A program made the translations under genes and the position numbers. The notes below the pieces were generated by a model. The model searched no databases. It saw nothing but the letters and a program-made list of their open reading frames with translations, and was not told the origin of the DNA. From assembly GCA_963752235.1 (NCBI GenBank), contig CAVVXL010000021.1:9133-73132 (forward strand): a DNA stretch of 64,000 nucleotides. The letters run 5' to 3'. How positions within the stretch are numbered: position 1 is the first letter of the stretch; each line of letters opens with the position of its first letter. Of the stretch, positions 1 to 64,000 are shown in pieces. This DNA is from an uncultured Acidobacteriota bacterium. Its GTDB lineage: Bacteria > Acidobacteriota > Thermoanaerobaculia > Multivoradales > UBA5704.

Positions 1-1129
1 GCTGCGGCCGGTGGTCGCTCCCCCGCCGCTCGGTCTGCCGGGAGAGCTGCGAGAGGGCGATCACCGGGATCTCGAGCTCCTTGGCGAGCTGCTTCAGGCC
101 GCGGCTGATGGCGGCGATCTCGAGGTTGCGGTTCTCGTAGCGCCCGCCTGCCTGCATCAGCTGGAGATAGTCGAGGACGATCAGCGCCAGCCCCCGCTCC
201 GCCTTCAGCCGCCGCGCCTTCGAGGCGACCTCGAGCAGGGTGGGGTTCGGCGAGTCGTCGATGTAGAGCGGCGCGTCGCCGATCGCGCGCACGGTCTGGA
301 TGATCCGCGTCCACTCCTTCTGCGACACCCGGTTCGAGCGCAGGCGCGAGAAGGAGATGTCCGCCTCCGAGCAGAGGATGCGCAGCGCCAGCTCCTGCTG
401 GCTCATCTCGAGCGAGAAGATCCCCACCGTCTTGCGCTCGCGGATCGTCACGTGCTGGCAGACGTTGAGCGCGAAGCTGGTCTTCCCCATGCCGGGACGG
501 CCGGCGATGATCACCAGGTTCCCCTTGTTCAGCCCCTGGCTCGTGCGGTCGAAGTCGACGAAGCCGGTCGGCACCCCGGTCAGCATGGTCCCCGGGCGCT
601 CCTCGAGCTCCTCGAGGGTCGCGTGGAGGACGTTCGACAGCTGCGCGAAACCGCGCTGGATCGCCTCCTCGCCGAGGCCGAGGATCGCCTGCTCGGCCCG
701 TCCCAGCGCCTCCTTCGCCTCGAGGCCGCCGTCCAGGCAGTTCCGGATGATCTGCCCGGAGAGCTGGATCAGCCGCCGGCGCACCGAGCGCTCCTTGACG
801 ATCTCGACGTAGGCGTCGATCCGCCCGATGTCCGGCAGGTCGAGGTCGAGCCCGGTCAGGTAGGCGAGGCCGCCGATCATCACCAGCTGGCTGCGCTGCT
901 CGAGGCGCGCCTGGAGGGTGCGCAGGTCGATCTCCACCTGCTCCTCCTGGAGGTCGAGCATCGCCTGGTAGAGGAGCTGGTGGCGCTCCGAGTAGAAGTC
1001 CTCCGCCCGCAGCCGCCCCGAGATCGTAGGCAGGATCGACGGGTCGAGCAGCACCCCGCCGAGCACCGCGCGCTCCGACTCCTCGCTGTGCGGCAGCGCC
1101 TTCTGTTGTTGGGGGAGGACGTCGATCAT
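1..1129 (-). CDS. dnaB: replicative DNA helicase DnaB (partial, C-terminus lies beyond window start)
   Basis: Minus-strand translation from ATG at 1129 reads MIDVLPQQQKALPHSEESERAVLGGVLLDPSILPTISGRLRAEDFYSERHQLLYQAM (DnaB N-terminal domain). Walker A LVIIAGRPGMGK lies at ~490-530. ORF-track 11..1840(+) is its antisense shadow. Confidence 0.9.
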   Translation of the reverse strand, partial: MIDVLPQQQKALPHSEESERAVLGGVLLDPSILPTISGRLRAEDFYSERHQLLYQAMLDLQEEQVEIDLRTLQARLEQRSQLVMIGGLAYLTGLDLDLPDIGRIDAYVEIVKERSVRRRLIQLSGQIIRNCLDGGLEAKEALGRAEQAILGLGEEAIQRGFAQLSNVLHATLEELEERPGTMLTGVPTGFVDFDRTSQGLNKGNLVIIAGRPGMGKTSFALNVCQHVTIRERKTVGIFSLEMSQQELALRILCSEADISFSRLRSNRVSQKEWTRIIQTVRAIGDAPLYIDDSPNPTLLEVASKARRLKAERGLALIVLDYLQLMQAGGRYENRNLEIAAISRGLKQLAKELEIPVIALSQLSRQTERRGSDHRPQ

Positions 1130-1220
1130 CGGGGGATTCGGAAAGATCTGCAGGATATCAGGGGGGCGTCACCCCCATTCTGCCGCGAGGACGGGAGACG
1201 GCGCAAGCGGTCGGGCTCAA

Positions 1221-1403
1221 CGCGAGCCCGACAGGGCGGCATTCCTGTAGCCCAGGGTGTCAACCCTGGGAATTCGGCGTACCCCGCCGCCCTTATCTCC
1301 CGAGGCCTACCCATCGAGATCGCGGCGAAATACCCGCTCGGCCCTGCGGCCGCCCCAGGGTTGACACCCTGGGCTACAGGAATGCCGCCCTACGGGCTCG
1401 CGA
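1221..1403. repeat. MITE-like inverted-repeat element A, upstream of dnaB
   Basis: Perfect 35-bp IR ggcggcattcctgtagcccagggtgtcaaccctggg (1235-1270) and its reverse complement (1355-1389), ~84-bp spacer. Imperfect extension to ~50-bp arms. Each arm holds an internal palindrome cccaggg/ccctggg. Confidence 0.7.
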
Positions 1404-1849
1404 GGCGGGGTTTGTGGACGCCGTGCCCGCTGTTCCGTACCTTGACGGGCTCCCGACCGCTTGGTTTCCCTCCCGGACCGTCCGTTTCGGCGGCTCGCCG
1501 ACGAGAAAACGGCCCGCTCGACCTTCGCGCGCCTCTCCGCCAGGAAAATTTCTCTCCTCGCAAGCGACGCGCGGCTGCTTCCTCGGCTGAAACGGCTCTC
1601 CGCCGGCTTCCCTGGCTCCCGTTGCGCCTTCCGCCGGTCCGACCGAGACCTCCTCTCTCCTCCCCGGAGGTTCCGCGCTTCCCTTCACCGCCTCGCGCCC
1701 TCGTTTCGAGCGCCGAACCGTCGCGCGAAATGGAAAGCGCCCAGGTTTCAAGTCAGAGGGGACGCTCGCCAAGCCAGCCACCGCTTCGCGCAAGGGAAGT
1801 TTGCCGCCGCACAAGCTTTGCGGGCTCACTGCTAGACTGATGAGCAGCC

Positions 1850-1925
1850 GTTTTTCAGGAGAAACCCCTTGGCGGATGACAGCTTCGACGTCTTCCTGAG
1901 CCACAACAGCCGCGAGAAACCGGCC
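1850..1925 (+). pseudogene. truncated third copy of the TIR-STAND gene 5' end (promoter-proximal region plus first ~17 codons)
   Basis: tttttcaggag..ccttggcggatgacagcttcgacgtcttcctgagccacaacagccgcgagaaaccggcc matches the upstream region and N-terminus (MADDSFDVFLSHNSREKPA) of the genes at 2269 and 4883. Similarity ends abruptly at ~1925 where IR element B begins. Confidence 0.75.
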
Positions 1926-1929
1926 GAGT

Positions 1930-2206
1930 CCCCGCGTGGAATCCGCCGTCCTGCCCTGCGAGGAGACGTCCCGCCGTCCCCGTGGCCTGCAGAGGTTCTC
2001 GTTATGCGCTGGGAACGTCTCTACGGGACGGTTGCCGATCTTGGAGCGACGGCGCGTTTCGGATGGGATCGGTCCCCATGCGGAACCGTCGGAGTCACGA
2101 CAACGTGCCCGTAGAGACGCTCCCAGCGATGAACGAGAACGTGACGCAGGCCACGGGGACGGCGGGACGTCTCTTCGCAGGGCAGGACGCACCGGGATTC
2201 GCGGGG
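1930..2206. repeat. MITE-like inverted-repeat element B (~100-bp imperfect arms, ~79-bp spacer)
   Basis: 1930-2028 versus the reverse complement of 2108-2206, ~88% identical by eye (cccgtagagacg...gcaggccacggggacggcgggacgtctc). Mirrored peptides appear in ORF-track 1936..2214(+) and 2021..2263(-). Confidence 0.75.
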
Positions 2207-2268
2207 CGCCCTGATCTCTGCACCCTCAGGGCTACGCTCAACCGCACCCCTTTTCAGGAGCAACGCCC

Positions 2269-4758
2269 TTGGCGAATAAGACCTTCGACGTCTTCCTGAG
2301 CCACAACAGCCGCGACAAACCCGCGGTGATCGAGATCGCCGAGGCGCTACGGGACCAGCGCCGCCTCAAGGTCTGGCTCGACGCCTGGTGCCTTACTCCG
2401 GGGAGGCCCTGGCAGGAGGAGATCGAAGCCGCCATCCTCACCGTCCGCTCCGCGGCCGTCCTTGTCGGCAAGGACGGGTTGGGCCCCTGGGAGATTCCGG
2501 AGATGCGGGTCTGTCTGGAGCAGGCGATCCACCACCAACTCCCCGTAATCCCCGTCCTGCTTCCGGGCCTTGAGAAGCCCCCTGAGCTCCCTCCATTCCT
2601 GTCGCGGTATACCTGGGTGGACCTCCGCGACGGTCTCACCGAGGGCGGGCTCGATCGCCTCGTTTGGGGGATCAAGAGCAAGAAGCCATCCCCCAAGAAG
2701 ACGGCTCAACGCCAGCCCTCCAAGCCCACCCCCCCTCGCCGGCACAACCTCCCCTTCCCCAGCCTGGGAGACCTCTTCAAAGGCCGCGACGCCGAGCTTC
2801 GCACCTTGAGCGACGGTCCGGCGACCGCGATCACCCAGGCGCAGACGCTCTTTGGGCTGGGCGGCATCGGTAAGACCCGGCTGGCCGTCGAGCACGCCTG
2901 GCGCTCCGGGGACCGGTACGACAAGGCGCTCTTCGTGGTGGCGGAATCGCCGCAGGCGCTCCGCTCCAACCTGGCGCGGCTCTCTCGGCCCAGCCTGCTC
3001 GATCTGCCGCAAATCGAGACGGCCTCCGAAGAGAGCAACGTGGAGGCCGTCCTCGGGTGGTTGCAGCAAAACAACCGGTGGTTGGTGATCCTCGACAACG
3101 TGGACACCCAGGAGGCGGAAAGGGCGGTCCTGGAGATTCTTCCGTCCCTAGCCAGGGGGCGCGTCCTCATCACCTCCCGGCTCCGGGACTGGCCGGCGAG
3201 CGTCCGGAGACAGTCGCTCGAGCTCCTCGGCCCGGAAGAAGCCCAGCGTTTCCTCCTCGAGCGCACGGCCAGCGACCGCGATCGAGCGCAGGCCGATCCG
3301 GAAACTGCCCGCCGGCTGGCCGAGACGCTGGGATACCTTCCTCTCGCGCTGGAACAGGCGTCGGCGTACATCGCCCATCACCAGATGAGCCTCTCCGCCT
3401 ATCTGGAGGAGTGGCAACGCGAGCGGGAGAAGGTCCTGCGCTGGTACAGAGCAGACGTCATGCAATATCCCGCCTCCCTTGCCGTGACCTGGCAAAAGAC
3501 GTTTCAGCAGCTCAGCCCCACGGCCGCGACCATCCTCCGCCTGTCCGCCTACCTCGCGCCCGAGCCCATCCCGGTGGAGATGTTCGAGCAGGAGGCGTCG
3601 ATCGTCGAGGAGTCCGTCCAGGCCTTTTGCGAAGAAACCGGGGTTGAGGCCGGCGATTCATCGATTCAGTCCGCCCTCGCCGATCTCGCCGCCTTCTCGA
3701 TGGCGACCCGCGCCGGGGCGAGCTTCGTGGTCCACCGGATGGTGCAGGAGGTTCTGAGATCCAGCCTTCCCGAAGGGTACCGGCGAGATTGGATCGAGCG
3801 CTCCCTGCGGTTGGTCAACGATTACTCGCCAGACACTCCAAGTGATGTGCGGACTTGGCCGGTGTGGGATCCGTTGCGGCCACATGCGGCGGTCGTCGTT
3901 CAACATGCCGATGCCGCCGCGATCTTTATACCGACAGCTCGCCTCATTGGCAGTTTGTCTCTTCTACTCAAGACAAAATCCTTGTATGACGAAGCTGAGC
4001 GTTTGGTTCGACGCGCGCTCGAGATCAATGAGAGCGCTCTGGGACCTACTCATTCAGAGGTAGCGATCTGCCTCAACAACCTGGCCCTGTTGCTTCACGA
4101 CACCAACTGCCTAGCCGAAGCCGAACCTTTGATGCGGCGCGCTCTCCAGATCGACCAACAAGCTCTCGGTGAAATTCACCCAAACATCGCAAGAGATCTC
4201 AACAACCTGGCTTCGTTGCTTCAGGCCACACACCGCCTGGCCGAAGCCGAACCCTTGATGCGGCGCGCTCTACAGACTTTCGAACAAGTCTTGGGAGAAG
4301 ATCACCCAAGAGTCGCCATAGTTCTCAACAACCTGGCTCAGTTGCTTCAGGGCACCAACCACCTGGCCGAAGCTGAACCCTTGATGCGGCGCGCTCTCCA
4401 GATCGACCAACGAGCCTTCGGTGAAAATCACCCAAGCGTCGCAAGGGATCTCAGCAACCTGGCCCGGTTGCTTCAGGACACCAACCGCCTGGCCGAAGCC
4501 GAGCCCTTGATGTGGCGCGCTCTCCAGATCGACCAACAAGCCCTTGGTAAAAATCACCCAAACGTCGCCATCCGACTCAATAACCTGGCCCGGTTGCTTC
4601 AGGCCACCAACCGCTTGGCCGAAGCCGAGCCCTTGATGCGGCGCGCTCTGGCCGTCTTTGAACAGAGCCTGGGGCCAGAACATCCGAACACCGGGATCGT
4701 GCGAGAGAACCTGGACGCTCTGCTGGCGGAGATCGCCGGGGGATCCTCGCAGGGATGA
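2269..4758 (+). CDS. TIR-NB-ARC-TPR STAND NTPase (bacterial NLR-like), paralog 1
   Basis: N-terminal TIR motif FDVFLSHNSRDK. NB-ARC P-loop GLGGIGKTRLA, Walker-B-like WLVILDNVD, ITSR, GLPLAL motif (LGYLPLAL). C-terminal ~6x 42-aa TPR_10/12-like repeats (NNLAxLLQxTNRLAEAEPLMRRAL). TTG start 8 nt after aggag. Confidence 0.9.
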   Translation: MANKTFDVFLSHNSRDKPAVIEIAEALRDQRRLKVWLDAWCLTPGRPWQEEIEAAILTVRSAAVLVGKDGLGPWEIPEMRVCLEQAIHHQLPVIPVLLPGLEKPPELPPFLSRYTWVDLRDGLTEGGLDRLVWGIKSKKPSPKKTAQRQPSKPTPPRRHNLPFPSLGDLFKGRDAELRTLSDGPATAITQAQTLFGLGGIGKTRLAVEHAWRSGDRYDKALFVVAESPQALRSNLARLSRPSLLDLPQIETASEESNVEAVLGWLQQNNRWLVILDNVDTQEAERAVLEILPSLARGRVLITSRLRDWPASVRRQSLELLGPEEAQRFLLERTASDRDRAQADPETARRLAETLGYLPLALEQASAYIAHHQMSLSAYLEEWQREREKVLRWYRADVMQYPASLAVTWQKTFQQLSPTAATILRLSAYLAPEPIPVEMFEQEASIVEESVQAFCEETGVEAGDSSIQSALADLAAFSMATRAGASFVVHRMVQEVLRSSLPEGYRRDWIERSLRLVNDYSPDTPSDVRTWPVWDPLRPHAAVVVQHADAAAIFIPTARLIGSLSLLLKTKSLYDEAERLVRRALEINESALGPTHSEVAICLNNLALLLHDTNCLAEAEPLMRRALQIDQQALGEIHPNIARDLNNLASLLQATHRLAEAEPLMRRALQTFEQVLGEDHPRVAIVLNNLAQLLQGTNHLAEAEPLMRRALQIDQRAFGENHPSVARDLSNLARLLQDTNRLAEAEPLMWRALQIDQQALGKNHPNVAIRLNNLARLLQATNRLAEAEPLMRRALAVFEQSLGPEHPNTGIVRENLDALLAEIAGGSSQG
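3934..4740 (+). repeat. 126-bp in-frame tandem repeats encoding the TPR array of paralog 1
   Basis: Repeated ctcaacaacctggc...gccgaagccgaacccttgatgcggcgcgctct units. Confidence 0.8.
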
Positions 4759-4882
4759 GAGGCGCTCCCCGCCGTCTCCTTGTGCAGTGCAGCCCCCACC
4801 GAAACAGAATCCCTCCGGCAGACACGACCTTCTGGACGCTACACTCTAGCCTGCAGCCCAGCCTTTTTCAGGAGGAGCCCCC

Positions 4883-7519
4883 TTGGCGGATGACATCTTC
4901 GACGTCTTCCTGAGCCACAACAGCCGCGACAAGCCCGCCGTGATCCGGATCGCGGAGGCGTTGCGCGACCGGCGCGGCCTCAAGGTGTGGCTCGACGTCT
5001 GGGAGCTGCCGCCCGGCCGCCCGTGGCAGGACGCGCTCGAGACGATCCTGCGCACGGTCCGCTCGGCGGCGATCCTGGTCGGGCAGGACGGGCTGGGGCC
5101 GTGGGAGATCCCCGAGATGCGGGCCGCGCTGAACGAGATGGTCCATAGGCAGCTCCCGGTGATCCCCGTCCTCCTACCGGGCGCTCCCCGCTCGCCGGAG
5201 CTCCCCCTCTTCCTGGCGCAGAACACCTGGGTGGACCTCCGCGACGGCCTGACCGAGGAGGGGCTCGACCGGCTGCAATGGGGGATCACCGGCAGGAAGC
5301 CGCCGCTGCGGCCGGTGCCGTACCGCGCGGTCGCGCCGCGCCTCCACAACCTTCCCTTCTCCTCGCTCGGCGACCTCCTCAAGGGGCGCGACGACGAGTT
5401 GCGGAGCCTCGACGCGGGACAGACGACGGCGATCACCCAGGCGCAGACGATCTCGGGGCTCGGCGGCATTGGCAAGACGCGGCTCGCCGTCGAGTACGCC
5501 TGGCGCTCGGGGGAGCGCTACGACGCGGCGTTCTTCGTGGTCGCCGAGTCGCCGCAGGCGCTGCGCGCCAACCTCGCGCACCTCGGGCGGCCGGAGCTGC
5601 TCAATCTTCCGGAGCACGGGGCGGCGGCGGCCGAGCAGAGCCTCGCGGCCGTGCTGCGCTGGCTGCGCGAGCACGACCGCTGGCTGCTGATCCTCGACAA
5701 CGTCGACACCCCGGAGGCGCAGGCCGCAGTGATGGAGATCCTGCCGTCGCTCTCGACCGGCCGCGTCCTCATCACCTCGCGCATCCGCGATTGGGCGCCG
5801 GTCGTCGACCGCCAGCTCCTCGAGCGGCTCGGGCCGGACGAGGCGCGGCGCTATCTCCTCGACCGCACCGCCGGCGACCGCATCCCCGCCGCCGACGACC
5901 GCGAGCTGGCCGGTCGGCTCGCCGACAAGCTCGGCGGCCTGCCGCTCGCCCTCGCCCAGGCCGCCGCCTACATCGCCCACTACCAGACGAGCTTCGCCGA
6001 CTACCTCCAGACCTGGCAGAAGGAGCGCGACGAAGTCCTCACCTGGCACGACCCCGCCGTGATGCAGTACCCCGCCTCGGTCGCCGCGACCTGGCAGACG
6101 ACCTTCCGCCAGCTCTGTCCGATGGCGACCGCCGTGCTCCGCCTCGCCGCCTTCCTGGCGCTCGATCCCATCCCGGTCGAGATCTTCGAGCAGGGGGAAG
6201 CGCTGGTCTCCGAGGCGGTGGGGCTGCTCGGCGAGGAGGCCTCGGCGACCGGCGGGCCGGCGGGCGAGACGACCCTGAAGGATGCGATCGCCAGCCTCGC
6301 CGCCTGTTCGCTGGTGACGCGGAAGGGGACGAGCTTCACGGTGCACCGCATGGTGCAGGAGGTGCTGCGGGCGGGGATTCCGCAGCGGCGGCGGCGCGAC
6401 TGGATCGAGCGCTCGCTGCGCCTGGTCGTCGCCTTCTGCCCCGCGGAGTCGGACGACGTCCGCACCTGGCAGGTCTGGGACCTCCTGCGCCCGCACGCGA
6501 CGCGGATCCTCGGCTTCGCGGACCGCGAGGGGATCCATCATCCCACCTCGGAGCTGATGAGCCGCCTCGCCCTCCTCTACTTCAGCAAGGGGCTCTCCGG
6601 CGAGGCGGAGCCGTTGATGCGGCGGGCGCTCGAGATCGAGGAGAGCTGCTTCGGCCCGCAGGACCCCAACGTCGCCAGCCGCCTCAACAACCTCGCGCTC
6701 CTCCTCCAGGACACCAACCGCCTCGCCGAAGCCGAGCCCCTGCTGCGCCGTGCCCTGCGCATCGACGAGCGCGCCTACGGCCCGCGCCACCCCGACGTCG
6801 CCCGCGACCTCAACAACCTCGCCCAGCTCCTCCAGGACACCGGCCGCCCCGCCGACGCCGAGCCGCTGCTGCGCCGCGCTCTGGAGATCGACGAGCGCGC
6901 CTTCGGACCGAGCCACCCCAACGTCGCCATCCGCCTCAACCACCTCGCCCGCCTCCTCCAGGCGACCCACCGTCTCGCCGACGCCGAGCCGCTGATCCGG
7001 CGGGCCCTGGAGATCGACGAGGCCGCCTTCGGCCCGCAGCACCCCGAAATCGCCATCGACCTCAACAACCTCGCCCAGCTCCTCCAGGCCACCGGCCGCC
7101 TCGCCGAGGCCGAGCCCCTCCTGCAACGGGCCCTCGCGATCGACGAGGCCGCCTGCGGCCCGCAGCACCCGAACGTCGCCATCCGTCTCAACAACCTCGC
7201 CCGCCTGCTCAGCGCCGCCCACCGCCTCGCCGACGCCGAGCCCCTGATGCGCCGCGCCCTCGACATCGACGAGCACACCCTCGGCGCCCACCATCCCGAC
7301 GTCGCCCTCGTGCTCAACAACCTCGCGCTGCTGCTGGAGGAAACCCAGCGTCCGCACGAAGCGGAGCCGCTGATGCGGCGGGCGGTCGAGATCTTCGAGC
7401 AGAGCCTGGGGGTGGATCATCCGAAGACGCGAACGGCGCGGAAGAATCTGACGGCGCTGTGCAAGGCGAATGTCTGCGCGGAGGCGGGGGTGGCCGTCCT
7501 GCCGAATGAAACCTATTGA
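4883..7519 (+). CDS. TIR-NB-ARC-TPR STAND NTPase (bacterial NLR-like), paralog 2
   Basis: MADDIFDVFLSHNSRDKPAV TIR. GLGGIGKTRLAVEYAW P-loop. LLILDNVD. LGGLPLALAQAAAYIA GLPL motif. ~7 TPR repeats. TTG start after aggagg. Same architecture as 2269..4758. Confidence 0.9.
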   Translation: MADDIFDVFLSHNSRDKPAVIRIAEALRDRRGLKVWLDVWELPPGRPWQDALETILRTVRSAAILVGQDGLGPWEIPEMRAALNEMVHRQLPVIPVLLPGAPRSPELPLFLAQNTWVDLRDGLTEEGLDRLQWGITGRKPPLRPVPYRAVAPRLHNLPFSSLGDLLKGRDDELRSLDAGQTTAITQAQTISGLGGIGKTRLAVEYAWRSGERYDAAFFVVAESPQALRANLAHLGRPELLNLPEHGAAAAEQSLAAVLRWLREHDRWLLILDNVDTPEAQAAVMEILPSLSTGRVLITSRIRDWAPVVDRQLLERLGPDEARRYLLDRTAGDRIPAADDRELAGRLADKLGGLPLALAQAAAYIAHYQTSFADYLQTWQKERDEVLTWHDPAVMQYPASVAATWQTTFRQLCPMATAVLRLAAFLALDPIPVEIFEQGEALVSEAVGLLGEEASATGGPAGETTLKDAIASLAACSLVTRKGTSFTVHRMVQEVLRAGIPQRRRRDWIERSLRLVVAFCPAESDDVRTWQVWDLLRPHATRILGFADREGIHHPTSELMSRLALLYFSKGLSGEAEPLMRRALEIEESCFGPQDPNVASRLNNLALLLQDTNRLAEAEPLLRRALRIDERAYGPRHPDVARDLNNLAQLLQDTGRPADAEPLLRRALEIDERAFGPSHPNVAIRLNHLARLLQATHRLADAEPLIRRALEIDEAAFGPQHPEIAIDLNNLAQLLQATGRLAEAEPLLQRALAIDEAACGPQHPNVAIRLNNLARLLSAAHRLADAEPLMRRALDIDEHTLGAHHPDVALVLNNLALLLEETQRPHEAEPLMRRAVEIFEQSLGVDHPKTRTARKNLTALCKANVCAEAGVAVLPNETY
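6542..7450 (+). repeat. 126-bp in-frame tandem repeats encoding the TPR array of paralog 2
   Basis: Near-identical units encoding LNNLAxLLQxTxRLAxAEPLxRRALxIDExAxGPxHPxVA. Confidence 0.8.
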
Positions 7520-7544
7520 ACCGCGGCGTTCCAGAATCAAAAAG

Positions 7545-7625
7545 GCAGACGGGGGCGTCGAGACGATCGTTCATCCCCCGTCTGCAAGAGATGGCCGGAA
7601 CCGGGGTGTCGCTCCCGGTTCCTTG
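7545..7625. terminator. two GC-rich stem-loops between convergent genes (TIR-STAND paralog 2 and crp-like)
   Basis: cagacggggg-N19-cccccgtctg, and ggaaccggg-N8-cccggttcc. Confidence 0.4.
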
Positions 7626-7680
7626 GGGCGACTGTAAAACCCTTGCGAAACGCGAGCGGTGCGAAATCGCACGTTTGGCG

Positions 7681-8277
7681 TCAAGCCAAGGCGAGCGCCA
7701 AGGGGCCCTCCCGCTCCTCCTCTTCCACCGCCGGTCGCACGCAATACCGCTCGCCGCGGCCGGTGCGCACCGCGAGGAGCAATCCCTTCCGGCAAAGACG
7801 GCTGAGCAATCGCGAGACCGTCGTCCGCGTGGCGCCTACGGCCGTGGCGAGCTGGGCTTGCGTGATCGGCACGTCGATCAGCAATCCCTCCCGCGTCGCG
7901 CGGCCGAATTGATCACCGAGCAGCGACAGAATCCCGAACAGTCGCTGCTCGATGTGCGGCCGCGCCTGCATGGCGGCCCAGGCTTCCATCGAGCGCAGAC
8001 GGTTGCGCAACCGATCGGCGAAGCCCGCCCTCTGCACGGCTTCGGCCCAGGGCTCGACTCGCACCGTCGCCGCGGTCTGCGCGGAGAGCTCGACGCAGCC
8101 GGATGCCTCGGGGTGGCCGGCGAGGATCTGGCCGGTGCCGTAGAGGCCGAGGAGGACCTCGGCGCCGTCCGCGTGGAGCATGGTGAGGGCCACCACGCCG
8201 TCGACGACTTCGAGCACGTTGTCGGGATCGAGCACGATCCTCTCCCCCATGCGGTACCAACGCTGGAGCACGCTCAT
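7681..8277 (-). CDS. Crp/Fnr-family transcriptional regulator
   Basis: cNMP-binding-like N-terminal region. C-terminal HTH ITQAQLATAVGATRTTVSRLLSRLCRKGLL. Starts 8 bp downstream of the TBDR stop on the same strand. Confidence 0.8.
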   Translation of the reverse strand: MSVLQRWYRMGERIVLDPDNVLEVVDGVVALTMLHADGAEVLLGLYGTGQILAGHPEASGCVELSAQTAATVRVEPWAEAVQRAGFADRLRNRLRSMEAWAAMQARPHIEQRLFGILSLLGDQFGRATREGLLIDVPITQAQLATAVGATRTTVSRLLSRLCRKGLLLAVRTGRGERYCVRPAVEEEEREGPLALALA

Positions 8278-8287
8278 CGGCTGCCCT

Positions 8288-10713
8288 TCAGAAGACGTAC
8301 CGGATACGGCCGGCGACGGTACGCGGCGGGATGACGTGGGTGCCGCCGAAGACGGACTGGAAGTTGTAGAGCCCCTTCTCGTCGAAGAGGTTCAACACGT
8401 CGAGCTGGATTTCGAAGGGAAAGCCGTACTGCTTCAGGCGCCCGCCGAGCGAGAGGTTCCAGACGGTGCGCGGGCGGATGCGCTGCGGGGTCTCGCCGAA
8501 GCGGATGTAGGGCGCGGCGTAGGTGGTGTCGGGGCTGGCGAGGACGTCCGCGAGGGTGCCGGCGTCGGTGACCAGGCCGGAGTCGTAGCGCTGGGTGACG
8601 CCGATCCAGGCGCCGGTCTTGGGGATGTCCCAGAAGATACCGAGCTGTTCCTGGAGGTCCTGATCGTGATCGATCACGAAGGAGCCGCCGGCGAGGGTAT
8701 CGAGCGCTCCGGCGTCGAGGAAGAGGCCGCCTACGAAGGGGTTCTGGTAGAGCGCCTTGACGTGGCCGAGCGAGAGATAGCCGCGCAGGCCGTTCCACGG
8801 GCCGCCGTCGAGCCGGGCATTCCAGCCGCTCAGATCCGCCCCCTTGAAGTTGAGCGGGAAGACGATGCCGGTGTTGAAGAACTGGTCCTGGTCGGCGGCG
8901 TTCACCACCGTCCGCTTCCACCAGGAGAGGTCGACGCGCAGGGCACGGCCGATCCCCTGCTGGAGGCCGGCGTTGTAGACCTTGTGGCGCTCGGAGACGT
9001 TGAACAGCTGACCCGAGCCGAGCTGGCTGTTCCCCTGGAGCGCCGGCGGCACCAGCGCCGCGGCGGCGGCGGACGAGGAGAGGAGGATGTTCTCGTACTC
9101 GGGGGTGATGAACATCCGGTCGTAGGAGGCGCGGAAGACGGTGTTGGTGGCGGGCAGGAACCAGGCGACGCCGACGCGCGGCTGGAGCAGGCTCTCGGTC
9201 TCGAACAGGCTATTGTGGTCGTAGCGCAGGCCGGCGTTGATCGTCAGGTTCCCCAGCCTTGCGGTGTCCTGAGCGTAACCGGCGGCGTACTGGCCGGTGC
9301 GGCCGGAGTTGAAATTGAACAGCGCGCCGCCGCGCGACAGATCGTAGGGGGCCAAATTGGGGTTGTAATCGTCAGCGGAAGGGTCGTTGAGCGTGGGATC
9401 GGTGATCCCGAAATGGAACGACTCCTGGATCGGGAAGCGCTTCGCCTGGAGGCCGACCTTGAGCTCGTTGGCCCCCACCAGCTTCGAAAGCGAAAGGTTA
9501 CCCCCCTGGTTGGCGAGCGAGCGGTCCTGCGCGGCGGTGACCGGGGTGTCGCCAGGCGAGCCGTCGAGGCGCAGGCTGTTGCGGCGGCTGTAGACCTGGC
9601 CGTCGAGCACCCAGCCGGCGGCGGCCACGTGCTGGTAGCCGAGGTTGAGGTTCCAGTCCTCCGAGAAGACCCGCTGGTTCTGCCCGTCGGCCTCCTGCGA
9701 GGGAAGGTTGGTGACGTCGCGGTCGGTCCGGCCGCCGCTGCCGGTGAGGCGGAAGGAGTCGGACTCCCCGGCCGCCAGCGCGTCGTAGCGCGCGAACAGG
9801 CGTCGGGTGTTCCCCTGGTTGTGGAAGTTGTCGAAGGAGACGGGGTCGAGGAAGCGGTCGGATTTCGAGGCGTCGAGGTCGAGGAAGAGGCCGGAGCGCG
9901 GGACCTCCCCAGCCGGCGGCGGCGGACGCCTTCCATCGTCGAGAAGCGGCCGGCGCCGAGGCCGACGTCGCCGTGGAGGCCGTCGTGGCCCAGGGCGGAA
10001 CGGGTGGTGAGGTTGATGACGCCGTTCGCCTTCTCGCCGAACTCGGCGGCGATGCCGCCGGTGACGATCTCGATCCCCTCGGCGATGCCGGGGTCGAGCG
10101 AATTCGAGAAGGAGATCCCCATCTGGTCGCCGATCGGCTGGCCGTCGATCACCAGGAGCTGCTGCGAGTGGCCGCCCTGGAAGTGGTAGCGGCCGTTCTC
10201 GTCCTGGCTGAAGCCGGGCGCGGAGAGGACGATCGCCTCGAAGGCGCGCGAGGCGACCGGCGCGGCGAAGCGGCGGACCAGCGACTTGTCGATGTCGGTG
10301 TGAGTCGAGGAGTCGTCCGTCTCGACCTCGACGTTCTCCTTCTCGGCGGTGACGGTCGTCGAGCCCGAGAACTGCGCGGTGAGCTGGATCTTCTGATCGA
10401 CCGGCACGGCGCCGCGCACCTGGACGTCGGCGTGGAAATCGGCGAACCCTTCGAGCGAAGCCCGCAGATGATACGGATTGTCGGGGACGTTGTAGAAGAT
10501 GAAGCCGCCGTCAGGGCCCGAGACGACCTGCTGCGACGAGCCGGCGAGGTCGTTTGCGAGCTCCACGCTCACGCCGGGGAGCGGCTCGTTGCCGGGTCCC
10601 ACGACCTTGCCGCGGACCTGTCCGGCCCAGGCGGCGGCGCCGAGAAGGAAAAGAAAGAAAAAGAGAGAGGTAGGGACAGCGGCAATCGCCGCGCGAACGG
10701 TTTTCGGTTCCAC
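8288..10713 (-). pseudogene. TonB-dependent receptor (signal peptide, CarboxypepD_reg-like domain, plug, barrel), frameshifted
   Basis: N-terminal ORF 9244..10713 (signal peptide, GVSVELANDLAGSSQQVVSGPDGGFIFYNVP, plug IDGQPIGDQMG) and C-terminal ORF 8288..9628 (barrel ending RIRYVF) lie in different frames. The frame switches near 9905-9935 inside a gccgccgccgccgg tract. Either a pseudogene or an indel error. Confidence 0.75.
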
Positions 10714-10821
10714 TGGATCTGGCCTCCAAGCCTTGATTCCCCCGGTTGAGCCCGCGACGGGCGCGGGACCTCGGCGCCACGAGCAGCGCGAGGAACGAAA
10801 TTCAGGAAAGGGAACGGGAGG

Positions 10822-11178
10822 TCAGGCGAGAGGCGGAGCGCGGGCGCCGGAGGAGGCGCGGGCGAGGTGGCCGGCAGGGAGCGGCAGGTCGTTGCGGAGG
10901 GCCGGGCGCGCGGCCAGCGAGTCGAGCGAGGCCGCGGCGAGCAAGTGGGCGCCGCTCGTCCGCAACTGGTGCAGGCAGAGCGGGCACGGGGCGCGCCGGG
11001 CGTCCTGCGACGGCTCGAAATGAGCGGGCTGGCCGGGATGGACGGCGCTGGCGGAATAGGCCTCCCCCTCGCCGTGGCCGGAGCTTTCGAGCACCTCGCC
11101 GGGGGCGTGCAGCTCGAGCGCCCCCAGCAGGAGGAACGCCGTCAGCAGGCTCGCCCAGAATTGTCGTTTGGCCGGCAT
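10822..11178 (-). CDS. hypothetical small secreted protein (signal peptide, His/Cys-containing)
   Basis: MPAKRQFWASLLTAFLLLGALELHA signal-like N-terminus. CPLCLHQL motif. Lies between the ferritin-like gene and the TBDR on the same strand. Weak RBS. Confidence 0.35.
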   Translation of the reverse strand: MPAKRQFWASLLTAFLLLGALELHAPGEVLESSGHGEGEAYSASAVHPGQPAHFEPSQDARRAPCPLCLHQLRTSGAHLLAAASLDSLAARPALRNDLPLPAGHLARASSGARAPPLA

Positions 11179-11288
11179 CGTCGATCAGGATAGCAGGTCC
11201 ATCCGCCCCACTCTGCCGCAAAAAACGAAACCGGGATGTGCGGATTCGCACATCCCGGTCGTCCGAGCTCGGAAAGTCTGCGAACGGC

Positions 11289-12206
11289 TTACTTGATGTT
11301 GCCGTTGAGCTTGTTGGGGAAGAAGCCGAAGTTGTTGGCGGCGCCGCCGAGGTAGACGATGTTCAGCACCTGGGCCGTGGTGCGGCCGAAGGCGAGGCCG
11401 TTGGCATCGGTGGGGATGATGTTGGCGTGCCCCTGGACGCGGATCGGCTGATCGTCGTCGCCGGGGCCGTCGAGGGCGTCGCGGGCGTCGGAGATCGCCT
11501 TCGCCTGGGCGACCAGGCCGCGCGAGAAGAGGACGGTGCGGATCTCGCCCGCGTGGTAAGCCTCGGTGGCGAGGATGCCGGCCGCGGCGGCGAGGATCGT
11601 CTTGCTCTTGATCAGCGGCGCGGCGCCTTTGTAGGCGGTGACGCCGACGTCCTCGAAGAGGAAGGCGCCGAGCAGGAAGCTGTTCTCGTCCGCGAACGGA
11701 TCGAAGGTCCCGCCGGCGCTGATCAGGCCGGCGGCGGTGGCGGCGGCGTTGAAGCTGTTCTGGAGGTCGATCTTCGGCCGCGCGACGGCGGCGCTGCCGA
11801 GGGCGGAGCGCAGGAAGCGGACGTGGTTCTGCTCGTCCTGGGCGATCTCGCGCGCGTAGTCCTCGATCACCCCGGACTGGAAGGGGACCTGGGAGCCGCC
11901 GGTCACGGTGCCGGGGGTGCCGGTGCCGGTGGTGTCGGCGGCGTCGAGCCCGGTGCCGTTGACGGCGCGCAGATAGAACTCGGCCTCGAGGTATTCGAGG
12001 TTGAGGGCGAAATTCAGAATGTTGATGTCGCTCTGGGAGGTGGTGGCCTTCTCGGAGAGGCCCAGATCCTCGAGCGCCGAGAGCTTGGAGGCTCCCAGGA
12101 CTCCCGCGGCCCCGGCGCCGGCATAGGCGAGGAAGCGGCGGCGGTTGGTAACGGCCTTGACGGCACCGTCGAGGGCCTCGGGATTGAAATCGAGCTTGTC
12201 GGACAT
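11289..12206 (-). CDS. Tat-exported ferritin-like domain protein
   Basis: Twin-arginine motif [18 protein letters not shown]. Ferritin-like [16 protein letters not shown] and [18 protein letters not shown]. Confidence 0.8.
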
Positions 12207-12302
12207 CGGGAGCTCCTTCTCAAAGTTGGGACCGCGAGCGCTCGCGGTCGTCTGAGAGGAGTACGGAGTCGTCCCGGAATTGGATGAGTGGGCTTCTAAT
12301 AT

Positions 12303-14356
12303 CTAATACCGCCAGACGATCTCCAGCCGCACGGAGCGCTTCTCCGCCGGGTGGAAATGAATGTCGTTGACCGGCGCGGGCTCTCCCGGCAACTGCGACG
12401 CGTAGTAGTAGTCGACGTCACTCACCTCGTTGCCGAGGAGGTTGAAGACGTCGGCGGCGACCGAGAGGCCGTTCGGGAAACTTGTGGCCGAGGCGGAAGT
12501 TGAGCAGCGACGAGGCCTTGGAGCGGACGCTGTCGTCCTCGATCAGCGGGCGGGGGCCGAAGTAGCGCAGGCGCAGGCTGCCGAACCAGGGGCCGAGGTC
12601 GTCGACCGAGACTCCCGCGGAGAGCGCGCTCTGGATCGCGCCGGGGATGTGGTCCCCCACCGGGTCGAAGTCGCTGAAGCGGGCACGCGAGAAGGCGTAA
12701 TCGGCGTCGATCGTCAGCCAGGGGCGCGGGGTGTAGAAGTTCTGCAGCTCGATTCCTTCCCGCCGGCTGGGGCGGCTCGCCTCGGTGGTGCCGCCGTCGC
12801 CCGAGAAGACGAGCTCGGAGTCGAGGTCGAGACGGAACAGGGTTGCCGAGGTCTGCAGGTGGGGGATCGCCGAGGTGCGGATGCCGAGGTCCGCCCCCTT
12901 GGCGCGCACCAGCGGGGTGACCTGATCGACCGGCTCGCCGGTTTTGGGATCGACCGTGATGGTGGCGCCGCGGGCGTCGTTGCTGTGGAAGCCGTAGCCA
13001 TAGTTCAGATAGAGCTCGGTGGCGCTCCACGGGCCGAGGGTGACGGCGAGCTTGGGGCTGAGGATGGCGGACTGGCGGTGCCCCGAGTTCGCCGCCAGGT
13101 CGCTCCGCACGTCGGCGTAGTACTCGTCGGCGCGCAGGCCGGTCTCGGTGCGCAGCCAGGGGGTCCAGACCACCCGCGCCTGCGCGTAGGGGCCGCCGCT
13201 CACCTGCTCGATGTCGTCGCGACGGGTGGTGCTCAGAAACTGCTGGTCGCGGGTGTGGAGGAGGCCGTTGCCGATCGCGTCGTTGCGGACCTGGAGCCCC
13301 GCCGAGGTCTCGACCTGGTGGCCGCCGAGGGTGAGGGCCCACTGGCGGCTGAGCTGGAAGCCGGTGACGGTGCGGTGGTCGAGCTGCTCGAACTGGTCGC
13401 CGTTCACCGGGTCGTCGAGGAAGTAGGTGAAGTCCGAGAAGAGGTTGAGCCCGTAGCGCAGCACGTAGGCGCTGGCGCGGGTGAGGCGAGGTGTCGCTCC
13501 CCTGCCGCCAGTCGGCCGCCAGGCTGTAGCGGTAGGTGCGGCCGCCGTCCGACGGATCGATCGCCCCGAAGCGGCTGATCAGCCCCTCGTCGACGGCGCG
13601 CTCGGGGATCTGGTCGGTCGAATTCCACTTGCCGTCGTAGCCCATGGCGGTGACGGTGAGGCCGTTGCCGGCGTCGCCGCGGTTCCAGCGCAGGACGCCG
13701 TTGAGCTTCTTGTAGTCGTCCGGGTGCACCCAGGGGCCGTCGTTGTGCTCGAGCTCGATGGCTCCCAGGAGATCGCCGCCGGCGTACTTCTTGGCGTCGG
13801 CGACCAGCAGGCGGCCGTAGCCGTACTCGCCCGGGGTGAGGCTGACGAGCCCCTTGGGAAGGGAATCGACGTAGGTGAACTCGGCGGCGCCGGCGGCCGA
13901 GAAGTCCCCCTCGTCGGCGTAGTACGGCCCCTTCTTGTAGCGCACGGTGTCGACCAGCTCGGGGATCAGGAAGTTGAGGTCGCTGTACCCCTGGCCGTGG
14001 CCGTGCGAGGGCATGTTGACCGGGATGTCGTCGACGGTGATCCGGAAATCGGTGCCGTGGTCGAGGTTGAAGCCGCGCAGGAAGTACTGGTTCGCCTTGC
14101 CGCTGCCGCTGTGCTGGGTGATGATCACCCCCGGCACCGTCTCCAGCAGCTCCCCCGGCCGCAGGATCGGCCGCTCCGCCAGCTCCTTCTGCCCGGTGAC
14201 CCCCTCCGACGCCGAATCCGCGATGCCGACCATGTCCGAAGCGCGGTCGATCACCTGGATCTCGTCGTAGACCTTGAGGCGGTCCTTGGCCGGAGTCTCC
14301 GGCGCCCCCGGCGCGCCCGGGGCCAGCAGCAAGAAAAGGAGAATCCAGGGAGCCAT
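12303..14356 (-). pseudogene. TonB-dependent receptor, two frame disruptions
   Basis: Signal peptide MAPWILLFLLLAPGAPGA. Plug NQYFLRGFNLDHGTDF. Frame change near 13440-13470 (after RYSLAADWRQG) and again near 12455-12470 (HKF/PNG). True C-terminus ...EIVWRY with stop at 12303-12305. Confidence 0.75.
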
Positions 14357-14468
14357 GGCGGGAACTCTACGCACGCGACCGGCGGTTTGGATGATGACGG
14401 CGAGGGGTATAGTTCGGGAGATCTCCGGCCGCCACTGCCGGCGGCCGGGGGATACGGGAGGGCGTGTG

Positions 14469-14741
14469 ATGGCGGAAGTCCCCTGCACTCATCTGGACCA
14501 GATCCAGGACGGCGTCAAGCCGCACAGCCGCGGTTGCGAGGAGTGCCTGAAGATGGGCGACACCTGGGTCCACCTGCGGCTCTGCCTGGTCTGCGGCCAC
14601 GTCGGCTGCTGCGACAGCTCGAAGAACAAGCACGCGACCAAGCACTTCGTGGCCAGCCGCCACCCTCTGATCCAGTCGATCGAGCCCGGCGAGGACTGGG
14701 TCTGGTGCTACGTCGACGAGGTGATGATGGAACCGGGCTGA
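14469..14741 (+). CDS. UBP-type zinc-finger (zf-UBP) small protein
   Basis: MAEVPCTHLDQI...CEECLKMGDTWVHLRLCLVCGHVGCCDSSKNKHATKHF..H..WVWCYVDE shows the Cys/His spacing of zf-UBP. Confidence 0.7.
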   Translation: MAEVPCTHLDQIQDGVKPHSRGCEECLKMGDTWVHLRLCLVCGHVGCCDSSKNKHATKHFVASRHPLIQSIEPGEDWVWCYVDEVMMEPG

Positions 14742-14758
14742 CGGAGCCGGCTGAACCC

Positions 14759-16482
14759 TCACACCTCGCTCAGGTACTGGTGGATGAACGAGATGGTGAT
14801 CGACCCCTCGCCGACGCCGGAGGCGACGCGCTTGATCGAGCCGTGGCGGACGTCGCCGGCGACGAAGACTCCCGGCACGCTGGTCTCCAGCAGATAGGGA
14901 TCGCGGTCGGGCTTCCAGCCAGCGGGGCGCTTGCCGTCCGGCATCAGGTCGGGGCCGGAGAGGATGAACCCCTTGTCGTCGCGCGCCACCACCCCTTCGA
15001 GCCAGCGGGTGCGCGGCTGGGCGCCGATGAAGATGAACAGCGAGCGGGCGGGGTGGCGGGTGGTCTCCCCCGTCGCGGAATTGTGGACGTCGATCGCCTC
15101 CAGATGGTCGTCGCCGTGGGCCTCGGCGACGTTCGAAAAGTTCCAGACCTCGATGTTCGAGGTGGCGCCGATCTGGTCGATCAGGTACTGCGACATCGAC
15201 TTGTTGAGCGACTCGCCGCGCACCAGCATCACCACCCGCCGCGCGTACTTGGCGAAGAACATCGCCGCCTGTCCGCCTGAGTTGGCGCCGCCGACCACGA
15301 AGACGTCCTCGTCGCCGCACGACATCGCCTCGGTCATCGCGGCGCCGTAGTAGACGCCGGCGCCGGTCAGCTTCTCGACGCCGGGGACGTCGAGCTTGCG
15401 GTAGGAGACGCCGGTGGCGATCAGCAGGGCGTGGCAGCTCACCTCGCGGTCGTCGGCGAGGGTGAGGATGCGGTAGGCGTCCTCGATCCGCAGCCGCTTC
15501 GCCTCCTGCGGCGCCAGGATCTCGACGCCGAAGCGCTGCGCCTGGGTGACGGCGCGGCGGGTGAGGTCGGCGCCGGAGAGCCCGGACGGAAAGCCGAGGT
15601 AGTTCTCGATCCGCGAGCTGGTCCCCGCCTGGCCGCCGGGGGCGTTCCCCTCGATCATCAGCGTGCGCAGCCCCTCCGAGGCGCCGTAGACCGCCGCCGC
15701 GAGCCCCGACGGGCCGCCGCCGACGATCGCCAGGTCGTAGAACGGCCGCTCCGCCTGGGTGCGCAGCCCCACCTTCGCCGCCAGCTCGCCGCGCGTGGGC
15801 TTCACCAGATGCGAGCCGTCGGCGAGCACGACGAGCGGCAGGATCGTCCTTGGGTCGGCAGGGGGGTCGGCGGGGGGATCGACCGGCTCGCCGCCCGGCT
15901 TTCTCGGGCCATCTCGGCCTGGAGCGCCGCCAGCAGCTCGATCCCCTCGGGGTTCTCCTCGACGTCGAGCCAGCGGTAGGGGACCTGGTTGCGGGCCAGG
16001 AAGTCGCGGATCTGGAAGGCGTCCGGCGACCAGCGGTGGCCGAGCACGCGCACCCCTTCGAAGGGCGGCCGGAAGGCGGCCTGCCAGTCGGCGAGCAGGT
16101 CGTCGAGCACCGGATAGAGCAGCTGCTCGGGGGGATTCCACGGCTTCATCAGGTAGTAGTCGACGCGCGCCGTGTTGATGGCGCGGATGGCGGCGTCGGT
16201 GTCGGCGTAGGCGGTGAGCAGCACCCGCTTGGCGGCGGGAAAGAGCGGGATCGCCGCCTCCAGGAACTCGACGCCGGTCATCTGCGGCATCCGCTGGTCG
16301 ACCAGGAAGAGGGCGACCGGCGTGGCGCGCACCTTGAGCGCCTCGAGCGTCTCCAGGGCCTGCGGCCCCGAGCTCGCCCGCATCACCCGGTAGGGCTCGC
16401 CATACTGGCGCCGCAGATCGCGGTCCACCGCGCGCAGCACCTCGGGGTCGTCGTCGATCGCGAACAGGACGGGCTTGGCCAT
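14759..16482 (-). pseudogene. response-regulator receiver domain fused to thioredoxin-fold domain and thioredoxin-reductase-like FAD/NAD(P) oxidoreductase, frameshifted
   Basis: REC MAKPVLFAIDDDPEVLRAV..LFLVDQRMPQMTG (ORF 15802..16518). TrxR-like YDLAIVGGGPSGLAAAVYGASEGL and FVVGGANSGGQAAMFFAKY (C-terminal part of ORF 14759..16528). The frames join within ~15840-15900 at C6/G6 homopolymers. Confidence 0.75.
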
Positions 16483-16489
16483 GGGGAGA

Positions 16490-16600
16490 GTAGACCACGG
16501 ACGAACACGGACTTCCACAGACCTTCACGGACAGGAAAGAGGAAACTTCGCCGCTGCCTCATCTCTGTCCCTGTTCGTCCGTGGCGCCGTGTTTGTCCGT
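16490..16600. promoter_or_regulatory. repeat/IR motifs in the divergent promoter region (REC-TrxR gene versus tolC-like operon)
   Basis: cacggac occurs three times (ccacggacgaacacggacttccacagaccttcacggac). It has an inverted partner tgttcgtccgtgg ... gtttgtccgtg. Confidence 0.4.
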
Positions 16601-16738
16601 GATCCTCCCCAACCCCAACCCTGGCACCGCCTTCGCTTACAATTTTCGACCGATGCGGAGCGCGGGGCGGAGCCAGGCGGAAGGGCCGCTGCCGATCCAA
16701 GGGAACGCAGGTCCTTCGACGAAACGGATCAGGCAGTC

Positions 16739-18286
16739 TTGAGACAAAAAATTGGAACTTTTTTCAGCGCTCTGGCCCTTCTCGGGCAGGGCGCGGCGTG
16801 GGCCCAGCCGCCGGCTCCGGTGAGCCCGGCCGCCGGCCCCAAGACGGTGCTGCTGTCGATCGACGACGCGCTGCGGATCGGCTCGGGGGAGAGCGAGGCG
16901 GTGTGGGTGGCCGAGGCGGGGGTGATGCGGGCGGTGGGGACCGAGATGACCACCCGCAGCACCCTCTTCCCGCAGCTCTCGGGGAGCGGCGCCTACATCC
17001 GGACGCTGCGCAGCCAGTTCGGCAACATCAAGATCCCGGCGGGCCCCGGCGGCACGACCGAGACGCTCCCCTTCGGCCAGAAGAACCAGTACTCGCTGGG
17101 GCTCAACTTCTCGCAGCTCGTCTTCGACGGCCAGACCCTGCAGCGCACCAAGGCGTCCGAGTCGCGGCGGCGCTCGGCGGAGATCAACGCCGACTCGGCG
17201 CGGGCCGAGGCGCTGCTCGACGTCACCGGCGCCTACTACGACGCCCTGCTCGGCGAGCGGCTGGTGACGATCGCCGAGGCGTCGCTCGCGCAGCAGGACG
17301 AGATCCTGCGCCAGACGACGGTGGCCGAGCAGGTAGGGGACAAGTCGGAGTTCGAGCTGCTCCAGGCGCGCGTTTCGCGCGACAACCAGCTGCCGCAGGT
17401 CCTGCAGAGCCGCAACCAGCGCCGGGTCTCCTATCTGCGCCTGAAGCAGCTCCTCAACCTGCCGCTCGCCGATGAGATCCAACTCACCTCGCCGCTCGAG
17501 GAGCTGCCGGCCCGCTTCGCGGCGCCCGCCGACCCCTCGACCGACGCGCGGGCGCCGGTGCGCCAGGCGCAGGAGGAGGTGGCCGCGAACCAGTCGCTGC
17601 TGACCGCCGCCAAAGGGGAGCGCTGGCCCACGGTCTCGCTCACCTCCGCCTACAACCCGGTGGCTTACCCGAGCGGCCTCCCCACCTACGGCGACTTCCT
17701 CACCAACTGGACGGTGACGCTGAGCGTCTCGGTGCCGATCCTCAACGGCGGGCGCCTGGCCGGCGACGAGCTGGTGGCGCGCGGCAACCTGTCGACGGCG
17801 CGGGCGCAGCTCCAGCAGACCCGCAAGGCGGCGGAGCTCGACGTCGAGACCTCGCGGCTCAACCTCGCCAACGCCGAGGCGATCCAGAAGAGCAACGAGA
17901 GCACCGTCGAGTCGGCGCGCCGCGGCTACGAGATCGCCCAGCTGCGCTACCGCGAGGGACTGGGGAGCCAGATCGAGCTGCAGAACGCCCGCCTCCTCTT
18001 CGAGCAGGCCGAGGTCAACCGGGCGCAGGCGCTGCGCGACGTCCAGGTGGCGCGCGCCCGGCTCGCCCTGATCCGCGACCTGCCGGTCACCGCCGGCGGC
18101 AGCGGGTCGAACGGCAGCGCCCTGACGCAGAACGGCACCAACGGCTTCGGAAACTCGAACGGCGTCGCCGCCGGCTCTTCGCAGCCATCGCAGCCATCGC
18201 AGACGTCGCAGCCGCAGACCGGCCAGCCATCCAGCTCGATCCCCGGCACGACGGGGACCACCATCCCCGGAGTCTCCCCTCCATGA
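16739..18286 (+). CDS. TolC-like outer-membrane efflux protein (OEP family)
   Basis: Signal peptide KIGTFFSALALLGQGAAWAQ. Two-repeat OEP architecture. Gly/Ser/Gln-rich C-terminal tail. TTG start inferred. Confidence 0.8.
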   Translation: MRQKIGTFFSALALLGQGAAWAQPPAPVSPAAGPKTVLLSIDDALRIGSGESEAVWVAEAGVMRAVGTEMTTRSTLFPQLSGSGAYIRTLRSQFGNIKIPAGPGGTTETLPFGQKNQYSLGLNFSQLVFDGQTLQRTKASESRRRSAEINADSARAEALLDVTGAYYDALLGERLVTIAEASLAQQDEILRQTTVAEQVGDKSEFELLQARVSRDNQLPQVLQSRNQRRVSYLRLKQLLNLPLADEIQLTSPLEELPARFAAPADPSTDARAPVRQAQEEVAANQSLLTAAKGERWPTVSLTSAYNPVAYPSGLPTYGDFLTNWTVTLSVSVPILNGGRLAGDELVARGNLSTARAQLQQTRKAAELDVETSRLNLANAEAIQKSNESTVESARRGYEIAQLRYREGLGSQIELQNARLLFEQAEVNRAQALRDVQVARARLALIRDLPVTAGGSGSNGSALTQNGTNGFGNSNGVAAGSSQPSQPSQTSQPQTGQPSSSIPGTTGTTIPGVSPP

Positions 18287-19446
18287 GGTGCCCACGCTTG
18301 AATCTCCGGTCCCTGATTCCGCTCCTCGCCCTTCTCCTGCTCTCCGCGGCCGGCTGCAAAAAAGGCGGCGCCGACGCGGCCGGTCCGACCGGAAAGCCCG
18401 GAAAGCCCGCTCCCCCGCCGACGATGGCGCTCGGCCCCGAGGACACGGCGGTGGTGACGCCAGGGCCGGTCGAGAGCGGCCCGGCCCTCACCGGCACGCT
18501 CTCGGCGCAGCGGCAGGCGGCGATCCGGGCGCAGATCGCGGGGTCGGTGCTCTCCGTGACCGCCGAGCCCGGGCAGGCGGTGAAGCGCGGGCAGACCCTC
18601 GCCCGCCTCGACTCGAGCGCGCTGACCGACGCCTACAACTCGGCGCGTTCCATCGCCACCAGCGCCCGCAGTGCCCTGGCGGTCGCCGAGCGCGAGGCGA
18701 CGCGCCAGGAGACCCTGGTCAAGGCCGGGGCGGTGGCGCAGAGGAACGTCGAGACGGCGCAGCAGTCGGTGGTGCAGGCCCGGGCCACTCTCTCCCAGGC
18801 GCAGGCGCAGATCGCCAGCGCCGAAAAGCAGCTCGCCTACACCACCGTCACCGCCCCCTTCTCGGGGGTGGTCAGCGAGCGGCCGGTGTCGGCCGGCGAC
18901 GTGGTGCAGCCGGGCACCAGCCTCTACACGGTGGTCGACCCGTCGAGCCTCCAGCTCGAGGCGGCGATCCCCGCCGAGCAGCTCGCCGCCCTCAAGGTGG
19001 GCTCGCCGGTCCGCTTCACCATTACCGGCTACGGCGACCGCACTTTCAAAGGGTCGATCACCCGCATCAACCCGAGCGCCGATCCCACCACCCGCCAGGT
19101 GCGGGTCTACGCCGAGGTCCCCAACCCGGGCGACCTGGTGGCCGGCCTCTACGCCGAGGGGCGGGTGGAGAGCGAGTCGCGCCACGGCCTCACCCTGCCG
19201 GCGGCGGCGATCGACCGCCGGATGGCGAAGCCGGCGGTGCTCGTGGTGCGCGACGGCAAGGTGGCGCGGGTCGACGTCGAGCTCGGGCTCGCCGACGAGA
19301 AGGCGCAGCGGGTCGAGGTGCTGCACGGGGTCGCGGCCGGCGACGTGGTCCTCCTCGGCGCCGCGCAGGAGATCGCGCCGGGGACGCCGGTGACCCTCGC
19401 GCCGTCGGTGCAGCAGGCGGCGGAGAGGCTGGCGCAGACGCTATGA
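18283..19446 (+). CDS. RND efflux membrane fusion protein (periplasmic adaptor, lipoprotein)
   Basis: Lipobox LLLLSAAGC. HlyD/AcrA-like TVTAPFSGVVSERPVSAGDVVQPGTSLYTVVD. Overlaps the tolC-like stop (ATGA). Confidence 0.85.
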   Translation: MRCPRLNLRSLIPLLALLLLSAAGCKKGGADAAGPTGKPGKPAPPPTMALGPEDTAVVTPGPVESGPALTGTLSAQRQAAIRAQIAGSVLSVTAEPGQAVKRGQTLARLDSSALTDAYNSARSIATSARSALAVAEREATRQETLVKAGAVAQRNVETAQQSVVQARATLSQAQAQIASAEKQLAYTTVTAPFSGVVSERPVSAGDVVQPGTSLYTVVDPSSLQLEAAIPAEQLAALKVGSPVRFTITGYGDRTFKGSITRINPSADPTTRQVRVYAEVPNPGDLVAGLYAEGRVESESRHGLTLPAAAIDRRMAKPAVLVVRDGKVARVDVELGLADEKAQRVEVLHGVAAGDVVLLGAAQEIAPGTPVTLAPSVQQAAERLAQTL

Positions 19447-22400
19447 CGATCTCCGATTTCGCCATCAAGCGCCCGATCGTCACCGTGGTGGTGATGCTGG
19501 CGCTGGTCATCTTCGGCATCTTCGCCCTCTTCCAGCTCGACGTCGACGAGTTCCCCGACCTCTCGAACCCGATCGTCTTCGTCTCCGTCCCCTACCCCGG
19601 CGCCTCGCCGTCGCAAGTCGAGCAGGAGGTGGTGGAGCGGATGGAAGAGGCGTTCAGCGGCCTCTCGGGGATCGACGAGATCCGCTCCACCTCGCTCGAC
19701 GGCTTCGCCACCATCACCGTGCAGTTCGTCTTCGGCAAGGACCCCGACCAGGCGGCGCAGGACGTGCGCGACGCCATCTCGGGGATCCGCAACGACCTGC
19801 CGACCGAGATGAAGGAGCCGGTGCTCAAGAAGTTCGACCCCGACGACTTCCCCATCGTCTCGCTCGTCCTCGCCTCCGACCGCATGTCGCCGGCCGAGAT
19901 GACGCTGCTCGCCGACCCCGGGATCACCCGCGTCCTGCGCGGCATCAACGGCGTCGCGCAGGTGACGGTGGTGGGCGGCGCCAACCGCGAGATCTCGGTC
20001 GACGTGCGGCCGGGCGACATGGCCGCGTCGGGGGTGACGGTGGCGCAGGTCTTCGCGGCGGTGGCGGCGCAGAACCTGGCGTCGCCGGTCGGCCAGATCC
20101 AGGGACGGCTGACCGAGCAGGCGATCCGCCTGCGCGGCCGGCTCGAGACCCCCGAGGACTTCGCGCGGCTGGTGGTCGGCTCCCACAACGGCCAGTTGAT
20201 CCGCCTGGGCGAGGTGGCGAACGTGCGCGACGGCACCACCGAGCAGCGCTCGCTCGCCCTCTTCAACGGCCAGCTCGCGGTCGGCATCGACATCACCAAG
20301 TCCAAGGGGTCGAGCACCACCAAGGTCGCCGACGCCGTCAAGGCGGCGATCCAGAAGATCCAGCCGACCCTGCCGCCGGGGGTGAAGATGTCGGTGGTGC
20401 GCGACGCCGGCGAACGGGTGCACAGCTCGGTGCGCAACGTCGAGGAGGCGCTGGTCGAGGGGGCTCTGCTCACCGTGCTGGTGGTCTTCCTGTTCCTCAA
20501 CTCCTGGCGCTCGACGGTGATCACCGGCCTCGCGCTGCCGGTGTCGGTGCTCTCCTCGTTCATCGCGGTGTGGGCCTGCGGCTTCACCCTCAACACCATG
20601 TCGCTGCTCGGCCTGTCGCTCGCCATCGGCATCCTGATCGACGACGCCATCGTGGTGCGGGAGAACATCGTGCGCCACGTCGAGATGGGCAAGGACCACG
20701 TGGAGGCGGCGCACGTCGGCACCAACGAGATCACCATGGCGGTGGCGGCCACCACCTTCTCGATCGTGGCGGTGTTCGCGCCGGTCGCCTTCATGCAGGG
20801 GATCGCCGGGCAGTGGTTCAAGCCGTTCGCGCTGACCATCGCCTGCGCCGTGCTGGTCTCCCTCTTCGTCTCCTTCTCGCTCGACCCGATGCTCTCCGCC
20901 TACTGGCCGGACCCGCAGCTCGAGGGGCACGAGCGGAAGAACTTCATCGCGCGGGCGCTCGACCGCTTCAACCAGTGGTTCGATCGCCAGGCCGACCGCT
21001 ACAAGGGGGTGGTCGCCTGGGCGCTCGACCACCGGGTGGCGGTGCTCCTCATCGTGGCGGTGTCGTTCTTCGGCGCCATCGCCCTGCAGGTCTTCTTCGG
21101 CGGCGGCGGCTTCATCCCGGACAGCGACCGCTCGGAGATCACCCTGTCGATCGAGACGCCGCCGGGCTCGAACCTGAGCTACACGGCGATCAAGGCGCGC
21201 GAGCTCTCCGCGATCGCCCGCGCCCACAAGGAAGTGGCCTACACCTACACCAGCATCGGCAGCGCCACGGGCTCGGGGGACGTCGACACCGGCAGCCTCT
21301 ACATCAAGATGTGCCGAAAAAGCAGCGCGACATCTCGCAGCAGGCGCTCGCCGCCCAGCTGCGCACCGAGACGGCGCGGGTCGCCGGCGCCACCACCTAC
21401 CTCTCGCAGCAGGGCGGGCCGGGGGGGAACCAGCGGCAGATCCAGGTGCAGCTACGCGGCCAGAACATGGCGTCGCTCAGTAAGGCGGCGGCGGCGATCG
21501 AGGGCGAGATGCGCAAGGTCAAGGGAGCGACCGACATCGGCCTCTCGACCCGCGGCGACCGTCCCGAGCTCGAGGTGCAGCTCAACCGCGGCCTCGCCGG
21601 CAGCCTGGGGCTCAACGTCAGCCAGGTGGCGCAGTCGATGCGCCCCGCCTTCGCCGGCGTCAAGGCGGGCGACTGGATCGATCCCGCTCGGCAAGACCCG
21701 CGACGTCACCGTCCGCCTCGCCCCCGAGGCGCGGGCGAACGTCGCCGACATCGAACGGCTGCCGCTGATGGTGAGCGGCGGCGGCTCGGCGGAGCGGGAG
21801 CGGCGGGAACGCAGGGGGCGGCGGCGCGGCGGGCGCTGCCGGAGGCGCCCCGATGGTTTCTGGCGGCGGCGGCGGCGGCGCGCCGTCGCTGATCCCGCTC
21901 GGCCAGGTGGCGACCATCGCGCGCAGCACCGGCCCGGCGCAGATCGACCACCTCAACCGCGACAAGGTGGTGTCGGTGGGCGGCAACGTCGCCGGGCGCT
22001 CGCTCTCCGAGGTGACGCGCGACCTCAACAAGCGGGTGGCCGCTCTCCGCCTGCCGGCCGGGGTGACGCTGTCGCAGGGGGGTGAGGTGAAGAACCAGAA
22101 CGAGGTCTTCGGCAAGATCTTCGCCGCCCTGGCGCTCGCCGTGCTGATGATGTACCTGATCCTGGTCGTCCAGTTCGGCTCGTTCCTCGACCCGCTGGCG
22201 ATCCTCCTCTCGCTGCCGCTGTCGCTGGTCGGCGTCGTGCTGATGCTGCTGATCACCCACGACACCTTGAACCTGATGAGCCTGATCGGCGTCATCCTGC
22301 TGATGGGGATCGTGGCCAAGAACGCCATCCTGCTGATCGACTTCGCGAAGTGGAACCACGAGAAGGGGATGCCGCTGCGCGACGCCCTGATCGAGGCCGG

Positions 22401-22680
22401 CCGCGTGCGCCTGCGCCCCATCCTGATGACCACCGTCGCCCTGATCGCCGGCATGATCCCCGTCGCCATGGGGCTGGGAGAAGGCGCCGACTTCCGCGCT
22501 CCCCTGGGACGCGCGGTGATCGGCGGCACCATCACCTCCACCTTCCTCACCCTGCTGGTGATCCCGACGATCTACGAGATCCTGGTCGAGACGCGGGAGA
22601 AGGTGCTGGGGTGGTTCGGGCGGGGGAAGAAGGCGAAGAAGCACGTCGAGCCCAAGGCGGAGCCGGTGGGAGCGCCCTGA
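19443..22680 (+). pseudogene. RND (HAE1/AcrB-family) efflux pump with three frame disruptions
   Basis: MTISDFAIKRPIVTVVVMLALVIFGIFALFQ ... C-terminal ILLMGIVAKNAILLIDFA. The reading frame breaks near 21305-21315 (IKM/VPKKQRDIS), near 21680-21690 (DWIDP/LGKTRD at a ccc run) and across a GGC-rich ~85-bp stretch at 21766-21885. Confidence 0.8.
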
Positions 22681-22719
22681 AGATCCCCAGTTTATGGTTT
22701 AGGAGTCCGAACCAGAGGG

Positions 22720-25700
22720 TCAGCGCTCTAGAATCTCGAAGATCGAGTTAAATAGAAACTCTCGGATCTCGCCCTTCTGATCGTCTCTCTTGTGCACGAG
22801 TTTGTAGAGGAGAGAGACTTCTGCAGCGGTGAGTGCCTGCTGCTGGCTGACTCGCTCCCAAGAAATCTGAGGTTCACCTTTTCCCGTCAACAACGGCTCC
22901 ACCGCAGGCAACCAACGCGCGGGATCAACTCCACCAAAGCTCAGCACGTCCACCGCACGCAAGCGAAGCTCCGCATCCTCCACCGTCAGCAACGGCTCTA
23001 GCGCAGGCGACCAACGCGCGGGATCGACTCCAACAAAGCTCAGCACGTCCGCCGCACGCAAGCGAAGCTCCGCATCCTCCCCCGTCAGCAACGGCTCCAA
23101 TCCAGGCAACCAAAGCGCGAAATCAACTCCACCAAACCTCAGCACGTCCGCCGCACGCAAGCGAAGCTCCGCATCCTTCACGATCAGCAACGGCTCCAGC
23201 GCAGGCCACCAATGCGCGGGATCAACTCCACCAAACCTCAGCATGTCCGCCGCACGCAAGCGAAGCTCCGCATCCTCCACCGTCAGCAACGACTCCAGCG
23301 CAGGCAACCAACGCGCGGGATCGACTCCACCAAACCTCAGCACGTCCGCCGCACGCAAGCGAAGCTCCGCATCCTCCACCGTCAGTAACGACTCCAGCGC
23401 AGGCAACCAACGCCCGGGATCGACTCCAACAAACCTCAGCACGTCCGCCGCATGCAAGCGAATCTCCGCATCCTCCACCGTCAGCAATGACTCCAGCACA
23501 GGCAACCAACGCGCGGGATCGACTCCAACCGAACTGAGCAGGGACGCCGCACGCCAGCGAAGATCCGCATCCCCCCCCGTCAGCAAAGGCTCCAGCGCAG
23601 GCCACCAACGCGCGGGATCGACTCCACCAAGCCTCAGTAACTCCGCCGCACGCCAGCGAAGCTCTCCATCCTCCCCCGTCAACCATGGCTCCAGCGCAGC
23701 CAACCAACGCGCGGGATCGACTCCAGCAGACCTCAGTACGGACGCCGCACGCCAGCGAAGCTCCACATCCTCCCCCGTCAGCCATAGCTCAAGTGAGCGC
23801 GACCACTTCTCGCTGTTCGCGTCAAGATATTCTTGAACAAAGGATTCAATGTGGGCCATGCTGCTTTTATAATGTAATAAGGCAGTCAAGACCTCTAACC
23901 TGTCGTCACCTACTCGCGCCAGCCCGAGAGCGGCATGGCATTGCACATCGGGATCACTATCTTTAAAGCTTAGCCGGCACGCATCGAGAGCGTTTGGATT
24001 CTCCCTCGTGACGTTACTGAATAGGCGAACCGCCTCCATCCGTACATCCCAGGAATCGTGCCTCGCCACAGGTTGAAGGGCAGTGACCGCATCCCGAGAG
24101 GGCCTCAGGCGGGGAAGCGCGCGGACTGTCTGAACGAAAGCGTTCTTGAAGGGACTGTATGGCAGCTCCTGAACCACTTCTCCCAATCGTACGATCACCC
24201 GCTCGGCAAGGCTCCGCTTGACCCCGACGTCGTCAGCAATGCAGGCGGCGGCCAATCGCAGATTCGAGTTCAGAAGCTGTTCCAGAGGTCCCGGATCCCG
24301 AAGCCATATTGCCTCGACCAGATCCGTGGCCGTGTCGCGGTCCCGCTGGACGATACCGAGATATCCCACCGCGAGCAGGATGACTTCCCGCCAGCGGGGA
24401 TCGTTCCGGAGCGGCAAAATGCGCTCGATGGCGCGAGAGCTGGGCGTGGTCAGCTCCACGGCCGCGAGAAACTCTTCGAAGGTCGGGTGCCAGAAGGCGA
24501 AAATGTCTTTCCCACGCTCCTCGAGTAGCCCGGCCCGGTCAGCTGCCGCATTGAGATAGCTCTCCGCCGTGGCCTCCGGATGGTCCTCATCGAGCTCCTG
24601 ATCGAGGAGGATCTCCACCAGCTTGCGCTTGAGCTCGACGCGGTGAACGACACCCGTCGGTTTCGTGCGGCGCGTCCACTCGGCCACGGCGCCCCAGACG
24701 CGGATGAGGTTGTTGATGGGGAGATGCACGCCGCCGACGTCGATCCCGGCCAGCGAGCGCCCTCTGTTCCAGGTATCCATCAGGGTCTTGACGGCCCGGT
24801 CGTAGAGTTGCACCCGCTCCTCGGGCAACCGGGCCTGCTCGTGACGGATCAAGGCGAGAATGACGAGCATCAGCGGATTGGTCGCCAGCTCGAAGACCTT
24901 CGGGTTCCGCTGGATCTCCTCCAGCATCCCTTTGGCTTCCTTCTCCGCTTTGGAAAGATCGGGAGCCTGCGGGTGGCGCCAGCGCTCGAAGGCACGCTGC
25001 CATTGGTGGACGAACGTCTCGACCTGCTCGGGAGAAAAATTCGGCAGCGAGAAATGGGGAATGTCGCCCGCCAGGCGGACGTAACCGTAAGGGCGTGAGG
25101 TCAGAAGGAACCGGTTGGCTCTATGGTCGGCCAGGAACCGGTCCACCGCCTTGACCACCAGGATGCGTTCGCGGCTGTCCGGAATCTCGTCCACGCCATC
25201 CAGTAGCAGGAAAACCCGGCCGGCCTGGAGTTCCTGATCCATGGCGACCTGAAGCGCCTCGCCTCCGCAGTGGACCAAGATGCCGTCGAGATACTCGCGG
25301 AGCGAGAGATCCTTGCCGCGCGACCGCGCATCCGTATAGCCCGCGAGCGGCAGGACGATCGGCGTGAGATCTAGATCCCCCCACCCCGAGCGGTCTCCGA
25401 GCCGCTCCTGCCTCGCCTCGCGATCCAGAGAGAAGGACCGGGCCAGGAACCGTGTCAAGGTGCTCTTGCCCACTCCCGGCCCGCCGATCACCACGGCGTG
25501 GCGGATCTGCGAGAGAACATGATCAACCGGACTCCCCTTCACGCCTTCCTTCTGTCCCGCGCGCCACCGCTCGCCCGTCAGGACCGCGAAATCCTCCTCC
25601 CGCCGGGCGCGCTCTTCGGGACCCAGATCCTGGTTGTCGAGCAGATCCTTCAGGAGCTTCCCTTCTCGGTCCCGGGTATCGGCCTGGTCCCGCTCCGGAA

Positions 25701-26271
25701 CCAGCCAGGGGAGGACGTAGACGTCATCGAGCGGCAGCGAGGCCGCGTGTTCCTCGCGAGTCCCTCCCTCGATTCCGCGATAGTCGGCATACTGGTAGTC
25801 GCGCGCCACCCGGCCGCGCCAGGCCGCGAGCGCTGTGTCCAGGGCTACGGCGGTGAGCTGTTGTCGCTCTGCGGGAAGTCCGAGGGTTTCAAAGCGTGCG
25901 AGCAAAGCGCCCTGTTGGAGATAGATGGCGGCTGCCAGGGCCGAGAGGGTATCCAGCGTCTCCCGGCTCTGCTCGCCAGTCGCGAGGAGCTGCGAGACCT
26001 TCTCTTCGAGCCTGGCGTCATCCTCCTCTTCGGACAATTGGAGCAGGGCGGCTCCGGCACCCGAGAGGAGGGGGCCCACGCCCGGAATCTGCTGGAGCTG
26101 TGCCGAGCCAAATTCCTTGAGGCCCACCAGGATCGCCCGCAGGTACGGCGCCTCCTTGCCGGGCTGGCTTCCCAACCCGAAGCGCTGAAGAAGGGACCGC
26201 CGAACGGGCACGGGCAGCGCGGCATTCGTGCGCACCAAAGCTTCCTTGGGACCTGAGGGCTCGTCGGGCAT
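22720..26271 (-). CDS. NACHT-domain STAND NTPase with C-terminal HEAT (PBS-lyase-like) repeat array
   Basis: P-loop VVIGGPGVGKSTLTRFLA. Walker B FLLLDGVDE. ~12x 33-aa repeats DPARWLPALESLLTVEDAELRLRAADVLRFGGV. ~260-aa N-terminal region with no motif I recognise. Confidence 0.85.
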   Translation of the reverse strand: MPDEPSGPKEALVRTNAALPVPVRRSLLQRFGLGSQPGKEAPYLRAILVGLKEFGSAQLQQIPGVGPLLSGAGAALLQLSEEEDDARLEEKVSQLLATGEQSRETLDTLSALAAAIYLQQGALLARFETLGLPAERQQLTAVALDTALAAWRGRVARDYQYADYRGIEGGTREEHAASLPLDDVYVLPWLVPERDQADTRDREGKLLKDLLDNQDLGPEERARREEDFAVLTGERWRAGQKEGVKGSPVDHVLSQIRHAVVIGGPGVGKSTLTRFLARSFSLDREARQERLGDRSGWGDLDLTPIVLPLAGYTDARSRGKDLSLREYLDGILVHCGGEALQVAMDQELQAGRVFLLLDGVDEIPDSRERILVVKAVDRFLADHRANRFLLTSRPYGYVRLAGDIPHFSLPNFSPEQVETFVHQWQRAFERWRHPQAPDLSKAEKEAKGMLEEIQRNPKVFELATNPLMLVILALIRHEQARLPEERVQLYDRAVKTLMDTWNRGRSLAGIDVGGVHLPINNLIRVWGAVAEWTRRTKPTGVVHRVELKRKLVEILLDQELDEDHPEATAESYLNAAADRAGLLEERGKDIFAFWHPTFEEFLAAVELTTPSSRAIERILPLRNDPRWREVILLAVGYLGIVQRDRDTATDLVEAIWLRDPGPLEQLLNSNLRLAAACIADDVGVKRSLAERVIVRLGEVVQELPYSPFKNAFVQTVRALPRLRPSRDAVTALQPVARHDSWDVRMEAVRLFSNVTRENPNALDACRLSFKDSDPDVQCHAALGLARVGDDRLEVLTALLHYKSSMAHIESFVQEYLDANSEKWSRSLELWLTGEDVELRWRAASVLRSAGVDPARWLAALEPWLTGEDGELRWRAAELLRLGGVDPARWWPALEPLLTGGDADLRWRAASLLSSVGVDPARWLPVLESLLTVEDAEIRLHAADVLRFVGVDPGRWLPALESLLTVEDAELRLRAADVLRFGGVDPARWLPALESLLTVEDAELRLRAADMLRFGGVDPAHWWPALEPLLIVKDAELRLRAADVLRFGGVDFALWLPGLEPLLTGEDAELRLRAADVLSFVGVDPARWSPALEPLLTVEDAELRLRAVDVLSFGGVDPARWLPAVEPLLTGKGEPQISWERVSQQQALTAAEVSLLYKLVHKRDDQKGEIREFLFNSIFEILER
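22860..23830 (-). repeat. 99-bp in-frame tandem repeats (~90% identical) encoding the HEAT array
   Basis: caacggctccagcgcaggcaaccaacgcgcgggatcgactccaccaaacctcagcacgtccgccgcacgcaagcgaagctccgcatcctccaccgtcag repeated ~10 times. Confidence 0.85.
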
Positions 26272-26335
26272 TTCAGCCTCCGTGCAGGAAGTCTATCGAA
26301 GAAGTGGAAGCCGGCGCTGGGCTTAGGCCTGGCGT

Positions 26336-26558
26336 CCGGCCCACCGGGCCGGGAGAACAGAGCCCAGGGCTGAGGCCGAAGGCCGATGCCCTGGGTTGAG
26401 GAACGACAACGCAGAGCGGCCTGAAAGGTCGCGAGAAATCTTTATCGAGTGGGGTTCTCGCGGCCCTTCAGGCCGCCAGGAGGTGCCGCACCCATGGACC
26501 CAGGGCATCGGCCTACGGCCTCAGCCCTGGGCTAGGATCTCCCGGCCCGTTGGGCCGG
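26336..26558. repeat. nested inverted-repeat element C (MITE-like or structured RNA) upstream of the NACHT gene
   Basis: Outer 61-bp arms ccggcccaccgggccgggagaacagagcccagggctgaggccgaaggccgatgccctgggt and reverse complement (2 mismatches). Inner 22-bp arms gcggcctgaaaggtcgcgagaa / ttctcgcggcccttcaggccgc around a 16-nt loop. Confidence 0.75.
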
Positions 26559-26722
26559 ATGCAAAACCGCCGAGCAGGTCCTGCGTTTCTCCTCCTCGTA
26601 CTCGGAGGAGGCCGATGGGCTCACAACGTTCTAACAAGGATAGGAACCGGCCTGCGAACGCCCCCTCCCGGCCTCCCCCGAGTACAGGGGAGGAGAAAAG
26701 CTCCCACCGAGGTAGGTTGACG

Positions 26723-26783
26723 TAGGGGCGGGGTCCGTCCCACCCTCAACGTCGAAGGGCGGGGACGAACCCCGCCCCTACGA
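26723..26783 (-). terminator. GC-rich stem-loop just downstream of the VWA gene stop
   Basis: gtaggggcggggt-N35-accccgcccctac, perfect 13-bp arms. No obvious U-tract. Confidence 0.4.
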
Positions 26784-26849
26784 AAAGCTGCTGCGAGATC
26801 GCCAATCATCCCCACGGCCCGCGCCGCAGCGGGATCGCCAACCGCCCTC

Positions 26850-29757
26850 CTACGGTCGCGCCGACACCCCGCTCACCGTCCGCGCCGTCAACCCGGGCTT
26901 CCCCTTCACCGCCACGTCGATCTTGCTCCAGGCCGCGGGGGGGGCGGTGTCCTTGGGGTAGAAGGCGACGGTGTACTGGCTCCTCAGCTCGGAGAGGATC
27001 TGGCCGTAGACGCGGGCGAGGTCCTGGTTGGGGTGGATGAAGTAGACCTGGCCGCCGCCGGCTTCGGCGAGGCGCTGGAACTTGGCGGACGCGGGCTCGG
27101 TGAGGAAGCCGCCGTCGTCGCCGTGCTCCTCGCGGGGGTTGGAGACGATCAGGTAGATGGGAACGCCGCTCTCGCGCGCTGCCTTGAGGCAGGCCGGGAA
27201 GGAGGCGTGCTCGGCCTCGTCGATGCCGTCCGAGTAGATCACCAGCGCCTTGCGCCCCGAGATCCCGCGCAGCTGGCCGAGCGAGTAGGTGATGGCGTCC
27301 CAGAGCGCGGTGCCGCCGTCGGGCTGAAGCTGGTCGAGGGCGGCGACGACCGAGGCGAGGTCGCGGGTCACCGGGCGGACCAGCCGCGCCTTGGAGTCGA
27401 AGTCGATCAGCATCGCCCGGTCGCGGCCGGTGAGGCCGGTGTCGAGGAGCGAGGCGACGGCCTTTCGCACGTCCGGGAGCTTCAGGAACATGCTGGCCGA
27501 GGAGTCGATGGCGAGCGCCAGGGTGAGCGGCAGCTCGCCGGCGTTCTCGAAGGCGGCGATCTCCTGCGGCTCGCCGTCCTGGCGGACCTGGAAGACTTCC
27601 TTCGGCAGCCCCGGCACCGGCTTGCCGCCGGAGTCGGTCACCACCACCGCGAGCTGGATCAGGCGGACGTCGATCCGCGCCCCGAGGTCCGAGGCGTTGA
27701 GGGTGATGGCGTCCTCGGCGGTCGAGCCGTCGTCGAGCATGGCGGCGGCCCGCAGGTACCCTTCGGAGCGCTGGCGCGGCACCTTCACCGGATAGCGGAA
27801 GGGGGGCTCGTAGAGGGTCGCCGCCAGCTCGTCGTTCCAGTAGAGCTCCACCTTCTCGATCCGCCGGCCGGAGGGGACCCGCACGTCGGCCTCGACGTTG
27901 ACCGTCCCTACCCCGCGCCGGCTGGCGGGCTCGACGATGCGGACGCCGAAGGTGCCGGCCGGCTCGTTGAGGCGCACGGCGTCGTGGGCCAGCACCTTGC
28001 CGGCGGCGTCGTAGGCGATCCCCTGCACGACCTGCGGACGGACGCGGCGGCCGAGGTCGAGCTCGGCATCGCAGGGGACCTTCGCGCAGGTCGCGGCGCT
28101 CCGTCCCTCGAGCTTGACCTCGACCCGGGCGATCCCCGTGCCCTCGCCGTTGATCCTCAGCCGGACCTTGCCGGCCAGCGCGGCGCCGGCGGGCGGGACC
28201 AGCCGGATTCCGGAGCGCGCGGTCAGCACCGCGTCGGCCTCCGGCAGCGGACCCGCCAGGCTCACCACCTGCCCGCCCCAGGGGCCGCCGTTCAACGGCT
28301 CGAGCAGCACGGCGACGACGTCCCCCTCCGGGAGAGGGATCGCCAAGTGATAGACGCCGGGGTCGGTGCCGACGCGGTCGGCGGCGCCGAGCAGGTGATG
28401 GAACGCGCGCGCCGCCGCTCAAGCCCGCGACGGTGACGCGCAGGGGGCCGGACGGCAGCTTCGGCGATTCGACCCGCAGGTCGAGGATCGCCTTGCGCTC
28501 GGCGTCTGAAGCCATCGGCGCAGCAGGATCGGGCTGCAGGTGGGCGGAGATCTCGAGGCCGAGCCCCTCCTCCTCGTCGGCCAGGAGGTGCGCGGCGCGG
28601 CTGGCGCCGACCGCTTCGGGGATGCCGGCGACGTCCCAGCGCCGGGCTTTGACCACGAGATCGGGCCGCGAGGTGGTGACCTCGAGCGGGAGCGGCCGGC
28701 CGTCGGTCGCCAGCGGCGCCTGCCAGCGGACGAGGGAGCGGGCACGGAGGTGGACCAGGGAACCGGCCAGGGCCGAAGCCTGGAGGACCATCTCGCCGCC
28801 GGTCGCCTCGGCGAGCCAGGTCAGCGGCTGCTGCGGCGCGAGAAGGGCGGGGGGCGGCGCGGGCTGGTCGGGCGACGGCTCCCTGCGGCGGTCGAGGGTG
28901 ATCGTGCCGCCGAGGGGCGCCTTGAGGGTCGAGCGCGGCTTGACCCGCCGCAGGTCGGGGAGGGTCGAGTCCCCCATCGGCACGGGGATCACCGTCCAGC
29001 CGAGCGCCGCGACGGTGCGCGCGGTCTCGAGGCCGGCCGTCTCCAGCGCGCCGGCCGGCGGCTTCTCCCCCGGCGACAGGAGAGTGGTGCGGTAGAACCT
29101 CGCCGGATCGACGTCGTAGCCGTCGCTGACCAGGAAGACGGCGCGCGGGCCGCCGCCCCCTTGCGCCAGCAGCCACTCGGCGAAGGCGTCCTGCTGCCGG
29201 CGGACGACGTGCACCTCGGCGTCGATCGCCGCCGCGGCCCGGGCGCCGGGGTCGCTCCCCTCCTCCTTCTCGGGACGCTCGTCGCGGAAGCGGCGGCGCA
29301 GGGCGCGGAGGTCGTCCCGTCCCTCGCTCTCCAGCCAGAGCTTGGAGAGCGCCTCGTCGATCGCCTGCACGTCGCGGGTGGGAGCGAGCGCCACCCGCGG
29401 CTGGGGCTCCGCCACCACCACCTCGACGGTGCCGAGCGCCGCCAGCGTCCGCGCCTGCTCGGCGAGGGTGCCGGCGGCGGCGCGCAGGGTGCGCGAGCCG
29501 GAGAGGACGCGGTCCGCCCAGATGACGATCCGCCAGGGCTGGCCGATCGGCGCCAGCGAGGCCACCGGCCAGGGTTTGCCGTTCTCGATCACGGTGAGGT
29601 CGCTTACCGCCACCGTGCGCGGCGCCTCCCCCTGGCGGTCGAGGATCAGGACGGGAAGCTCGCGGGCAGCGGCGGCGGGAGGGTCCTGGGCCGGCGCGGG
29701 AGAGGAGAGGAGGGAGGGGGCGAGAAGGACGGTGAGAACGAGCAGCTTTGGCTTCAC
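26850..29757 (-). pseudogene. secreted von Willebrand factor A (VWA) domain protein, frameshifted
   Basis: GTG start. Signal peptide MKPKLLVLTVLLAPSLLSSPAPA. C-terminal VWA ALAIDSSASMF...ALVIYSDGIDE. The frames of ORFs 26806..29757 and 26850..28346 join at ~28395-28412 inside a ggcggcgcgcgcg repeat. Confidence 0.75.
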
Positions 29758-29778
29758 CGTCCTATTCTACGCCCGCCG

Positions 29779-30375
29779 TCAGCTCAGGAACTTGGCAAAG
29801 GCGTCGGGATGGATCCCCCAGGAGAAGAAGCCGGCGAGCCCCATCACGACGCCGAAGGCGGCGAACAGGATGGCGAGCCCGACCAGCCACTTCTTGCGGG
29901 TCAGCGCGCTGACGCCGAGCAGCGCGATGGCGATGCTCATCGTGGCCTCGGACATGTCGAACTGGTCGTCGTGGACGTTCAGGCGGTCGTACTCCGCCTG
30001 CGCCCCCTCGGCCTCCTTCTTGATGTCCGCCTTCTCCTTGTCGTACTTCTTGACCTGCTGGGTGTAGGTGGCGATCTCCTTGTCGATCAGCGGTAGCGCC
30101 GCGCCGGCTCCCTCCGCCTTGCGGAGCTGGAGCTGGTCGAGCACGCTCTCGGCGAGGTTCTGCTTCATCCCCTTCGCCTGGTAGTACCCCCACTGATCGA
30201 CCGCATGCGCCTGCGCCTGCGACATCGCCTGCACGATGTTGCCGTCCTTGATGTTGCAGAGCGCCATGAAGGTGGCCAGCAGCGCGACCAGGACGGCGAT
30301 CACATTATTGAGGGTGTCGTTCGATTCCTTCGCTTTTTCGACCGCTTCGGAGACGGTCTCCGTAATCTCGCTCAT
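29779..30375 (-). CDS. DUF4337-family membrane protein
   Basis: MSEITETVSE...VIAVLVALLATFMALCNIKDGNIVQAMSQAQAHAVDQWGYYQAKG, N- and C-terminal TM helices. Stop 22 bp before the VWA start, so likely co-transcribed. Confidence 0.7.
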   Translation of the reverse strand: MSEITETVSEAVEKAKESNDTLNNVIAVLVALLATFMALCNIKDGNIVQAMSQAQAHAVDQWGYYQAKGMKQNLAESVLDQLQLRKAEGAGAALPLIDKEIATYTQQVKKYDKEKADIKKEAEGAQAEYDRLNVHDDQFDMSEATMSIAIALLGVSALTRKKWLVGLAILFAAFGVVMGLAGFFSWGIHPDAFAKFLS

Positions 30376-30425
30376 GAGCGTTTCGTTCCTCGCCAAAGGG
30401 TTGCGGACCGCGGCGGGTCCGACCC

Positions 30426-31562
30426 TCAAACTAGCACGGACCGGGCCTCCCAGCGCCTCCCCGTTGCGCCGACGTACTCCGATTCCGGCCGGATCAGGCG
30501 GCCGGTGGCGAGCTGCTCGAGGGCATGGGCCGTCCACCCGGCGACCCGCCCGACGGCGAACAGGGGGGTGAAGAGATCGCTGGGGAATCCCAGCCCGTGG
30601 AGCAGCAACGCGGTGTAGAACTCGACGTTGGTGTCGAGCGGGCGGTCGGGCTTGCGCTCGCGCAGCAGGCGGAGAGCGGTCGCCTCGACCGCGCGGGCGA
30701 GGTCGTAGAGGGCCTGGTCGCCGCCGCGGCGGTAGAAGCGCTCCGCCGCCGCCGCCAGCACGTCGGCGCGCGGATCGCGCACCCGGTAGACGCGGTGGCC
30801 GAAGCCCATCAGCCGCTCGCCGCGGTCGAGCTTCGCGCGCAGCACGCCTTCAGCCCGCTCCGCCGTGCCGATCTCGAACACCATGTCGAGGGCGGGGCCG
30901 GGCGCGCCGCCGTGGAGAGGACCTTTCAGCGCCCCCACCGCGCCGGTGATCGCGGAGATCAGGTCCGAGCGCGTCGACACGATCACCCGGGCGGTGAAGG
31001 TCGAGGCGTTGAGGCCGTGGTCCGACACCGTGTTGAGATAGGTCTCGAGGCCACGCACCCGCTCCGCGTCCGGCTCTTCGCCGTCGAGCATGAAGAGAAA
31101 GTTGGCGGCAGCCCCGAGCTCCCCCCGCGGCGCCAGCGGCTCCTCGCCGCGCAGCAGCCGCTGGTAGGCGGCCACCAGGGTGGGGAACGCCGCCACCAGC
31201 AGCACGGCGTCGTCTTCCGGCGCGCCTCCGGAGCCAGCCGCCAGGCTCAGCGTGCCGGCGGCCATGCGCAGGGCGTCCATCGCCGGCACCCGGCGCCGCG
31301 CCGCCGCGCGCAGCAGCTCGATGGTCTCCGCCGGCACGCCGCGGCGCTCGGCGAGGCGGCGCCGGAACGCCGCCAGCTCTTCCGGCGTGGGCAGATCGCC
31401 GTGCCAGAGCAGCCAGACGACCTCCTCGAAAGTCGCATGAGGGGCCAGCTCCTCCACCGGAAAGCCGGCGAGCAGGAGCACACCCGCCGCGCCGTCGACG
31501 CTGCTCAAGCGGGTCGTGGCCGCCACCACCCCTTCCAGTCCTTGTCCTCGAGATGTTGTCAT
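30426..31562 (-). CDS. citrate synthase-like protein (short type, citryl-CoA lyase/CitA-like)
   Basis: Citrate-synthase signature GFGHRVYRVRDPRA. ~378 aa. Confidence 0.8.
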   Translation of the reverse strand: MTTSRGQGLEGVVAATTRLSSVDGAAGVLLLAGFPVEELAPHATFEEVVWLLWHGDLPTPEELAAFRRRLAERRGVPAETIELLRAAARRRVPAMDALRMAAGTLSLAAGSGGAPEDDAVLLVAAFPTLVAAYQRLLRGEEPLAPRGELGAAANFLFMLDGEEPDAERVRGLETYLNTVSDHGLNASTFTARVIVSTRSDLISAITGAVGALKGPLHGGAPGPALDMVFEIGTAERAEGVLRAKLDRGERLMGFGHRVYRVRDPRADVLAAAAERFYRRGGDQALYDLARAVEATALRLLRERKPDRPLDTNVEFYTALLLHGLGFPSDLFTPLFAVGRVAGWTAHALEQLATGRLIRPESEYVGATGRRWEARSVLV

Positions 31563-31651
31563 CGCGTTCTCTCCTTCCAGGATCGATCTTCGATCCCATC
31601 CAGAAGGTTGTCAATCTTGATTCGCCGATCAATGTATGGAATCGTGACGGC

Positions 31652-32872
31652 ATGGAAGAGCGCTTTTTGAACGCCCAGGAGGCGGCGGCCGAGCTCGGCG
31701 TGTCGCTCGCCACCCTCTACGCCTATGCGAGCCGCGGGATGCTGCGCTCCGAGTCGGTGCCCGGCGAGTCGCGCGCCCGGCGCTACCCGCGCGAGGACGT
31801 GCTGCGGCTCAAGGAGAAGAAGGAGTTGCGCCGCGACCCCGAGCGGGCGGTGCCCAAGGCGCTTTCCTGGGGGGCGCCGGTGCTCTCCTCGGCGATCACG
31901 CTGGTCGAGGGCGGGCGGCTCTACTACCGCGGGCGGGACGCCACGGAGCTGGCGCGCACCACGGTCGAAGAGGTGGCGGCGCTGATCTGGACCGGTGAGC
32001 CGGCGGACGCCGCGGCGCTGTTCGCAGGCGAGCTGCCTCCCCTCCCCCACTGGAGCCTGCCGGCGGGGCTGACCCCGATCGAGCGCTGCCAGGTGGCCGT
32101 CCCCTGGATGGGAGCGGCGGACCTCGCGGCCTGGGATCTGCGGCCGGCGGCGGTGGCGGCCACCGGAGCGCGCATCCTGCGCCGGCTGGCAACGGTGACG
32201 GCCGGGGCTTCGACTCCGGGTCCCGGCAAGAGCATCGCGGCCACGCTCCAGTCCGGCTGGGCGCCGGGGCGTCCGGAGGTGGCGGCGCCGATCGGCGCCG
32301 CCCTGATTCTCGCCGCCGACCACGAGCTCAACGTCTCGGCGTTCACCGCCCGCTGCGTGGCCTCGGCCGCCGCCTCGCCATGGGATGTGGTGTCGGCGGG
32401 GCTCGCGGCGCTCAAGGGGGCGCGGCACGGCGGCCACACGGCGCGGGTGGAAGCGCTGTTCCGGGAGATCGAGTCGATGACGGTGGCGACGGGAGCGCGG
32501 CAGGTGCTGGCCGACCGCCTGCGGCGGGGCGAGGAGATCCCGGGGTTCGGGCACCCGCTCTACCCGGATGGCGACCCGCGCGGCGCGGCGCTGCTGGCGC
32601 TGGCGGCCGGGATCGCCCCCGCTTCGCCGGCGGTCGGCGAGGCCCGGGCGCTCGCCGAAGCGGGGCGTGAGCTGCTCGGCGAGCACCCCACGATCGACCT
32701 CGGCCTGGTGGCCCTGAGCCGGACCCTCGACCTGCCGGAGCACACGCCGCTCGCCCTCTTCGCGCTCGGCCGCACGATCGGCTGGATCGGTCACGCCATC
32801 GAGGAATACGCCTTGAACCGGCTGATCCGCCCGCGCGCCGCCTACGTCGGCGAGCCTCCCGCGCCTGCCTGA
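31652..32872 (+). CDS. HTH-domain-fused citrate synthase-like protein
   Basis: N-terminal MerR/excisionase-like HTH MEERFLNAQEAAAELGVSLATLYAYASRGMLRS. Citrate-synthase-like core with GFGHPLYPDGDPRGAAL. Divergent from the paralog at 30426..31562. Confidence 0.8.
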   Translation: MEERFLNAQEAAAELGVSLATLYAYASRGMLRSESVPGESRARRYPREDVLRLKEKKELRRDPERAVPKALSWGAPVLSSAITLVEGGRLYYRGRDATELARTTVEEVAALIWTGEPADAAALFAGELPPLPHWSLPAGLTPIERCQVAVPWMGAADLAAWDLRPAAVAATGARILRRLATVTAGASTPGPGKSIAATLQSGWAPGRPEVAAPIGAALILAADHELNVSAFTARCVASAAASPWDVVSAGLAALKGARHGGHTARVEALFREIESMTVATGARQVLADRLRRGEEIPGFGHPLYPDGDPRGAALLALAAGIAPASPAVGEARALAEAGRELLGEHPTIDLGLVALSRTLDLPEHTPLALFALGRTIGWIGHAIEEYALNRLIRPRAAYVGEPPAPA

Positions 32873-33089
32873 TCCGCGCCGGGTTTCCCGTTCCCTTCAC
32901 CGTCCCATCCATATGTCCCTATCTACTCGTCGGGATGCACCTCTCCTTTCGAAGAGTGGCTGAATTTCAGCCCGGTTTTCAATCAATCGCAGGTTGCCCC
33001 AGGGATTGACCGCCGCCGACCGCGGCCTTCCGACCAACCCTTCCGGTGTCCCTTCCACAGGCGAACGGGCCCTCAGAAAGGATAGATTC

Positions 33090-34109
33090 ATGCCGAAGTT
33101 TGTGCTCAACCACGACGAGGTAGCTTCGATCCAGCAGCTGCTCGCCGGGATCGCCGCGCAGTACCGCTCGGCCGAGGACCCTGAATTCCTCCTCGAGGCG
33201 AACCTGCTGGCCCACGAGCTCCCCCGCCGCCTGCGCGCCGCCCTCAACGAGTTCCGGCTCACCGAGCCCGACGAGGCGCTGCTCGTCATCTCAGGGTTCC
33301 CGGTGGACGACGTCAAGATCGGCCGCACTCCGGAGCACTGGAAGCTCTCGGCCGAGCAGCGGGTGCCGACCCTCGAGGAGGAGATCCTGTTCGTCCTCGC
33401 CGGGTCGCTGCTCGGCGAGTGCATCGGCTGGGCGACCCAGCAGGACGGCCGCATCGTCCACGACGTGATGCCGGTCAAGGGGATGGAGCAGGAGCAGATC
33501 GGCATCGGCAGCGAGCAGACCATCTGGTGGCACACCGAGGACGCCTTCCATCCGCTGGCCGGCGACTACATCGGGCTGATGTTCCTGCGCAACCCGGACC
33601 ACGTGCCGACCACCTTCGCCCCCGTCGCGGGCTTGGGGCTCTCCGACGAGGACCTCGACCTCCTCTTCGCGCCCCACTTCACCATCCAGCCCGACAAGTC
33701 GCACCGGCCGGAGAACGCCGGCGATGCCAAACCGGAAGGCGACGGCCATCTCTTCGATCACATCGAGGAGATGCGCAAGGCGCCGCCGAAGATCGCCATC
33801 CTCTCGGGCGACCGCAAGTCCCCCTACATCCGGATCGACCCGTATTTCATGGACCCGGCGGCGGACAGCCCGCGGGCGCTCCAGGCGTTCGAGGCGCTGG
33901 TCAAGGCGCTCGACGCGCGGATCGGCGACCTCGCCCTCGACGCCGGCGAGATCTGCTTCGTCGACAATCGCAAGGCGGTGCACGGCCGCCGCGCCTTCAA
34001 GGCGCGCTACGACGGCTACGACCGCTGGTTCAAGCGGATGAACATCACGCGCGACCTCAGGAAGTCGCGGGAGGCCCGCTCCGCGGCGGCGTCGCGGATC
34101 ATCCAGTAA
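33090..34109 (+). CDS. VioC-like Fe(II)/2-oxoglutarate-dependent amino-acid beta-hydroxylase (clavaminate-synthase-like)
   Basis: Close match to VioC as I recall it: EFLLEANLLAHELPRRLR, GWATQQDGRIVHDVMPVKG, WHTEDAF (HxD), VDNRKAVHGRRAFKARYDGYDRWFKRMNITRDL. RBS aaagga. Confidence 0.85.
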   Translation: MPKFVLNHDEVASIQQLLAGIAAQYRSAEDPEFLLEANLLAHELPRRLRAALNEFRLTEPDEALLVISGFPVDDVKIGRTPEHWKLSAEQRVPTLEEEILFVLAGSLLGECIGWATQQDGRIVHDVMPVKGMEQEQIGIGSEQTIWWHTEDAFHPLAGDYIGLMFLRNPDHVPTTFAPVAGLGLSDEDLDLLFAPHFTIQPDKSHRPENAGDAKPEGDGHLFDHIEEMRKAPPKIAILSGDRKSPYIRIDPYFMDPAADSPRALQAFEALVKALDARIGDLALDAGEICFVDNRKAVHGRRAFKARYDGYDRWFKRMNITRDLRKSREARSAAASRIIQ

Positions 34110-34241
34110 AAGGATGGCTCCGAGCGCTGTGATATGAAGGGCCGCTCATCGCGAGCCACCCAAGGAGTCGAGCCTTTGGACCCACTGCCCCACCGCCGAC
34201 CGAAATCCGGCAGCCCCGCCTTCCCCGCCTCCGGCGGCGCG

Positions 34242-34898
34242 ATGCGGGTGCTGTTCCTGGGGAGCAGCCTCACCTACGCCAACGACATGCCGTTCATCGT
34301 GCAGGCGCTGGCGCGGGCGATCGGCAAGTCGCTCGATGTCGCCGTGGTGGCGCAGGGAGGGGCCAACCTCGAGGACCAGTGGCACCGCGGTGAGGCGCTG
34401 CGCAAGATCAAGGAGGGGGGGTGGAGCTTCGTCGTCCTCCAGCAGGGCCCCTCGACGGTGCCTGAGAACCGCGAGAACATGCGGGAGTACACCCGCAAGT
34501 TTGCCGATCCGATTCACAAGGCGGGGGGCCGGCCGGCGCTCTACATGGTCTGGCCGAGCGCCGACCGCCTCGCCTATTTCGACGAGGTGCGGAAGTCCTA
34601 CACGCTGGCCGCAGAGGACGTCGGCGGCATGCTCATCCCGGCCGGCGAGGCCTGGCGGGCGGCGTGGCGGCGCGATCCCAACCTCTCCCTGCTCAAGCGC
34701 GACGGCGTCCACCCCACCCCGATGGGGTCGTTCACGATCGCGCTGTCGATCTTCGGCATGCTGTTCAGCCGCTCGCCGGCGGGGCTGCCGGCGCGCGTCC
34801 GGCTGCGCCACGGCGCCTTCGCGCAGGTGACGCCGGCGCTCGCGCCGCTCCTCCAGGAGGCGGCTGCCGAGGCCAACGACCAGTTCGGCAAGCGATGA
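34242..34898 (+). CDS. SGNH/GDSL-like hydrolase family protein, paralog 1
   Basis: MRVLFLGSSLTYANDMP (GDSL-like block I), DGVHPTPMGS. No obvious signal peptide. Confidence 0.65.
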   Translation: MRVLFLGSSLTYANDMPFIVQALARAIGKSLDVAVVAQGGANLEDQWHRGEALRKIKEGGWSFVVLQQGPSTVPENRENMREYTRKFADPIHKAGGRPALYMVWPSADRLAYFDEVRKSYTLAAEDVGGMLIPAGEAWRAAWRRDPNLSLLKRDGVHPTPMGSFTIALSIFGMLFSRSPAGLPARVRLRHGAFAQVTPALAPLLQEAAAEANDQFGKR

Positions 34899-34950
34899 CC
34901 CACCGCGGCACGATCCCGCGCACCGACCACCACCCATGGGAGACCGGCAG

Positions 34951-35790
34951 ATGTCGATTCAAGGCCACCGGCTGTCCGCCGCCGGCGCGGCGGCGCGCCT
35001 CGCGATCCTCCTGTCCCTGCTGCTCGGCTGCGCCGGCAAGTCCGGCGCGGCCGGTGAAAACGCCGCGGACGCCCCGCAACCCGCTGCCCCGGCAAATGCC
35101 ACGAAAGGCGAACCCGTGAATCCCGGCAAGAACCTGCGCGTCCTCTTCCTCGGCAACAGCCTGACCTTCGCCAACGAGATCCCGCTCATCGTACAGGCGC
35201 TCGCCAAGTCCGCCGGCCAGAGCCTCTACGTCGAATCGATCACGTATCCCAACTTCAACCTCGAGGACCAGTGGAACCAGGGGGACGCGCTACGCGCCCT
35301 CGACACCAGGAAGTGGGACTACGTGGTGATGCAGCAGGGACCCTCGTCGCTGATCGAGAACCGCGAGGACATGCGCAAGTGGGCCAAGAAGTTCGCCCCC
35401 AGGATCAAAAAAGCCGGCGCCAAGCCCGCGATGTACATGGTGTGGCCCGACAAGAGCCGGATGGCCTACTTCGACGATGTGCGCGAGGCCTACTCGCTCG
35501 CCGCTTCCGACATCAAGGGGATGTTCATCCCCGCCGGCGAAGCGTGGCGGGCGGCCTGGAAGCGCGACCCGAACGCCCCGCTCTACTCCTACGACGACTT
35601 CCACCCTTCGGTCGCCGGCTCCTACATCTCGGCGCTGTCGATCTACGGCATGCTCTACAACCGGCCGTTGCAGGGGCTGCCGGCGAAGCTCGAGATCGCG
35701 GGGAGCCACGACGTCGAGGTGCCGGCGCCGCTCGCCAGTCTCCTCCAGAAAGCGGCGACCGAAGCGAACCAGAAGTACGGCCGCCCCTGA
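34951..35790 (+). CDS. SGNH/GDSL-like hydrolase family lipoprotein, paralog 2
   Basis: Lipobox LLSLLLGCAG. LRVLFLGNSLTFANEIP, DDFHPSVAGS. ~50% identical to paralog 1. Confidence 0.7.
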   Translation: MSIQGHRLSAAGAAARLAILLSLLLGCAGKSGAAGENAADAPQPAAPANATKGEPVNPGKNLRVLFLGNSLTFANEIPLIVQALAKSAGQSLYVESITYPNFNLEDQWNQGDALRALDTRKWDYVVMQQGPSSLIENREDMRKWAKKFAPRIKKAGAKPAMYMVWPDKSRMAYFDDVREAYSLAASDIKGMFIPAGEAWRAAWKRDPNAPLYSYDDFHPSVAGSYISALSIYGMLYNRPLQGLPAKLEIAGSHDVEVPAPLASLLQKAATEANQKYGRP

Positions 35791-35822
35791 AAACCTTTCT
35801 GTAAAACCTTTCCGTAAAAACC

Positions 35823-35870
35823 AACGGGCCGCCGGCGATCGTTCGATCGCCCGCGGCCCGTTCGCTTTTG
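35823..35870. terminator. bidirectional rho-independent terminator
   Basis: aacgggccgccggcgatcg-tt-cgatcgcccgcggcccgtt (19-bp stem), followed by cgcttttgg on the + strand and ggtttttacgg on the - strand. Confidence 0.75.
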
Positions 35871-35879
35871 GACCTGACT

Positions 35880-38207
35880 CTAGTACAGGAAGGCGTAGCC
35901 GATCTTCACGAAGAAGGAGCGGTCGGTCTGCGTCAGCGGGATGCCGAAGATTCCCTGCCGGGTGTTGGTGTAGCCGGTGAACAGCACGGTCTGCGGGTTG
36001 ATCTTGTAGGAGAACAGGAACTGCCCGAAGAGGTTCTTGTCGTGCCGCTCGACGTCGAACTTGTAGAGCTCCGGATCGCGGGTGATGTCCTGGTACTGAA
36101 TGATGGCGCGCACGAAGGTGCGCACGTTGAACTGGTAGACGATGCGCGCCTGCGAGAGCTGCGCGTCGAACAGCTCGCCTCCGGCGACGCGAAGCTTCTC
36201 GTCCTCGTAGGAGCCGGTGAGCTGGAGGTGATCGCCGAGGCGGATCTGCGCCGAGGGAAGCCAGGTGACCGAGCGCGCCGGCCGCGTGTTGTCGAAGTCG
36301 ATGTCGTCGCCGAACTGGGTGGAGAGGCCGAGCTTCAGCCCGCCCGTCGGGTTGAAGGTGAAGTTGACCAGTTGCTGATTGAGATCGAAGGTGATGCCGT
36401 TGAAGAACGTCTTGTTGCGGTAGTAGTGGGCGTCGAGCGCCGACTGCAGCGGCCCGGCGTAGGTGCCGAAGAGCTCGAGGTTCTGGTCGGTCAGCGTCCC
36501 CTGATGGTCCTCGGTGCGCAGGGCGTGGACGCCGACGCTCGCCTGCGCGTACCACCCGCCCTTGGTGTCGCTGTAGAAGTCGCGCTCGATCTCACCCTCG
36601 GAGGTCTTGGTGTCGACCCGCGGGATGAAGCCGCTGTCGGCACGGAAGCCGGGGCCGAGGTCCTCGTAGGTGGCGAACCCCCGCCAGGTGCGGGAGATGT
36701 GGTTGTACTGCAGGTGAAAGGCGTCGTCCTGGAAGGCGTTGATCGACTGGTCGTTGCGCTGGGCGATCGCCAGCGGGTACTGGGTGTCCGAGCGCAGGTA
36801 CTGGACGCGCACGGTGTCCGACGGAGTGAGGCGGAAGAAGCCGTCGAGCCCGCCCAGCCGGTTGTGGTAGTCGTCCCCCTTCCCTTCGCGGTCGGTGTAG
36901 AGCACGCCGAGCGTCGAGCGGTCGCCGATGTCGCGCCGGTAGCGCACCACGCTGCTGTCCACTTTGTCGTCGAGGAAGGCGAACGAGGAGTTCTGGTTCG
37001 ACGGGATGATCAGGTTGTTGAGGGCGTCCTGCGCCACGAACAGCCCGAGCGAGTTCTTCCCTTCCTTGGCGTTGACCTTGATCCCCCAGTCCGGATCGGC
37101 CACCGTGCGGGTGAAGACCGCCTGGAGCGGGGTCAGGAAGAGGTCGGCCCCCTCGAGGAAGAACGGGCGTTTCTCCGGGAAGAAAAGGGCGAAACGGGTA
37201 TTGATCGCGAGTTGGGCGACGTCGGCCTCGACCTGCGAGAAGTCGGGGTTGACCGCCGCTTCGAGGGAGACGTTCGGGGTGATCCCCCAGCGCGCGGTGA
37301 TGCCGGGATCGACCTTCGACTTGTCCTTCTGGAGATGCCCGTTGGGGAACGAGTCGAGGGTGTCGCTGCGCAGCCCGGTCAGCGTCGGATCGAGCTCGAG
37401 GTTGCGGCCGGGCGCGATCCCCTGGAAGCCGGAGAGCTTGTTTTCCTCGCAGAGGGTGCAGTCCTTGGCTCGGTCGGTGTGGCGCGAGGAGATGCGGTGG
37501 CGGACGTTGCGCGGATAGCTGCGGAACATCTCGATCCCCCAGGTCTGCGCCGCGGCGGTGCGCGGGAAGCGGAGCTGGCGGAAGGGGATGGCGATCTCGG
37601 CCACCCAGCCGTCGGCGGTGATCCGCCCGGCGGAGTTCCAGATCGCGTCCCAGGAGAAGTCCTCCACCCCATTGGACTCGGCGAACACGCCGTCGACCTG
37701 CACGCCGAGCGGATTGACGCGGAACTGGAAGGCGCGCCGCTCGTCGTTGAAGGTATCGATCTGAAAGCCGACGTGGTCGTCCTGGACGAACGGGCCGGTG
37801 GCGTCGCGGTCCATGTAGTGGGCGCGGATCTGCTTCGGGTCGGGGTCCTGGCAGCGGAAGGCGACGTAGAGGTTGTCGCCGTCGTAGGTGACCAGCGCCT
37901 CGGTCTTCACCGGCGGCGTGACGTTGTCGCCGGGGTACCACTCGTAGGGCAGATCGATCACCGTCGCCGTCTTCCAGGCATCCTCGTCGAGCACGCCGTC
38001 GATCTTGATCGGCGTCGCGGCGCGGGTGACCTGGAACTGGCGCAGCCCGACGGCCTCCGGCTGCGGCGGGACGGGGTGCTCGGGCTGCGGGATGGCCGGA
38101 GGCTGCGGCGGCTGCGGCGGCTGGGCCCGGACGCTGCCGGTGAGCGCGGCGGCGAGCCATGCCGCGGCGAGCAGACCGGTGCGGACTCTATGCATAGGGG
38201 CTCTCAT
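35880..38207 (-). CDS. DUF5916/CBM9-like domain outer-membrane protein
   Basis: Signal peptide LLAAAWLAAALTGSVRAQ. Pro/Gln-rich linker. ~775 aa, ends ...KIGYAFLY. Family assignment from memory. Confidence 0.65.
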   Translation of the reverse strand: MRAPMHRVRTGLLAAAWLAAALTGSVRAQPPQPPQPPAIPQPEHPVPPQPEAVGLRQFQVTRAATPIKIDGVLDEDAWKTATVIDLPYEWYPGDNVTPPVKTEALVTYDGDNLYVAFRCQDPDPKQIRAHYMDRDATGPFVQDDHVGFQIDTFNDERRAFQFRVNPLGVQVDGVFAESNGVEDFSWDAIWNSAGRITADGWVAEIAIPFRQLRFPRTAAAQTWGIEMFRSYPRNVRHRISSRHTDRAKDCTLCEENKLSGFQGIAPGRNLELDPTLTGLRSDTLDSFPNGHLQKDKSKVDPGITARWGITPNVSLEAAVNPDFSQVEADVAQLAINTRFALFFPEKRPFFLEGADLFLTPLQAVFTRTVADPDWGIKVNAKEGKNSLGLFVAQDALNNLIIPSNQNSSFAFLDDKVDSSVVRYRRDIGDRSTLGVLYTDREGKGDDYHNRLGGLDGFFRLTPSDTVRVQYLRSDTQYPLAIAQRNDQSINAFQDDAFHLQYNHISRTWRGFATYEDLGPGFRADSGFIPRVDTKTSEGEIERDFYSDTKGGWYAQASVGVHALRTEDHQGTLTDQNLELFGTYAGPLQSALDAHYYRNKTFFNGITFDLNQQLVNFTFNPTGGLKLGLSTQFGDDIDFDNTRPARSVTWLPSAQIRLGDHLQLTGSYEDEKLRVAGGELFDAQLSQARIVYQFNVRTFVRAIIQYQDITRDPELYKFDVERHDKNLFGQFLFSYKINPQTVLFTGYTNTRQGIFGIPLTQTDRSFFVKIGYAFLY

Positions 38208-38225
38208 CGAAGGTTCGTCTCCAGA

Positions 38226-38271
38226 AAAAATCGGATCGAAAACCGGGCGGGGGCACCTGCGCGCCCCCGCC
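38226..38271 (-). terminator. rho-independent terminator after the MFS gene
   Basis: Minus strand: ggcgggggc-gcgcaggt-gcccccgcc followed by cggttttcgatccgattttttctgg. Confidence 0.7.
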
Positions 38272-38278
38272 TCGGCGG

Positions 38279-39664
38279 TCAGGCCTGGGCGGGCGCCTCG
38301 TCGGGAACGTCGGCCGACGTCTCGGGCTCCGGCTCAGGCTCCGGAGCCTTCCGCTTGGGAGCGTCGGGGAGCTCGGCTTCGACGTTGCGGACGCGCGGGT
38401 TCAGGAAACCCATCAGGGCCACGATCACGGGAACCAGCGCCATCGAGACCATCAGCAGGCCGATGCCGCGGCCGGGGCCGACGCCGATCACCCGCCCCGC
38501 GATCGTGCCGGCGAGAACGCCGCCGACCATCATCGCCGGGTTGAAGATCTTGTCGGAGAGCGGGCCGGCCGAGAAGTCGCCGAGCGGCACGGTGAACTGG
38601 GCGATCATGCGGCGCACCGCGAAGACCCGCCCCTGGACGTCGCCCGGGGTCTTGCTCTGCCAGATCGCCTGGCTCGACGCGTTCATGATCGGCAGGCCGA
38701 TGTACCAGAGGAGGACGCCGGCGCCCACCATGTAGATGTTGGGGCGCAGGCCGATGATCACGAACCAGACGCCGAGCGCCGCCCAGGCTCCGAGCACGCC
38801 GTAGATCCGCTTCTTGGGACCGCCGGTGGCGGTCATGATGAGGCCGCCGCACAGCGTGCCGACGCCGACCAGGGCCATGATCGTCCCCACCGCAGCCTCG
38901 TTGGCGAAGCTGGCGATCATCGGCAGGACGGCGACGCCGCACATCGACATCACGAAGTTGATCAGGGCGAAGAGGCAGAGCAGGTTGAACAGCCCCGGCC
39001 GCTCGCGGATGAAGGTCCAGCCGAAGGCCGCCTCCTTCCAGATCGATCCCTTGGCGCGCCGCCCCTCCTCGCTCTGCTCCGGGCGCGGGACATGGACCAG
39101 CAGCAGCGCCCCGGCGGCGACCAGGAAGGTGACGAAGTCGATCATCAGGATCCGCTCGGCGCCGATCCACAGCAGCAGGACGCCGCCGATGAACGGTCCG
39201 GCGATCGTGGTCGCCGAGCCGGCGAACTCCAGGAAGCCGTTGACCCGCCCGTAGTCCTTGGGCTGCACCAGCAGGGTGATCGCCGCGATGTAGGCCGGCC
39301 ACTGGAAGGTGGCGACGACCGAGTTGAAGAGCACGCCGATGTAGATGTGCCAGACCTCGAGCTGGCCCTGCGACAGCAGGTAGGCGTAGGTCCCCACGGT
39401 GAACGCGGGAGCGATGCTGCACCAGAACAGGACCCATTTCCGGTCCCAGCGGTCGACGAGGGCCCCGGCGATCGGCCCGATGAAGATCCCGGGAAGCCCT
39501 GCGAAGACGATCGTCAGGGTGAACTGGGTCACCGAGTGGGTGTGCTTCAGCACCCACAGGCTGAGCGCGAAGCTGGTCAGCCCGGAGCCCATCAGGGAGA
39601 TGAACTGCCCCACCCAGATGATGACGAACGTCTTGAAGGGACTGCTTTCTTTTGGTTCTGACAT
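38279..39664 (-). CDS. MFS transporter (EntS/macrolide-efflux-like), probable exporter of the NRPS product
   Basis: 12 predicted TM segments. VDRWDRK motif. 62 bp downstream of the last NRPS gene on the same strand. Confidence 0.8.
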   Translation of the reverse strand: MSEPKESSPFKTFVIIWVGQFISLMGSGLTSFALSLWVLKHTHSVTQFTLTIVFAGLPGIFIGPIAGALVDRWDRKWVLFWCSIAPAFTVGTYAYLLSQGQLEVWHIYIGVLFNSVVATFQWPAYIAAITLLVQPKDYGRVNGFLEFAGSATTIAGPFIGGVLLLWIGAERILMIDFVTFLVAAGALLLVHVPRPEQSEEGRRAKGSIWKEAAFGWTFIRERPGLFNLLCLFALINFVMSMCGVAVLPMIASFANEAAVGTIMALVGVGTLCGGLIMTATGGPKKRIYGVLGAWAALGVWFVIIGLRPNIYMVGAGVLLWYIGLPIMNASSQAIWQSKTPGDVQGRVFAVRRMIAQFTVPLGDFSAGPLSDKIFNPAMMVGGVLAGTIAGRVIGVGPGRGIGLLMVSMALVPVIVALMGFLNPRVRNVEAELPDAPKRKAPEPEPEPETSADVPDEAPAQA

Positions 39665-39726
39665 GTTTTCCCTTTGCTCGCGTTACTCGCGGAGCCGCCC
39701 TAGGCGGTCTCGTGAAATGGTGGAAA

Positions 39727-42700
39727 CTAGGAGGCGGCGCCGGCGCCGCGGGTCCGGAAATCGTCGACGAACCAGCGCAGCACCTCGCGGCAATGCGCCG
39801 CCAGCGCCTGCACCGTCTCGATCTTGTGGAGATTGGTGTTGTGCTCCCACTTGATCAGCAGCTTGTCCTCGATGACGTAGGCGCCGATGGTGATCGGACA
39901 GAGCCGCTTGGTGCCGCGGTCCTGATGGTAGCCGCCGAACATCTGGATCTTGCGCAGCCGCTCGAGCTCCTTGGCGTTGTCGGGGCCGAGGTAGTTGAAG
40001 AAGACCTGCGGCTCGAGCGCCCTGCCCATGTGGTCCATGACGTCCGGGTCGGTCGAAAGATAGCGCAGCAGGCCGAAGCCGGTGCCGCCGTGCGGGATGC
40101 GCCGCAGCTGCCGGTTGAGCTCGCGGGCGCTCGCCACCCAGTCCGGGTCGGGCCCCATGTCGAGGAGCACGGGATAGATGGTGTTGAACCAGCCGATGCT
40201 GCGGGTCAGGTCCATGTCGTCGTAGAGCGCCTCCCGCCCGTGGCCGAGCAGCAGGATGGGGAGCGAGCGTGAGCCGATCCAGCGCTCGAAGGCGGTGAGC
40301 ACGGCGGTGACCAGGACGGCGTCGATCTGCACGCCGAGGAAGCGCGGCACTCGCTGGAGCAGGATCTGGGTCTCCTCGAGGTCGAATTCGGCGGGTTGGA
40401 AGCGCGCCGAGATCCAGTCGTTCGGCCCCAGCTCGTGATCCATCGGGAAGCGCGGCGGGTTGATCGGCGCCTGCGCCAGCCAGTAGTCGAGCTCCTGCTG
40501 CGGCATGCCGCCCGGCTTCGCCCGCGCCGCCAGCCGCTCGGCCCACTGCTGCGCCGAGGTCGTCTTGCGCGGCACGCTGATCGCCTCCCCCGCCTCGAGC
40601 TGCCGGTAGGCGGCGTCGAGGTCGTCGAGCAGCATCTGCCAGGAGTTGATGTCGGCCGCCATGTACTGCCCGGTGATGTGAAGAAAACGAATCTTCCCCG
40701 GTTCCAGATCGAACATAACCGTACGAAGCAGGTTCCCCTCGGCCATTTTGCAGCTTATCACCAAGTCGCGCACGGCCTTCGAGAGGACCACCATCTTGAG
40801 GTCTTCGGCGACCTCCGAGAGGTCGACCCGCAGCAGGTTGACCGGCGCGCCGGGAGGGTCGATGAAGAGTCCGAGCGTCTCTCCCTCGCCGGTGACCCGC
40901 ACCCGCAGGTTGTCGTGGTGGCGCATGACGTGCTCCATCGCCGCCTCGAAGAGGTGGAACTGGAGATCGCCGTCCTTCGGCTCGAACAGCATGCCGATGG
41001 TGTGGTAGTCGGGGTTCGGGTGGTGCTGGTCGAGGAAGTGGAGCTGCGCCGGCGTCCACCCCACCGGGCCCGTCACCGGCCCCTGCTCGGCGACGATCTC
41101 GATGGTCCCGGCGACGGCCGCCAGCTCGGCGATCGTGCGGTGCTGGAAGACGGCCTTGGTGGTGATCCCCATCGCCGCCTTGTTCGCCTTGGTCACCACG
41201 CGGATGACGAGGAGCGAGTCGCCGCCCAGCTCGAAGAAGTCGTCGTTGATCCCCACCCGCTCGAGGGAGAGCAGCTCGGCCCAGAGCGCGCAGAAGAACT
41301 CCTCCTTCTCGTCGCGCGGCGCCACGTACTCGCGGGCCGCGGAGGCGCGGTCGGGGGCCGGCAGGGCGCGGCGGTCGACCTTGCCGTTGGGGGTCAGCGG
41401 CATCGCGTCGAGGAAGGTATAGACGGCCGGCACCATGTACTCCGGCAGCTTTTCTTTCAGATAGGCGCGGAGGTCCGTGACGTTCGGCTTACCGGTACCG
41501 GCGTCGGCGCCGGCGGCGGTCACCAGATAGGCGGCGAGCTGCTTGCTGCCGGGCGAGTCCTCGCGCGCCACCACCACCGACTGGCCGACCGCCGGATGCT
41601 GGTCGAGGGCGGTCTCGATGTCGCCGAGCTCGATGCGGAAGCCGCGCACCTTGACCTGGTGGTCGATGCGGCCGAGGAACTCGATTCTGCCGTCGGCGAG
41701 ATGCCGCGCCAGGTCCCCCGTGCGGTAGAGGCGTGCCCCCGGCTCCTCCACCAGCGCGGCGAAGGGGTGCGGGATGAACTTCTCGGCGCTGAGGTCGGGC
41801 CGCCCGCGGTAGCCGCGGGAGAGGCCCGCGCCGCCGATCAGCAGCTCGCCCGGCACCCCGGCCGGCACCGGCTTGAGCTGGCGCGAGACGAGGTAGATCT
41901 CGGTGTTGTCGAGCGGCTTGCCGATGGTGATCGGCCCCGAGGAGCTCACCTGGTCGAGGGTCGACCAGATCGTCGCCTCGGTCGGGCCGTAGACGTTCCA
42001 CAGCGAGCCGCAGGCGGCGAGGAGCTGGCTCGCGAGGTCGCGCGGCAGCGCCTCGCCGCCGCAGAGGATCTTGAGGTCGCGATCGCCGAGCCACCCCGCG
42101 GCGAGCAGCAGGCGCCAGGTGGCGGGGGTCGCCTGCATGGCGGTGACCCCCTTCTGCTCGAGGACCTCCCTGAGCTTCTCCCCCGCCTGGGTGGTCTCGC
42201 GGGTGACCAGCAGCAGCCGCGCGCCGCAGACCAGCGGCAGGTAGAGCTCGAGCCCCGCGATGTCGAACGAGAGGGTGGTGACGGCGAGCAGGGTGTCGGC
42301 GCTGGTCAAACCCGGCCGCTTGCGCATCGAGCTCAGGAAGTTGACCACCGCCGAGTGCGGGATCTGCACCCCCTTCGGCTTCCCCGTCGAGCCCGAGGTG
42401 TAGATGACGTAGGCGACGTTGCCGGGCTGGACGCCGGCGTCGAGGGGCCCGGCGCTCTCCGCGGCGATCGCCGCCGCGTCGCGGTCGACCGCCACGATCC
42501 GCGCGCCGTGCTCCGGCAGGCGCTCGATCAGTGCACTTTGAGTGAGCAGCACCGGCACCCGCGAGTCGTCGAGCATGTGGGCGAGGCGCTCCTTCGGGTA
42601 CTCGGGATCGAGCGGCACGTAGCCGCCCCCCGCCTTGAGCACCGCGAGCACTCCGGCCAGCATGTCGAGCGAGCGCTCCATGGCGAGGCCGACCAACGTC

Positions 42701-44376
42701 TCCGGACCGACGCCGTGGCGGCGCAGGTGGTGGGCCAGACGGTTGGCCCGCTCGTCGAGCTCGCGGTAGGTCAGCCGGCTTGCCTCGAGCTCGACGGCGA
42801 CGGCGTCCGGGGTCTGGCGCACCCGCTCCTCGATCCAGCCGTGGAGGGTGACGGCGGGGACCTCGGCGGCGGTGGCGTTCCAGTCGACCAGCACCTGCCG
42901 CCGCTCCTCGGTCGACAGCAGCGGCAGCTCCGAGAGGTGGAGGCCGGGCTGCTCGATCACCGCCGCGAGCACCCGCCGGTAGTGGTCGAGCAGGCGCTCC
43001 ATGGTCCCCCGCTCGAAGAGGTCGGTGTTGTACTCGAGGAAGCCGTCGATGCCGGCCGGCGTGTCGGTGAAGTAGAGGGTCAGCTCGGTCTTCGAGGTGC
43101 GGCTGTCGATCGCAACCGGCCGCAGCTTGAGGCCGGGGAGGTCCATTGCCTCGCCCGGCGCGTTCATCAGGATCAGCATCACCTGGAAGAGCGGCGTGCG
43201 CGCCATGTCGCGCGGTGGGTTGAGCTCCTCCACCAGCTTCTCGAACGGCACGTCCTGATGGGCGTAGGCGTCGAGCGACACCTCGCGCTCACGGGTCAGC
43301 AGCTCGCGGAAAGTCGGGTCGCCCGCGAGGTCGCTGCGCAGCACCAGGCTGTTGGCGAAGAAGCCGATCAGCACCTCGATCTCCGGCTGGCGGCGGTTCG
43401 CGATCAGCGTGCCGACCGCGATGTCCTCCTGGGTGGTCCAGTGGTGCAGCAGCGCCTTGAACGCCGCCATCAGCACGATGAACAGGGTCGACCCCTCGCG
43501 CTGCGCGAAGCTCTTGAGGTCGTTCGCCAGACGGTCTCCGAGCACCAGCGGGATGGCGGTGCCGTTGTGGGAGCGCACGGCCGGGCGCGGATGATCGGTC
43601 GGCAGCTCGAGCGGCGGCACCGAGCCGAGCTGCCGGCGCCAGAAAGCGAGCTGCGCCTCGAGCACCTCGCCGGACAGCCACTCCCGCTGCCAGACCGCGA
43701 AGTCGAGGTACTGGATCGGCAGCTCGAGCAGCGGCGAGGGGATGCCGGCGGCGAAGGCGTCGTAGATCGCCGCCAGCTCGCGGGCGAAGATCCCCATCGA
43801 CCAGCCGTCGTAGGCGATGTGGTGCACGTTGTAGTAGAGCAGGTACTCGCGCTCACCGGCGCGGAAGAGCTTGGCGCGCATCAGCGGCCCGAGCGTAAGG
43901 TCGAACGGCTCGCGCGCGTCGGCGGCCGCGAGGCGCAACGCCTCCCCCCAGGCGTCGGCCGGGTCGCTCACCCGCGGCCGGGCGTCGACGTAGGGAACCT
44001 CCATGTCGACCACCTGCGCGATCACCTGCGCCGGCGTCCCCTCGAGCGAGCGGAAGGTGGTGCGCAGCGTCTCGTGACGGCGCACCAGCTCGCGCAGCGC
44101 CTTCTGCATCACCTCGGGGTCGAGCTCGCCCTCGATGCGGAAGGCCTGGGGGATGTTGTACTCCGGGCTCTCCGGCTCGAAGTTGTTGAGGAACCAGAGG
44201 CGCTGCTGGGCGAAGGAGAGCGGGTAGGTCTCGCTCTCGCGCGCCTGACGCGGTATGCGCTTCGTCTCGCCGGCCGGCTCCTTTTCCTCCCGCTGCTTCT
44301 GGAGCTGCTGGAAAAGGAGCATGCGCTTTTCGAGCGGCAGCTCGGCGATCCGCTTGGCGATTTCGGTGTCCGTCAT
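39727..44376 (-). CDS. NRPS, final module C-A-T plus terminal condensation-like (C_T) domain
   Basis: C: PLSFAQQRLWFL, HHIAYDGWS. A: LTYRELDERANRLAHHL, YTSGSTGKPKGV, FDIAGLELYLPL. T: FFELGGDSLLVIRV. C-terminal ~450 aa C-like domain. No thioesterase domain. Confidence 0.9.
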   Translation of the reverse strand: MTDTEIAKRIAELPLEKRMLLFQQLQKQREEKEPAGETKRIPRQARESETYPLSFAQQRLWFLNNFEPESPEYNIPQAFRIEGELDPEVMQKALRELVRRHETLRTTFRSLEGTPAQVIAQVVDMEVPYVDARPRVSDPADAWGEALRLAAADAREPFDLTLGPLMRAKLFRAGEREYLLYYNVHHIAYDGWSMGIFARELAAIYDAFAAGIPSPLLELPIQYLDFAVWQREWLSGEVLEAQLAFWRRQLGSVPPLELPTDHPRPAVRSHNGTAIPLVLGDRLANDLKSFAQREGSTLFIVLMAAFKALLHHWTTQEDIAVGTLIANRRQPEIEVLIGFFANSLVLRSDLAGDPTFRELLTREREVSLDAYAHQDVPFEKLVEELNPPRDMARTPLFQVMLILMNAPGEAMDLPGLKLRPVAIDSRTSKTELTLYFTDTPAGIDGFLEYNTDLFERGTMERLLDHYRRVLAAVIEQPGLHLSELPLLSTEERRQVLVDWNATAAEVPAVTLHGWIEERVRQTPDAVAVELEASRLTYRELDERANRLAHHLRRHGVGPETLVGLAMERSLDMLAGVLAVLKAGGGYVPLDPEYPKERLAHMLDDSRVPVLLTQSALIERLPEHGARIVAVDRDAAAIAAESAGPLDAGVQPGNVAYVIYTSGSTGKPKGVQIPHSAVVNFLSSMRKRPGLTSADTLLAVTTLSFDIAGLELYLPLVCGARLLLVTRETTQAGEKLREVLEQKGVTAMQATPATWRLLLAAGWLGDRDLKILCGGEALPRDLASQLLAACGSLWNVYGPTEATIWSTLDQVSSSGPITIGKPLDNTEIYLVSRQLKPVPAGVPGELLIGGAGLSRGYRGRPDLSAEKFIPHPFAALVEEPGARLYRTGDLARHLADGRIEFLGRIDHQVKVRGFRIELGDIETALDQHPAVGQSVVVAREDSPGSKQLAAYLVTAAGADAGTGKPNVTDLRAYLKEKLPEYMVPAVYTFLDAMPLTPNGKVDRRALPAPDRASAAREYVAPRDEKEEFFCALWAELLSLERVGINDDFFELGGDSLLVIRVVTKANKAAMGITTKAVFQHRTIAELAAVAGTIEIVAEQGPVTGPVGWTPAQLHFLDQHHPNPDYHTIGMLFEPKDGDLQFHLFEAAMEHVMRHHDNLRVRVTGEGETLGLFIDPPGAPVNLLRVDLSEVAEDLKMVVLSKAVRDLVISCKMAEGNLLRTVMFDLEPGKIRFLHITGQYMAADINSWQMLLDDLDAAYRQLEAGEAISVPRKTTSAQQWAERLAARAKPGGMPQQELDYWLAQAPINPPRFPMDHELGPNDWISARFQPAEFDLEETQILLQRVPRFLGVQIDAVLVTAVLTAFERWIGSRSLPILLLGHGREALYDDMDLTRSIGWFNTIYPVLLDMGPDPDWVASARELNRQLRRIPHGGTGFGLLRYLSTDPDVMDHMGRALEPQVFFNYLGPDNAKELERLRKIQMFGGYHQDRGTKRLCPITIGAYVIEDKLLIKWEHNTNLHKIETVQALAAHCREVLRWFVDDFRTRGAGAAS

Positions 44377-44439
44377 CTCAGCTTCTCCTGATCATTTCCT
44401 GATCGATCATGCGTGGCAGCGCGAGGGTGTCCCGGCCGG

Positions 44440-47400
44440 TCAGGCCGTGCCGCCCTCGAGCTCGGCGAGCAACCTCGCCAGCAGGTCGGTGTCCGCCCGC
44501 TCCAGACTCTTTTGGACGATGGCTTCGGCGAGGCCCGCGACCGTTGGACTGTCGAAGATGACCCGCAGGGGCAGCTCGACGCCGAAAGCTTTCTGCACCC
44601 GGGAGAGCACCTGAGTCGCCATCAGCGAGTGCCCTCCCAGCTCGAAGAAGTTGTCCCTCGCACCGACGCGGTCGAGGTGGAGGACCTCGGCCCAGATCGC
44701 CGCCAGGCGCTCCTGGGCCTCCCCTGCCGGCGCCACGTACTCGCGCCCCAGGTCGGGGCGGCTGCCGTCGGGGGCCGGCAGGGCCTTGCGGTCGACCTTG
44801 CCGCTCGCCGTCAGCGGCAGGCCCGGCAGCGCCATGAACAGCGCCGGGATCATGTACTCCGGCAGCTCGGCGCGGAGGGCCGTGCGCAGGGCGGCGGCGC
44901 TGACCACCTCCTCCCCCGCCGGCACGTAGTAGGCCGCGAGCTGCGGGCTGCCGGGCACGTCCTCGCGCACCGTCACCACCACCTGCGACAGCGCCGGCTG
45001 GCGCGCCAGCACCGCCTCGATCTCCCCCAGCTCGATGCGCAGGCCGCGCAGCTTGACCTGATGGTCGATGCGGCCGAGGAAGTCGACGGCTCCCTCCGGC
45101 AGCAGCCGCGCCAGGTCGCCGGTGCGGTAGAGCCGCGCTCCTGCGTCCCCCGAGACCGGGTCGGGAACGAAGCGCTCCGCCGTCAGCTCGGGCCGCGCCA
45201 GATAGCCGCGCCCCACCTGCACGCCGCCGATCAGCAGCTCGCCCGCAACCCCGATCGGCACCGGCCGCAGCTCGCGGTCGAGCACGTGGATCGCGGTGTT
45301 GGCGACCGGCCGGCCGATCGGCACCAGGTTGCGCCGGTCGAGCGGCTGGCAGGCCCAGAAGGTGACGTCCACCGCCGCTTCCGTGGGGCCGTAGAGGTTG
45401 TGCAGCTCGACCTGCGGCAGGCGTGCGAAGAAGCGCCGCTGGAGCTCACAGGAGAGCGCCTCGCCGCTGCACACCACCCGCACCAGAGTGCCGCCGCACG
45501 CCTCCGCCTCCGGCGCCTCGAGGAAGGCCTGCAACATCGACGGGACGAAGTGGGTCGTGGTGATCCCCTCGCTCGCGATCGTCCGCGCCAGATAGGAGGG
45601 GTCCTGATGGCCCCCCGGGCGCGCCATCACCAGCCGCGCTCCGGTCAGCAGCGGCCAGAAGAGCTCCCAGACCGACACGTCGAAGCTGTAGGGGGTCTTC
45701 TGCAACACCCGGTCGGCTTCCGTCAGCCCGTAGCGCTCCTGCATCCAGAGCAGCCGGTTGACGATCCCCCGGTGGCTGTTCATCGTCCCCTTCGGCCGGC
45801 CGGTCGAGCCCGAGGTGTAGATCACGTAGGCGAGGCTCCCCGCCCCCCCGTCCGCCGCCGGCCGCGCCGCGTCCATGACTTCCAGGTCTTCCGGAGGGGC
45901 CGCCGCCGCGCCGTCGAGCGGCAGGACCTGGCCGCCGTGACCACGGCCGTCGCCGCGCTCGGGGAGGCACGAGAGCAGCCGCTGCTGCGCGAGCACCACC
46001 GGCACCCGGGAGTCGGCGAGCATGAAGACCAGCCGCTCCGCCGGGTAGTCCGGGTCGAGGGGGAGATAGGCGCCGCCCGCCTCGAGCACCCCGAGGAGAC
46101 CGACGACCATCTCGAGCGAACGCTCCGCCAGCACGCCGACGACGGTCTCCGGCCCCACTCCCGCCGCGCGCAGGCGCCGGGCGAGCCGGCGGCTCCGTTC
46201 GGCGAGCTCGGCGTAGGTGAGGCTCTCCCCCTCGTAAACCACCGCCGGCCGCTCCGGGCAACGCTCGACCTGGGCCGCGATCAGCCCGTGCAGGGTAGGA
46301 GAGGCGGGGTAGGCCGCGGCGGTGTCGTTCCATTCGGCGATCTGCCGCGCCTCCTCGGGCGACAGCAGCGGCAGATCGATCACCCGCCGCTCCGGGTCGG
46401 TGGCCGCGGCATCGAGCAGGCGGACGAAGTGCCGGGAAATGCGCAGGATGGTGGCGGCATCGAACAGCTCGGTGCTGTACTCCAGGTCGAAAAGGGTCCG
46501 CTCGTCGTCGACCTGCACCGACAGCGTGAGGTCGAACTTCGACGTGCCGCTGGCGACCCCCATCGGGGTCATCTTCAACCCCTCTTCGGTCGCGAAGTCC
46601 TCGCGCGGGAGAGTGCGGAACGCCAGCATGACCTGGAAGAGCGGCGAGTGGCTGAGGCTGCGCTCGGGCGACAGCTCCTCGACGAGCTTCTCGAAGGGGA
46701 CGTCCTGGTGAGCGTCGGCGTCCAGCACCCGCTCGCGGAGCTCGGCGACCAGCGCCCGTACCGCGGAGTCGCCGGTGACGTCGCAGCGCAGGACCAGGGT
46801 GTTGACGAAGAAGCCGATCAGCGGCTCGGTCTCGACCCTGTTACGGCCGGCGACCGGCACCCCCACGGCGAAGCTCTCCTGGCGGCTGTAGCGGTGCAGC
46901 AGGGCCGCGAAACCGGCGAGCAGGACCATGAACGGGGTCGCCCCCTGGCGGCGGCCGGCGGCCTTGAGCGCCTCCGAGAGCTCGCGGCCGAGGACCAGGC
47001 GTCGCGTCGCGCCGCGCCAGCTGCGCGTGGCAGGGCGGGGCCGGTCGGCCGGCAGCTCGATCAGCGGGGGCAGGCCGCGCAGCCGTTCCCGCCAGTGGGC
47101 GAGCTCCGCCGCGAGCACCTCGCCCTTGAGCCAGCGGCGCTGCCAGTGGGCGAAGTCGGCGTACTGGATCGGCAGCGGCGGCAGCCCCGGCAGTAACGAG
47201 GATGGCGGCTCGCCGGCGAGGGCCGCCGCGTAGAGGGCGGCCATCTCGCGCACGAAGATGGGGATCGACCAGCCGTCGCTGACGATGTGGTGCATCGTCA
47301 CCAGCAGGACGCTCGAACCGCCGTCGAGCCGCAGCAGCGTCGTGCGGATCAGCGGTCCCTGCTCCAGGAAGAAGGGGAGCCCCGCCTCCGCGGCGATCCG

Positions 47401-50400
47401 GCGGCGGGCCTCGGCCGCCCGCCGCTCCGTATCGAGCCCCGCGAGGTCGACGACCGGGAGGAGCACGGGAAGAGCGGGATGGATCAGCTGGCGCGGGCTC
47501 CCGTCCGCCGCCGCGAAGGTGGTGCGCAGGGCCTCGTGACGCCGCGAGATCCCGGCGAGGGCGGCGGCGAGGGCGGGGACGGCCAGCTCCCCTTGAAAGT
47601 GCAGGGCGAGGGGGATGTTGTAGGTGGCCGTCCCGGGCTCCAGGCGGTCGAGGAACCACAAGCGCTGCTGGGAGAAGGAGAGGGGCAGCTCCTGATCGCG
47701 CGGCACCGGCTCGATCCGCGGCGGGCCCGAAACCTCCCCGGCGGCCCCGGCGCGCCGGATCTCCTCGATGGTGCGGGCGAGGCCGGCGAGGGTGGGGTTG
47801 TCGAACAGCGCCCGCAGCGGCAGCTCGATCCGGAACTGCTCGCGCGCCCGGGAGATCACCTGGGTGCCGAGCAGCGAATGGCCGCCGAGGTCGAAGAAAT
47901 CGTCGTGGGCGCCGGCCCGCGGCACCCCCAGCACCTCGCACCAGATCCCCTCGAGGATCTCCTCGGCCGCCGTGCGCGGCGCCACGAAGCCCCCCTCGCC
48001 CTCGGCGTGCTCGTAGGCGGGCTCCGGCAGGGCGCGCTGGTCGACCCGGCCGTTCGAGGTCAGCGGCAGGGCGTCGAGCAGCACCACGGCGGCGGGGATC
48101 ATGTGCTCGGGGAGGCTCTCGCGCAGGAAATCCCGCAGCTCGCGGACGCTGGTCTCCGCCCCCGGGACCAGCGTCGCGTAGCCGACCAGGCGCTTGCCCA
48201 GCCGGCCGTCGCTGCGCACCAGGACGATGCTGTCCTTCACCCTCGGGTGGCGGGCCAGCACCGCTCCGACCTCCGCCGGCTCGACGCGGAAGCCGCGGAT
48301 CTTGACCTGGTCGTCGCGCCTCCCGAGATACTCGAGGTCGCCGGTCGGCAGCCAGCGGCCGACGTCCCCCTGCCGGTACATCCGCAGGCCGGCGCCGTAG
48401 CCGAGGCCGGCGGCGAAGGGATCGGGGATGAAGCTCGCCGCCGTGCGGTCGGGCCAGTTGGCGTACCCCCGCGAGACGTTGGGGCCGCCGATGTAGACGT
48501 CCCCCGCCACCCCCACTGGTACCGGCTCCAGGGCGGCGTCGAGCACGTAGGCGCAGCAGTTGTGGATCGTCCTGCCGACCGGCACCCGGTCGCCGGCGCG
48601 GAAGCGCGGCAGGTCCTCGGCGCCGGGCTCGTAGACGACGGCGGTCACCGTCGCCTCGGTCGAGGCGTAGCTGTTGTTCAGGCGCACGCGGTCGCCGACC
48701 AGCTCCAGCCACTCCGCCACCCGCTCGGGGAGCGCCTGCTCGGTGCCGATGACGACCAGGCGCAGCGGCTCGGGCGGCGGCGTCTTCGCCCGCGCCATCT
48801 CCCCCACCCACTCGTGCCAGTAGGCGGTGGGCAGGTCCATGGCGGTGATGCCGTAGCGCACGATGAGCTCCGCGAGCTCGCCGAACGACGGGAAGAGCCC
48901 CGGCGGCCTCGGCACCACGGCGCCGCCGTGGATCCAGGTCGGGAAGATCTCCTCCGAGGTGATGTCGAAGCTGATCGAGGTGAACTGCAGCGTGCGGTCG
49001 CCGGGCCCCATGCGGTAGGCGAGGCCGCAGGCGGTGACGTGATTGATCATCGCCCGGTGCGGCACGGCGACCCCTTTCGGCCGCCCGGTCGAGCCCGAGG
49101 TGTAGACGATGTAGGCGAGGCTCTCGGGGTCGATCGGCCAGTCCGGCGCGGCGGCGCTCTCGGCCGTAAGGTCGAGGCCGTCCACCGCGACCACGGCCGG
49201 CCCGTCGGCAAGCGTGGGGAGCCGGTCCGCGAGGTGCGACTGGATGAGCAGCACCGGCATGGCGGTGTCCTCGATCATCAGGGCGAGCCGCTCCTGCGGA
49301 TACTCGGGGTCGAGCGGCACCCAGGCGCCCCCCGCCTTGAGCACGGCGAGGAGCACGAGCGGCATCTCGAGCGAGCGCTCGACGCAGACGCCGACCGACA
49401 TCTCGGGCCCCACCCCCAGCCGGCGCAGGCGGCGGGCCAGGCGGTTGGCCTGCGCCTCGAGCTCGCCGAAGGTCAGCGTGCGGCCGCCGAAGAGGACGGC
49501 CGGCGCGTCCGGCGCAAGGCGGGCAGCCTCCGAAACGCGGTCGAGGATGGTCGCGGGAGCGCCGGCGTAGCGCTGGTTCCAGTCGACGAGGATCTGCCGC
49601 CGCTCCTCCGGCAACAGCATCGGCAGCTCGCCGATCCCCCGCTCGGGAGCGGCGAGGACGGCCGCCAGCAGGGTCTCGAAGTGGCCGGCCATCCGCGCCA
49701 CCGTCGCCTTCTCGAAGAGGTCGGTGCTGTACTCGAGATAGCCGGCGATGCCGCCGGGATGCTCGGACATTTCGAGGGTGAGGTCGATCTTCGCCAGCCC
49801 GCGGTCGACCGGCAGCGTCGAGAGCGCCAGCCCCGGCAAGGCCAGCGCGCCGCCAGCGCCGGCGCCGCCGGCGTTCTGGAGGGCGAAGACCACCTGAAAG
49901 ATGGGGTTGTGCGACAGGTTGCGGTCCGGATGCAGCTCCTCGACGAGCTTCTCGAAGGGGAGGTCGGAGTGGGCGAAGACCGCCAGCGACTCGGCGCGCA
50001 CACGGCCGAGCAGGGCAAGGAAGCTCTCTTCGGGCCGCAGCGTCGCGCGCACCAGCAGGGTGCTGGCGAAGCAGCCGACCACCCGCTCGTGCTCGGTGCG
50101 GTTGCGGTTGGCGACCGGCACCCCGACCACGAAATCGTCAGCCCCGGTGTAGCGGAAGAGCAGGAGGTCGAAGAGGGTGAGGAGCGCCATGAACGGCGTC
50201 GCGCCGGCTTCTTGAGCGAGCGCCTTGAAGCGCGCCGCGGCGGGATCGAGGATCTCGAAGCGCACCGCGTCGCCGCGCGGCGACGCCATGTGGCGCCGCG
50301 GATGGTCGGTCGGCAGCTCGAGGACGGTGGGTGCTCCCTCCAGGCGCTCGCGCCAGAAGGCGATCTCCTGGCGCAGGGCCTCGCCGTGGAGCCTCTGCCG

Positions 50401-51075
50401 TTGCGCGCGGGCGAAGTCGGCATAGCTCGCCCGCGGCGCGGCGAGGGCGGGCTTCTCGCCGGTGGCGAACGCCGCGTAGAGGGCTGCGAAGTCGCGCAGG
50501 ATCAGCCCCACCGACCAGCCGTCGCTGACGATGTGATGGACGCAGAGCAGGAGAACGTGCTCCTCGGCTCCGAGGCGCAGCAGCGTGGCGCGGAAGAGCG
50601 GCCCGCGCGCCAGGTCGAACGGCCGGCGCGACTCCTCGCCGGCGAGCGCCGTCGCCCGCGGCAGGATCTCCTCCTGACCGAGACCAGTGAGATCGATCAC
50701 GTTAAGCAGGGGACCGGCGCCGGGAAGCTCGCACTCGACTCTCTGCACCGGCTCGTCCCCCTCGACGGGAAAGCGGGTGCGCAGCGACGCGTGACGGCGG
50801 GCCAGCTCGTCGAGCGCGCGTTCGAGCGCCCGGCGGTCGAGGATGCCCGAGAGGCGCAGCGCCCGGAACATGTTGTCGAGATAGCTGCCGGGATCGAGCT
50901 GGTCGAGGAACCAGAAGCGCTGCTGCGCGAAGGAGAGAGGGTAGTCTCCCGGCTGGCCGATTGACACGGCGGGTGGGGACGCGCCGCCGCGCGCCTTCTC
51001 GCGGGCGAGGCGGGCGACGAGGGCGAGCTTCTCCTCGCGCGAGAGGTTGGCGAGGTCCGCCGGCGCGACGCTCAC
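44440..51075 (-). CDS. NRPS, two modules (C-A-T-C-A-T)
   Basis: GTG start overlapping the upstream stop (GTGA). HHIVSDGWS twice. YTSGSTGRPKGV twice. T motifs LGGHSLLGTQV and LGGHSLMATQV. Confidence 0.9.
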   Translation of the reverse strand: MSVAPADLANLSREEKLALVARLAREKARGGASPPAVSIGQPGDYPLSFAQQRFWFLDQLDPGSYLDNMFRALRLSGILDRRALERALDELARRHASLRTRFPVEGDEPVQRVECELPGAGPLLNVIDLTGLGQEEILPRATALAGEESRRPFDLARGPLFRATLLRLGAEEHVLLLCVHHIVSDGWSVGLILRDFAALYAAFATGEKPALAAPRASYADFARAQRQRLHGEALRQEIAFWRERLEGAPTVLELPTDHPRRHMASPRGDAVRFEILDPAAARFKALAQEAGATPFMALLTLFDLLLFRYTGADDFVVGVPVANRNRTEHERVVGCFASTLLVRATLRPEESFLALLGRVRAESLAVFAHSDLPFEKLVEELHPDRNLSHNPIFQVVFALQNAGGAGAGGALALPGLALSTLPVDRGLAKIDLTLEMSEHPGGIAGYLEYSTDLFEKATVARMAGHFETLLAAVLAAPERGIGELPMLLPEERRQILVDWNQRYAGAPATILDRVSEAARLAPDAPAVLFGGRTLTFGELEAQANRLARRLRRLGVGPEMSVGVCVERSLEMPLVLLAVLKAGGAWVPLDPEYPQERLALMIEDTAMPVLLIQSHLADRLPTLADGPAVVAVDGLDLTAESAAAPDWPIDPESLAYIVYTSGSTGRPKGVAVPHRAMINHVTACGLAYRMGPGDRTLQFTSISFDITSEEIFPTWIHGGAVVPRPPGLFPSFGELAELIVRYGITAMDLPTAYWHEWVGEMARAKTPPPEPLRLVVIGTEQALPERVAEWLELVGDRVRLNNSYASTEATVTAVVYEPGAEDLPRFRAGDRVPVGRTIHNCCAYVLDAALEPVPVGVAGDVYIGGPNVSRGYANWPDRTAASFIPDPFAAGLGYGAGLRMYRQGDVGRWLPTGDLEYLGRRDDQVKIRGFRVEPAEVGAVLARHPRVKDSIVLVRSDGRLGKRLVGYATLVPGAETSVRELRDFLRESLPEHMIPAAVVLLDALPLTSNGRVDQRALPEPAYEHAEGEGGFVAPRTAAEEILEGIWCEVLGVPRAGAHDDFFDLGGHSLLGTQVISRAREQFRIELPLRALFDNPTLAGLARTIEEIRRAGAAGEVSGPPRIEPVPRDQELPLSFSQQRLWFLDRLEPGTATYNIPLALHFQGELAVPALAAALAGISRRHEALRTTFAAADGSPRQLIHPALPVLLPVVDLAGLDTERRAAEARRRIAAEAGLPFFLEQGPLIRTTLLRLDGGSSVLLVTMHHIVSDGWSIPIFVREMAALYAAALAGEPPSSLLPGLPPLPIQYADFAHWQRRWLKGEVLAAELAHWRERLRGLPPLIELPADRPRPATRSWRGATRRLVLGRELSEALKAAGRRQGATPFMVLLAGFAALLHRYSRQESFAVGVPVAGRNRVETEPLIGFFVNTLVLRCDVTGDSAVRALVAELRERVLDADAHQDVPFEKLVEELSPERSLSHSPLFQVMLAFRTLPREDFATEEGLKMTPMGVASGTSKFDLTLSVQVDDERTLFDLEYSTELFDAATILRISRHFVRLLDAAATDPERRVIDLPLLSPEEARQIAEWNDTAAAYPASPTLHGLIAAQVERCPERPAVVYEGESLTYAELAERSRRLARRLRAAGVGPETVVGVLAERSLEMVVGLLGVLEAGGAYLPLDPDYPAERLVFMLADSRVPVVLAQQRLLSCLPERGDGRGHGGQVLPLDGAAAAPPEDLEVMDAARPAADGGAGSLAYVIYTSGSTGRPKGTMNSHRGIVNRLLWMQERYGLTEADRVLQKTPYSFDVSVWELFWPLLTGARLVMARPGGHQDPSYLARTIASEGITTTHFVPSMLQAFLEAPEAEACGGTLVRVVCSGEALSCELQRRFFARLPQVELHNLYGPTEAAVDVTFWACQPLDRRNLVPIGRPVANTAIHVLDRELRPVPIGVAGELLIGGVQVGRGYLARPELTAERFVPDPVSGDAGARLYRTGDLARLLPEGAVDFLGRIDHQVKLRGLRIELGEIEAVLARQPALSQVVVTVREDVPGSPQLAAYYVPAGEEVVSAAALRTALRAELPEYMIPALFMALPGLPLTASGKVDRKALPAPDGSRPDLGREYVAPAGEAQERLAAIWAEVLHLDRVGARDNFFELGGHSLMATQVLSRVQKAFGVELPLRVIFDSPTVAGLAEAIVQKSLERADTDLLARLLAELEGGTA

Positions 51076-54000
51076 GAACGCTTCTCCTCCGCCAGCATGG
51101 CGCCGAGCAGGGCGTCGAGCTCGGCATCGGACATCGCGGCGGCGCTCTGCTCGATCTCGGTCTCGGTCACTACGGCGGAGTCGACCGCCGATGCCATCCC
51201 CTCGATCGTCCGCCGCTCGAAGACCACCGAGAGGGGGAGGTCGACCCGCAGCACGTCGCGTACCCGGGCGAGGACGCTGGTCGCCTTGAGCGAGTGACCG
51301 CCGAGCGCGAAGAAGTCGTCGCGGACCCCCACCCGCTCGACCCCCAGCACCTCCGCCCAGATCTCCGCCAGGCTGGTCTCGACCGGCGTGCGCGGCGCCA
51401 GGTAGTCCTGATCCCCCTCCGACCGGCTGAGCTCGGGAGCCGGCAGCGACTTCCGGTCGACCTTGCCGTTGGGGGTCAAGGGGAGCCGGTCGAGGAAGAC
51501 GAAGACCGCCGGCACCATGTAGGACGGCAGCGTGCGGCCGAGCACGTCGCGGAGCTTCTCGGCCTTCGGCGCCTCGCCGTTATTCACCTCGGAAGGCCCG
51601 GAGGGCACGACGTAGGCCACCAGCCGGCGGTCGCCGGCGCGGTCCTCGCGGGCGAGGACGACCGCCTCGCGCACGCCGGGAGCCTTGGCGAGCGCCGCCT
51701 CGACCTCGCCGGGCTCGATGCGGAAGCCGCGCACCTTCACTTGGTGGTCGGCCCGCCCCAGGAACTCGAGAGTGCCGTCCGCCAGGTAGCGGGCGAGGTC
51801 GCCGGTGCGGTAGAGGCGAGCGCCGGAACGGGCGCCGACACCGTCGGGAACGAAGCGCTCGGCGGTCAGCTCGGGGCGCCGCAGATAGCCGCGCGCCAAC
51901 CCCTCGCCGCCGATGTAGAGCTCGCCGTGGATGCCGGCCGGGACCGGCTCGAGGTTGCGGTCGAGCAGGTGGATCGCGGTGTTGGCGATCGGGCGGCCGA
52001 TCGGCACCAGCGGGCTCTCCGAGTCGAGGGCGGTGACCGGCTGGAGCGCCGACCAGACGGTGGTCTCGGTCGGCCCGTAGAGGTTCCACAGGCTCCCCGT
52101 GGGACCGACGCGGGCGAGCAGCTCGCGGGCGAGGTCGGCCGGCAGCCCCTCGCCGCCGCAGAGCGCCACAAGCCCCGCCTTCCCCGGCCACCCCGCCTCG
52201 AGCAGCATCTTCCAGGTGGCGGGGGTCGCCTGCATGGCGGTCGCCCCCGAGGACTCGATCAGCGCCGCCAGGCGGGCGCCGTCGGTCGCGACGTCGCGCC
52301 CTGCCAGCTCGACCCGCGCTCCCACCGCGAGCGGCAGGAAGATTTCGAGGACGGCGATGTCGAACGACACCGTGGTGACGGCGAGCAGGACGTCGCTCGC
52401 CGCCAGCCCCGGACGGCGGGCCATCGAGCCCAGGAAGTTGACGGCGCCGCGGTGGCGCACCTCGACCCCCTTGGGGCGGCCCGTCGAGCCCGAGGTGTAG
52501 ATCACGTAAGCGGTGTTCTCCGCCCCCGCGGCAGGCCCGGAGAAGGCCGCGGTCGGCGCGTAGGCCGCTTCGATCTCGACCACCTGGGCGGCGCTCGCCG
52601 GCAGGTTCTCCCGCAGGGCGCGTTCGGTGATCAGCACCGCCACCTGCCCGTCCGCGAGGACGAAGGCGAGGCGCTCTTTGGGATAGGAGGGATCGAGCGG
52701 CACATAGGCACCCCCCGCCTTGAGCACGGCGAGAAGGGCGGCCGGGAGGTCGAGCGAGCGTTGCAGGCTCACCCCCACCAGCACCTCGGGTCCTACGCCC
52801 AAGCCGCGCAGGCGGGCGGCCAGCGTCTCCGCCCGCGCGTCGAGCTCGTCGTAGGTGAGCGACAGCCCCTCGCAGCTCACCGCCACGGCGTCGGGGGTCC
52901 GCCGCCTCGTCGCCTCGAACAGCTCGTGGAGGCAGGCGGCCGCCGGCTCGGGCTCGGCGGTGTCGTTCCAGTCGATCAGCGTCTGCCGGCGCTCCGCCTC
53001 GGTCAGCAGCGGCAGCTCGGAGAGGCGCAGGCTCGGGTTCTCGACCGCCCCCGCGAGCAGGGTCTGGAAGTGGTCGATCATCCGGAGGATGGTCGTGAAG
53101 TCGAACAGGTCGCTGTTGTACTCCCAATGGAAGACCGCGTGCAGGTCGGCGGCACTCGCCTGGAGCCCCACCCGCTGCTCGGCGCGCGGCACCATGATGA
53201 CGTTCATGTCCATCTTGGCGGAGCGGTTGCCGCGCACCAGGAACATCCCCTTGAGGCCGCCGAAGTCGAGGTCGGGGATCGCCGCGTCGTGGAAGTTGAA
53301 CATCACCTGGAAGAGCGGGTTGCGGCCGAGCTGGCGCTCCGGGCGGATCTCCTGCACCAGCCGCTCGAACGGGGTGTCCTGATAGACGTAGTTCTCGAGG
53401 CTGGTCTCGCGCACCCGCCCCAGCATCTCGCGGAAAGTGGGGTCACCGGTCATGTCGCCGCGGATCACCAGGCTGTTGACGATCATGCCGAGCAGGGTCT
53501 CGGTTTCCTTGGCGCGGCGGTTGGCGTTGTTGGTGCCGAGCAGGATGTCCTCCTGCCCGGTGTAGCGGCTGAGCAGCGAGAAGAAGCCCGAGAGCATCGT
53601 CATGTAGAGGGTGAAGCCCTGGGCGCGGCCGAACTTGCGCAGCGAGTCGTAGAGCTTCGGCGGCACCGGGAAGATCGTGATGTCCCCCTTGAACGATCCG
53701 CGGGCCAGGCGCGGGCGATCGGTCGGCAGCTCAAGGAAATGGGTGCTGCCGGCGAGCTTCTGGCGCCAGTAGGCCATGATCTTTTCCATCACCGGCCCCT
53801 CCATCCAGCCGCGCTGCCAGGCCGCGAAGTCGGCGTACTGGATCGGCAGCTCGGGGAGGGGGGACGGCAGGCCGGCGGCGAAGGCGGCGTAGAGCGCCTT
53901 CATCTCGCGCAGCAGGACGCCGAACGACCAGCCGTCATGGACGAAGTGGTGCTCGACCTGGATCAGCTCGTGGAGGTCGGCGTCGAGGCGCAGCAGCCGC

Positions 54001-57000
54001 CAGCGCAGCAGCGGGATGCGCGCGATGTCGAAGGCGACCTGAGTCGACTCGAAGACCAGGCGCTCGGACTCCTCCTTGCGGATCGCCTCGGGGAGGGCCA
54101 CGAGATCGATCAGCGGCATGTCGACCGCCATGCCGGGGTGGATCACCTGCACCGGCCGGCCGTCGACGTCGGGGAAGCTGGTGCGCAGCACCTCGTGGCG
54201 GTGCACGATCTCCTCCATCGCCGCCTGGAAGGCGCCGACGTTCAGCTCCCCTTGGAGCCAGAGGGTGAACTGGAAGTTGTAGGCGATGTTGCCGCCGGCG
54301 GTCAGCCGGTTGAGGAACCACACCCGCTCCTGCGGGAAGGAGAGCGGGATCGGCCGGTCGCGCGGGGCGAGGCGGATCGGCGGCAGCTCGGGGAGCTCGC
54401 TTTCGGCGCTCCCCCGCTCGGCCTTCTCGATCGCCTCGGCGAGCTCGGAGATCGTCGGCTTCTTGAACACCTCGACCAGCGACAGCTCGACCTGGAAGAC
54501 CTGGCGCACCCGCGCCGCCAGCTTCGCCACCAGCAGCGAATGGCCGCCGAGCTGGAAGAAGTCGTCCTCGATGCCGATCCGCTCGACCCCCAGCAGCTCG
54601 CTCCATAGATCGACCAGCACCTCCTGGATCGGGTTGCGCGGGGCGACGTAGTCGGCGTCGACGTCGGGGCGGCCGATGGGGGCCGGCAGGGCCTTGCGGT
54701 CGAGCTTGCCGCTGGCGTTGAGCGGCAGCGCCTCGATCACCACGAAGGAGGCCGGCAGCATGTAGTCGGGGAGCGTCCCCTTGAGCGCCGTCCTGAGGTC
54801 GCCGGTCTGCAGCGCGGCGCGGTCGGCCGGCACCACCCAGGCGACCAGCCGCTTCTCGGCGTTCTCGCCGTAGAGGGCGACGACGGCGTCGCGCACGCCG
54901 TCGAGCTTGCGCAGGGCGGCTTCGATCTCGCCGAGCTCGATGCGGAAGCCGCGCACCTTGACCTGGTGGTCGACACGGCCGCGGAACTCGAGCTCGCCGT
55001 CGAGGCGCAGACGGGCGAGGTCGCCCGTCCGGTAGAGGCGCTCGCCCGGCGCCGCCCCGTCCGCGGGGGCGAACGGGTTGGGGACGAAGCGCTCGGCGGT
55101 CAGGTCGGGGCGGCCGAGATACCCCCGGGCGAGGCCGGCGCCGCCGAGCCAGAGCTCGCCGTCGATCCCCGCCGCCCGCAATTCGAGATCCCGCCCCACT
55201 ACGTAGGTGCGGGCGTTCGCCACCGCGCGGCCGATGGCGATCCGCTGCGGCGCCGGCGTCTCGGCGGGCGCCGTCAGATCGAACAGGGTGCTGACGATCG
55301 TCGCCTCGGTCGGCCCGTAGGTGTTGACCAGGCGGACCCGCTCCCCCACCCGCCGCCGCCAGGCCGCCAAACGCTCGGTGAGCGCCTCCTCGCCGCCCAG
55401 GATGACCAGGCGCAGCGCCGCGGGAGCGGCCAGCCCCTGCGAGTCCATCTCGGCCGCGAGCTCGTGCCAGAACGCCGTCGGCAGGTCGAGGACGCTGATC
55501 CGCAGCCGCCCGACCTCGCGCAGGAAGCCGTCGAGCGAGCCGATCATCGCCTCGTCGCGGAGCACCAGGGCGCCCCCCGCCACCAGGCAGGGGTAGATCT
55601 CCTCGGCGCTAGTGTCGAAGCTGACCGAGGCGAACTGGAGGGTGCGGTCGGCGGGGGTGATCGCGTACTGCGCGACGGCGCTCCGCACGTAGGTCACCAG
55701 CGCCGAGTGCGGCACCAGCACTCCCTTCGGCCGGCCGGTCGAGCCCGAGGTGTAGATCACGTAGGCCGGGCTCTGCGGCAGGGCCGACGACGGAGCTTCG
55801 CCGCTTCCCGCCGCCGCGGTCCCCGCGGTATCCGCGATGGCGGCCCAGTCGGCGTCGAGGCGGACGATCTTTGCCGAGGTCTCCGGCAGGCGGTCGGCCG
55901 TGCGCTCCTGGGCGAGCACGATCCGCGCCCCCGAGTCCTCCAGCATGAAGGCCATCCGCTCGCGCGGGTAGTTGGGGTCGAGCGGCAGGTAGGCGGCGCC
56001 CGCCTGGAGCACTCCCAGCATGCCGACCACCATCCCGGGAGAGCGCTCGACGCAGAGGGCGACGACCGATTCCGGCCCCACCCCCAGGCTCCGCAGGTGG
56101 CGCGCCAGCGTCCCGGCGCGGGCCGCGAGCTCGCCGTAGGTGAGCGTCCCGTCTCCCGCCGTGGTCTCGACCGCGGGAGCGTCCGGGGTGCGCGCCGCCT
56201 GCGCCGCGAACAGGCGGTCGATCGTGGTCTCGGCATCAACCCGGGCCGCGCCGCGGCCGGCGGCGAGGATCTCCCCCCGTTCCTCGGCGGTGACCCCGAG
56301 GAGCGCGCTCAAGCGACTCTCGGGGTGGGTCGCGATCCGCTCGAGGAGAGCCATGGTCCGCGCCAGGATGCGGCGCGCCGCCTCGGCGCTCAGGCGGGTC
56401 CAGTGATAGTTGATACGCAGCGTCAACCGGTCCTCGCCCGGCATGGCGTAGAGGGTGAGCGGGAAGTTTCCCGACTCCGACAGGTGGACCTCCCGGATCT
56501 GGAGGTCGGAGCCGGCCTCTCCCTGGCGCAGGGCGTCGACCGGATAGTTCTCGAACACCAGCACGGATTCGAAGAGGATCCCCTTGCGTCCCACCTCGCT
56601 CCAGGCCATCACCTGGTCGAGCTGGCTGTGCTCGTAGTCGCGCTGCTCGATCTGCTGCTCCTGGAGCGCCTTGAGCCAGGCGGCGACCGTCGAGTCCGGC
56701 CGGTTCTCCACCCGCACCGGCAGCAGGTTGATGAACAGCCCGACCATCGACTCGACCCCTTCGATCTCCGGCGGCCGTCCCGAGACGATGCCGCCGAAGA
56801 CGACGTCATCTCCGGAATTGCCGTCGCCGAAGGAGCCGAGCAGCAGGCTCCAGGCCCCCTGCACCACGGTGTTGAGGGTCACCTGGTGGCGGCGCGCGAA
56901 GCTGCGTAGCGCGGTCGCCAGCTCGGTGGGAGCCTCGAGGACCTCCTCGCGGGCCACCCAGCCGGTGGGATCGCCGCCGGTGCCGCTGCCGTCGAAGGGC

Positions 57001-57638
57001 AGGGGGGGCGCGGCGGTGACGCCGGCGAGCGTCCGGCGCCAGAAATCCTCCGCCTGCGCCGGGTCCCTCCCCTGCGCCCAGGTGATGTAGTCGCGGTAGG
57101 GGCGGGGCGCCGCGAGACGCGGCTCCGTACCCTTCAGCAGCGCCGCGTAGAAGGCGAAGACGTCGGCGAGGATCAGCCCCATCGACCAGCCGTCGACCAC
57201 CAGGTGATGGAAGCTCCACACCAGCTTGTGGACCCCATCCTCCCAATGGATCATGGCGACGCGGGTCAGCGGCGGCTTGCCGAGGTCGAAGCCGCGGTCG
57301 TGGTCCTCGCGCAGGAAATCGGCGAGCCGCGCCTCGCGCTCGGCCGCCGGCAAGGCGCGCCAGTCGTGCTCCTGCCAGGGGAGGACGGCGTCGCGGCGCA
57401 CGATCTGGAGCGGCTGCTCGCGGCGCTCCCAGACGAACTGGGTGCGCAGGGCCGGATGGCGCTCCAGCACCCGGCTCCAGGCCTGCCGCCAGACGGCGAG
57501 GTCGAGCTCGCCGGCCAGGGTGGAGACGTATTGATCGAAGTAGACCTGCCCCTTCTCCCCGGAGAACAGGAGATGGAACAGCATCCCCTGCTGGGAGGCG
57601 GAAAGCGGGTAGATATCTTCAACGTTCTGCTTGCTCAT
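51072..57638 (-). CDS. NRPS, two modules (C-A-T-C-A-T)
   Basis: ATG at 57638 preceded by gagga. IYPLSASQQGMLFH, HHLVVDGWS, HHFVHDGWS. Two AMP-binding cores (YTSGSTGRPKGV). T motifs LGGHSLLVAKL and LGGHSLKATSV. Confidence 0.9.
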   Translation of the reverse strand: MSKQNVEDIYPLSASQQGMLFHLLFSGEKGQVYFDQYVSTLAGELDLAVWRQAWSRVLERHPALRTQFVWERREQPLQIVRRDAVLPWQEHDWRALPAAEREARLADFLREDHDRGFDLGKPPLTRVAMIHWEDGVHKLVWSFHHLVVDGWSMGLILADVFAFYAALLKGTEPRLAAPRPYRDYITWAQGRDPAQAEDFWRRTLAGVTAAPPLPFDGSGTGGDPTGWVAREEVLEAPTELATALRSFARRHQVTLNTVVQGAWSLLLGSFGDGNSGDDVVFGGIVSGRPPEIEGVESMVGLFINLLPVRVENRPDSTVAAWLKALQEQQIEQRDYEHSQLDQVMAWSEVGRKGILFESVLVFENYPVDALRQGEAGSDLQIREVHLSESGNFPLTLYAMPGEDRLTLRINYHWTRLSAEAARRILARTMALLERIATHPESRLSALLGVTAEERGEILAAGRGAARVDAETTIDRLFAAQAARTPDAPAVETTAGDGTLTYGELAARAGTLARHLRSLGVGPESVVALCVERSPGMVVGMLGVLQAGAAYLPLDPNYPRERMAFMLEDSGARIVLAQERTADRLPETSAKIVRLDADWAAIADTAGTAAAGSGEAPSSALPQSPAYVIYTSGSTGRPKGVLVPHSALVTYVRSAVAQYAITPADRTLQFASVSFDTSAEEIYPCLVAGGALVLRDEAMIGSLDGFLREVGRLRISVLDLPTAFWHELAAEMDSQGLAAPAALRLVILGGEEALTERLAAWRRRVGERVRLVNTYGPTEATIVSTLFDLTAPAETPAPQRIAIGRAVANARTYVVGRDLELRAAGIDGELWLGGAGLARGYLGRPDLTAERFVPNPFAPADGAAPGERLYRTGDLARLRLDGELEFRGRVDHQVKVRGFRIELGEIEAALRKLDGVRDAVVALYGENAEKRLVAWVVPADRAALQTGDLRTALKGTLPDYMLPASFVVIEALPLNASGKLDRKALPAPIGRPDVDADYVAPRNPIQEVLVDLWSELLGVERIGIEDDFFQLGGHSLLVAKLAARVRQVFQVELSLVEVFKKPTISELAEAIEKAERGSAESELPELPPIRLAPRDRPIPLSFPQERVWFLNRLTAGGNIAYNFQFTLWLQGELNVGAFQAAMEEIVHRHEVLRTSFPDVDGRPVQVIHPGMAVDMPLIDLVALPEAIRKEESERLVFESTQVAFDIARIPLLRWRLLRLDADLHELIQVEHHFVHDGWSFGVLLREMKALYAAFAAGLPSPLPELPIQYADFAAWQRGWMEGPVMEKIMAYWRQKLAGSTHFLELPTDRPRLARGSFKGDITIFPVPPKLYDSLRKFGRAQGFTLYMTMLSGFFSLLSRYTGQEDILLGTNNANRRAKETETLLGMIVNSLVIRGDMTGDPTFREMLGRVRETSLENYVYQDTPFERLVQEIRPERQLGRNPLFQVMFNFHDAAIPDLDFGGLKGMFLVRGNRSAKMDMNVIMVPRAEQRVGLQASAADLHAVFHWEYNSDLFDFTTILRMIDHFQTLLAGAVENPSLRLSELPLLTEAERRQTLIDWNDTAEPEPAAACLHELFEATRRRTPDAVAVSCEGLSLTYDELDARAETLAARLRGLGVGPEVLVGVSLQRSLDLPAALLAVLKAGGAYVPLDPSYPKERLAFVLADGQVAVLITERALRENLPASAAQVVEIEAAYAPTAAFSGPAAGAENTAYVIYTSGSTGRPKGVEVRHRGAVNFLGSMARRPGLAASDVLLAVTTVSFDIAVLEIFLPLAVGARVELAGRDVATDGARLAALIESSGATAMQATPATWKMLLEAGWPGKAGLVALCGGEGLPADLARELLARVGPTGSLWNLYGPTETTVWSALQPVTALDSESPLVPIGRPIANTAIHLLDRNLEPVPAGIHGELYIGGEGLARGYLRRPELTAERFVPDGVGARSGARLYRTGDLARYLADGTLEFLGRADHQVKVRGFRIEPGEVEAALAKAPGVREAVVLAREDRAGDRRLVAYVVPSGPSEVNNGEAPKAEKLRDVLGRTLPSYMVPAVFVFLDRLPLTPNGKVDRKSLPAPELSRSEGDQDYLAPRTPVETSLAEIWAEVLGVERVGVRDDFFALGGHSLKATSVLARVRDVLRVDLPLSVVFERRTIEGMASAVDSAVVTETEIEQSAAAMSDAELDALLGAMLAEEKRS

Positions 57639-57651
57639 CAGGGATGACTCC

Positions 57652-60600
57652 TCAGTCGGTCTCTTCCAGCTCCAGATCATCCAGCTCGGCGGTCAACAGG
57701 CTCTCGCCGATCGCGGCGGTGAAGCCGGCGATGGTCGGCGACTTGAACAGCACTTGCAGCGGCAGCTCGACACCGAGCGAGCCGTTCACTCGTGCAAGGA
57801 CTTTGGTGGCGAGCAGCGAGTGGCCGCCCAGGTCCCAGAAGTTGTCGTGGATTCCTACGCGGTCGACCCCGAGCACCTCGGCCCAGATCTCCGCCACCAG
57901 CTCCTCGAGCGGCGTGCGGGGAGCCACGAACTCCTCGCCGGTCTCCAGGCGATAACCTTCCGGCGCGGGCAGGGCGTTGCGGTCGACCTTGCCCGAGGCC
58001 GCCATCGGCAGGCGCTCGAGCAGCATGAAGTGGCTGGGCACCATGTAGGCCGGCAGCCGATCTTCGAGGAAGCCCTTCAACTCAAGGGTGCCGGCCGCCG
58101 CCTCCACCGGGACGATGTAGGCGACCAGACGCTTCAGCCCGCCGATCTCCGGCGCCGCGACCACCGCCTCGCGGACGGCCGGATGCTCGGCGAGCAGCGC
58201 CTCGATCTCCCCCAGCTCGATGCGGAAACCCCGCACCTTGACCTGGAGGTCGACCCGCCCCAGGAACTCGACGTTGCCGTCCGGCAGGTAGCGGGCGAGA
58301 TCGCCGCTGCGGTAGAGCCGCTCCCCGGGCTGGCCGCCGAGGTGATCGGGGATGAAGCGGTCGGCCGTGAGGTCGGGGCGGCCGAGGTAGCCGCGGGCCA
58401 TCTGCGCCCCGGCGAGGAAGATCTCCCCCGGGATGCCGAGCGGCACCGGCTGCCGGGCGGCGTCGAGGACGTAGAGCCGGGTGTTGGGGATCGTCCTTCC
58501 CACTGGCGGCAGCGGCGGCCAGTCGCCGGGATCGGCGGGGAGGAGATACGAGGTCACGGCGTGCAGCTCCGAGGGACCGTAATGATTTTCCAGCGTGCAT
58601 CCCTCCAGCCGCCGGAACCAGCCGACGATCGCCTCCGAAGATTGCAGCTGCTCGCCCGCCGTGATCACCTCGCGCAGGTGCGACGGCCTGGCTCCCAGCC
58701 GCTCCGCCTCCTCGGCGAGCTGGTTCAAGGCGACGAACGGGAGGAAGAGCCGCCCGATCCGCTCGCGCTCGAGGATCTCCAGCAGGGCTCTCGGGTCACG
58801 GCGGTCGGAGTCGGAGATCAAGACCAGCGTGCCGCCCCGTGCCCAGGTCGAGAAGATCTCCTGGAAGCAGACGTCGAAGCTCAGCGGCGAGAACTGCAGA
58901 GTCCGGGCCTCGGCGCCGGTCGCACGCTCGAGGTGGAAGGCGATCAGATTGGCGAGCGCCCCGTGAGTCATGGCGATCCCCTTGGGCTGGCCGGTCGACC
59001 CCGAGGTGTAGATCAGGTATGCCAGTTCCGTCATCCCGACGGCGGAGGGAAGAGCGGTTGCTGGCTCCCGTTCGAGCTCGGGAGCCAGCGTTTCCATGGC
59101 GAGCAGATGGCCCGCGAACTCGGGGAGCAAGCCGAGCAGCCTCCCTTCGGTCAACAGCACCGGGGCCTCGGCGTCGGCGAGCATGAACGCCAGACGTTCC
59201 GGCGGGTAGGTCGGATCGAGCGGCAGGAACACCCCCCCAGCCTTGAACACCGCCAGCACCGCCACCGGCGCCGTGAGCGAGCGCTCCAGGCAGATCCCCA
59301 CCACGACCCCGGGGCCGACGCCGCGGCGCCTCAGGTGGTGGGCCAGCCGGTTCGCGCGTAGCTCCGTCTCGGCGTAAGTCAGGTCCTCGCCCTGGAAGGT
59401 GAGCGCCACCCGCTCGGGGAAGCGGGCGGCTATCGCCGTGAACCGCTCGGCCTGGGTGACCTGCGGCACCACCGCCGCGCCGTCGTTCCACTCCGTCAAC
59501 GCCTGGGCGCGGGCCGCCGCCGTCAACAGGGGGAGATCCGCGAGCCGCGTCGCCGGCTCGTTCAGCGCCCCCTCCAGCAGGACCTCGAGCTGCTCGAGCA
59601 GGCGTGTGGCGGTGGTGGTGTCGAAAAGGTCCGTGCTGTATTCGAGGCCGCCGACGATCCCCTCGCCCGATTCCCCCAGGGCCAGCAGGAGGTCGAACTT
59701 GGCGGTCTTCAGCGCCGGCAGGAAGGAGCTCAGCTGCAACCCCGGCAGGGAGAACGCCATCGGCGCGTTCTGCAGCACGAACATCACTTGGAAAAGCGGA
59801 GAATGGCTGAGGCTGCGCTCCGGCTCCAGGGCCTCGACCAGCTTCTCGAATGGCAAGTGCTGGTGCGCGTGGGCCTCGAGGGCCACCTCGCGCACGCGTC
59901 CCACCAGCTCCGCAAAGCTCGGATTGGCGGCCAGGCTGGTGCGCAGGACCAGCGTGTTGACGAAGAAGCCGATCAGCCCCTCGATCTCCATGCGGGTGCG
60001 GCCGGCGATCGGCGTTCCGACGTTGATCTCCTGCTGCCGTGAGTAGCGGCCGAGGAGCGCCTGGAAGGCGGCCATCAGGACGATGAACGGCGTCCCCCCC
60101 ATCTCTCGCGCGCCGGAGTCGATGCGCGCCGACAGCGGGCGAGACAGCCGGCCGTTGACAGCCTTCCCCTGGAAGCTCTGCACCGCCGGGCGCGGCCGGT
60201 CGGTCGGCAGGTCCAGGATCGCCGGCGCTCCTCCCAGCTGGCCGCGCCAATAGTCGACCTCGCGCGCCAGCGCTTCTCCGCGCAGCCATTCGCGCTGCCA
60301 CAGCGCATAGTCGGCGTACTGCACCGGCAGCTCGGCGAGCCGCGGCGCGGCGCCGGTTGCGAACCCGGCGTAGAGCATCCCCAGCTCCCGCAGCAGCACT
60401 CCCATCGACCAGCCGTCGGCGACGATGTGATGCAGGGAGAGGAAGAGGGAGTGTTCCTCCGCGGCGAGCCTCACCAGGGCGAACCGTGCGAGCGGTCCCC
60501 GGGCGAGGTCGAAGGAGCGCTCCGTCTCCTCGCCAGCCAGACGATCGCTCTCCCGCGCGCGCCGCCCGGCGGGGAGCGCCGCGAGGTCGATGAGGGGAAG

Positions 60601-63600
60601 GACCACACCCGGAGCCGGATCGGCCGGCGAGATCACCTGCACCGGCTCATCGCCCACCCGGACGAAGTGGGTCCGCAGCGCCTCGTGCCGGCGCACGATC
60701 TCGGCGAGGGCGGCGGCCAGGGCGCCGACATCGGCCCGCCCCTCCACCCGGAAGAGGGCAGGAATGTTGTAGAGCGAGCCCGGCTCGAGCTGGTCGAGGA
60801 ACCAGAGGCGCTGCTGCGCGAAGGAGAGCGGCAGGCGGGTGCCCTCCTGGCGGGGGACCGGGCGCAGCGGAGGCGCGCCGGCGCCCGGCGCCCGGTAGCG
60901 CTCCGCCTCGATCCGGCGCGCCAGGCCGTCGACGGTCGGCTCCTCGAACAGGCTGCGGATCTCGAGGTCGATCCCGAGGCCGCGCCGCACCCGCGACACC
61001 ACCTGCGTGGCGAGCAGCGAATGCCCGCCGAGAGCGAAGAAGTCGTCGTAGACCCCCACCGCCGGAAGCGCAAAGACCTGGCAGAAGATGTCCGCCAGCA
61101 GCTGCTCGAGCGGCGTGCGCGGCGCGACCGTCGCCTCGGACCGGCGATCGGGAGCCGCCAACGCACGGCGGTCCACCTTGCCGTTGGGAGTCAGCGGCAG
61201 GGCGTCGAGGAAGACCCAATCCTGCGGCACCATGTAGGAGGGGAGCTCGCGCTCGAGGAAGCCGCGGAGCTCGTCGACGGAGGGCCATGCCGCTTTGCCG
61301 GCGACGACGTATGCCGTCAGGCGCCGGTCTCCCGGACGGTCCTCCCGCACCAGCGTGACCGTCTCGGCGACGACCGGATGGCGGGCGAGGATCGCCTCGA
61401 TCTCCCCCAGCTCGACCCGCATGCCGCGGACCTTGACCTGGTGGTCGATGCGGCCCAGGAAATCGAGCTCGCCGCCGGGCAGCCAGCGGACCAGGTCGCC
61501 GGTGCGGTACATCCGCGCGCCGGGCTCCCCATGCCCGCCGCCCCACGGGTCGGGAAGGAATCTCTCCGCCGTCCATTCCGGCCGCCAGAGATAGCCGCGG
61601 GCGAGACCGATGCCGCTGACGTAGAGCTCGCCCGCCACTCCCACCGGCACCTGCTGCTGACGGGAGTCGAGGACATAGACCCGCGTGTTGGCGATCGTGC
61701 GCCCGATCGCCGGCGCGCGGGCGGCCGCCGCCTCCGGCGGCGCGGGGGGGACCAGCGCCATCGTGGTCACCACGCTGTGCTCCGCCGGGCCGTAGATGTT
61801 CGATAGCTGGAAGGGGGTGCCGGGGCGCGGCGCCCGGTGCAGCCGGTCGCCACCGACCACCAGATAGCGCAGCTGGAGAGCCCGGCTCCCGGCGGGGATC
61901 TCCTCGCTCAGGATGGCGTCGGCGAGCGGGGTGGGCAGGAACGCCAGGGTGATTCCCTCCTCCGCCCACCAGCGCAGCATCCGCGTCGGCGAGAGGCGCG
62001 TCTCCTCGTCCGGAATGTAGGTCGCGCCGCCCGCCGCCAGCAGCGGCCAGAGCTCCCAGATGGCGACGTCGAAGGCGGGGCTCGCCACTTGCGTCCCCCG
62101 CTCTTCGGGCGTCACGCCGTACGTCTCGTGATGCCAGGCGACGAGATTCAGCAGCCCTCGATGCGGGATGGCGACCCCTTTGGGGCGGCCCGTCGAGCCC
62201 GACGTATAGATGATGTACGCGAGGTTCTCGGCCGCCACCTCGACGGCGGGCGGGCGGGACTCGTCCCCCGGCAGGCGTTCGAGGTCACGGTCGAGGCGGA
62301 TCACGGTGGCGCCCGAATCGGGCAGCCGGTCGAGGAACCGGTGCTCGGTCAGCAGCACGGGGACCCGGGCGTCCGCGAAGAGGAAGGCCAACCGCTCGCG
62401 CGGGTAGGCCGGGTCGAAGGACGCATAGGCGCCGCCGGCCTTGAGCGCGGCGAGGATCCCCACCACGCGTTCCGGCGTGCGCTCGGCGCAGATCCCGACG
62501 GCGACGTCGGGACCGACGCCCAGCGACCGCAGATGGTGGGCGAGCCGGTTGCTCCTCGCCTCCAGCTCGCCGTAGGTGAGAATCCTCTGCCCCATCACGA
62601 CCGCCGGGGCCTGCGGCCGCCGGCGGGCCCACGCGGCGAACTGCTCGTGCACCAGCGCACCCGGTGGATGCTGCGGGTACTCCCGCGCCGTGTCGTTCCA
62701 CTCCAGCAGCTCGCCGCGCTCGGCCGCCGACAGCAGCGGCAGGGCGGAGAGCCGCGCCTCAGGGTTGGCGGCCGCCCCGGAGAGCAGGATCCGCAGATGG
62801 CCGGCCATGCGTCGAGCCGTCGCGACCTCGAACAGATCCAGGTTGTACTCCAGGGCTCCGATCAGCCCGTCGTCCGTCTCGGCCAGGCCGACGGTGAGGT
62901 CGAACTTCGCCGATTGGATCGCCAGGTCGAGCGGCTCCATGCCGAGCCCGGCGAGCCGCGGCGGCGCCATCGTCAGCTCCGTCTGCAGGATGAACAGGAC
63001 CTGGAAGAGCGGCGAGTGGCTGAGGTTGCGCTCCGGAGCCACCTCCTCCACCAGCCGCTCGAACGGCAGATCGCCGTGCGCATAGGCGCCCAGCGCCGTC
63101 TCCCGCACGCGGCCGAGCAGCTCGGCGAACGCCGGATCTCCCGCTGCGTCGGTGCGCAGGACCAGCGTATTGACGAAGAACCCGATCAGCCCTTCGAGCT
63201 CCATCCGGTTCCGCCCCGCCGCCGGCGTTCCCACCAGCAGGTCCTCCTGCCCGGTATACCTTTGCAGCAGGGCCAGGAAGCCGGCGAGGGTGGTCATGAA
63301 CAACGGCGTGCCGTTGCGCCGGCTGAGGCTGCGCAGCCGGCCGGACGTCTCGCGGTCCAGCTCCAGCGCCTCCACCGCGCCGCGGAACGTCTGGACCGCC
63401 GGCCGCTGCCGGTCGATCGGCAGAGCCAGCACCGGGGGGTGGCCCGCCAACCGCTCGCGCCAGTAGGCGACCTGCCGCTCGAGCTCCTCGCCGCGGAGCC
63501 GGTCGCGCTGCCAGACCGCGAAGTCGGCATACTGGAGCGGCAGCTCGGGCAACGGGGAAGGAAGGCCGGCGAGCGCGGCGGCGTAGAGCGCCTCGAGCTC

Positions 63601-64000
63601 GCGCAGCAGCACTCCCATCGACCAGCCGTCCGAGATCACGTGGTGCATGGCGAGCACGAGGACCCATTCGTCGAGCCCTGCCCGCAGCAGCAGCATGCGC
63701 AGCAGCGGCCCATGCTCGAGGTCGAACGGGCGCCGCGCCTCGATCCCCGTCAGCCGGGCTTCCTCGGCTCCCCGCGACGGCTCCGGCAGGTCTGCCAGAT
63801 CGACCAGCGGCAAGGCCGCCGGCACCCACGGCGCGATCACCTGCACCGGGCCGTTCGCGCCGTCCGCGAACCGCGTCCGCAGCGCCTCGTGGCGGCGCAC
63901 GATCTCGCTCAACGCGCCGGCGAGCAGCTCCGGCTGCAGCCGCCCCCGCACGCGGTAGGCCATCGGCATGTTGTAGACCGCCGTTCCCGGCTGCAGGCGG
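57652..64000 (-). CDS. NRPS, two modules (partial C, then A-T-C-A-T). N-terminus lies beyond window end
   Basis: The frame stays open to position 64000 (…YNMPMAYRVRGRL is a C-domain motif). HHVISDGWS, HHIVADGWS. YTSGSTGRPKGV and YTSGSTGQPKGI. T motifs LGGHSLLATQV and LGGHSLLATKV. Confidence 0.9.
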   Translation of the reverse strand, partial: RLQPGTAVYNMPMAYRVRGRLQPELLAGALSEIVRRHEALRTRFADGANGPVQVIAPWVPAALPLVDLADLPEPSRGAEEARLTGIEARRPFDLEHGPLLRMLLLRAGLDEWVLVLAMHHVISDGWSMGVLLRELEALYAAALAGLPSPLPELPLQYADFAVWQRDRLRGEELERQVAYWRERLAGHPPVLALPIDRQRPAVQTFRGAVEALELDRETSGRLRSLSRRNGTPLFMTTLAGFLALLQRYTGQEDLLVGTPAAGRNRMELEGLIGFFVNTLVLRTDAAGDPAFAELLGRVRETALGAYAHGDLPFERLVEEVAPERNLSHSPLFQVLFILQTELTMAPPRLAGLGMEPLDLAIQSAKFDLTVGLAETDDGLIGALEYNLDLFEVATARRMAGHLRILLSGAAANPEARLSALPLLSAAERGELLEWNDTAREYPQHPPGALVHEQFAAWARRRPQAPAVVMGQRILTYGELEARSNRLAHHLRSLGVGPDVAVGICAERTPERVVGILAALKAGGAYASFDPAYPRERLAFLFADARVPVLLTEHRFLDRLPDSGATVIRLDRDLERLPGDESRPPAVEVAAENLAYIIYTSGSTGRPKGVAIPHRGLLNLVAWHHETYGVTPEERGTQVASPAFDVAIWELWPLLAAGGATYIPDEETRLSPTRMLRWWAEEGITLAFLPTPLADAILSEEIPAGSRALQLRYLVVGGDRLHRAPRPGTPFQLSNIYGPAEHSVVTTMALVPPAPPEAAAARAPAIGRTIANTRVYVLDSRQQQVPVGVAGELYVSGIGLARGYLWRPEWTAERFLPDPWGGGHGEPGARMYRTGDLVRWLPGGELDFLGRIDHQVKVRGMRVELGEIEAILARHPVVAETVTLVREDRPGDRRLTAYVVAGKAAWPSVDELRGFLERELPSYMVPQDWVFLDALPLTPNGKVDRRALAAPDRRSEATVAPRTPLEQLLADIFCQVFALPAVGVYDDFFALGGHSLLATQVVSRVRRGLGIDLEIRSLFEEPTVDGLARRIEAERYRAPGAGAPPLRPVPRQEGTRLPLSFAQQRLWFLDQLEPGSLYNIPALFRVEGRADVGALAAALAEIVRRHEALRTHFVRVGDEPVQVISPADPAPGVVLPLIDLAALPAGRRARESDRLAGEETERSFDLARGPLARFALVRLAAEEHSLFLSLHHIVADGWSMGVLLRELGMLYAGFATGAAPRLAELPVQYADYALWQREWLRGEALAREVDYWRGQLGGAPAILDLPTDRPRPAVQSFQGKAVNGRLSRPLSARIDSGAREMGGTPFIVLMAAFQALLGRYSRQQEINVGTPIAGRTRMEIEGLIGFFVNTLVLRTSLAANPSFAELVGRVREVALEAHAHQHLPFEKLVEALEPERSLSHSPLFQVMFVLQNAPMAFSLPGLQLSSFLPALKTAKFDLLLALGESGEGIVGGLEYSTDLFDTTTATRLLEQLEVLLEGALNEPATRLADLPLLTAAARAQALTEWNDGAAVVPQVTQAERFTAIAARFPERVALTFQGEDLTYAETELRANRLAHHLRRRGVGPGVVVGICLERSLTAPVAVLAVFKAGGVFLPLDPTYPPERLAFMLADAEAPVLLTEGRLLGLLPEFAGHLLAMETLAPELEREPATALPSAVGMTELAYLIYTSGSTGQPKGIAMTHGALANLIAFHLERATGAEARTLQFSPLSFDVCFQEIFSTWARGGTLVLISDSDRRDPRALLEILERERIGRLFLPFVALNQLAEEAERLGARPSHLREVITAGEQLQSSEAIVGWFRRLEGCTLENHYGPSELHAVTSYLLPADPGDWPPLPPVGRTIPNTRLYVLDAARQPVPLGIPGEIFLAGAQMARGYLGRPDLTADRFIPDHLGGQPGERLYRSGDLARYLPDGNVEFLGRVDLQVKVRGFRIELGEIEALLAEHPAVREAVVAAPEIGGLKRLVAYIVPVEAAAGTLELKGFLEDRLPAYMVPSHFMLLERLPMAASGKVDRNALPAPEGYRLETGEEFVAPRTPLEELVAEIWAEVLGVDRVGIHDNFWDLGGHSLLATKVLARVNGSLGVELPLQVLFKSPTIAGFTAAIGESLLTAELDDLELEETD

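Follow-up and report, generated by a model that had tools for sequence, protein, structure and literature searches.

A tandem pair of TIR-NB-ARC-TPR genes, candidate NLR-like immune receptors, in a changing gene array next to dnaB of an uncultured Acidobacteriota bacterium

Bacterial TIR-NB-TPR proteins have already been described by Kaur et al. 2020 (PMC7159879) and in the literature on plant TNPs, whose authors point to related TIR-NB-TPR proteins in bacteria and fungi and find that the likeness of the plant proteins to the bacterial ones lies in the nucleotide-binding domain and not in the TIR or TPR parts (PMC9806590). For one such plant protein, the maize TIR-NBARC-TPR protein ZmTNP-IIa, cell death requires both the catalytic Glu of the TIR domain and the P-loop (PMC9806590). 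Among bacterial STAND proteins, the TPR sensors of Avs bind one phage protein, after which tetramers are formed and the effector is activated (PMC13581612), and a TIR-NLR encoded by a P4 satellite of E. coli acts in phage defence (PMC9122126).

Here we examined two adjacent genes of this kind in a 64,000-nucleotide stretch (the window) from an uncultured soil Acidobacteriota bacterium of the Thermoanaerobaculia. A preliminary description made from the sequence had called tandem TIR-NB-ARC-TPR genes largely uncharacterised in bacteria. This view needs refinement, as the family has thousands of homologs (4,409 50%-identity clusters at E<=1e-30, named FxsT or TPR proteins by PGAP) and an architecture already in the literature (PMC7159879, PMC9806590). 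The locus is a well-documented further example of that architecture (AP-ATPase/FxsT, plant TNPs) and does not represent a novel type of system. In Thermoanaerobaculia the family appears to have expanded strongly, and it is at present recognised by no defence catalogue.

The features of the locus are listed in Table 1. Both proteins matched TIR_2 (PF13676; 73.8 bits for gene 1 and 80.0 bits for gene 2, Pfam cutoff 28) and NB-ARC (PF00931; 38.2 and 33.7 bits, Pfam cutoff 23.5), and DUF7779 and TPR_10/TPR_12 were likewise above the Pfam cutoffs in both. The profile searches and motifs thus confirmed that the two intact genes share the TIR, NB-ARC (GKT P-loop, GLPL) and TPR parts first read from the letters, with significant TIR and NB-ARC matches in each protein. 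FDVFLSH was found at aa 6-12 of both, followed in order by the NB-ARC motifs GLGGIGKT, WL(V/L)ILDNVD, VLITSR (TSR), G(Y/G)LPLAL and VHRMVQ (MHD-like His), a set that was invariant or nearly so across 73 homologs. In the same 73 homologs E78, the P-loop GKT and D272 were invariant and W74 nearly invariant; the P-loop Lys is K202 in gene 1 and K198 in gene 2. W74...E78 aligned with the WxxxE motif (WTNYE) of AbTir (7uwg/8g83), where the aligned Glu is AbTir E208, and the conserved TIR catalytic Glu that the preliminary description had proposed to look for was thereby located. Both genes start with TTG, nine nt 3' of AGGAG. The TPR units of both proteins are 42-aa units of the kinesin-light-chain (KLC) type with a repeat-to-repeat identity of 78-83% at the nucleotide level, and their number varies between orthologs, the gene 1 product having six in the window and five in L001 (the L numbers denote related contigs). 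The GC3 of gene 1 was 0.77 compared with 0.87-0.97 in neighbouring core genes, and that of gene 2 was host-like (0.95).

Table 1. Coordinates of the array and its flanking non-coding elements in the window
Feature	Position	Strand	Description	Basis
Region U	1466-1815	+	Conserved non-coding, upstream of array	
Relic of further paralog	1816-1925	+	Leader ~53 nt with AGGAG, TTG at 1869, 19 codons MADDSFDVFLSHNSREKPA	
IR B	1926-2212	.	Hairpin repeat, 287 nt, junction relic / gene 1	
Gene 1 leader	2216-2268	+	Conserved GCTAcgCT...TTTTCAGGAG, ribosome-binding site	
Gene 1	2269-4758	+	TIR-NB-ARC-TPR protein, 829 aa	
Gene 1 TIR	2290-2661		Catalytic Glu codon 2500-2502	Pfam, motifs
Gene 1 NB-ARC	2845-3387		Walker A GLGGIGKT aa 196-203	Pfam, motifs
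Gene 1 DUF7779/WH	3499-3771			Pfam
Gene 1 TPR array	3985-4740		Six 42-aa units	TPR register
Spacer gene 1-gene 2	4759-4882	+	Degenerate IR B-like remnant, then gene 2 leader 4830-4882	
Gene 2	4883-7519	+	TIR-NB-ARC-TPR protein, 878 aa	
Gene 2 TIR	4904-5275		Catalytic Glu codon 5114-5116	Pfam, motifs
Gene 2 NB-ARC	5447-6001		Walker A aa 192-199	Pfam, motifs
Gene 2 DUF7779/WH	6101-6388			Pfam
Gene 2 TPR array	6596-7477		Seven 42-aa units	TPR register
Inverted repeat	7545-7585	.	11-bp, GC-rich, between convergent gene 2 and crp	Read from sequence

The AlphaFold2 model of the gene 2 product (pLDDT 88.6, pTM 0.70) contained an NBD-HD1-WHD fold like that of Apaf-1 and plant NLRs, and a Foldseek search with this model retrieved the tetramer core of RPP1 (7dfv/7crc), Apaf-1 (3sfz/1z6t) and NRC2, each at a probability of 1.00, as well as KLC TPR folds including 4y6c and 4y6w. 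The family profile gave a colinear TIR plus NB-ARC match to the plant TNL ROQ1 (residues 10-393, E 1.4e-16) and a match to KLC TPRs (E 4e-54), and the NB-ARC profile also matched the transcriptional regulator AfsR (E 4e-10). Judged by HMM matches, motif order and predicted fold, the two proteins are STAND NTPases of the NB-ARC/AP-ATPase clade, and their TIR domains are predicted to destroy NAD+.

Upstream of gene 1 lies a third copy, which had been described as cut off after about 17 codons where the repeat IR B begins. This truncated copy is real, but the cut falls after codon 19 (nt 1925), exactly where IR B starts and the homology to the intact heads stops. Positions 1816-1924 were 74-75% identical to 2216-2324 (gene 1) and 4830-4938 (gene 2), and a 33-nt core, CTTCGACGTCTTCCTGAGCCACAACAGCCGCGA, was present in exactly three copies in 64 kb (0 expected from 100 shuffles). 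The 19 codons are followed by some 12 nt that match an intact paralog at its 3' end, and the relic and the head of gene 1 in L001 are orthologs. When the three heads of the window were aligned with four heads of L001 and L002, a leader of about 50 nt (GCTA...TTTTCAGGAG) was common to all three window copies, which confirmed the earlier observation of a shared upstream region (gcta...ttttcaggag, about 45 bp).

The outer arms of IR B (1947-1990/2146-2189) are 98% and the inner arms 81% complementary, and the repeat folds into a single hairpin (-224 kcal/mol, z = -13.8). L084, L085 and L086 carry it at the corresponding junction with 94% conservation, and copies were also present at unrelated sites in L004, L023 and L087. 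In L001, remnants of the arms were located 3' of the gene 1 stop codon and inside the 3' end of gene 2. The spacer between genes 1 and 2 in the window is homologous by eye to that of L001, the first 45 nt of which are 91% identical to the left arm of IR B; BLAST gave no IR B match in the window spacer.

Region U aligned with the sequence preceding the first TIR-STAND gene of L001 (at 9640-10000) and of L085 with a mean column identity of about 78%, and long invariant blocks were interrupted by a gap of 37 columns (about 42 nt in the pairwise alignment of the window with L001). Because this gap rules out coding, the region was classified as non-coding. No significant RNA fold (z = +1.0) and no Rfam match were obtained for it, and it is probably a promoter/operator region. 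The inverted repeat beyond gene 2 is also conserved in L001 and is a possible bidirectional terminator; it was missed by the consensus terminator scan because its loop is 19 nt.

The gene 1-gene 2 order was kept in three lineages (the window, L001 and L002), with dnaB/crp synteny seen in L001. Gene 1 orthologs in L001, L084 and L086 were 89-92% identical in NB-ARC/WH, and gene 2 orthologs in L001/L002 were 88-92% identical. In L002 gene 1 was pseudogenised and split into three ORFs next to an intact gene 2; in L086 gene 1 was interrupted by an IS and the contig ended before the position of gene 2, but an intact paralog (P0055) was located at the place of the window relic, just upstream of IR B-gene 1, ending where IR B starts. 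One relative carried a chimeric gene 1, relatives also contained duplicated head-IR B relics, and L016 had a single copy at the dnaB site. Of the 37 related species for which 4 kb or more of flank was available, only four had a TIR-type gene at this site, and other occupants across relatives were PIN, NTP_transf_8, a YhgA-like transposase and unrelated enzymes. The comparison with related genomes thus indicated a variable locus, with the dnaB-proximal site variably occupied, and not an invariant housekeeping region.

The two intact genes themselves are old paralogs and not recent duplicates: the proteins are 64% identical over 810 aa with a dS of about 1.0, and the NB-ARC/WH identity was 63-64% between paralogs versus 90-93% between orthologs. 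The TIR parts of genes 1 and 2 were more alike (70-91% at the amino acid level) than the rest (63-64%), and this greater likeness is, as read from the sequences, kept by exchange between copies, the TIR-coding part being mosaic. The array turnover suggested in the preliminary description is thus supported by the intact paralog, the pseudogene, the IS hit, the duplicated relics and the chimera in relatives, but does not extend to a recent origin of the two intact genes. These findings point to birth-and-death evolution of the array next to dnaB, in which closely related lineages carry further paralogs and the 19-codon head (1869-1925) would be the remainder of one of them after an internal deletion. 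IR B-family hairpin repeats lie at the junctions between units, and recombination between the conserved 5' (TIR) ends of different copies has probably produced the mosaic TIR regions and the chimeric gene 1. The syntenic contigs provide an unusually readable record of birth and death: one further paralog is intact and another reduced by an internal deletion, gene 1 is met as a pseudogene, with an IS insertion and as a chimera, and the TIR regions are mosaic.

It is conceivable, if unlikely, that the head-IR B module is not debris but a recombination and/or regulatory device of this bacterial NLR array, with one conserved 287-nt hairpin per junction and the invariant 33-nt 5' core of every copy as crossover point, which would drive exchange of TIR 'head' cassettes, chimeras and rapid change in copy number, possibly with control of gene 1 by read-through of the hairpin. 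If so, the array would parallel, in a bacterium, the dynamics of R-gene clusters in plants. Plant R-gene clusters are known for unequal crossing-over, gene conversion and truncated copies, and the tandem-cluster evolution of the present locus resembles theirs.

The dN/dS ratio was 0.18-0.34 for both genes, 0.22 for crp and 0.20 for dnaB, and no positive selection was seen in the gene-wide ratios of genes 1 and 2. This indicated purifying selection on both genes and therefore that both are functional. Their immediate neighbours are the housekeeping genes dnaB, crp and that of a TonB-dependent receptor. Neither the window nor L001 has a recognised defence gene within 10 kb, and the surroundings are not a classical defence island. 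Homologs were commonly solitary among unrelated genes and had no conserved partner gene, which fits a self-contained system. The same NB-ARC/WH module was found elsewhere with an N-terminal kinase, ParA-like, KAP, nSTAND1, alpha/beta-hydrolase, SEFIR or DUF4062 domain, and plasmid-borne distant homologs adjoined a restriction endonuclease with a DGR, or a NACHT gene. In the PADLOC check proposed earlier, only weak matches were obtained, all within approximately the first 150 residues, the TIR region (PDC-S66, bSEFIR, ThsB, SAVED-TIR and Aga_TIR; E 4e-9 to 1e-2); neither AVAST nor any other STAND model of PADLOC-DB 2.0.0 matched either protein and the sensor part remained without a match. A Thoeris system was rejected, the neighbours being those named above with no ThsA-type gene, and the TIR being fused to its own STAND module.

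Taken with the described systems, these data suggest that genes 1 and 2 are probably two independent cytoplasmic immune receptors of the NLR-like STAND type, each encoded by a single gene of a birth-and-death array, that combine TPR sensing, an NB-ARC switch and abortive infection by a TIR NADase. The C-terminal TPR superhelix would bind a protein of a phage or mobile element, or else a host protein that such a foreign protein has altered. By analogy with Apaf-1, plant TNL resistosomes and bacterial Avs, binding would release the autoinhibition of the NB-ARC and allow ADP-to-ATP exchange and oligomerisation, and the TIRs would then be joined in composite active sites around E78, so that NAD+ is hydrolysed and the infected cell stops growing or dies. 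For this last step the sequences show conservation of the catalytic residue; the anti-phage NADase function is an inference. The sensors of these two old paralogs differ, so that each presumably responds to a trigger of its own. If this mechanism is right, TIR-NLR-type immunity would extend to Thermoanaerobaculia, an abundant and scarcely cultured soil lineage of Acidobacteriota.

The same observations could be read differently. Conservation of the gene pair order, dnaB/crp synteny in L001, selection at the level of neighbouring genes, the AfsR match and the lack of a surrounding defence island would also be expected if the proteins were STAND regulators or scaffolds of a cellular programme (stress-induced or kin-directed cell death, AfsR/MalT-type signalling) and not anti-phage receptors, and Kaur et al. 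tie such proteins to social/multicellular conflict systems (PMC7159879). We consider this improbable, given that no DNA-binding or other output domain is present apart from the TIR with its intact catalytic Glu, that N-terminal modules are swappable, and that absence from the dnaB site in most related species together with repeated pseudogenisation, truncation and IS insertion is typical of dispensable immune genes with fast turnover. It is quite unlikely that the TIRs, instead of depleting NAD+, are signal generators as in Thoeris ThsB and plant TIRs, with a cyclic ADP-ribose isomer or related nucleotide activating an effector encoded elsewhere. AbTir, which is nearest in sequence among the solved bacterial TIRs and was aligned here, makes cADPR isomers. 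The weak PADLOC matches to ThsB-type, SAVED-TIR and bSEFIR models point in the same direction, and a survey describes many new systems in which TIRs signal (10.64898/2025.12.03.692087); however, no linked candidate receptor or effector gene was found in the window, L001 or the loci of solitary homologs, and the same survey sets aside Avs-type and stand-alone TIRs as probable NAD+-depleting effectors.

Two further readings concern partners. The genes lie 124 nt apart in the same orientation, in an order kept in the window, L001 and L002, and inter-copy exchange has kept their TIR parts alike, as might be found in an obligate pair resembling plant sensor/helper or paired NLRs. Such dependence is very unlikely because every catalytic and switch motif is present in both with no degenerate 'sensor' copy, gene 2 is intact beside the broken gene 1 of L002, gene 1 of L086 carries an IS (the contig stopping short of gene 2), and homologs are commonly solitary, as at the dnaB site of L016. 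A role of the genes as FxsT in a system for the maturation of FxSxx-COOH peptides (Fxs) is close to refuted for this locus. Both proteins exceeded the cutoff of 300 bits of the NCBIfam equivalog NF040586 (326.8 and 352.1 bits), NCBI gives this name to some homologs, and an actinobacterial TIR + AP-ATPase gene follows FxSxx-type peptide-processing systems (PMC7159879), but neither a radical SAM/SPASM maturase nor a HExxH peptidase, vWA-MoxR or recognised FxsA-like gene was found within 10 kb in the window or the L001 gene table, nor any Fxs partner among larger ORFs sampled out to 40 kb. Homologs labelled fxsT on pPAES01 and on a Streptomyces plasmid were also without Fxs partners, and the label therefore goes with the NB-ARC-TPR module that these proteins have in common, rather than with the Fxs system. 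This matters for annotation, as PGAP gives the name 'FxSxx-COOH system TPR protein' to partner-less NLR-like genes.

Among known systems, two independent receptors of the kind proposed here resemble Avs/AVAST (Avs1-5, Avs7-21) in being single genes with an N-terminal effector, a STAND NTPase and a TPR-like sensor, but differ in that the NTPase is of the NB-ARC/AP-ATPase type and the units are regular, 42-aa and KLC-type whereas the TPR-like lobes of Avs are irregular. FxsT and the actinobacterial TIR + AP-ATPase + TPR genes share the NF040586 score above cutoff and the architecture of Kaur et al. 2020 (PMC7159879), whereas the Fxs and vWA-MoxR genes that accompany them are lacking at this locus. 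The E. coli P4-satellite Rst_TIR-NLR is likewise a single gene joining a TIR effector to an NLR-like NTPase, and its anti-phage activity is experimental (PMC9122126), but it sits in a satellite hotspot of Enterobacteria; no Rst_TIR-NLR-type PADLOC model matched at E<=0.01, in a library version that may lack such a model. Fungal NB-ARC-TPR NLRs (for example of Podospora anserina) likewise carry very regular KLC-like TPR units of 42 aa behind the NB-ARC, although their N-terminal domains are usually HET, HeLo or others. The 'nearly identical' fungal TPR arrays have a higher repeat identity than the arrays of the window. With the plant TNLs ROQ1 and RPP1 the proteins share colinear TIR and NB-ARC domains, the catalytic Glu, the P-loop, GLPL and an MHD-type His, but identity in structural alignment is only 14-15%, the sensor is a TPR array in place of LRR + C-JID, and to our knowledge an EDS1-type downstream pathway is absent from bacteria. 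The plant TNPs (TIR-NBARC-TPR, formerly XTNX; ZmTNP-IIa) have the same order of TIR, NB-ARC and TPR domains. The two genes are thus the closest bacterial architectural counterpart of plant TNLs/TNPs found in this analysis, and are candidates for studying resistosome-type activation of a TIR with a TPR sensor.

The window has a G+C content of about 70% and is most closely related to metagenome-assembled genomes of Thermoanaerobaculia (Acidobacteriota). The preliminary description had placed two complete TIR-NB-ARC-TPR genes (gene 1 and gene 2) in tandem behind a third copy cut off at a hairpin repeat (IR B). This observation and its coordinates were confirmed, since both genes are intact ORFs carrying the corresponding Pfam domains and, in an alignment of the gene heads, homology of the third copy stops at IR B. 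The two proteins are 64% identical and both genes start with a TTG located nine nt past an AGGAG, while the third head shares 74-75% identity with those of genes 1 and 2. Long ORFs in other frames or on the other strand (e.g. 5174-7540 minus and 5278-7509 plus) were rejected as high-GC artefacts overlapping gene 2.

Features of the array and of its surroundings (window positions)
Feature	Position	Strand	Description
dnaB	2-1168	minus	flanks the array on one side
IR A	1225-1398		inverted pair of sub-threshold Acido-Lenti-1 matches with perfect 38-nt arms
Region U	1466-1815		non-coding, about 350 nt
Third head	1816-1925		leader of about 53 nt, TTG at 1869 and 19 codons; homology ends at 1925
33-nt core, three copies	1883-1915, 2283-2315, 4897-4929		encode FDVFLSHNSRD
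IR B	1926-2212		287-nt hairpin repeat, begins where third-head homology ends
Gene 1	2269-4758	plus	intact ORF, 829 aa
Gene 2	4883-7519	plus	intact ORF, 878 aa
crp-family regulator	7681-8277	minus	flanks the array on the other side
TonB-dependent receptor	8288-10713	minus	CarboxypepD_reg, Plug and barrel; two overlapping frames (8288-9628 and 9244-10713)
RND efflux cluster	16394-22680		OEP, HlyD, ACR_tran
ACR_tran ORF	21853-22680		275 aa, C-terminal part only
NACHT/HEAT_2 ORF	22720-26271	minus	1183 aa; about 258 unassigned aa N-terminal to NACHT (aa 259-426), HEAT_2 repeats
Four very long ORFs	39727-63999	minus	1555, 2380, 2207 and >2116 aa

The TIR_2, NB-ARC, DUF7779 and TPR_10/TPR_12 models all exceeded their Pfam thresholds in both proteins, which bears out the domain assignment made earlier, and both contain the motifs FDVFLSH (TIR beta-A), GPWEIPEM, GLGGIGKT, WL(V/L)ILDNVD, VLITSR, G(Y/G)LPLAL and VHRMVQ. 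A conserved Glu of the TIR catalytic site was found as E78, which together with W74 aligns to the WTNYE segment of AbTir (the segment containing the catalytic Glu208); E78 does not vary across the 73 aligned homologs, nor do the P-loop and the Walker B Asp. When compared with solved structures, the profile of these homologs matched the kinesin light chain (KLC) TPRs (E 4e-54), the plant TNL ROQ1 with TIR and NB-ARC colinear (E 1.4e-16), and the AbTir and AfsR structures. The AlphaFold2 model of gene 2 was confident (pLDDT 88.6, pTM 0.70) and its fold matched the KLC TPRs, the RPP1 tetramer core, Apaf-1 and NRC2. The sensor part consists of regular 42-aa units, six in gene 1 and seven in gene 2, with variability focused on a few positions of the unit; the number of units differs between orthologs (six in gene 1 of the window and five in that of the related 694-kb contig L001).

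Identities over the NB-ARC and winged-helix (WH) parts defined three orthology groups: the gene 1 type (89-92% identity inside the group), the gene 2 type (90-93%) and a third type made up of proteins P0055 (contig L086) and P0051 (contig L085), which share 88% identity and match gene 1 at 74-77% and gene 2 at 63-66%. Given these groups and a dS of about 1.0 between genes 1 and 2, the two genes are old paralogs, and a recent tandem duplication was rejected as each of them has closer orthologs elsewhere (80% for P0038 and 88% for P0002 and P0003). Both genes are under purifying selection, with dN/dS of 0.18-0.34 (crp, 0.22; dnaB, 0.20), and these values led us to reject gene-wide positive selection. 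The GC3 of the gene 2 group is similar to that of core genes of the host (0.93-0.95), whereas that of the gene 1 and third groups is 0.75-0.80 (0.62-0.68 in the TPR part); this dichotomy within one array may reflect later acquisition or weak codon selection.

Several signs of exchange between copies were observed. In L001 the first ~240 nt of gene 1 are 95% identical to the adjacent gene 2, the identity falls to ~82% by nt 300-400, and from ~nt 450 the gene is 91-98% identical to gene 1 of the window; judged from these identities, it is a chimera. Amino-acid identity among gene 1 orthologs is only 65-82% in the TIR part, compared to 89-92% for NB-ARC/WH, and dS is 0.68 in TIR and 0.60 in TPR versus 0.16-0.19 in NB-ARC/WH, a difference explained better by replacement of segments than by fast evolution. 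The 33-nt core is identical in the three heads of the window without a single synonymous difference, whereas the flanking DNA is only ~75% identical, and it is absent from the rest of the 64 kb (0 expected). It is also kept in the L001 and L002 copies, save for one substitution in the pseudogenised gene 1 of L002, and its decay is limited to the relic heads of L084 and L085. IR B (fold energy -224 kcal/mol, z = -13.8) belongs to a dispersed repeat family, given that IR B-type sequences were found at unrelated sites in L004, L023 and L087; within the array they lie at unit junctions, and in L001 arm remnants are present past the gene 1 stop and within the 3' end of gene 2. We infer that the IR B repeats and the 33-nt core serve as recombination substrates. 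Neither IR A nor IR B was found a second time within the window.

The stretch comprising region U, the non-coding DNA upstream of the array, and the third head (1466-1925) has its ortholog in L001 in the 5' end of gene 1 and the sequence upstream of it. The final ~12 nt ahead of IR B align to the 3' end of P0055, and for this reason the third head is best read as an internally deleted paralog that would lack everything between about codon 19 and the last few codons before the stop. A simple MITE insertion of IR B into a third copy was rejected because the repeat is followed by the leader and start of gene 1 and not by the remainder of the interrupted gene; it is also contradicted by L086, where IR B lies in the spacer directly 3' of an intact paralog, P0055, and the left end of the repeat overlaps the P0055 stop codon. 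The turnover of the array suggested in the preliminary description is borne out by the related contigs. L085 has the order dnaB, FA_hydroxylase, region U, head, IR B, third-type gene, IR B; that of L084 is head, IR B, head, IR B, gene 1; in L002, IR B precedes a gene 1 broken into three ORFs, and gene 2 is intact; and L086 carries a fusion of a head with a WH/TPR remnant (408 aa), followed by the intact P0055 and a gene 1 interrupted by an IS. This IS (L086 5953-7396, DDE_Tnp_1 transposase of 389 aa) is located in the TPR region. Residues that do not vary across the intact genes are substituted in the relic heads, which are therefore decaying.

The gene order in L001, whose dnaB is 97% identical in nucleotides to that of the window, is dnaB, FA_hydroxylase, gene 1, gene 2, crp and then the same downstream genes as in the window. 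The FA_hydroxylase gene (L001 8536-9600, L085 551-1585) is missing from the window, where the corresponding position (1169-1465) holds only IR A. Related copies of IR A at L001 2448-2595, L056 17425-17614 and L008 7668-7718 indicate a dispersed hairpin repeat; its two Acido-Lenti-1 (RF01687) matches, at 32.5 and 31.2 bits, stayed below the gathering score of 37 and were the only Rfam signal in positions 1-9000, with no match for IR B or region U. Region U contains long invariant blocks across the window, L001 and L085 (e.g. AACGGCCC.CTCGACCTTCGCG, AAATTTCTC and TTTCAAG), its RNA fold was no better than that of shuffled sequences, and it is possibly a promoter/operator region. A sigma-70 promoter scan of 1170-7700 gave no match and the three terminator-like matches there were not above chance.

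Variability of the locus was also seen when the site upstream of dnaB was surveyed in representatives of 37 related species, each with 4 kb or more of flanking sequence: a TIR-STAND gene was present in 3/37 species and a TIR-only gene in one, the remaining flanks holding unrelated genes that included a PIN toxin, an NTP_transf_8 protein and a YhgA-like transposase. Homologs at other sites are solitary and lie amid metabolic genes. The locus is thus accessory and variable, though outside any recognisable defence island; no tRNA was found in 1-30 kb and no integrase among the scanned neighbours.

The TonB-dependent receptor, a single 805-aa gene in L001, is split in the window either because a frameshift turned it into a pseudogene or because of an assembly error, and the RND pump gene may be frameshifted since only the C-terminal ACR_tran ORF was recovered. 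The NACHT/HEAT_2 ORF is a second NLR-like gene, unrelated to the array, with a GC3 of 0.73, surroundings of lower GC (0.61-0.66) and strong GC and AT skew, and only a marginal mad8 match in PADLOC. The four very long ORFs have a host-like GC3 and could be a megasynthase or giant surface-protein cluster.

The full-length protein search gave 2,362 matches at E<=1e-10 among 8,000 candidates scored, the named ones mostly from Thermoanaerobaculia, and a metagenome scan with gene 1 NB-ARC/WH gave at least one relative with 41% identity. With a TIR+NB-ARC+WH query, 4,409 cluster representatives (50% identity) were obtained at E<=1e-30. TIR was covered in about one third of the best matches, and in the others the N-terminal domain was a kinase, ParA-like, KAP, nSTAND1, alpha/beta-hydrolase, SEFIR or DUF4062; exchange of effectors in this way is characteristic of NLR-like conflict proteins. 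Of the defence assignment proposed earlier, PADLOC recovered the N-terminal TIR region by weak matches only and nothing in the rest of the proteins. The NCBIfam FxsT model scored above its cutoff, which would place the genes in an FxsT system. This membership was rejected because no Fxs, radical-SAM, HExxH or vWA-MoxR partners were found near the genes in the window or in the syntenic L001. Two homologs labelled fxsT, one on plasmid pPAES01 adjoining a restriction endonuclease, a recombinase and a DGR, and one on a Streptomyces plasmid adjoining a NACHT gene, also occur without Fxs-type partners.

Genes 1 and 2 are best supported as two self-contained NLR-like receptors with a predicted anti-phage role, in which the TPR part would act as sensor, NB-ARC as switch and TIR as NADase effector. 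Rival explanations are that the TIR domain serves signalling, that the STAND function is non-immune, that the two genes form an obligate pair, or that they are FxsT components, the membership rejected above. The receptor reading is based on the conserved catalytic and switch residues, the modular N-termini, the patchy distribution and high turnover, together with fold kinship and precedents. The main added value of the locus is that the birth-and-death history of the array can be read from it. Kaur et al. 2020 (PMC7159879) had already reported the TIR + AP-ATPase + TPR architecture in bacteria, and precedents for receptors of the predicted kind are the E. coli TIR-NLR (PMC9122126), the Avs receptors (PMC13581612) and maize TNP-IIa (PMC9806590), while the kinship of the gene products to plant TNLs and Apaf-1 is at the level of the fold.

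Follow-up and report, generated by a model that had tools for sequence, protein, structure and literature searches.

The region considered here belongs to the window, i.e., the whole 64-kb stretch of DNA that was analysed (base composition 70% G+C), and comprises two intact genes of an array encoding TIR-NB-ARC-TPR proteins, g1 and g2, the remnant of a further gene of this kind, and a large imperfect palindrome located between the remnant and g1. Both intact genes can be aligned with the remnant (1824–1926) over their upstream region, ribosome-binding site and first 19 codons, in agreement with the original prediction of a truncated TIR gene copy. The homology to the intact genes stops at 1926 and the palindrome begins at about 1928, and the earlier statement that the palindrome begins where the homology ends is true within a few bases. 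The regions P1, preceding the remnant, and P2, preceding g1, are only 75% identical. The parts of the locus are listed in Table 1.

Table 1. Parts of the locus around the palindrome (window positions).
Feature	Position	Strand	Basis or remarks
P1, promoter and ribosome-binding-site region of the presumably deleted first array gene	1824–1868	+	Aligns with upstream regions of L109 T1, g1 and g2
TTG start and first 19 codons (LADDSFDVFLSHNSREKPA) of the presumably deleted TIR-NB-ARC-TPR gene	1869–1926	+	Same break after ...GCCG in L111 and twice in L110
Probable 3'-terminal nucleotides of the lost gene with its former stop codon	1927–1939	+	Junctions aligned with intact gene ends (L111, L109, L112, L113)
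Left outer extension of the dimer (GTGGAATCCGCCGTCCTGCCCTGCGAG)	1936–1962	.	Pairs with 2174–2208; kept in the orthologous copies of L109, L110, L111, L112 and L113
Left REP unit, GTAG on the − strand at 2024–2021	1963–2024	−	nhmmer match 1950–2038, − strand, 70 bits; family consensus
Spacer between the GTAG ends, 86 nt, partly self-complementary	2025–2110	.	Ends GGGACGGTTGCCG / CGACAACGTGCCC
Right REP unit, GTAG at 2111–2114, then GAGACGCTCCC ... GGGACGTCTC	2111–2173	+	nhmmer match 2098–2184, + strand, 57 bits
Right outer extension (TTCGCAGGGCAGGACGCACCGGGATTCGCGGGGC)	2174–2208	.	Pairs with the left outer extension
P2, second promoter and ribosome-binding-site region, serves g1	2209–2268	+	Region kept in L110 and L111; present in L112
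g1, intact TIR-NB-ARC-TPR gene, 829 aa	2269–4758	+	Pfam TIR_2, NB-ARC, TPR; P0121 100% identical
g2, second intact TIR-NB-ARC-TPR gene	4883–7519		

The palindrome, designated element B, occupies positions 1928–2208 and is present in the window in one copy. Its outer arms (1947–1990 and 2146–2189) are 98% complementary and its inner arms (1995–2037 and 2098–2140) are 81% complementary; a gapped alignment of the arms over 1925–2215 contains 118 matches in 128 aligned positions and several short indels. The arms of ~100 bp, ~88% complementarity and ~79-bp spacer proposed earlier are near these measured values. Folding as a single strand gave −220.9 kcal/mol (z = −16.9) for the + strand and −214.3 kcal/mol (z = −15.4) for the − strand, and none of 200 shuffled sequences folded as well; the check by RNA folding that had been suggested along with the original prediction indicates a strong fold on both strands. 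The element had also been described as free of ORFs, which holds in the sense that no gene support was found for any of the ORFs crossing it, but mechanically called ORFs do span it, e.g., an 81-codon ORF (1869–2114) that begins at the remnant's own TTG. The ribosome-binding site and the TTG start of the remnant are intact, and the reading frame continues into the palindrome.

Element B is composed of a ~63-nt unit, beginning with GTAG, and its inverted copy; the two GTAG ends are on the inner side, separated by the spacer. The consensus of the unit, GTAGAGACGTTCCC...GGGACGTCTC, was built from 177 distinct full-length unit sequences among 221 matches; counting from the GTAG end, the layout is GTAGAGACG(Y)TCCCAG, about 20 variable nucleotides and GCAGGCCACGGGGACGGCGGGACGTCTC, with less conserved extensions on both sides. 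A basal stem of 10 bp, GAGACG-N-TCCC paired with GGGA-CGTCTC (GGGACGTCTC), leaves the GTAG unpaired; this stem is the only universal one, a second stem being lost in the subtype to which the window belongs, and the right unit (2111–2173) forms its own hairpin when folded. The combination of an unpaired GTAG and an imperfect palindrome, characteristic of REP sequences, is evident from the consensus, from the fold and from compensatory variants of the basal stem, namely GTTCC/GGAAC in locus L107 and GGTCC/GGACC in locus L108, neither of which was chosen by the 21-mer described below. The 12 GTAG-inside dimers of the window's subfamily share one common consensus hairpin, in which two-sided changes retain 9 of the 77 pairs. 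Covariation within the unit is not fairly scorable in the 104 loci compared here, because they were selected by an exact 21-mer located in the 3' half of the unit and the variation in that half is censored.

This 21-mer (CGTCCCGCCGTCCCCGTGGCC), taken from the best-conserved part of the arm, matched more than 104 stretches in a collection of species-representative genomes; nearly all of the matches listed are in MAGs of Thermoanaerobaculia/Acidobacteriota, and at least 23 are in the single 7.66-Mb chromosome OY970373.1. The search for other copies of the arm, proposed earlier, has thus uncovered a whole family, and element B is far from unique. The relative order of two 21-mer copies is opposite to that in the window in 43 cases and the same in two. 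A profile search of the 104 loci and the window revealed 212 units in 119 clusters, including 67 GTAG-outside dimers, 15 GTAG-inside dimers (the type of element B), 33 singletons and four alternating arrays. The units are intergenic in the loci with gene calls (L107, L108, L111, L112), and most members of the family sit in unrelated contexts; high copy number and extragenic location are, again, features of REP sequences. Whole dimers, including their interiors, are 85–95% identical between loci with non-aligning flanks; since whole dimers are homologous despite their unrelated flanks, the dimer seems to be the spreading entity, as in REP families that form inverted dimers and alternating clusters. 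Target-site duplications, which had been suggested as a further check, were found at none of the inspected copies (L005, L007, L009, L020, L021 and the window), the flanks being inverted-complementary or unrelated and never direct. In L071 (2356–2735) and L039 (3472–3842), GTAG-inside dimers form the core of ~380-nt palindromes with the outer ends CCCATACCSTTACACACATCTC, which belong to one subfamily; these nested palindromes are comparable to the REP dimers found inside 'target palindromes' (PMC3733652).

The 64-kb window contains no transposase gene, and clustering by similarity of the ORFs of at least 100 codons within 1.5 kb of the units revealed no recurrent transposase family, the clusters consisting chiefly of translations of the repeat and of group II intron reverse transcriptases. 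A search for a transposase between widely spaced units gave, instead, a gene pair in L095 and spurious ORFs. The pair in L095 (2387–3431) consists of two overlapping ORFs (207 and 147 codons) between units 1.26 kb apart, which, judging by eye, may encode a RES-domain toxin and an Xre-type antitoxin. A search seeded with E. coli RayT revealed a REP-associated tyrosine transposase (RAYT) of ~167 aa in six of the 104 loci (L055, L029, L024, L062, L073 and L074), always between units; the order in L055 is unit, 45 nt, RAYT gene, 62 nt, unit. Two further homologues with 63–75% identity, in L107 and L108, were located by protein identity alone, and both genes have dimers of the ~63-nt GTAG unit on both sides, which brings the number of loci with a RAYT gene flanked by units to eight. 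The protein (167 aa) has the size (~150–200 aa) and the motifs of a RAYT, i.e., an HUH motif (DHMHG), a WQ motif (AWQPRF) and a motif of the YIxxNP type with the catalytic tyrosine (RAYIRDNP), in agreement with the class-2 signatures tabulated in PMC6006769. The thresholds of the curated families are not passed: the NCBIfam model NF047646 (REP_Tyr_transpos) matched with E = 1.3e-13 and 51.1 bits, below the cut-off of 80, and Pfam PF01797 (Y1_Tnp) with 17–20 bits, below the cut-off of 23. Homologues at E ≤ 1e-10 number 1386; many are named RayT by JGI, several are from Thermoanaerobaculia, and some carry precomputed PF01797 matches.

The intervals between the units and the RAYT gene in L055 (CTAC-GGACACGTTGCCG ... 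CGGTAACCTGCCC-GTAG) match the ends of the spacers of GTAG-inside dimers, that of the window included, and the spacer of element B (GGGACGGTTGCCG ... CGACAACGTGCCC) is conserved in the GTAG-inside dimers of its subfamily. Since the spacer ends correspond to the REP-to-transposase intervals, the dimer looks like a REP-RAYT-REP shell devoid of the transposase.

The eight loci where the RAYT gene is flanked by units therefore indicate a REP/REPIN-RAYT family of a known kind, with an unusually long unit. Element B is very probably a GTAG-inside dimer of this RAYT-associated family, located at a gene boundary of the array beside an internally deleted gene; in the terminology of Di Nocera it would be a 'TT dimer', and in that of Bertels and Rainey, a REPIN-like doublet. 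The family, which is abundant in Thermoanaerobaculia and seems mobile judging by its distribution, would have been spread by the RAYT, an HUH/Y1 enzyme of the IS200/IS605 superfamily. By analogy with the E. coli RAYT, the enzyme may bind the unit when it is folded in single-stranded DNA, with cleavage in or close to the GTAG, a chemistry that would leave no target-site duplication; inverted-complementary flanks without such duplications are what is expected for a transposase of this type.

Among the described systems, the closest counterparts are the GTAG REPs, BIMEs and REPINs of E. coli and Pseudomonas fluorescens with their RAYTs, which share the GTAG at the foot of the hairpin (PMC3733652, PMC3116915, PMC5581495, PMC3479197). 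Other likenesses are the high copy number, the extragenic location, the presence of singletons, of both kinds of inverted dimers and of alternating arrays, the folding of the whole dimer as one long hairpin, the absence of target duplications, and the units flanking a small HUH/Y1 transposase gene; this anatomy has been described for GTAG REPs, their HH/TT dimers, REPtrons and REPINs (PMC3733652, PMC5581495). The differences concern, first of all, size: the described GTAG REPs are 20–40 nt long with a stem of 5–13 bp and a loop of 2–20 nt (PMC3733652), whereas the unit described here is 62–64 nt long (85 nt with the extensions), the basal stem enclosing ~40 nt, and its dimers measure 230–430 bp versus ~100 bp. 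The catalogued GTAG repeats come mainly from Proteobacteria, Cyanobacteria, Chloroflexi and the PVC group (PMC3733652), and the phylum of the present host (Thermoanaerobaculia, Acidobacteriota) is outside that list; the transposase is also divergent and scores below the cut-offs of the curated families. TIRtrons, or TIRYTs, are RAYT-like genes with long inverted repeats, and they include an Acidobacteria group containing ORF1552 of Koribacter versatilis, with a repeated TIR family (PMC3733652). The phylum is the same as here, and the repeats are likewise long (>50 nt), located on either side of a RAYT-like gene and dispersed elsewhere in the form of dimers or clusters; however, the repeats of TIRtrons are unrelated to GTAG REPs (PMC3733652), whereas the units considered here have a GTAG and a REP-like foot, and it is by the description of the repeat that the two are set apart.

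A protein search with g1 revealed five related loci (L109, L110, L111, L112 and L113), three of which (L109, L111 and L113) are syntenic, with the genes of DnaB and a fatty-acid hydroxylase upstream. The L109 locus is collinear with the window over more than 15 kb (DnaB 97% identical), but it lacks element B and has a single 5' region only; the window stretch 1790–1926 is the orthologue of the upstream region and first 19 codons of the L109 gene T1, the P1 region (103 nt) being 92% identical. In L112, a full-length TIR-NB-ARC-TPR gene with a P1-type 5' end has a stop codon TGA running into AATCC..., followed by the element, P2 and the next gene, the product of which starts with MANKTFDV, as in g1; the copy of the element in L112 is 90% identical to window positions 1937–2386 over 450 nt. 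In L113 and L109, a full gene precedes a partial left arm of the element. The structure of L111 repeats that of the window (P1 fragment, element with 95% identity, P2 and gene), with another copy of the element starting in the stop codon of that gene, and L110 contains two consecutive copies of the 5' fragment with the element, followed by P2 and a gene. A join between the stop codon and the element is, thus, seen in four loci (L109, L111, L112 and L113), where the ends of the intact genes read ...CCTTCT-TGA-AATCC.

All four remnants (those of the window and L111 and both in L110) break after the same ...GCCG at codon ~20, and the break is followed by ~9 nt resembling the last codons of the intact genes and then by GTGRAATCC. 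The former stop codon is TGA in the relatives and TGG in the window (1937–1939). In the window, 1927–1939 has a modest to moderate likeness to the 3' ends of the genes, which is more obvious at the junctions of L110 and L111, and about 10 nt of this segment probably derive from the 3' end of the lost gene. These nucleotides, together with the stop-codon joins in the relatives, suggest that the gene was lost by an internal deletion beside a pre-existing element, and the junction must be old because the relatives share it. The original prediction had named two observations that would count against it, a unique element and the same junction in relatives; the junction is indeed shared, but the element is not unique.

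The simplest reading of these alignments is that the window, L110 and L111 have inherited one old internal deletion of the gene preceding the element. Their ancestor would have lost ~2.3 kb (a size inferred from the intact members of the array), beginning at codon ~20 and extending to within about four codons of the stop; what would have remained next to the palindrome is the promoter with 19 codons and ~10 nt of the gene end. The dimer itself is the standard spacer of the tandem TIR-NB-ARC-TPR array: it starts in the stop codon of one gene, and only ~15 nt separate its other end from the conserved region upstream of the following gene. The module composed of the promoter, 19 codons and REP dimer is absent from L109, occurs once in the window and in L111 and twice in L110, and its number was, in the simplest reading, changed later by unequal exchange. 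In a comparison of L110 (400–1340) with the window (1824–2268) and L109 (9900–10060), all copies of the module share the junction, which is consistent with unequal exchange between ~400-nt repeats.

The insertion of the element and P2 into a simple two-gene ancestor was rejected in view of the intact gene-element-P2-gene arrangement of L112. The interpretation of the first gene of L109 as a plain chimera of an L112-type upstream gene and g1 was also rejected, the TIR region of that gene not being of the L112 type. The array is mosaic: the NB-ARC regions fall into three clean types, with 91–94% identity within the g1 type, and the TIR regions of the array genes do not follow these types. The TIR region of g1 (window 2269–2720) is only 58–73% identical to all others, and g1 switches sharply to 94–97% identity with L109 at about nucleotide 440 of the gene; this mosaic could have arisen by swapping of domains or by gene conversion, the gene being of the immune type. 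Because of it, the history with a single deletion is a simplification. Metagenome scans with the element/P2 junction and with the stop-codon/element junction gave no match.

Several other explanations of the locus were considered. It is conceivable, if doubtful, that element B is mainly a host cis-element and not selfish DNA, e.g., a structured RNA, an insulator or terminator between P1 and P2, or a protein-binding site of the TIR genes. Such a function would agree with the conservation of the region: the elements of the window, L111 and L110 are 94.8–95.2% identical to one another and the 76 nt up to the start of g1 (2193–2268, overlapping the right extension) are 91–95% identical to L110 and L111, whereas the non-coding region upstream of the element, including the P1 remnant, is only 68–70% identical in this comparison. 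In addition, the complementarity of the arms is kept by paired changes (e.g., GTCGCC/GGCGAC in L111), and the promoter P1 and its ribosome-binding site are intact and directed into the element; since the ribosome-binding site and TTG are intact and the sequence upstream shares 92% identity with its counterpart in a functional orthologue, P1 may still fire into it. However, an Rfam E-value scan of window positions 1–30000 gave no match on element B, and a promoter and terminator scan of 1400–2400 found no promoter-like site and a sole terminator-like match (− strand, 2155–2140), which is within the number expected by chance. Both strands also fold equally well, most members of the family are in unrelated contexts, and among the other orthologous dimers, some are less and some more conserved than the flanking sequences, so strong conservation was rejected as a general trait of the family. 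A role as a host cis-element is, moreover, compatible with a REP origin and is no substitute for it.

We consider it unlikely, in a related vein, that the host has recruited the REP dimer to be a boundary module of the immune-type TIR-NB-ARC-TPR array, where it would insulate or regulate the tandem promoters, promote recombination as a hot spot, or do both. This suggestion is based on the start of the element in stop codons and on the conservation of the element and the next promoter at the level of coding sequences while the nearby non-coding DNA drifts. A hot-spot role, if true, would account for the copy numbers of 0, 1 and 2 and for the domain-level mosaics in the relatives.

The palindrome might also have caused the deletion, the second option of the original prediction, its hairpin or cruciform during replication, or cleavage by the RAYT, removing the adjacent gene body; there is only a small chance of this. 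The right end of the deletion is ~10 nt from the element, the number of fragment-element modules varies (0, 1 or 2), and another GTAG palindrome, element A (1216–1402), occupies exactly the place where three relatives carry a 1.1-kb fatty-acid hydroxylase gene. Nevertheless, a single event is inferred and two adjacent cases make no statistic; no clear microhomology is seen by eye at the junction, and the left end lies in ordinary coding sequence, the break not being tied to the GTAG.

The original prediction offered the insertion of a MITE that destroyed a paralogue, and a classical MITE derived from a DDE-type insertion sequence, inserted into the 5' end of the TIR gene, is now largely refuted and very improbable. 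Element B does share with DDE-derived MITEs the short non-coding structure, long terminal-type inverted repeats, many dispersed copies and a transposase acting in trans, and it abuts the truncated gene; as a dispersed non-autonomous repeat with hundreds of copies, the family is MITE-like in the broad sense, and this part of the earlier reading stands. The destruction of a paralogue by insertion does not, since in L112 the element sits between the stop codon of a full-length gene and the promoter of the next, the remainder of the gene is absent downstream of the element in the window, and the flanks of the copies are inverted-complementary, without direct target duplications. Also unlike transposon ends, the units form inverted dimers of either type, stand alone or make up alternating arrays, and the directed search, in place of a recurrent family in the ORF clustering, gave an HUH/Y1 transposase (six plus two loci). 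Least probable of all, and close to negligible, is an attC-like cassette boundary with the TIR genes as cassettes: the imperfect palindrome directly follows the stop codons of successive genes (L109, L111, L112 and L113) in a mosaic array of variable copy number, as integron attC sites would, but each array gene has its own promoter or conserved upstream region, the repeat is dispersed genome-wide outside any array, and the linked enzyme is a Y1/HUH transposase and not an integron integrase.

The RAYT-associated family places a REP/REPIN-RAYT system in Thermoanaerobaculia. In its features the unit stands between the short REPs, on the one hand, and the long inverted repeats of TIRtrons, on the other, and this is relevant to the origin of REPs from IS200-like ends. 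For annotation, the family accounts for hundreds of large palindromes in these genomes and for the spurious ORFs drawn through them. The locus itself is a dated case of birth-and-death evolution of immune-type genes arranged in an array, the gene boundaries of which each carry a conserved repeat.

Other repeats were found in the window and in the related loci. The arms of element A (1233–1270 and 1354–1391) are 100% complementary, and each contains GTAG followed by an 8-bp stem with a 4-nt loop (GTAGCCCAGGGTGTCAACCCTGGG); by its motifs, element A would be a GTAG-outside dimer of a classical short GTAG REP. The arms gave 32.5 and 31.2 bits with the Rfam family Acido-Lenti-1 (RF01687; gathering score 37), and this proximity to the threshold suggests that the Acido-Lenti-1 'RNA motif' may be a REP family. 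In L109, and likewise in L111 and L113, the corresponding position between DnaB and the TIR array is occupied by the fatty-acid hydroxylase gene (~1.1 kb); a single arm of the element A family is located in L109 at 2439–2495. Element C (26332–26562), a third palindromic repeat, has 65-nt arms, 91% complementary and 101 nt apart. A relative of element C is present in L112 (1401–1510), in the spacer before the first TIR gene, and element C therefore appears to represent another dispersed family.

A group II intron, recognised by Rfam RF02005 (120–132 bits), RF00029 and a reverse transcriptase ORF of ~470 aa, adjoins units in L001 (300–2145), L081 (2425–4270) and L062 (4953–6888). The unit is cut at an identical position, between GGGGACGGCG and CCGGGTAGACC, in L055 (4676), L081 and L001. 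In L081 and L001, the intron borders this break; the remaining 138 nt of L055 contained no match to the intron. A unit of L062 seems to be interrupted by the intron, and the overall picture is that of an intron targeting the hairpin of the repeat. Two further repeats of the window are unrelated to element B, namely, about 9–10 tandem 99-nt repeats at 22785–23876 (nine overlapping 300-nt matches with 99-nt spacing) and a periodic repeat of ~3.3 kb that begins at about 41 kb, occupies the remainder of the window (41000–64000) and presumably represents, judging by eye, modules of a non-ribosomal peptide synthetase encoded on the − strand.

Follow-up and report, generated by a model that had tools for sequence, protein, structure and literature searches.

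A NACHT-HEAT protein from an uncultured Acidobacteriota bacterium is a bacterial relative of animal NLR receptors with a clade-specific helical head

A gene on the minus strand of the 64,000-nucleotide stretch of Acidobacteriota DNA analyzed here (the window) encodes a bacterial relative of animal NLR receptors, composed of an ATP switch, a tail of repeats, and a small helical head. The protein is a single-gene STAND protein of the bNACHT type, and we infer that its function is probably antiviral. Its parts, in window coordinates, are as follows.

22720 to 26271, minus strand: complete NACHT-HEAT protein gene (ORF listing, orthologs, dN/dS, and GC3)
26277 to 26281, minus strand: Shine-Dalgarno sequence GGAGG, read from the sequence, 5 nt 5' of the ATG
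26320 to 26575, no strand assigned: long palindromic REP/MITE-like element (inverted arms and fold energy)
26200 to 26271, minus strand: residues 1 to 24, leader predicted to be disordered (pLDDT below 50 in both models)
25834 to 26199, minus strand: residues 25 to 146, clade-specific all-alpha N-terminal module (AF2 models, profile and fold searches)
25498 to 25833, minus strand: residues 147 to 258, pre-NACHT extension (retention in relatives, dN/dS)
24412 to 25497, minus strand: residues 259 to 620, NACHT NOD module (Pfam NACHT, invariant motifs, and model match)
23794 to 24411, minus strand: residues 621 to 826, degenerate HEAT/ARM-like hairpins (full-length model, Pfam HEAT and HEAT_2)
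22903 to 23793, minus strand: residues 827 to 1123, nine tandem 33-aa (99-bp) HEAT-like units (Tandem Repeats Finder and register)
22723 to 22902, minus strand: residues 1124 to 1183, nonrepeat C-terminal cap (full-length model and family consensus)

Gene and domain architecture

The gene is real and intact. It is a single unbroken open reading frame of 1,183 amino acids plus a stop codon, and close orthologs begin with the same MPDEPS... sequence, those with 74 to 83% identity sharing the start of the query. Purifying selection was detected in every segment (dN/dS of 0.07 to 0.30, query against the L001 ortholog). Its GC3 is 0.73, compared with 0.90 to 0.97 in the neighboring genes, and this atypical composition recurs in four genomes (0.68 to 0.73 versus 0.84 to 0.98 in neighbors). 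The palindrome, in the intergenic region 5' of the gene, pairs 65-nt arms at 91% complementarity, encloses a nested inverted repeat, and folds with an energy of −200 kcal/mol (z = −15.8). An Rfam scan of the element returned no family at the gathering score, and its 33-nt core was found in more than 120 metagenome contigs. The palindrome adjoins the gene but probably takes no part in its function.

The NTPase is a member of the NACHT clade of STAND NTPases. It carries a Walker A motif (P-loop), GGPGVGKST, at residues 263 to 271; a Walker B motif, FLLLDGVDE, at 354 to 362; a sensor-1 TSR at 391 to 393 (within LLTSRP); an NPL motif at 465 to 467; and a winged-helix motif, FWHPTFEEFLAA, at 593 to 604, which includes His595. 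The Walker motifs fit the patterns GxxGxGK[ST] and hhhhD[GAS]hDE expected of the clade, and the winged-helix motif fits F.H..hQEahAA. Residues G263, P265, G266, G268, K269, G359, D361, E362, S392, R393, and H595 are invariant in 39 homologs. Pfam NACHT (PF05729) recognized the query at 28.9 bits, a small margin over the cut-off of 26.7, and recognized homologs at up to 49 bits. A phmmer search of the NACHT region alone against the PDB yielded no match. The full-length AF2 model (pLDDT 84.5, pTM 0.76) was queried through Foldseek, and its predicted NLR-like NBD-HD1-WHD fold matched the closed hexamer of NLRP3 (8swk, E 3.5e-8), as well as NLRP7 (9lq2 and 9lq4) and the SCMC core complex (8h93).

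Immediately before the P-loop, residues ∼147 to 258 are part of the NTPase module, with which they share their pace of evolution (dN/dS of 0.087 versus 0.073 for the NACHT core, query against the L001 ortholog), and all relatives retain them. This extension comprises the motif YADYRGIEG (residues 161 to 169), in which R165 and G166 are invariant in homologs, a strand LPLDDVYVLP (179 to 188), and a helical hairpin (197 to 240). It presumably sits where FISNA sits in NLRP3, an analogy of position.

Behind the NOD module, ∼6 to 7 degenerate hairpins (residues ∼621 to 826; pLDDT ∼90 to 97), conserved throughout the family, lead into the repeat array. Tandem Repeats Finder reported a 99-bp period with 9.1 copies, 88% matches, and a score of 1327 at 22884 to 23782, and the nine units are 78 to 95% identical to one another in pairwise DNA comparisons. 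Several lines of evidence identify the units as HEAT-like: Pfam HEAT_2 matched seven stretches of the query (E 4e-20), a profile of the family alignment matched alphaRep/HEAT chains (E 3e-49), the full-length model matched the solenoids of PP2A-A (E 8.5e-10) and CAND1, and the array was modeled as regular helix pairs with a pLDDT of ∼90. The number of units ranges from 5 to 10 in orthologs, and the units of one gene resemble each other (0.91) more closely than they resemble those of orthologs (0.71 to 0.77). By a crude estimate, dN/dS between units is ∼1; for the array against that of the L001 ortholog it is 0.30. We conclude that the last nine units have recently been expanded or homogenized and that their number varies among relatives. 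The array is presumed to be a ligand-sensing solenoid. It is closed by a conserved 60-aa, three-helix cap, which family members retain whatever the length of the array before it; the closing motif of the query is also found at the end of the L001 ortholog.

The preliminary description of this gene, a NACHT-HEAT STAND NTPase with P-loop GPGVGKST and Walker B LLLDGVDE, agrees with these motifs, with the Pfam NACHT and HEAT_2 matches, and with the three-part NLR layout. Its array of 12 units must be replaced by one of nine near-identical units; the 99-bp period that it proposed is correct, the DNA identity that it gave as ∼90% ranges from 78 to 95% in pairwise comparisons, and the units extend over 22903 to 23793 rather than 22860 to 23830.

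A swappable effector slot and its genomic setting

Relatives that are 37 to 52% identical to the query align with it from residue ∼129 to 151 onward, through NACHT and HEAT. In front of this shared portion, six of them carry a Metallophos (calcineurin-like phosphoesterase) head (P0068, P0069, P0073, P0096, P0099, and P0111), two a PNP_UDP_1 head (P0106 and P0117), and one a weakly matching Mrr_cat head (P0104). The swap point is sharp, at residues ∼140 to 147, and residues 25 to 146 are absent whenever an enzymatic head is present. Because relatives carry enzymatic domains at this position, the helical module of the query fills what is an effector slot in this clade of conflict-type NLRs. Cyanobacterial NACHT-HEAT proteins recovered in a genome scan have unrelated heads (EAD4 and HEPN_Swt1). 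The earlier suggestion that the N-terminal region might be an effector or signaling domain holds insofar as the effector slot is occupied, but only ∼120 of the 260 residues are involved.

The gene is convergent with the AcrB-type gene of an RND efflux operon, tail to tail and 39 bp apart, and not back-to-back with the operon as first described. The two TIR-NB-ARC-TPR genes said to be nearby do exist, but at 2215 to 7519, ∼15 kb away. Both the TIR-STAND genes and the efflux operon provide weak context for function. In this lineage, the gene is vertically inherited between the efflux operon and a VWA gene, amid syntenic housekeeping neighbors; synteny is maintained in two Thermoanaerobaculia genomes, where the gene has diverged (74%) about as much as its neighbors (66 to 89%). 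In the corresponding slot of a syntenic sister genome (L006/L007), truncation has left a 188-aa remnant, and a PADLOC PDC-M36 candidate defense cassette has taken the place of the gene (PDC-M36A, E 1e-77; PDC-M36B, E 5.7e-9). With this truncation and cassette, the chromosomal slot behaves like a defense hotspot. Elsewhere, the homologous gene adjoins toxin-antitoxin modules (P0013), lies 4 kb from a TIR gene and an nSTAND1-TPR gene (P0019), or has transposases nearby (P0033); no conserved partner gene was found in eight contexts examined. A single-protein genome scan revealed a patchy spread over Acidobacteriota classes, Hydrogenedentota, Armatimonadota/Abditibacteriaceae, Longimicrobium, and a Gloeobacterales cyanobacterium.

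A prosaic explanation for these data could be a STAND ATPase with housekeeping or regulatory duties that would respond to an endogenous signal and act as a signaling scaffold, uninvolved in conflicts with phages or mobile elements. The stable syntenic position and neighbor-like divergence in the two Thermoanaerobaculia genomes are consistent with this, as are immediate neighbors such as the efflux operon, a VWA protein gene, and citrate synthase, the failure of defense HMMs to match, and the lack of a recognizable enzymatic effector. We nevertheless consider it unlikely: classic conflict effectors (PNP, Metallophos, and Mrr-like) occupy the same slot in close relatives, the gene is dispensable in L006/L007, where a candidate defense cassette stands in its place, the array is variable and homogenized, codon usage is atypical in all genomes examined, contexts differ across lineages, and a Pfam scan detected neither a DNA-binding domain nor any other domain for regulatory output.

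The N-terminal head and a proposed mode of action

The head proper follows a leader (residues 1 to 24) whose conservation is confined to the closest orthologs. In the AF2 models, it consists of five helices (residues 41 to 58, 66 to 80, 85 to 96, 103 to 118, and 120 to 129), with a motif RLGLG.EP and a conserved IPGxGP loop at residues 62 to 67. Only L48, P63, and G66 are near invariant, and the homolog alignment contains no invariant polar (catalytic-type) residues in the module. Its dN/dS against the L001 ortholog is 0.26, reflecting evolution ∼3-fold faster than that of the NTPase module. Among 1.84 billion representatives, only 74 relatives of the module were found, and a profile search with the head alone returned nothing but fragments of the same clade.

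Scans of the query with Pfam, NCBIfam, and PADLOC found no known domain in the head. Residues 1 to 260 had no Pfam match in the query or in 45 homologs, the heads of these 45 had no NNH-type domain by Pfam scan, and the head did not match a Pfam copy containing EAD4 and the NCAB1 and NCC-H domains of Kibby et al. A profile of residues 1 to 260 likewise had no match among PDB sequences. Foldseek searches with the head were nonsignificant, the best results being generic helical bundles in the PDB (E 0.23) and an E of 0.057 among the viral structures of BFVD; no death-fold match was obtained. No transmembrane segment was detected, the highest Kyte-Doolittle 19-residue window reaching 1.22. A transmembrane or glycine-zipper hairpin at IPGVGPLLSGAGAALL was considered and rejected on the basis of this low hydropathy and of charged residues there in distant homologs. 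For a membrane-inserting helical executioner (CC, HeLo, or 4HB type), these searches thus gave neither a significant fold match nor a transmembrane segment, results with which membrane activity arising from a conformational change would be compatible. Three family members (P0020, P0030, and P0050) place a further ∼180-aa domain ahead of the module, so the head needs no free N terminus. Since neither sequence nor Foldseek searches liken the head to a known effector, it is only its position that suggests a role in output.

An alternative is that the whole 260-aa N terminus is a helical extension or lid of NACHT, an autoinhibitory element or oligomer interface with no output of its own, the output then coming from elsewhere, e.g., the C-terminal cap or ATP turnover. 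Residues 147 to 258 do act as part of the NTPase module, the head has neither invariant polar residues nor a known effector fold, and a conserved C-terminal cap is present; moreover, Kibby et al. name several NNH domains, of which NNH1 can lie between a PNP effector and NACHT. Against this, residues 25 to 146 are lost when an enzymatic effector is present, with a sharp breakpoint at ∼140 to 147, as expected of an alternative head and not of a generic lid, and their faster evolution sets them apart from the NTPase module. A lid spanning the entire N terminus is in our estimation distinctly unlikely. The unassigned 260-aa region of the preliminary description, which indeed matched neither Pfam nor the PDB, is thus two parts of which only ∼120 aa are independent; the ordinary NACHT helical extension that it named as the refuting case applies to residues 147 to 258 but probably not to residues 25 to 146.

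Very unlikely is a head that acts as an adaptor (effector associated or Death-like) recruiting a separately encoded effector with the same domain: the head is small, all-alpha, and noncatalytic, and adaptor heads are a recognized bNACHT class (Kibby et al.), but no neighboring gene is conserved in the eight contexts, an exhaustive search placed the module almost only at the N terminus of NACHT proteins, short hits resembled fragments truncated by contig ends or frameshifts (one being a proven gene remnant), hhalign against the EAD4 domain gave a probability of 0.5%, and Foldseek gave no death-fold match. An amyloid-motif or EAD-type two-gene system was rejected, as neighbors are not conserved and stand-alone domain genes were not found.

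We favor, as rather likely by analogy, a single-polypeptide NLR-related STAND receptor of the bNACHT type that would work as follows. As in NLR, Avs, and bNACHT mechanisms, the solenoid and C-terminal cap would keep the ADP-bound NACHT closed at rest. The inhibition of NACHT would be lifted when a ligand docks on the concave side of the HEAT array; this ligand could be a foreign protein, most probably phage encoded, or a host protein in a perturbed state. ATP binding may then lead to oligomerization via NACHT and pre-NACHT surfaces, bringing the N-terminal helical modules together. Because the head lacks invariant polar residues and a transmembrane segment and has no conserved partner gene, its output would most likely be nonenzymatic and driven by proximity; it might either assemble into a helical array that is toxic or perturbs structure, or capture a host factor, with growth arrest or abortive infection as the outcome. 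A more specific proposal, that the five-helix head (residues 25 to 146, with the IPGxGP loop) is an uncharacterized nonenzymatic executioner, activated by oligomerization, that kills or arrests the cell by itself, is tentative and unlikely.

Such an executioner, if it exists, would correspond in bacteria to the heads of CC, HeLo, and PYD type in eukaryotic NLRs while differing from them in fold. If the defense role holds, the family would contribute a further single-gene NLR-like clade from soil phyla that have received little study (Acidobacteriota, Hydrogenedentota, Armatimonadota, and Gemmatimonadota). Lacking a detectable enzymatic effector, this clade raises the question of how a small helical head yields an immune output, and sister proteins with PNP, Metallophos, and Mrr-like heads provide natural chimeras for testing head function. 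The nine near-identical, number-variable HEAT units offer a tractable case of sensor diversification in a bacterial NLR, parallel to that of repeat-rich fungal NLRs. Since the overall architecture was already described by Kibby et al., the family represents an incremental advance, and only a head that proves to be a new executioner domain would make it more than that.

Comparison with known systems

Among bNACHT proteins (Kibby et al., bioRxiv 10.1101/2022.07.19.500537, later in Cell), effectors include phosphoesterases, PNPase, and REases, HEAT repeats are one sensor type, and NNH denotes "NACHT N-terminal helical" domains of unknown role. Closest to the query are the HEAT-sensor architectures of clades 2 and 3, e.g., "NNH2+NACHT+HEAT_2." Both share the three-part layout of N-terminal head, NACHT, and C-terminal HEAT-type tandem-repeat sensor, with a helical head at ∼5 to 165 and NACHT starting at ∼230 to 260 as in the Nostoc, Okeania, and Westiellopsis rows; the winged-helix His is conserved, and in relatives of the query the head is exchanged for one of the REase, phosphoesterase, or PNP type. 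A search of their Table S1 with the NCBI accessions of four relatives and the names Hydrogenedentes and Gemmatimonadetes found none of these present.

Avs proteins (Avs1 to Avs5 and later families; Nature 2026, PMC13581612) are STAND NTPases that carry an effector at the N terminus and a sensor of alpha-helical repeats at the C terminus; binding of conserved phage proteins by this sensor triggers oligomerization. The query shares this logic of N-terminal head, STAND NTPase, and C-terminal helical repeats, but its NTPase is of the NACHT clade and not of the Avs type, its sensor has regular HEAT-like repeats of 33 aa in place of a TPR-like array, and its head is not a recognized effector. Avs1 to Avs5 and the other families of PADLOC-DB v2 were excluded, the best match, to mad8 (E 2.9e-4), being confined to the P-loop (residues 245 to 296), and EruA (NCBIfam NF058535) was excluded at 28.8 bits, with at least 1000 required, over residues 348 to 529 only. 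Of the initial proposal of a possible second antiviral STAND, Avs- or bNACHT-like, the bNACHT-type layout is upheld, while the Avs families in PADLOC are unmatched.

AlphaRep and PBS-lyase HEAT-like proteins have two-helix units of ∼31 to 33 aa, which the repeat profile matched (E 3e-49), but they are designed binders or lyase subunits without an NTPase, and the likeness is one of repeat scaffold only. With animal NLRs, it is the predicted NACHT fold that is shared (NLRP3, NLRP7, and the 8h93 SCMC core complex; E 3.5e-8 to 2e-7), whereas sequence similarity lies below phmmer detection, the sensor is HEAT and not LRR, and the query has no PYD or CARD. Fungal NLRs of the het-e/het-d type (PMC12222747) have highly conserved internal repeats. 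Both systems share near-identical sensor repeats, a repeat number that differs among alleles or relatives, and signs of concerted evolution, whereas the fungal repeats are WD40, ANK, or TPR and those of the query HEAT-like.

Three-part NLR layout of the NACHT-HEAT protein

The start codon of the NACHT-HEAT gene is sound, because a GGAGG box lies 5 nt 5' of the ATG and the closest orthologs share the MPDEPS... start. The principal features of the gene and its product are as follows.

22720-26271, minus strand: NACHT-HEAT ORF, a single uninterrupted frame of 1183 aa
Residues 263-271: P-loop GGPGVGKST
Residues 354-362: Walker B FLLLDGVDE
Residues 827-1123 (window 22903-23793): nine 33-aa repeat units in protein register

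The encoded protein has a three-part NLR layout. Pfam places a NACHT domain at residues 259-426 (28.9 bits versus a cut-off of 26.7) and HEAT_2 over seven stretches (E 4e-20). A full-length AlphaFold2 model built from a 39-sequence alignment (mean pLDDT 84.5, pTM 0.76) was compared with PDB structures by Foldseek, which returned the HEAT solenoids of PP2A PR65 (E 8.5e-10) and CAND1 together with the NACHT receptors NLRP3 (closed hexamer, 8swk; E 3.5e-8), NLRP7, and the 8h93 SCMC core complex. The family profile also matched designed alphaRep HEAT-like proteins (E 3e-49). A single-sequence search of PDB chains with the NACHT region found no match, since the region is too divergent. Among 39 homologs, the Walker A residues, G359, D361, and E362 of the Walker B DGVDE (with D358 nearly so), sensor 1 S392-R393, and N465-P466-L467 are invariant, as is His595 within FWHPTFEEFLAA, the NACHT-typical winged-helix histidine. 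All parts of the protein are under purifying selection: relative to the syntenic ortholog, dN/dS is 0.073 in the NACHT core, 0.087 in the segment preceding it, 0.26 in the N-terminal head (residues ~25-146), and 0.30 in the repeat array.

The sensor array is dynamic. Its near-identical units number nine rather than the 12 counted in the preliminary description, and Tandem Repeats Finder detects 9.1 copies of a 99-bp period at 22884-23782 (88% matches, score 1327). Pairwise DNA identity among the nine units is 78-95%. In the predicted structure they are preceded by an additional 6-7 degenerate HEAT/ARM-like hairpins (residues ~621-826) and followed by a nonrepeat 60-aa C-terminal cap. Close orthologs carry 5, 7, 7, 8, 9, or 10 of the 33-aa units; across the family, arrays contain anything from a few units to ~40, the latter in the 2200-aa homologs P0081 and P0083, and in one distant member a formylglycine-generating-enzyme-type sensor replaces the array. 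The ortholog unit counts, the likeness of units within the window gene (0.91, versus 0.71-0.77 to ortholog units), and a between-unit dN/dS of ~1 together indicate that the array has been expanded or homogenised lineage by lineage.

Distribution and genomic setting

The closest proteins (74-83% identity) belong to Thermoanaerobaculia metagenome-assembled genomes. The head-NACHT-HEAT family is spread patchily over other Acidobacteriota, including Holophagales, Blastocatellia, and Solibacter, and beyond them Hydrogenedentota, Abditibacteriaceae/Armatimonadota, Longimicrobium, and one Gloeobacterales cyanobacterium. In the window, the gene shares its surroundings with the following elements.

2215-4758 and 4850-7519, plus strand: tandem pair of paralogous TIR-NB-ARC-TPR genes, with stop-to-stop translations of 847 and 889 aa
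8291-10510, minus strand: 740-aa ORF with coding-like GC3 (0.80)
19443-22680, plus strand: AcrB-type RND transporter gene in three frames (to ~21300, 21311-21685, and 21880-22677)
26320-26575: ~250-nt near-perfect hairpin, ~50 nt upstream of the NACHT-HEAT start
26714-26789: second inverted repeat, GC-rich (86% complementarity over 28-nt arms), with the VWA gene on one side and the ~250-nt hairpin on the other
38282-39682: MFS transporter gene, beside the peptide synthetase cluster
39730-63999, minus strand: non-ribosomal peptide synthetase cluster of four very large genes, continuing past the window end

The AcrB-type gene, part of an OEP-HlyD-AcrB operon, lies 39 bp away and tail-to-tail with the NACHT-HEAT gene; a VWA-domain gene occupies the opposite flank, and citrate synthase is close by. 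Because the AcrB-type ortholog in the related genome L001 is intact and free of frame changes, the three reading frames imply two frameshifts, marking either a pseudogene or assembly indel errors. The TIR-STAND genes to which proximity had been ascribed do exist, but they lie ~15 kb off and, with their TIR heads, make up a STAND pair of their own. The local defence context is weak rather than strong. The 740-aa ORF, which adjoins a Crp-family regulator gene (7684-8391), matches nothing in Pfam at E ≤ 0.001, and the synthetase genes consist of repeated Condensation, AMP-binding, and PP-binding modules.

The upstream hairpin resembles a dispersed element of the REP/MITE type. It has 65-nt arms with 91% complementarity, a 22-nt inverted repeat nested within it, and a fold energy of -200 kcal/mol (z = -15.8), and it reaches the gathering score of no Rfam family. 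Its 33-nt core, CCCAGGGCTGAGGCCGWAGGCCGATGCCCTGGG, is found as exact copies in >120 metagenome contigs, where two copies often lie in inverted orientation, separated by 100-250 nt. The second inverted repeat matches Acido-1 RNA below threshold (19.6 bits versus a gathering score of 50).

In L001, gene order is as in the window, and the NACHT-HEAT protein is 74% identical while its neighbours are 66-89% identical; the gene has therefore been inherited vertically in this lineage. Its GC3 is 0.68-0.73, versus 0.84-0.98 for neighbouring genes, in each of the four genomes examined. A third syntenic genome (L006/L007) has kept just a 188-aa stump of the gene, 81% identical to residues 1-200 and followed by a two-gene PDC-M36 candidate defence cassette, B then A (L006 6001-8756; the same in L007), whose PADLOC matches have E values of 1e-77 (A) and 5.7e-9 (B). 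The slot thus shows turnover like that of defence hotspots. By eye, the A protein has an apparent PD-(D/E)xK-like motif near its C terminus.

Some other family members neighbour toxin-antitoxin modules, one lies 4 kb from a TIR gene and an nSTAND1-TPR gene, and others have transposases nearby or unremarkable surroundings. No neighbouring gene is conserved across the eight family contexts examined; the system is therefore a single-gene one. The protein could instead be a non-immune regulatory STAND, as its synteny and housekeeping neighbours would suggest, but its dispensability, its codon usage, and the effector swaps described below speak against that role.

The helical head and enzymatic effectors are mutually exclusive

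The N-terminal 260 residues had been described as a single unassigned region. An orphan head does exist, but it spans only ~120 aa (residues ~25-146), and residues ~147-258 are part of the NTPase module. Relatives align from query residue ~129-151 through NACHT into the HEAT region at 37-52% identity, and the shared pre-NACHT segment comprises an invariant R165-G166 in YADYRGIEG, an LPLDDVYV strand, and a helical hairpin. Ahead of this junction, homologs P0068, P0069, P0073, P0096, P0099, and P0111 carry a calcineurin-like phosphoesterase, P0106 and P0117 carry PNP_UDP_1, and P0104 matches Mrr_cat weakly. The head is a separate module, mutually exclusive with enzymatic conflict effectors and bounded by a sharp junction. 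It might be nothing more than a lid on the NACHT module; that description is true of residues 147-258 and poor for residues 25-146, because relatives with an enzyme head always lack the latter.

A short RLGLG.EP motif, five helices, and a conserved IPGxGP loop make up the head. None of its polar residues is invariant, near-invariance being limited to L48, P63, and G66, and no hydrophobic stretch in it reaches membrane-span length. Neither Pfam (query and 45 homologs) nor PDB sequences yielded a match, nor did a Foldseek comparison of its fold with PDB and BFVD structures. An exhaustive phmmer search of 1.84 billion cluster representatives found only 74 proteins sharing the N-terminal region, nearly all with NACHT; short hits look like truncated fragments. 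An EAD-like adaptor, which the head could also be, is disfavoured by the lack of a partner gene and of stand-alone head copies, and by an hhalign probability of 0.5% against EAD4.

In homologs P0020, P0030, and P0050, the helical head is preceded by an additional ~180-aa domain (residues 1-~180), conserved among the three and unmatched in Pfam; P0041 bears another, different N-terminal extension (residues 1-~125).

Proposed output and comparison with known systems

Following established NLR, Avs, and bNACHT behaviour, ligand would bind the HEAT solenoid, and ADP-to-ATP exchange in the NACHT module would then drive oligomerisation and cluster the heads. For the final and weakest step, we favour a non-enzymatic, proximity-driven head output, in which self-assembly or host-factor capture would lead to growth arrest, because the head has neither catalytic-type conservation nor a partner gene.

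The finding is real and the system type already known. The preliminary interpretation was largely right in kind. A PADLOC model search ruled out membership of Avs or any other PADLOC family. EruA identity was rejected by family-model comparison. Four accessions of relatives were checked against the table of Kibby et al. (bioRxiv 10.1101/2022.07.19.500537), and none was present. A Pfam copy holding two further domains of that study, NCAB1 and NCC-H, as well as EAD4, gave no match for the head. That survey described HEAT sensors among bacterial NACHT proteins, along with heads of the phosphoesterase, PNPase, and REase types and a number of NNH ("NACHT N-terminal helical") domains of unknown function. 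Its Table S1 includes "NNH2+NACHT+HEAT_2" proteins whose domain boundaries lie near those of the NACHT-HEAT protein.

Follow-up and report, generated by a model that had tools for sequence, protein, structure and literature searches.

How an NRPS line lets go of its product when it does not end in a release domain is the question raised by this locus. The window (the whole stretch analysed, 64,000 nucleotides) carries the last seven modules of a larger NRPS line from an uncultured soil Acidobacteriota (Thermoanaerobaculia-like). The main oddity of the line is its end, which is a disabled epimerase and not a release domain.

The downstream part of a probably colinear NRPS operon

Four co-directional and intact NRPS genes, N1 to N4, occupy the minus strand from 39727 to beyond 64000. 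The window holds the 3' part of N1 (57652..>64000), followed by N2 (51072..57638), N3 (44440..51075) and N4 (39727..44376). Core motifs give the domain order (C)-A-T-C-A-T for N1, C-A-T-C-A-T for N2 and for N3, and C-A-T-X for N4; in all, 7 A, 7 T and 7 C domains and one extra C-superfamily domain were mapped (7 HHxxxDG, 7 A3, 7 A8 and 7 T serine motifs). Pfam Condensation, AMP-binding, AMP-binding_C and PP-binding are present in each of the four proteins, with E-values from 1e-11 to 1e-205. With repeating C-A-T units and the core motifs HHxxxDG, A3/A8/A10 and GGxS, N1 to N4 form the later portion of a type I modular NRPS operon that is probably colinear. N1 and N2 lie 13 nt apart, with a GGAG ribosome-binding site before the N2 ATG at 57638; N2 and N3 share a GTGA overlap, and N3 and N4 are 63 nt apart, with AGGAG in the gap. 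An earlier note had described a tightly coupled set of four intact genes encoding at least seven modules and starting outside the window, and reading frames, Pfam matches and motifs bear this out; in its domain string two points change, the last domain being E-type and not C_T, and the first C domain of N2 being of DCL type.

The N1 frame runs off the window edge, its sequence here beginning about 20 aa inside a C domain, within C motif 1. In relatives, about six further modules precede this part of N1, reaching back to a loading module of the A-T type, and N1 of one relative is a protein of about eight modules that begins with it. Judged from relatives that are 74–76% identical in N1, the whole line would comprise about 13 modules, far more than the 'at least seven' visible in the window. 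One relative has further NRPS genes upstream of its loading-module gene. At the other end, N1 finishes with a T domain and an acidic Leu-rich tail of about 50 aa; closer N1 homologs (57–76% identity) likewise end in T.

The last domain of N4 is an inactive epimerization-type domain

The terminal domain of N4 (39730..41103, minus strand), called here E*, belongs to the E clade of the C superfamily. All 10 of its PDB matches are E domains (PvdL, GrsA, TycA, TycB, BacC), from 3e-54 for PvdL to 9e-37, and N4 orthologs are labelled as TIGR01720 family by JGI. E* follows a Gly module and has lost both residues on which E-domain catalysis is judged: the HHxxxDG motif reads GQYMAADI (HH to QY) and EGHGRE reads LGHGRE. 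Y or F replaces the second His, and L the Glu, not only in the window but in all 49 aligned orthologs. Such loss is rare among E domains generally: both catalytic residues are kept in 308 of the 335 E domains of a representative set. E* stops about 20 aa past the domain core and has no COM-donor tail.

A fungal-type C_T was considered for this position and rejected, the catalytic His being gone and the TqaA C_T being absent from the PDB matches of E*. The C_T and amide-release reading of the earlier note therefore fails, since the line ends in an E-type domain that is inactive. Its statement that there are no E domains is wrong in terms of fold and right in terms of catalysis: an E-type fold is present, with a dead active site, and no epimerised position is encoded in the window.

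Two known arrangements resemble this terminus. LgrA (F-A-T-C-A(Gly)-T-E) has, like N4, a subunit-terminal Gly module followed by an E domain that is catalytically inactive (review PMC10510592). In that system, however, the chain continues to LgrB and is released by the LgrD reductase, whereas N4 is the last NRPS gene ahead of the exporter and has neither R nor TE; the LgrA line also has a formylation domain and alternating active E domains, and the window has neither. The X domain of glycopeptide module 7 is, like E*, a C/E-superfamily member beside the last T, a non-catalytic scaffold in which the catalytic His is replaced (Rausch 2007). It differs in belonging to a C-like clade (4TX2 is not among the PDB matches of E*), whereas E* is of the E clade and is the very last domain. 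In glycopeptide lines the X domain is followed by a TE and serves to recruit P450s; the window yielded no P450 gene.

N2 begins with a DCL-type condensation domain

Of the heads in the window, only that of the first C domain of N2 (56301..57638, minus strand) is DCL-type and COM-acceptor-like (MSKQNVEDIYPLS...). The domain groups with C domains that follow E domains, which are its best PDB matches: McyB at 2e-107, and BacC (bacitracin synthase 3), PvdL, TycB1 and SrfA-C at 1e-65 to 1e-90. LCL domains match at or above 1e-24 (TycC6, 8e-24 only), and identity to the six other C domains in the window is 25–31%. By sequence the N2 head is thus of DCL type, although N1 closes with a T domain and some 50 aa, and no E domain was found in the module preceding N2. 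A dual E/C domain was rejected, as the N-terminal second His motif HH[I/L]xxxxGD defined for that class (PMC1894796) is missing and FHLLFSGEKGQ stands in its place. The TqaA C_T does turn up among the PDB matches of this domain.

The predicted peptide is cationic

Extraction of Stachelhaus codes, a check that the earlier note had proposed, yielded seven codes, which predict Pro, Gly, Ser and Lys-like residues and one hydrophobic residue. The codes are DVWFVGIVVK (unassigned; hydrophobic or Leu-like) and DVQFIAHAVK (Pro) in N1, DTEDIGTIVK (Lys-like) and DILQLGLVWK (Gly) in N2, DIEDVGSVTR (Lys-like, atypical) and DVWHVSLVDK (Ser) in N3, and DILQLGVIWK (Gly) in N4. For comparison, DTEDVGTVVK was predicted to specify Lys in ScoA by its authors. 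No recognisable Arg or hydroxy-Arg code was found among the A domains. The predicted C-terminal heptapeptide is hydrophobic-Pro-(Lys-like)-Gly-(Lys-like or Arg-derived)-Ser-Gly, and the full product would be a cationic peptide of about 13 residues.

The first A domain of N3 (48046..49578, minus strand) is unusual, with NSYASTE for NxYGPTE at A5 and Arg for the catalytic Lys at A10 (NGRVDQ). In the retrieved NRPS set, 888 A domains were compared and not one carries an Arg there; yet this is the best-conserved N3 domain across orthologs (71–80% identity). Given the Arg, the first module of N3 may not load itself.

Genes for probable tailoring, hydrolysis and export adjoin the cluster

As the earlier note had stated, an MFS exporter gene (38279..39664, minus strand) follows N4; profile matches place it in MFS_1/MFS_3 and the H+ antiporter subfamily, with distant EntS/Mef similarity. 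It adjoins the N4 ortholog in six of six related loci. A GC-rich hairpin with an interrupted T tract after the MFS stop (38222..38282, minus strand; -35.8 kcal/mol, z -4.5) is possibly a partial terminator. The next gene on the same strand (35880..38207) encodes a CBM9/DUF5916 protein that has a Sec signal peptide, ends in an aromatic beta-signal (…GYAFLY) and is predicted to be an outer-membrane barrel; the gene is kept beside the MFS gene in three relatives (loci L001, L085 and L086). Between the convergent operons lies a second hairpin, with a T5 tail (35808..35882, minus strand; -46.8 kcal/mol, z -7.3), which is likely to be the operon terminator. A simple consensus terminator scan reported none; the two strong hairpins, after the MFS stop and after the next gene, agree with the downstream terminator proposed earlier.

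The nearby VioC-like hydroxylase of the earlier note was also recovered. On the plus strand, 32994..34109 encodes a predicted Fe(II)/2-oxoglutarate L-arginine-type beta-hydroxylase of the VioC/OrfP/GntD family, whose true start is likely the Met at about 33087. It matches VioC/OrfP/CmnC, GntD and MppO over its full length (about 45–50% identity) and has the iron ligands HxE...H (WHTEDAFHP, AVHGR). NCBIfam scores were 465.3 bits for GntD (cut-off 345) and 416.3 for VioC (cut-off 418.6). In the PDB, its best solved relatives are all L-Arg hydroxylases (OrfP 5e-88, VioC 8e-87, CmnC 3e-76), ahead of AsnO (3e-33) and a Lys 3-hydroxylase (2e-25). GntD and MppO are enduracididine hydroxylases. In the pathways of these related enzymes, VioC included, the hydroxylase has partners such as a VioD-type PLP enzyme or MppP/Q/R-type enduracididine enzymes. 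None of these partners was found among the ORFs scanned, and the hydroxylase product is therefore more likely to be plain beta-hydroxy-Arg. The hydroxylase is absent from four of six related loci.

Two SGNH/GDSL-like hydrolase genes follow on the plus strand. The first (34134..34898) has GxSLT and DxxHP blocks, matches PDB 4S1P at 2.6e-16 and, weakly, DUF4886 and Lipase_GDSL_2; its probable start is M37, and no signal peptide is evident. Its paralog (34936..35790, 54% identity) carries a lipoprotein signal (LLGC). Orthologs of the first are present in L001 and L084, and in L001 the hydroxylase and an SGNH gene lie directly after the cluster, co-directionally with it.

How the chain may be released

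None of the window ORFs scanned was identified as a TE, R, PBP-type TE or MbtH gene. N4 orthologs are all of the same length and all lack a TE, and in six of six loci, one of them distant, N4 closes the series of NRPS genes ahead of the MFS gene. We favour, at a probability of about 0.55, a colinear line that ends at N4, with E* as a dead relic, release in trans, tailoring by the Arg-type hydroxylase and export by the MFS protein and the barrel. N1 would hand the chain over by its COM-like acidic tail, with the DCL-type N2 head as acceptor; for N2 and N3, helical docking tails and heads would mediate the transfer, and N4 would add the final Gly. The C-terminal tails of N1, N2 and N3 are acidic or helical and heads are present on N2, N3 and N4, so that three tails and three heads fit this order. 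The VioC/OrfP-type dioxygenase probably supplies free beta-hydroxy-L-arginine to one of the cationic modules. E*, unable to epimerise, may have been retained in a structural role, as partner of the last T. Offloading of the thioester probably takes place in trans, hydrolysis being the likeliest route; within the window, only the cytoplasmic SGNH hydrolase would be a candidate, the alternative being an enzyme encoded elsewhere. SGNH genes are missing beside the cluster in L085, L086 and L090, and they are therefore not the universal release factor. The peptide would leave through the MFS pump and the DUF5916 outer-membrane barrel. Several observations count against the favoured reading, namely the absence of the hydroxylase from most related loci, the lack of an Arg code, a DCL head that has no E domain upstream, the Arg at A10 in the first A domain of N3 and the hand-off role of the inactive E in LgrA.

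Release might instead fall to a free-standing cyclase or thioesterase whose gene lies beyond the window, either a type II TE or one of the PBP type (SurE and WolJ are examples), closing a macrocycle at the C-terminal Gly, head-to-tail or through a side-chain. TEs of the PBP type serve TE-less NRPSs in trans and require the chain to end in a D-residue or in Gly, the latter being accepted by WolJ; the NRPSs served by SurE, WolJ, Ulm16 and PenA resemble the window in lacking a cis-TE, their last residue being D-configured or Gly (PMC11735501). The terminal Gly, the T-E architecture and the missing cis-TE all fit. We nevertheless regard this as unlikely: Pfam scans of the window ORFs covered, and of the 10 kb that follow N4 in five relatives (L001, L084–L086 and L090), found no PBP-like/beta-lactamase or alpha/beta-hydrolase gene, and the PBP-type TE examples of the review come, as far as is known, from Streptomyces-type producers. 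The window also differs from those systems in its dead terminal E and in its host, which belongs to the Acidobacteriota. It is distinctly unlikely that N4 is not the last subunit, an option raised by the inactive E of LgrA, which marks a hand-off to the next subunit. E* would then serve only as communication partner of a DCL-type C domain, in an NRPS elsewhere that carries a real release domain or in N2, the latter through the order N1-N3-N4-N2 or through re-entry of the chain for iterative use. The DCL-type head of N2, which no E domain in N1 justifies, and the additional upstream NRPS genes of one relative would suit such a scheme, but E* has no COM-donor tail, the tail of N1 is COM-donor-like and fits the head of N2, N4 lies directly before the exporter in all six loci, and the order N1-N3-N4-N2 would still end in a T without TE.

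The siderophore-like product suggested earlier is highly improbable; in such a reading the hydroxylated residue would be a ligand, export would be EntS-like, and uptake would use TonB-type receptors of the window. The MFS pump is weakly similar to EntS and to the bacillibactin exporter, and fragments of TonB receptors, together with a ferritin-like gene, are encoded at a distance of 25 kb; however, the TonB genes are fragmentary and unlinked, the cluster contains no receptor gene, and neither catechol, hydroxamate nor beta-hydroxy-Asp/His modules are predicted in a peptide that would be Gly/Pro/Lys-rich. The hydroxylase is of the Arg type, not the Asp or His type, and most related clusters lack it. 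A hydroxylated basic residue, also proposed earlier, is plausible in view of the two Lys-like cationic codes and the match of the dioxygenase to L-Arg hydroxylases. We consider it quite improbable that the conserved dead E domain represents a so far undescribed way to end or recycle an NRPS line, by presenting the Gly thioester, as a dedicated non-catalytic platform, to a hydrolase or cyclase in trans, by coupling the synthetase to the MFS exporter, or by returning the chain to the N2 head so that N2-N3-N4 is reused.

A widespread cluster family in uncultured Acidobacteriota

Members of this cluster family occur widely among uncultured Acidobacteriota/Thermoanaerobaculia; across dozens of MAGs the core is conserved and the residues vary. 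The best named matches are 'amino acid adenylation domain-containing protein' entries of Thermoanaerobaculia/Acidobacteriota MAGs; cultured or characterised NRPSs (Nostoc NosC, myxobacterial synthetases) reach about 45–50% identity at most. Homology searches returned no characterised homologue above about 50% identity, and literature searches returned no description of this cluster, in agreement with the earlier expectation that the product is unlikely to have been described. By these comparisons the cluster appears new and uncharacterised but of an ordinary NRPS kind, and the known picture of NRPS biochemistry is unchanged unless the release step proves new. For NRPS enzymology, its interest lies in a T-E* terminus that is natural and conserved yet has no release domain, in a C domain of DCL type that receives its chain from a module lacking E, and in an A domain strongly conserved despite Arg at the catalytic A10 Lys. 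Acidobacteriota are abundant in soil and rarely cultured, and to our knowledge almost no natural products have been characterised from them. The recurrence of this cluster in dozens of MAGs with a conserved core makes it a reasonable target for synthesis or heterologous expression, the target being, from the predicted sequence, a cationic peptide of about 13 residues.

Organization of the NRPS genes

The window has a G+C content of ~70%, and four long NRPS ORFs, each with GC3 > 0.9, lie head to tail on its minus strand: N1 (57652 to beyond 64000), N2 (51072..57638), N3 (44440..51075) and N4 (39727..44376). Translation of the minus strand from base 64000 opens with RLQPGTAVYNMPMAY..., the end of condensation motif C1; therefore, the window edge cuts N1 inside a C domain, ~20 residues in. 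In all four proteins, Pfam matched Condensation, AMP-binding, AMP-binding_C and PP-binding (E-values 1e-11 to 1e-205). A motif map of N1–N4 counted HHxxxDG, A3, A8 and carrier-serine motifs seven times each, in the domain order (C)-A-T-C-A-T / C-A-T-C-A-T / C-A-T-C-A-T / C-A-T-X, where X is the terminal domain of N4. These searches agree with the C-A-T order proposed in the earlier note for all domains except X, which had been read as C_T. The tight gene coupling described there (GTGA overlap, gaps of 13–63 bp) was also found: N1 and N2 are joined as TGA-13 nt-ATG with a GGAG site, N2 and N3 by a GTGA overlap, and N3 and N4 by a 63-nt gap with AGGAG. A gap of 62 nt separates N4 from the next gene, which encodes an MFS exporter.

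N4 ends with an altered epimerization-type domain

The terminal domain of N4 (residues ~1092–1549; window 39730..41103, minus strand) carries no HHxxxDG motif. In a search against all PDB chains its matches were all epimerization (E) domains, those of PvdL (3e-54), bacitracin synthase 3, GrsA, TycA and TycB, and the C_T identity was rejected for this reason. In the alignment with PvdL, IHHLVVDGVSW stands opposite GQYMAADINSW, and LEGHGRE opposite LLGHGRE; therefore, this domain, called E* below, has lost the catalytic His as well as the catalytic Glu. The window protein was aligned with 49 orthologs (61–100% identity in the E* region): the second His was Y or F, and the Glu was L, in every sequence, and mean identity was ~75% for E* compared with 82–87% for the C, A and T domains of N4. 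Both catalytic residues were kept in 308 of the 335 E-type domains surveyed in the 150 best cluster representatives, drawn from 1.8 billion proteins. The few domains of this survey with E*-like substitutions (GHF.xADIGSW / LLGHGRE) were the closest matches, each in a C-A-T-E* protein of ~1550 aa. In conclusion, the terminal domain is a conserved E-type domain, predicted to be non-catalytic.

E* comes after a Gly module (N4-A1, code DILQLGVIWK). This arrangement resembles that of the linear gramicidin synthetase LgrA, F-A-T-C-A(Gly)-T-E(inactive) (PMC10510592), which also ends with a Gly module followed by an inactive E-type domain. The terminal Gly is invariant among relatives, in contrast to the residues of the second A domains of N3 (N3-A2: Ser, Thr or Gly) and N2 (N2-A2: Gly or Thr). 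A role of E* in recruiting the hydroxylase encoded nearby was ruled out, as the hydroxylase is not conserved alongside E*.

Predicted substrates of the A domains

Stachelhaus codes were mapped on a GrsA reference, which reproduced DAWTIAAICK; as pairwise alignments with GrsA were unstable for some codes, that of N3-A1 is from a larger alignment. The codes predict a hydrophobic, otherwise unassigned residue for N1-A1 (DVWFVGIVVK), Pro for N1-A2 (DVQFIAHAVK), Gly for N2-A2 (DILQLGLVWK) as for N4-A1, and Ser for N3-A2 (DVWHVSLVDK); the Pro, Gly and Ser readings follow the standard code tables. N2-A1 (DTEDIGTIVK) and N3-A1 (DIEDVGSVTR, atypical) are assigned as Lys-like, because DTEDVGTVVK and DIEDVGSVVK are the Lys codes that the authors predicted for ScoA, MmaA and Rv0101 (bioRxiv 10.1101/121228). 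These Lys codes were the one useful match for the codes in full-text literature searches.

N3-A1 (48046..49578, minus strand) has the A5 motif NSYASTE, with YASTE instead of YGPTE, and an Arg at the invariant A10 catalytic Lys; neither change occurred among the ~900 A domains of the NRPSs retrieved. One ortholog, in the related locus L085, keeps the A10 Lys. Among orthologs N3-A1 is the best-conserved N3 domain (71–80% identity), whereas the second A domain, which is swapped, reaches 50%.

The first C domain of N2

LCL-type C1 motifs (LSFAQQRLWFL) are present in six C domains, which share 37–53% identity, whereas the first C domain of N2 (N2 head) is only 25–31% identical to these six. The closest matches of known structure are C domains placed after E domains: McyB (2e-107), then BacC, PvdL, TycB1 and SrfA-C (1e-65 to 1e-90), compared with 1e-24 or weaker for LCL domains in the PDB. 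These matches place the N2 head in the DCL clade of C domains; its N-terminus is COM-acceptor-like. The dual E/C motif HH[I/L]xxxxGD was searched at this N-terminus and was absent, which rules out a dual E/C domain. N1 ends with a T domain and a short acidic, Leu-rich tail, with no E domain. A DCL-type head (56301..57638, minus strand) after an E-less subunit is a mismatch. Since the N2 head has no dual E/C motif and N1 no E domain, the preceding Pro could be of either configuration.

Related clusters

N4 matched one record at 100% identity and ~45 same-length orthologs at 68–89%; those with a name are from Thermoanaerobaculia or Acidobacteriota MAGs. The comparison with related clusters covers six loci (L001, L084, L085, L086 and the distant pair L090/L091). 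The order dimodule-dimodule-C-A-T-E*-MFS is kept in all five with upstream genes visible; in L086, which ends just upstream of N4, the MFS gene also directly follows N4. A DUF5916 gene comes next in four clusters (window, L001, L085 and L086). Tailoring genes vary: the window and L001 both carry hydroxylase and SGNH genes, L084 has SGNH alone, and L085 and L086 have a methyltransferase. L090 has a 416-aa gene of no known identity and a MacB-type ABC exporter.

N1 orthologs (74–76% identity) were found in two GTDB MAGs of uncultured Acidobacteriota, MFD04580 and MFD09368. In MFD09368 the frame continues upstream of the position matching the window edge, and is open over at least 3.3 further modules. 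In MFD04580 the ortholog, broken by assembly frameshifts, extends six modules upstream to an N-terminal A-T loading module (MVEVISRS...LLLVEWCDT...); therefore, N1 would have 8 modules and the line ~13. A metagenome scan found no orthologs of the head of this loading module. Immediately upstream of the loading-module gene is another multimodular NRPS gene (L083, 1..10007, from MFD04580), and its C-terminal tail is nearly identical to that of N1 (…AIGESLL…); this might reflect two upstream subunits feeding the same N2–N4 line, or a partial duplication.

Neighbouring genes

The MFS gene (38279..39664, minus strand), first downstream of N4, is followed by a minus-strand hairpin (-35.8 kcal/mol, z -4.5). 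Next is the gene for a CBM9/DUF5916 protein (35880..38207, minus strand) that carries a Sec signal and ends in ...GYAFLY, as is typical of outer-membrane barrels; the protein is predicted to be one. A very stable minus-strand hairpin with a T5 tail comes after this gene (-46.8 kcal/mol, z -7.3). Both hairpins were located by sequence reading and folding; a consensus promoter/terminator scan returned nothing.

Three genes are convergent to these two. The first encodes a dioxygenase (32994..34109, plus strand) that scored over the cut-off for NCBIfam GntD (465 bits) and slightly below it for VioC (416.3, cut-off 418.6). Among solved structures the dioxygenase is closest to the L-arginine hydroxylases OrfP (5e-88), VioC (8e-87) and CmnC, and much less close to AsnO (3e-33) and lysine hydroxylases (2e-20 to 2e-25). 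The second and third encode paralogous SGNH/GDSL-like hydrolases, recognized by GxSLT and DxxHP blocks, a match to PDB 4S1P (2.6e-16) and weak DUF4886 and Lipase_GDSL_2 matches; one has no evident signal peptide, the other a lipoprotein signal. In Pfam searches of the remaining large ORFs of the window, TE, reductase, PBP-like, P450 and PPTase genes were not detected, and the MbtH motif was not found in any of the six frames.

Two divergent citrate synthase genes (30426..31562, minus; 31553..32872, plus), one fused to a MerR-type HTH, adjoin the orthologous NRPS cluster in L086 as well, either by conserved synteny or through a functional link. Elsewhere in the window are two tandem TIR-NB-ARC-TPR (STAND-type) genes (2269..4758 and 4883..7519, plus), an architecture known from anti-phage and signalling NTPases, and a NACHT-HEAT repeat gene (22720..26271, minus) in a stretch of lower G+C (0.62–0.65 compared with ~0.70), possibly gained by horizontal transfer. 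In an RND efflux operon (OEP, HlyD, AcrB; 16475..22680, plus) the AcrB frame appears to be split (18288..22085 / 21853..22680), suggesting a frameshift or an error of assembly. TonB-dependent receptor pieces (9244..13464, minus) flank a ferritin-like gene: one is a CarboxypepD_reg and Plug fragment, the other a separate barrel fragment. The pieces are possibly a disrupted receptor.

Assembly and release

The reading with most support is a colinear line N1→N2→N3→N4. N1 would pass its chain to N2 via a COM-like pair made up of the acidic N1 tail ...ELDDLELEETD and MSKQNVEDIYPLS at the head of N2; transfer from N2 to N3 and from N3 to N4 would use ...LLxxLLAE..-type tails and long helical heads, and Gly would be the last residue added. 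The hydroxylase would most likely supply beta-hydroxy-Arg as a free amino acid; VioC reportedly acts on free L-arginine.

Release is the weak point, because the window holds no proven release catalyst. We favour hydrolysis in trans, for which the signal-less SGNH hydrolase would be a local candidate; it is not kept in all relatives, and an SGNH hydrolase as universal release factor was ruled out, being missing beside three of the six related clusters (L085, L086 and L090). Alternatively, E* might hand the chain to a DCL head, as LgrA does to LgrB, which the shared Gly-E-type end would fit. GrsA and TycA bear a COM-donor extension of ~35 residues; E* has none, which supports N4 as the last subunit. 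Another alternative is release by a PBP-type TE encoded outside the window: such enzymes require a C-terminal D-residue or Gly (PMC11735501), and the predicted last residue is Gly. Hydrolysis in trans remains our preferred reading.

In homology searches the closest characterised NRPSs were only ~45–50% identical, a generic level, and a literature search found no product described for this group. The cluster is an uncharacterised NRPS of a well-known kind. None of its variant features, as read from sequence, is demonstrated as a novel mode of action; those worth note are the conserved T-E* end with no release domain, the orphan DCL-type head of N2 and the A domain with a K-to-R change.
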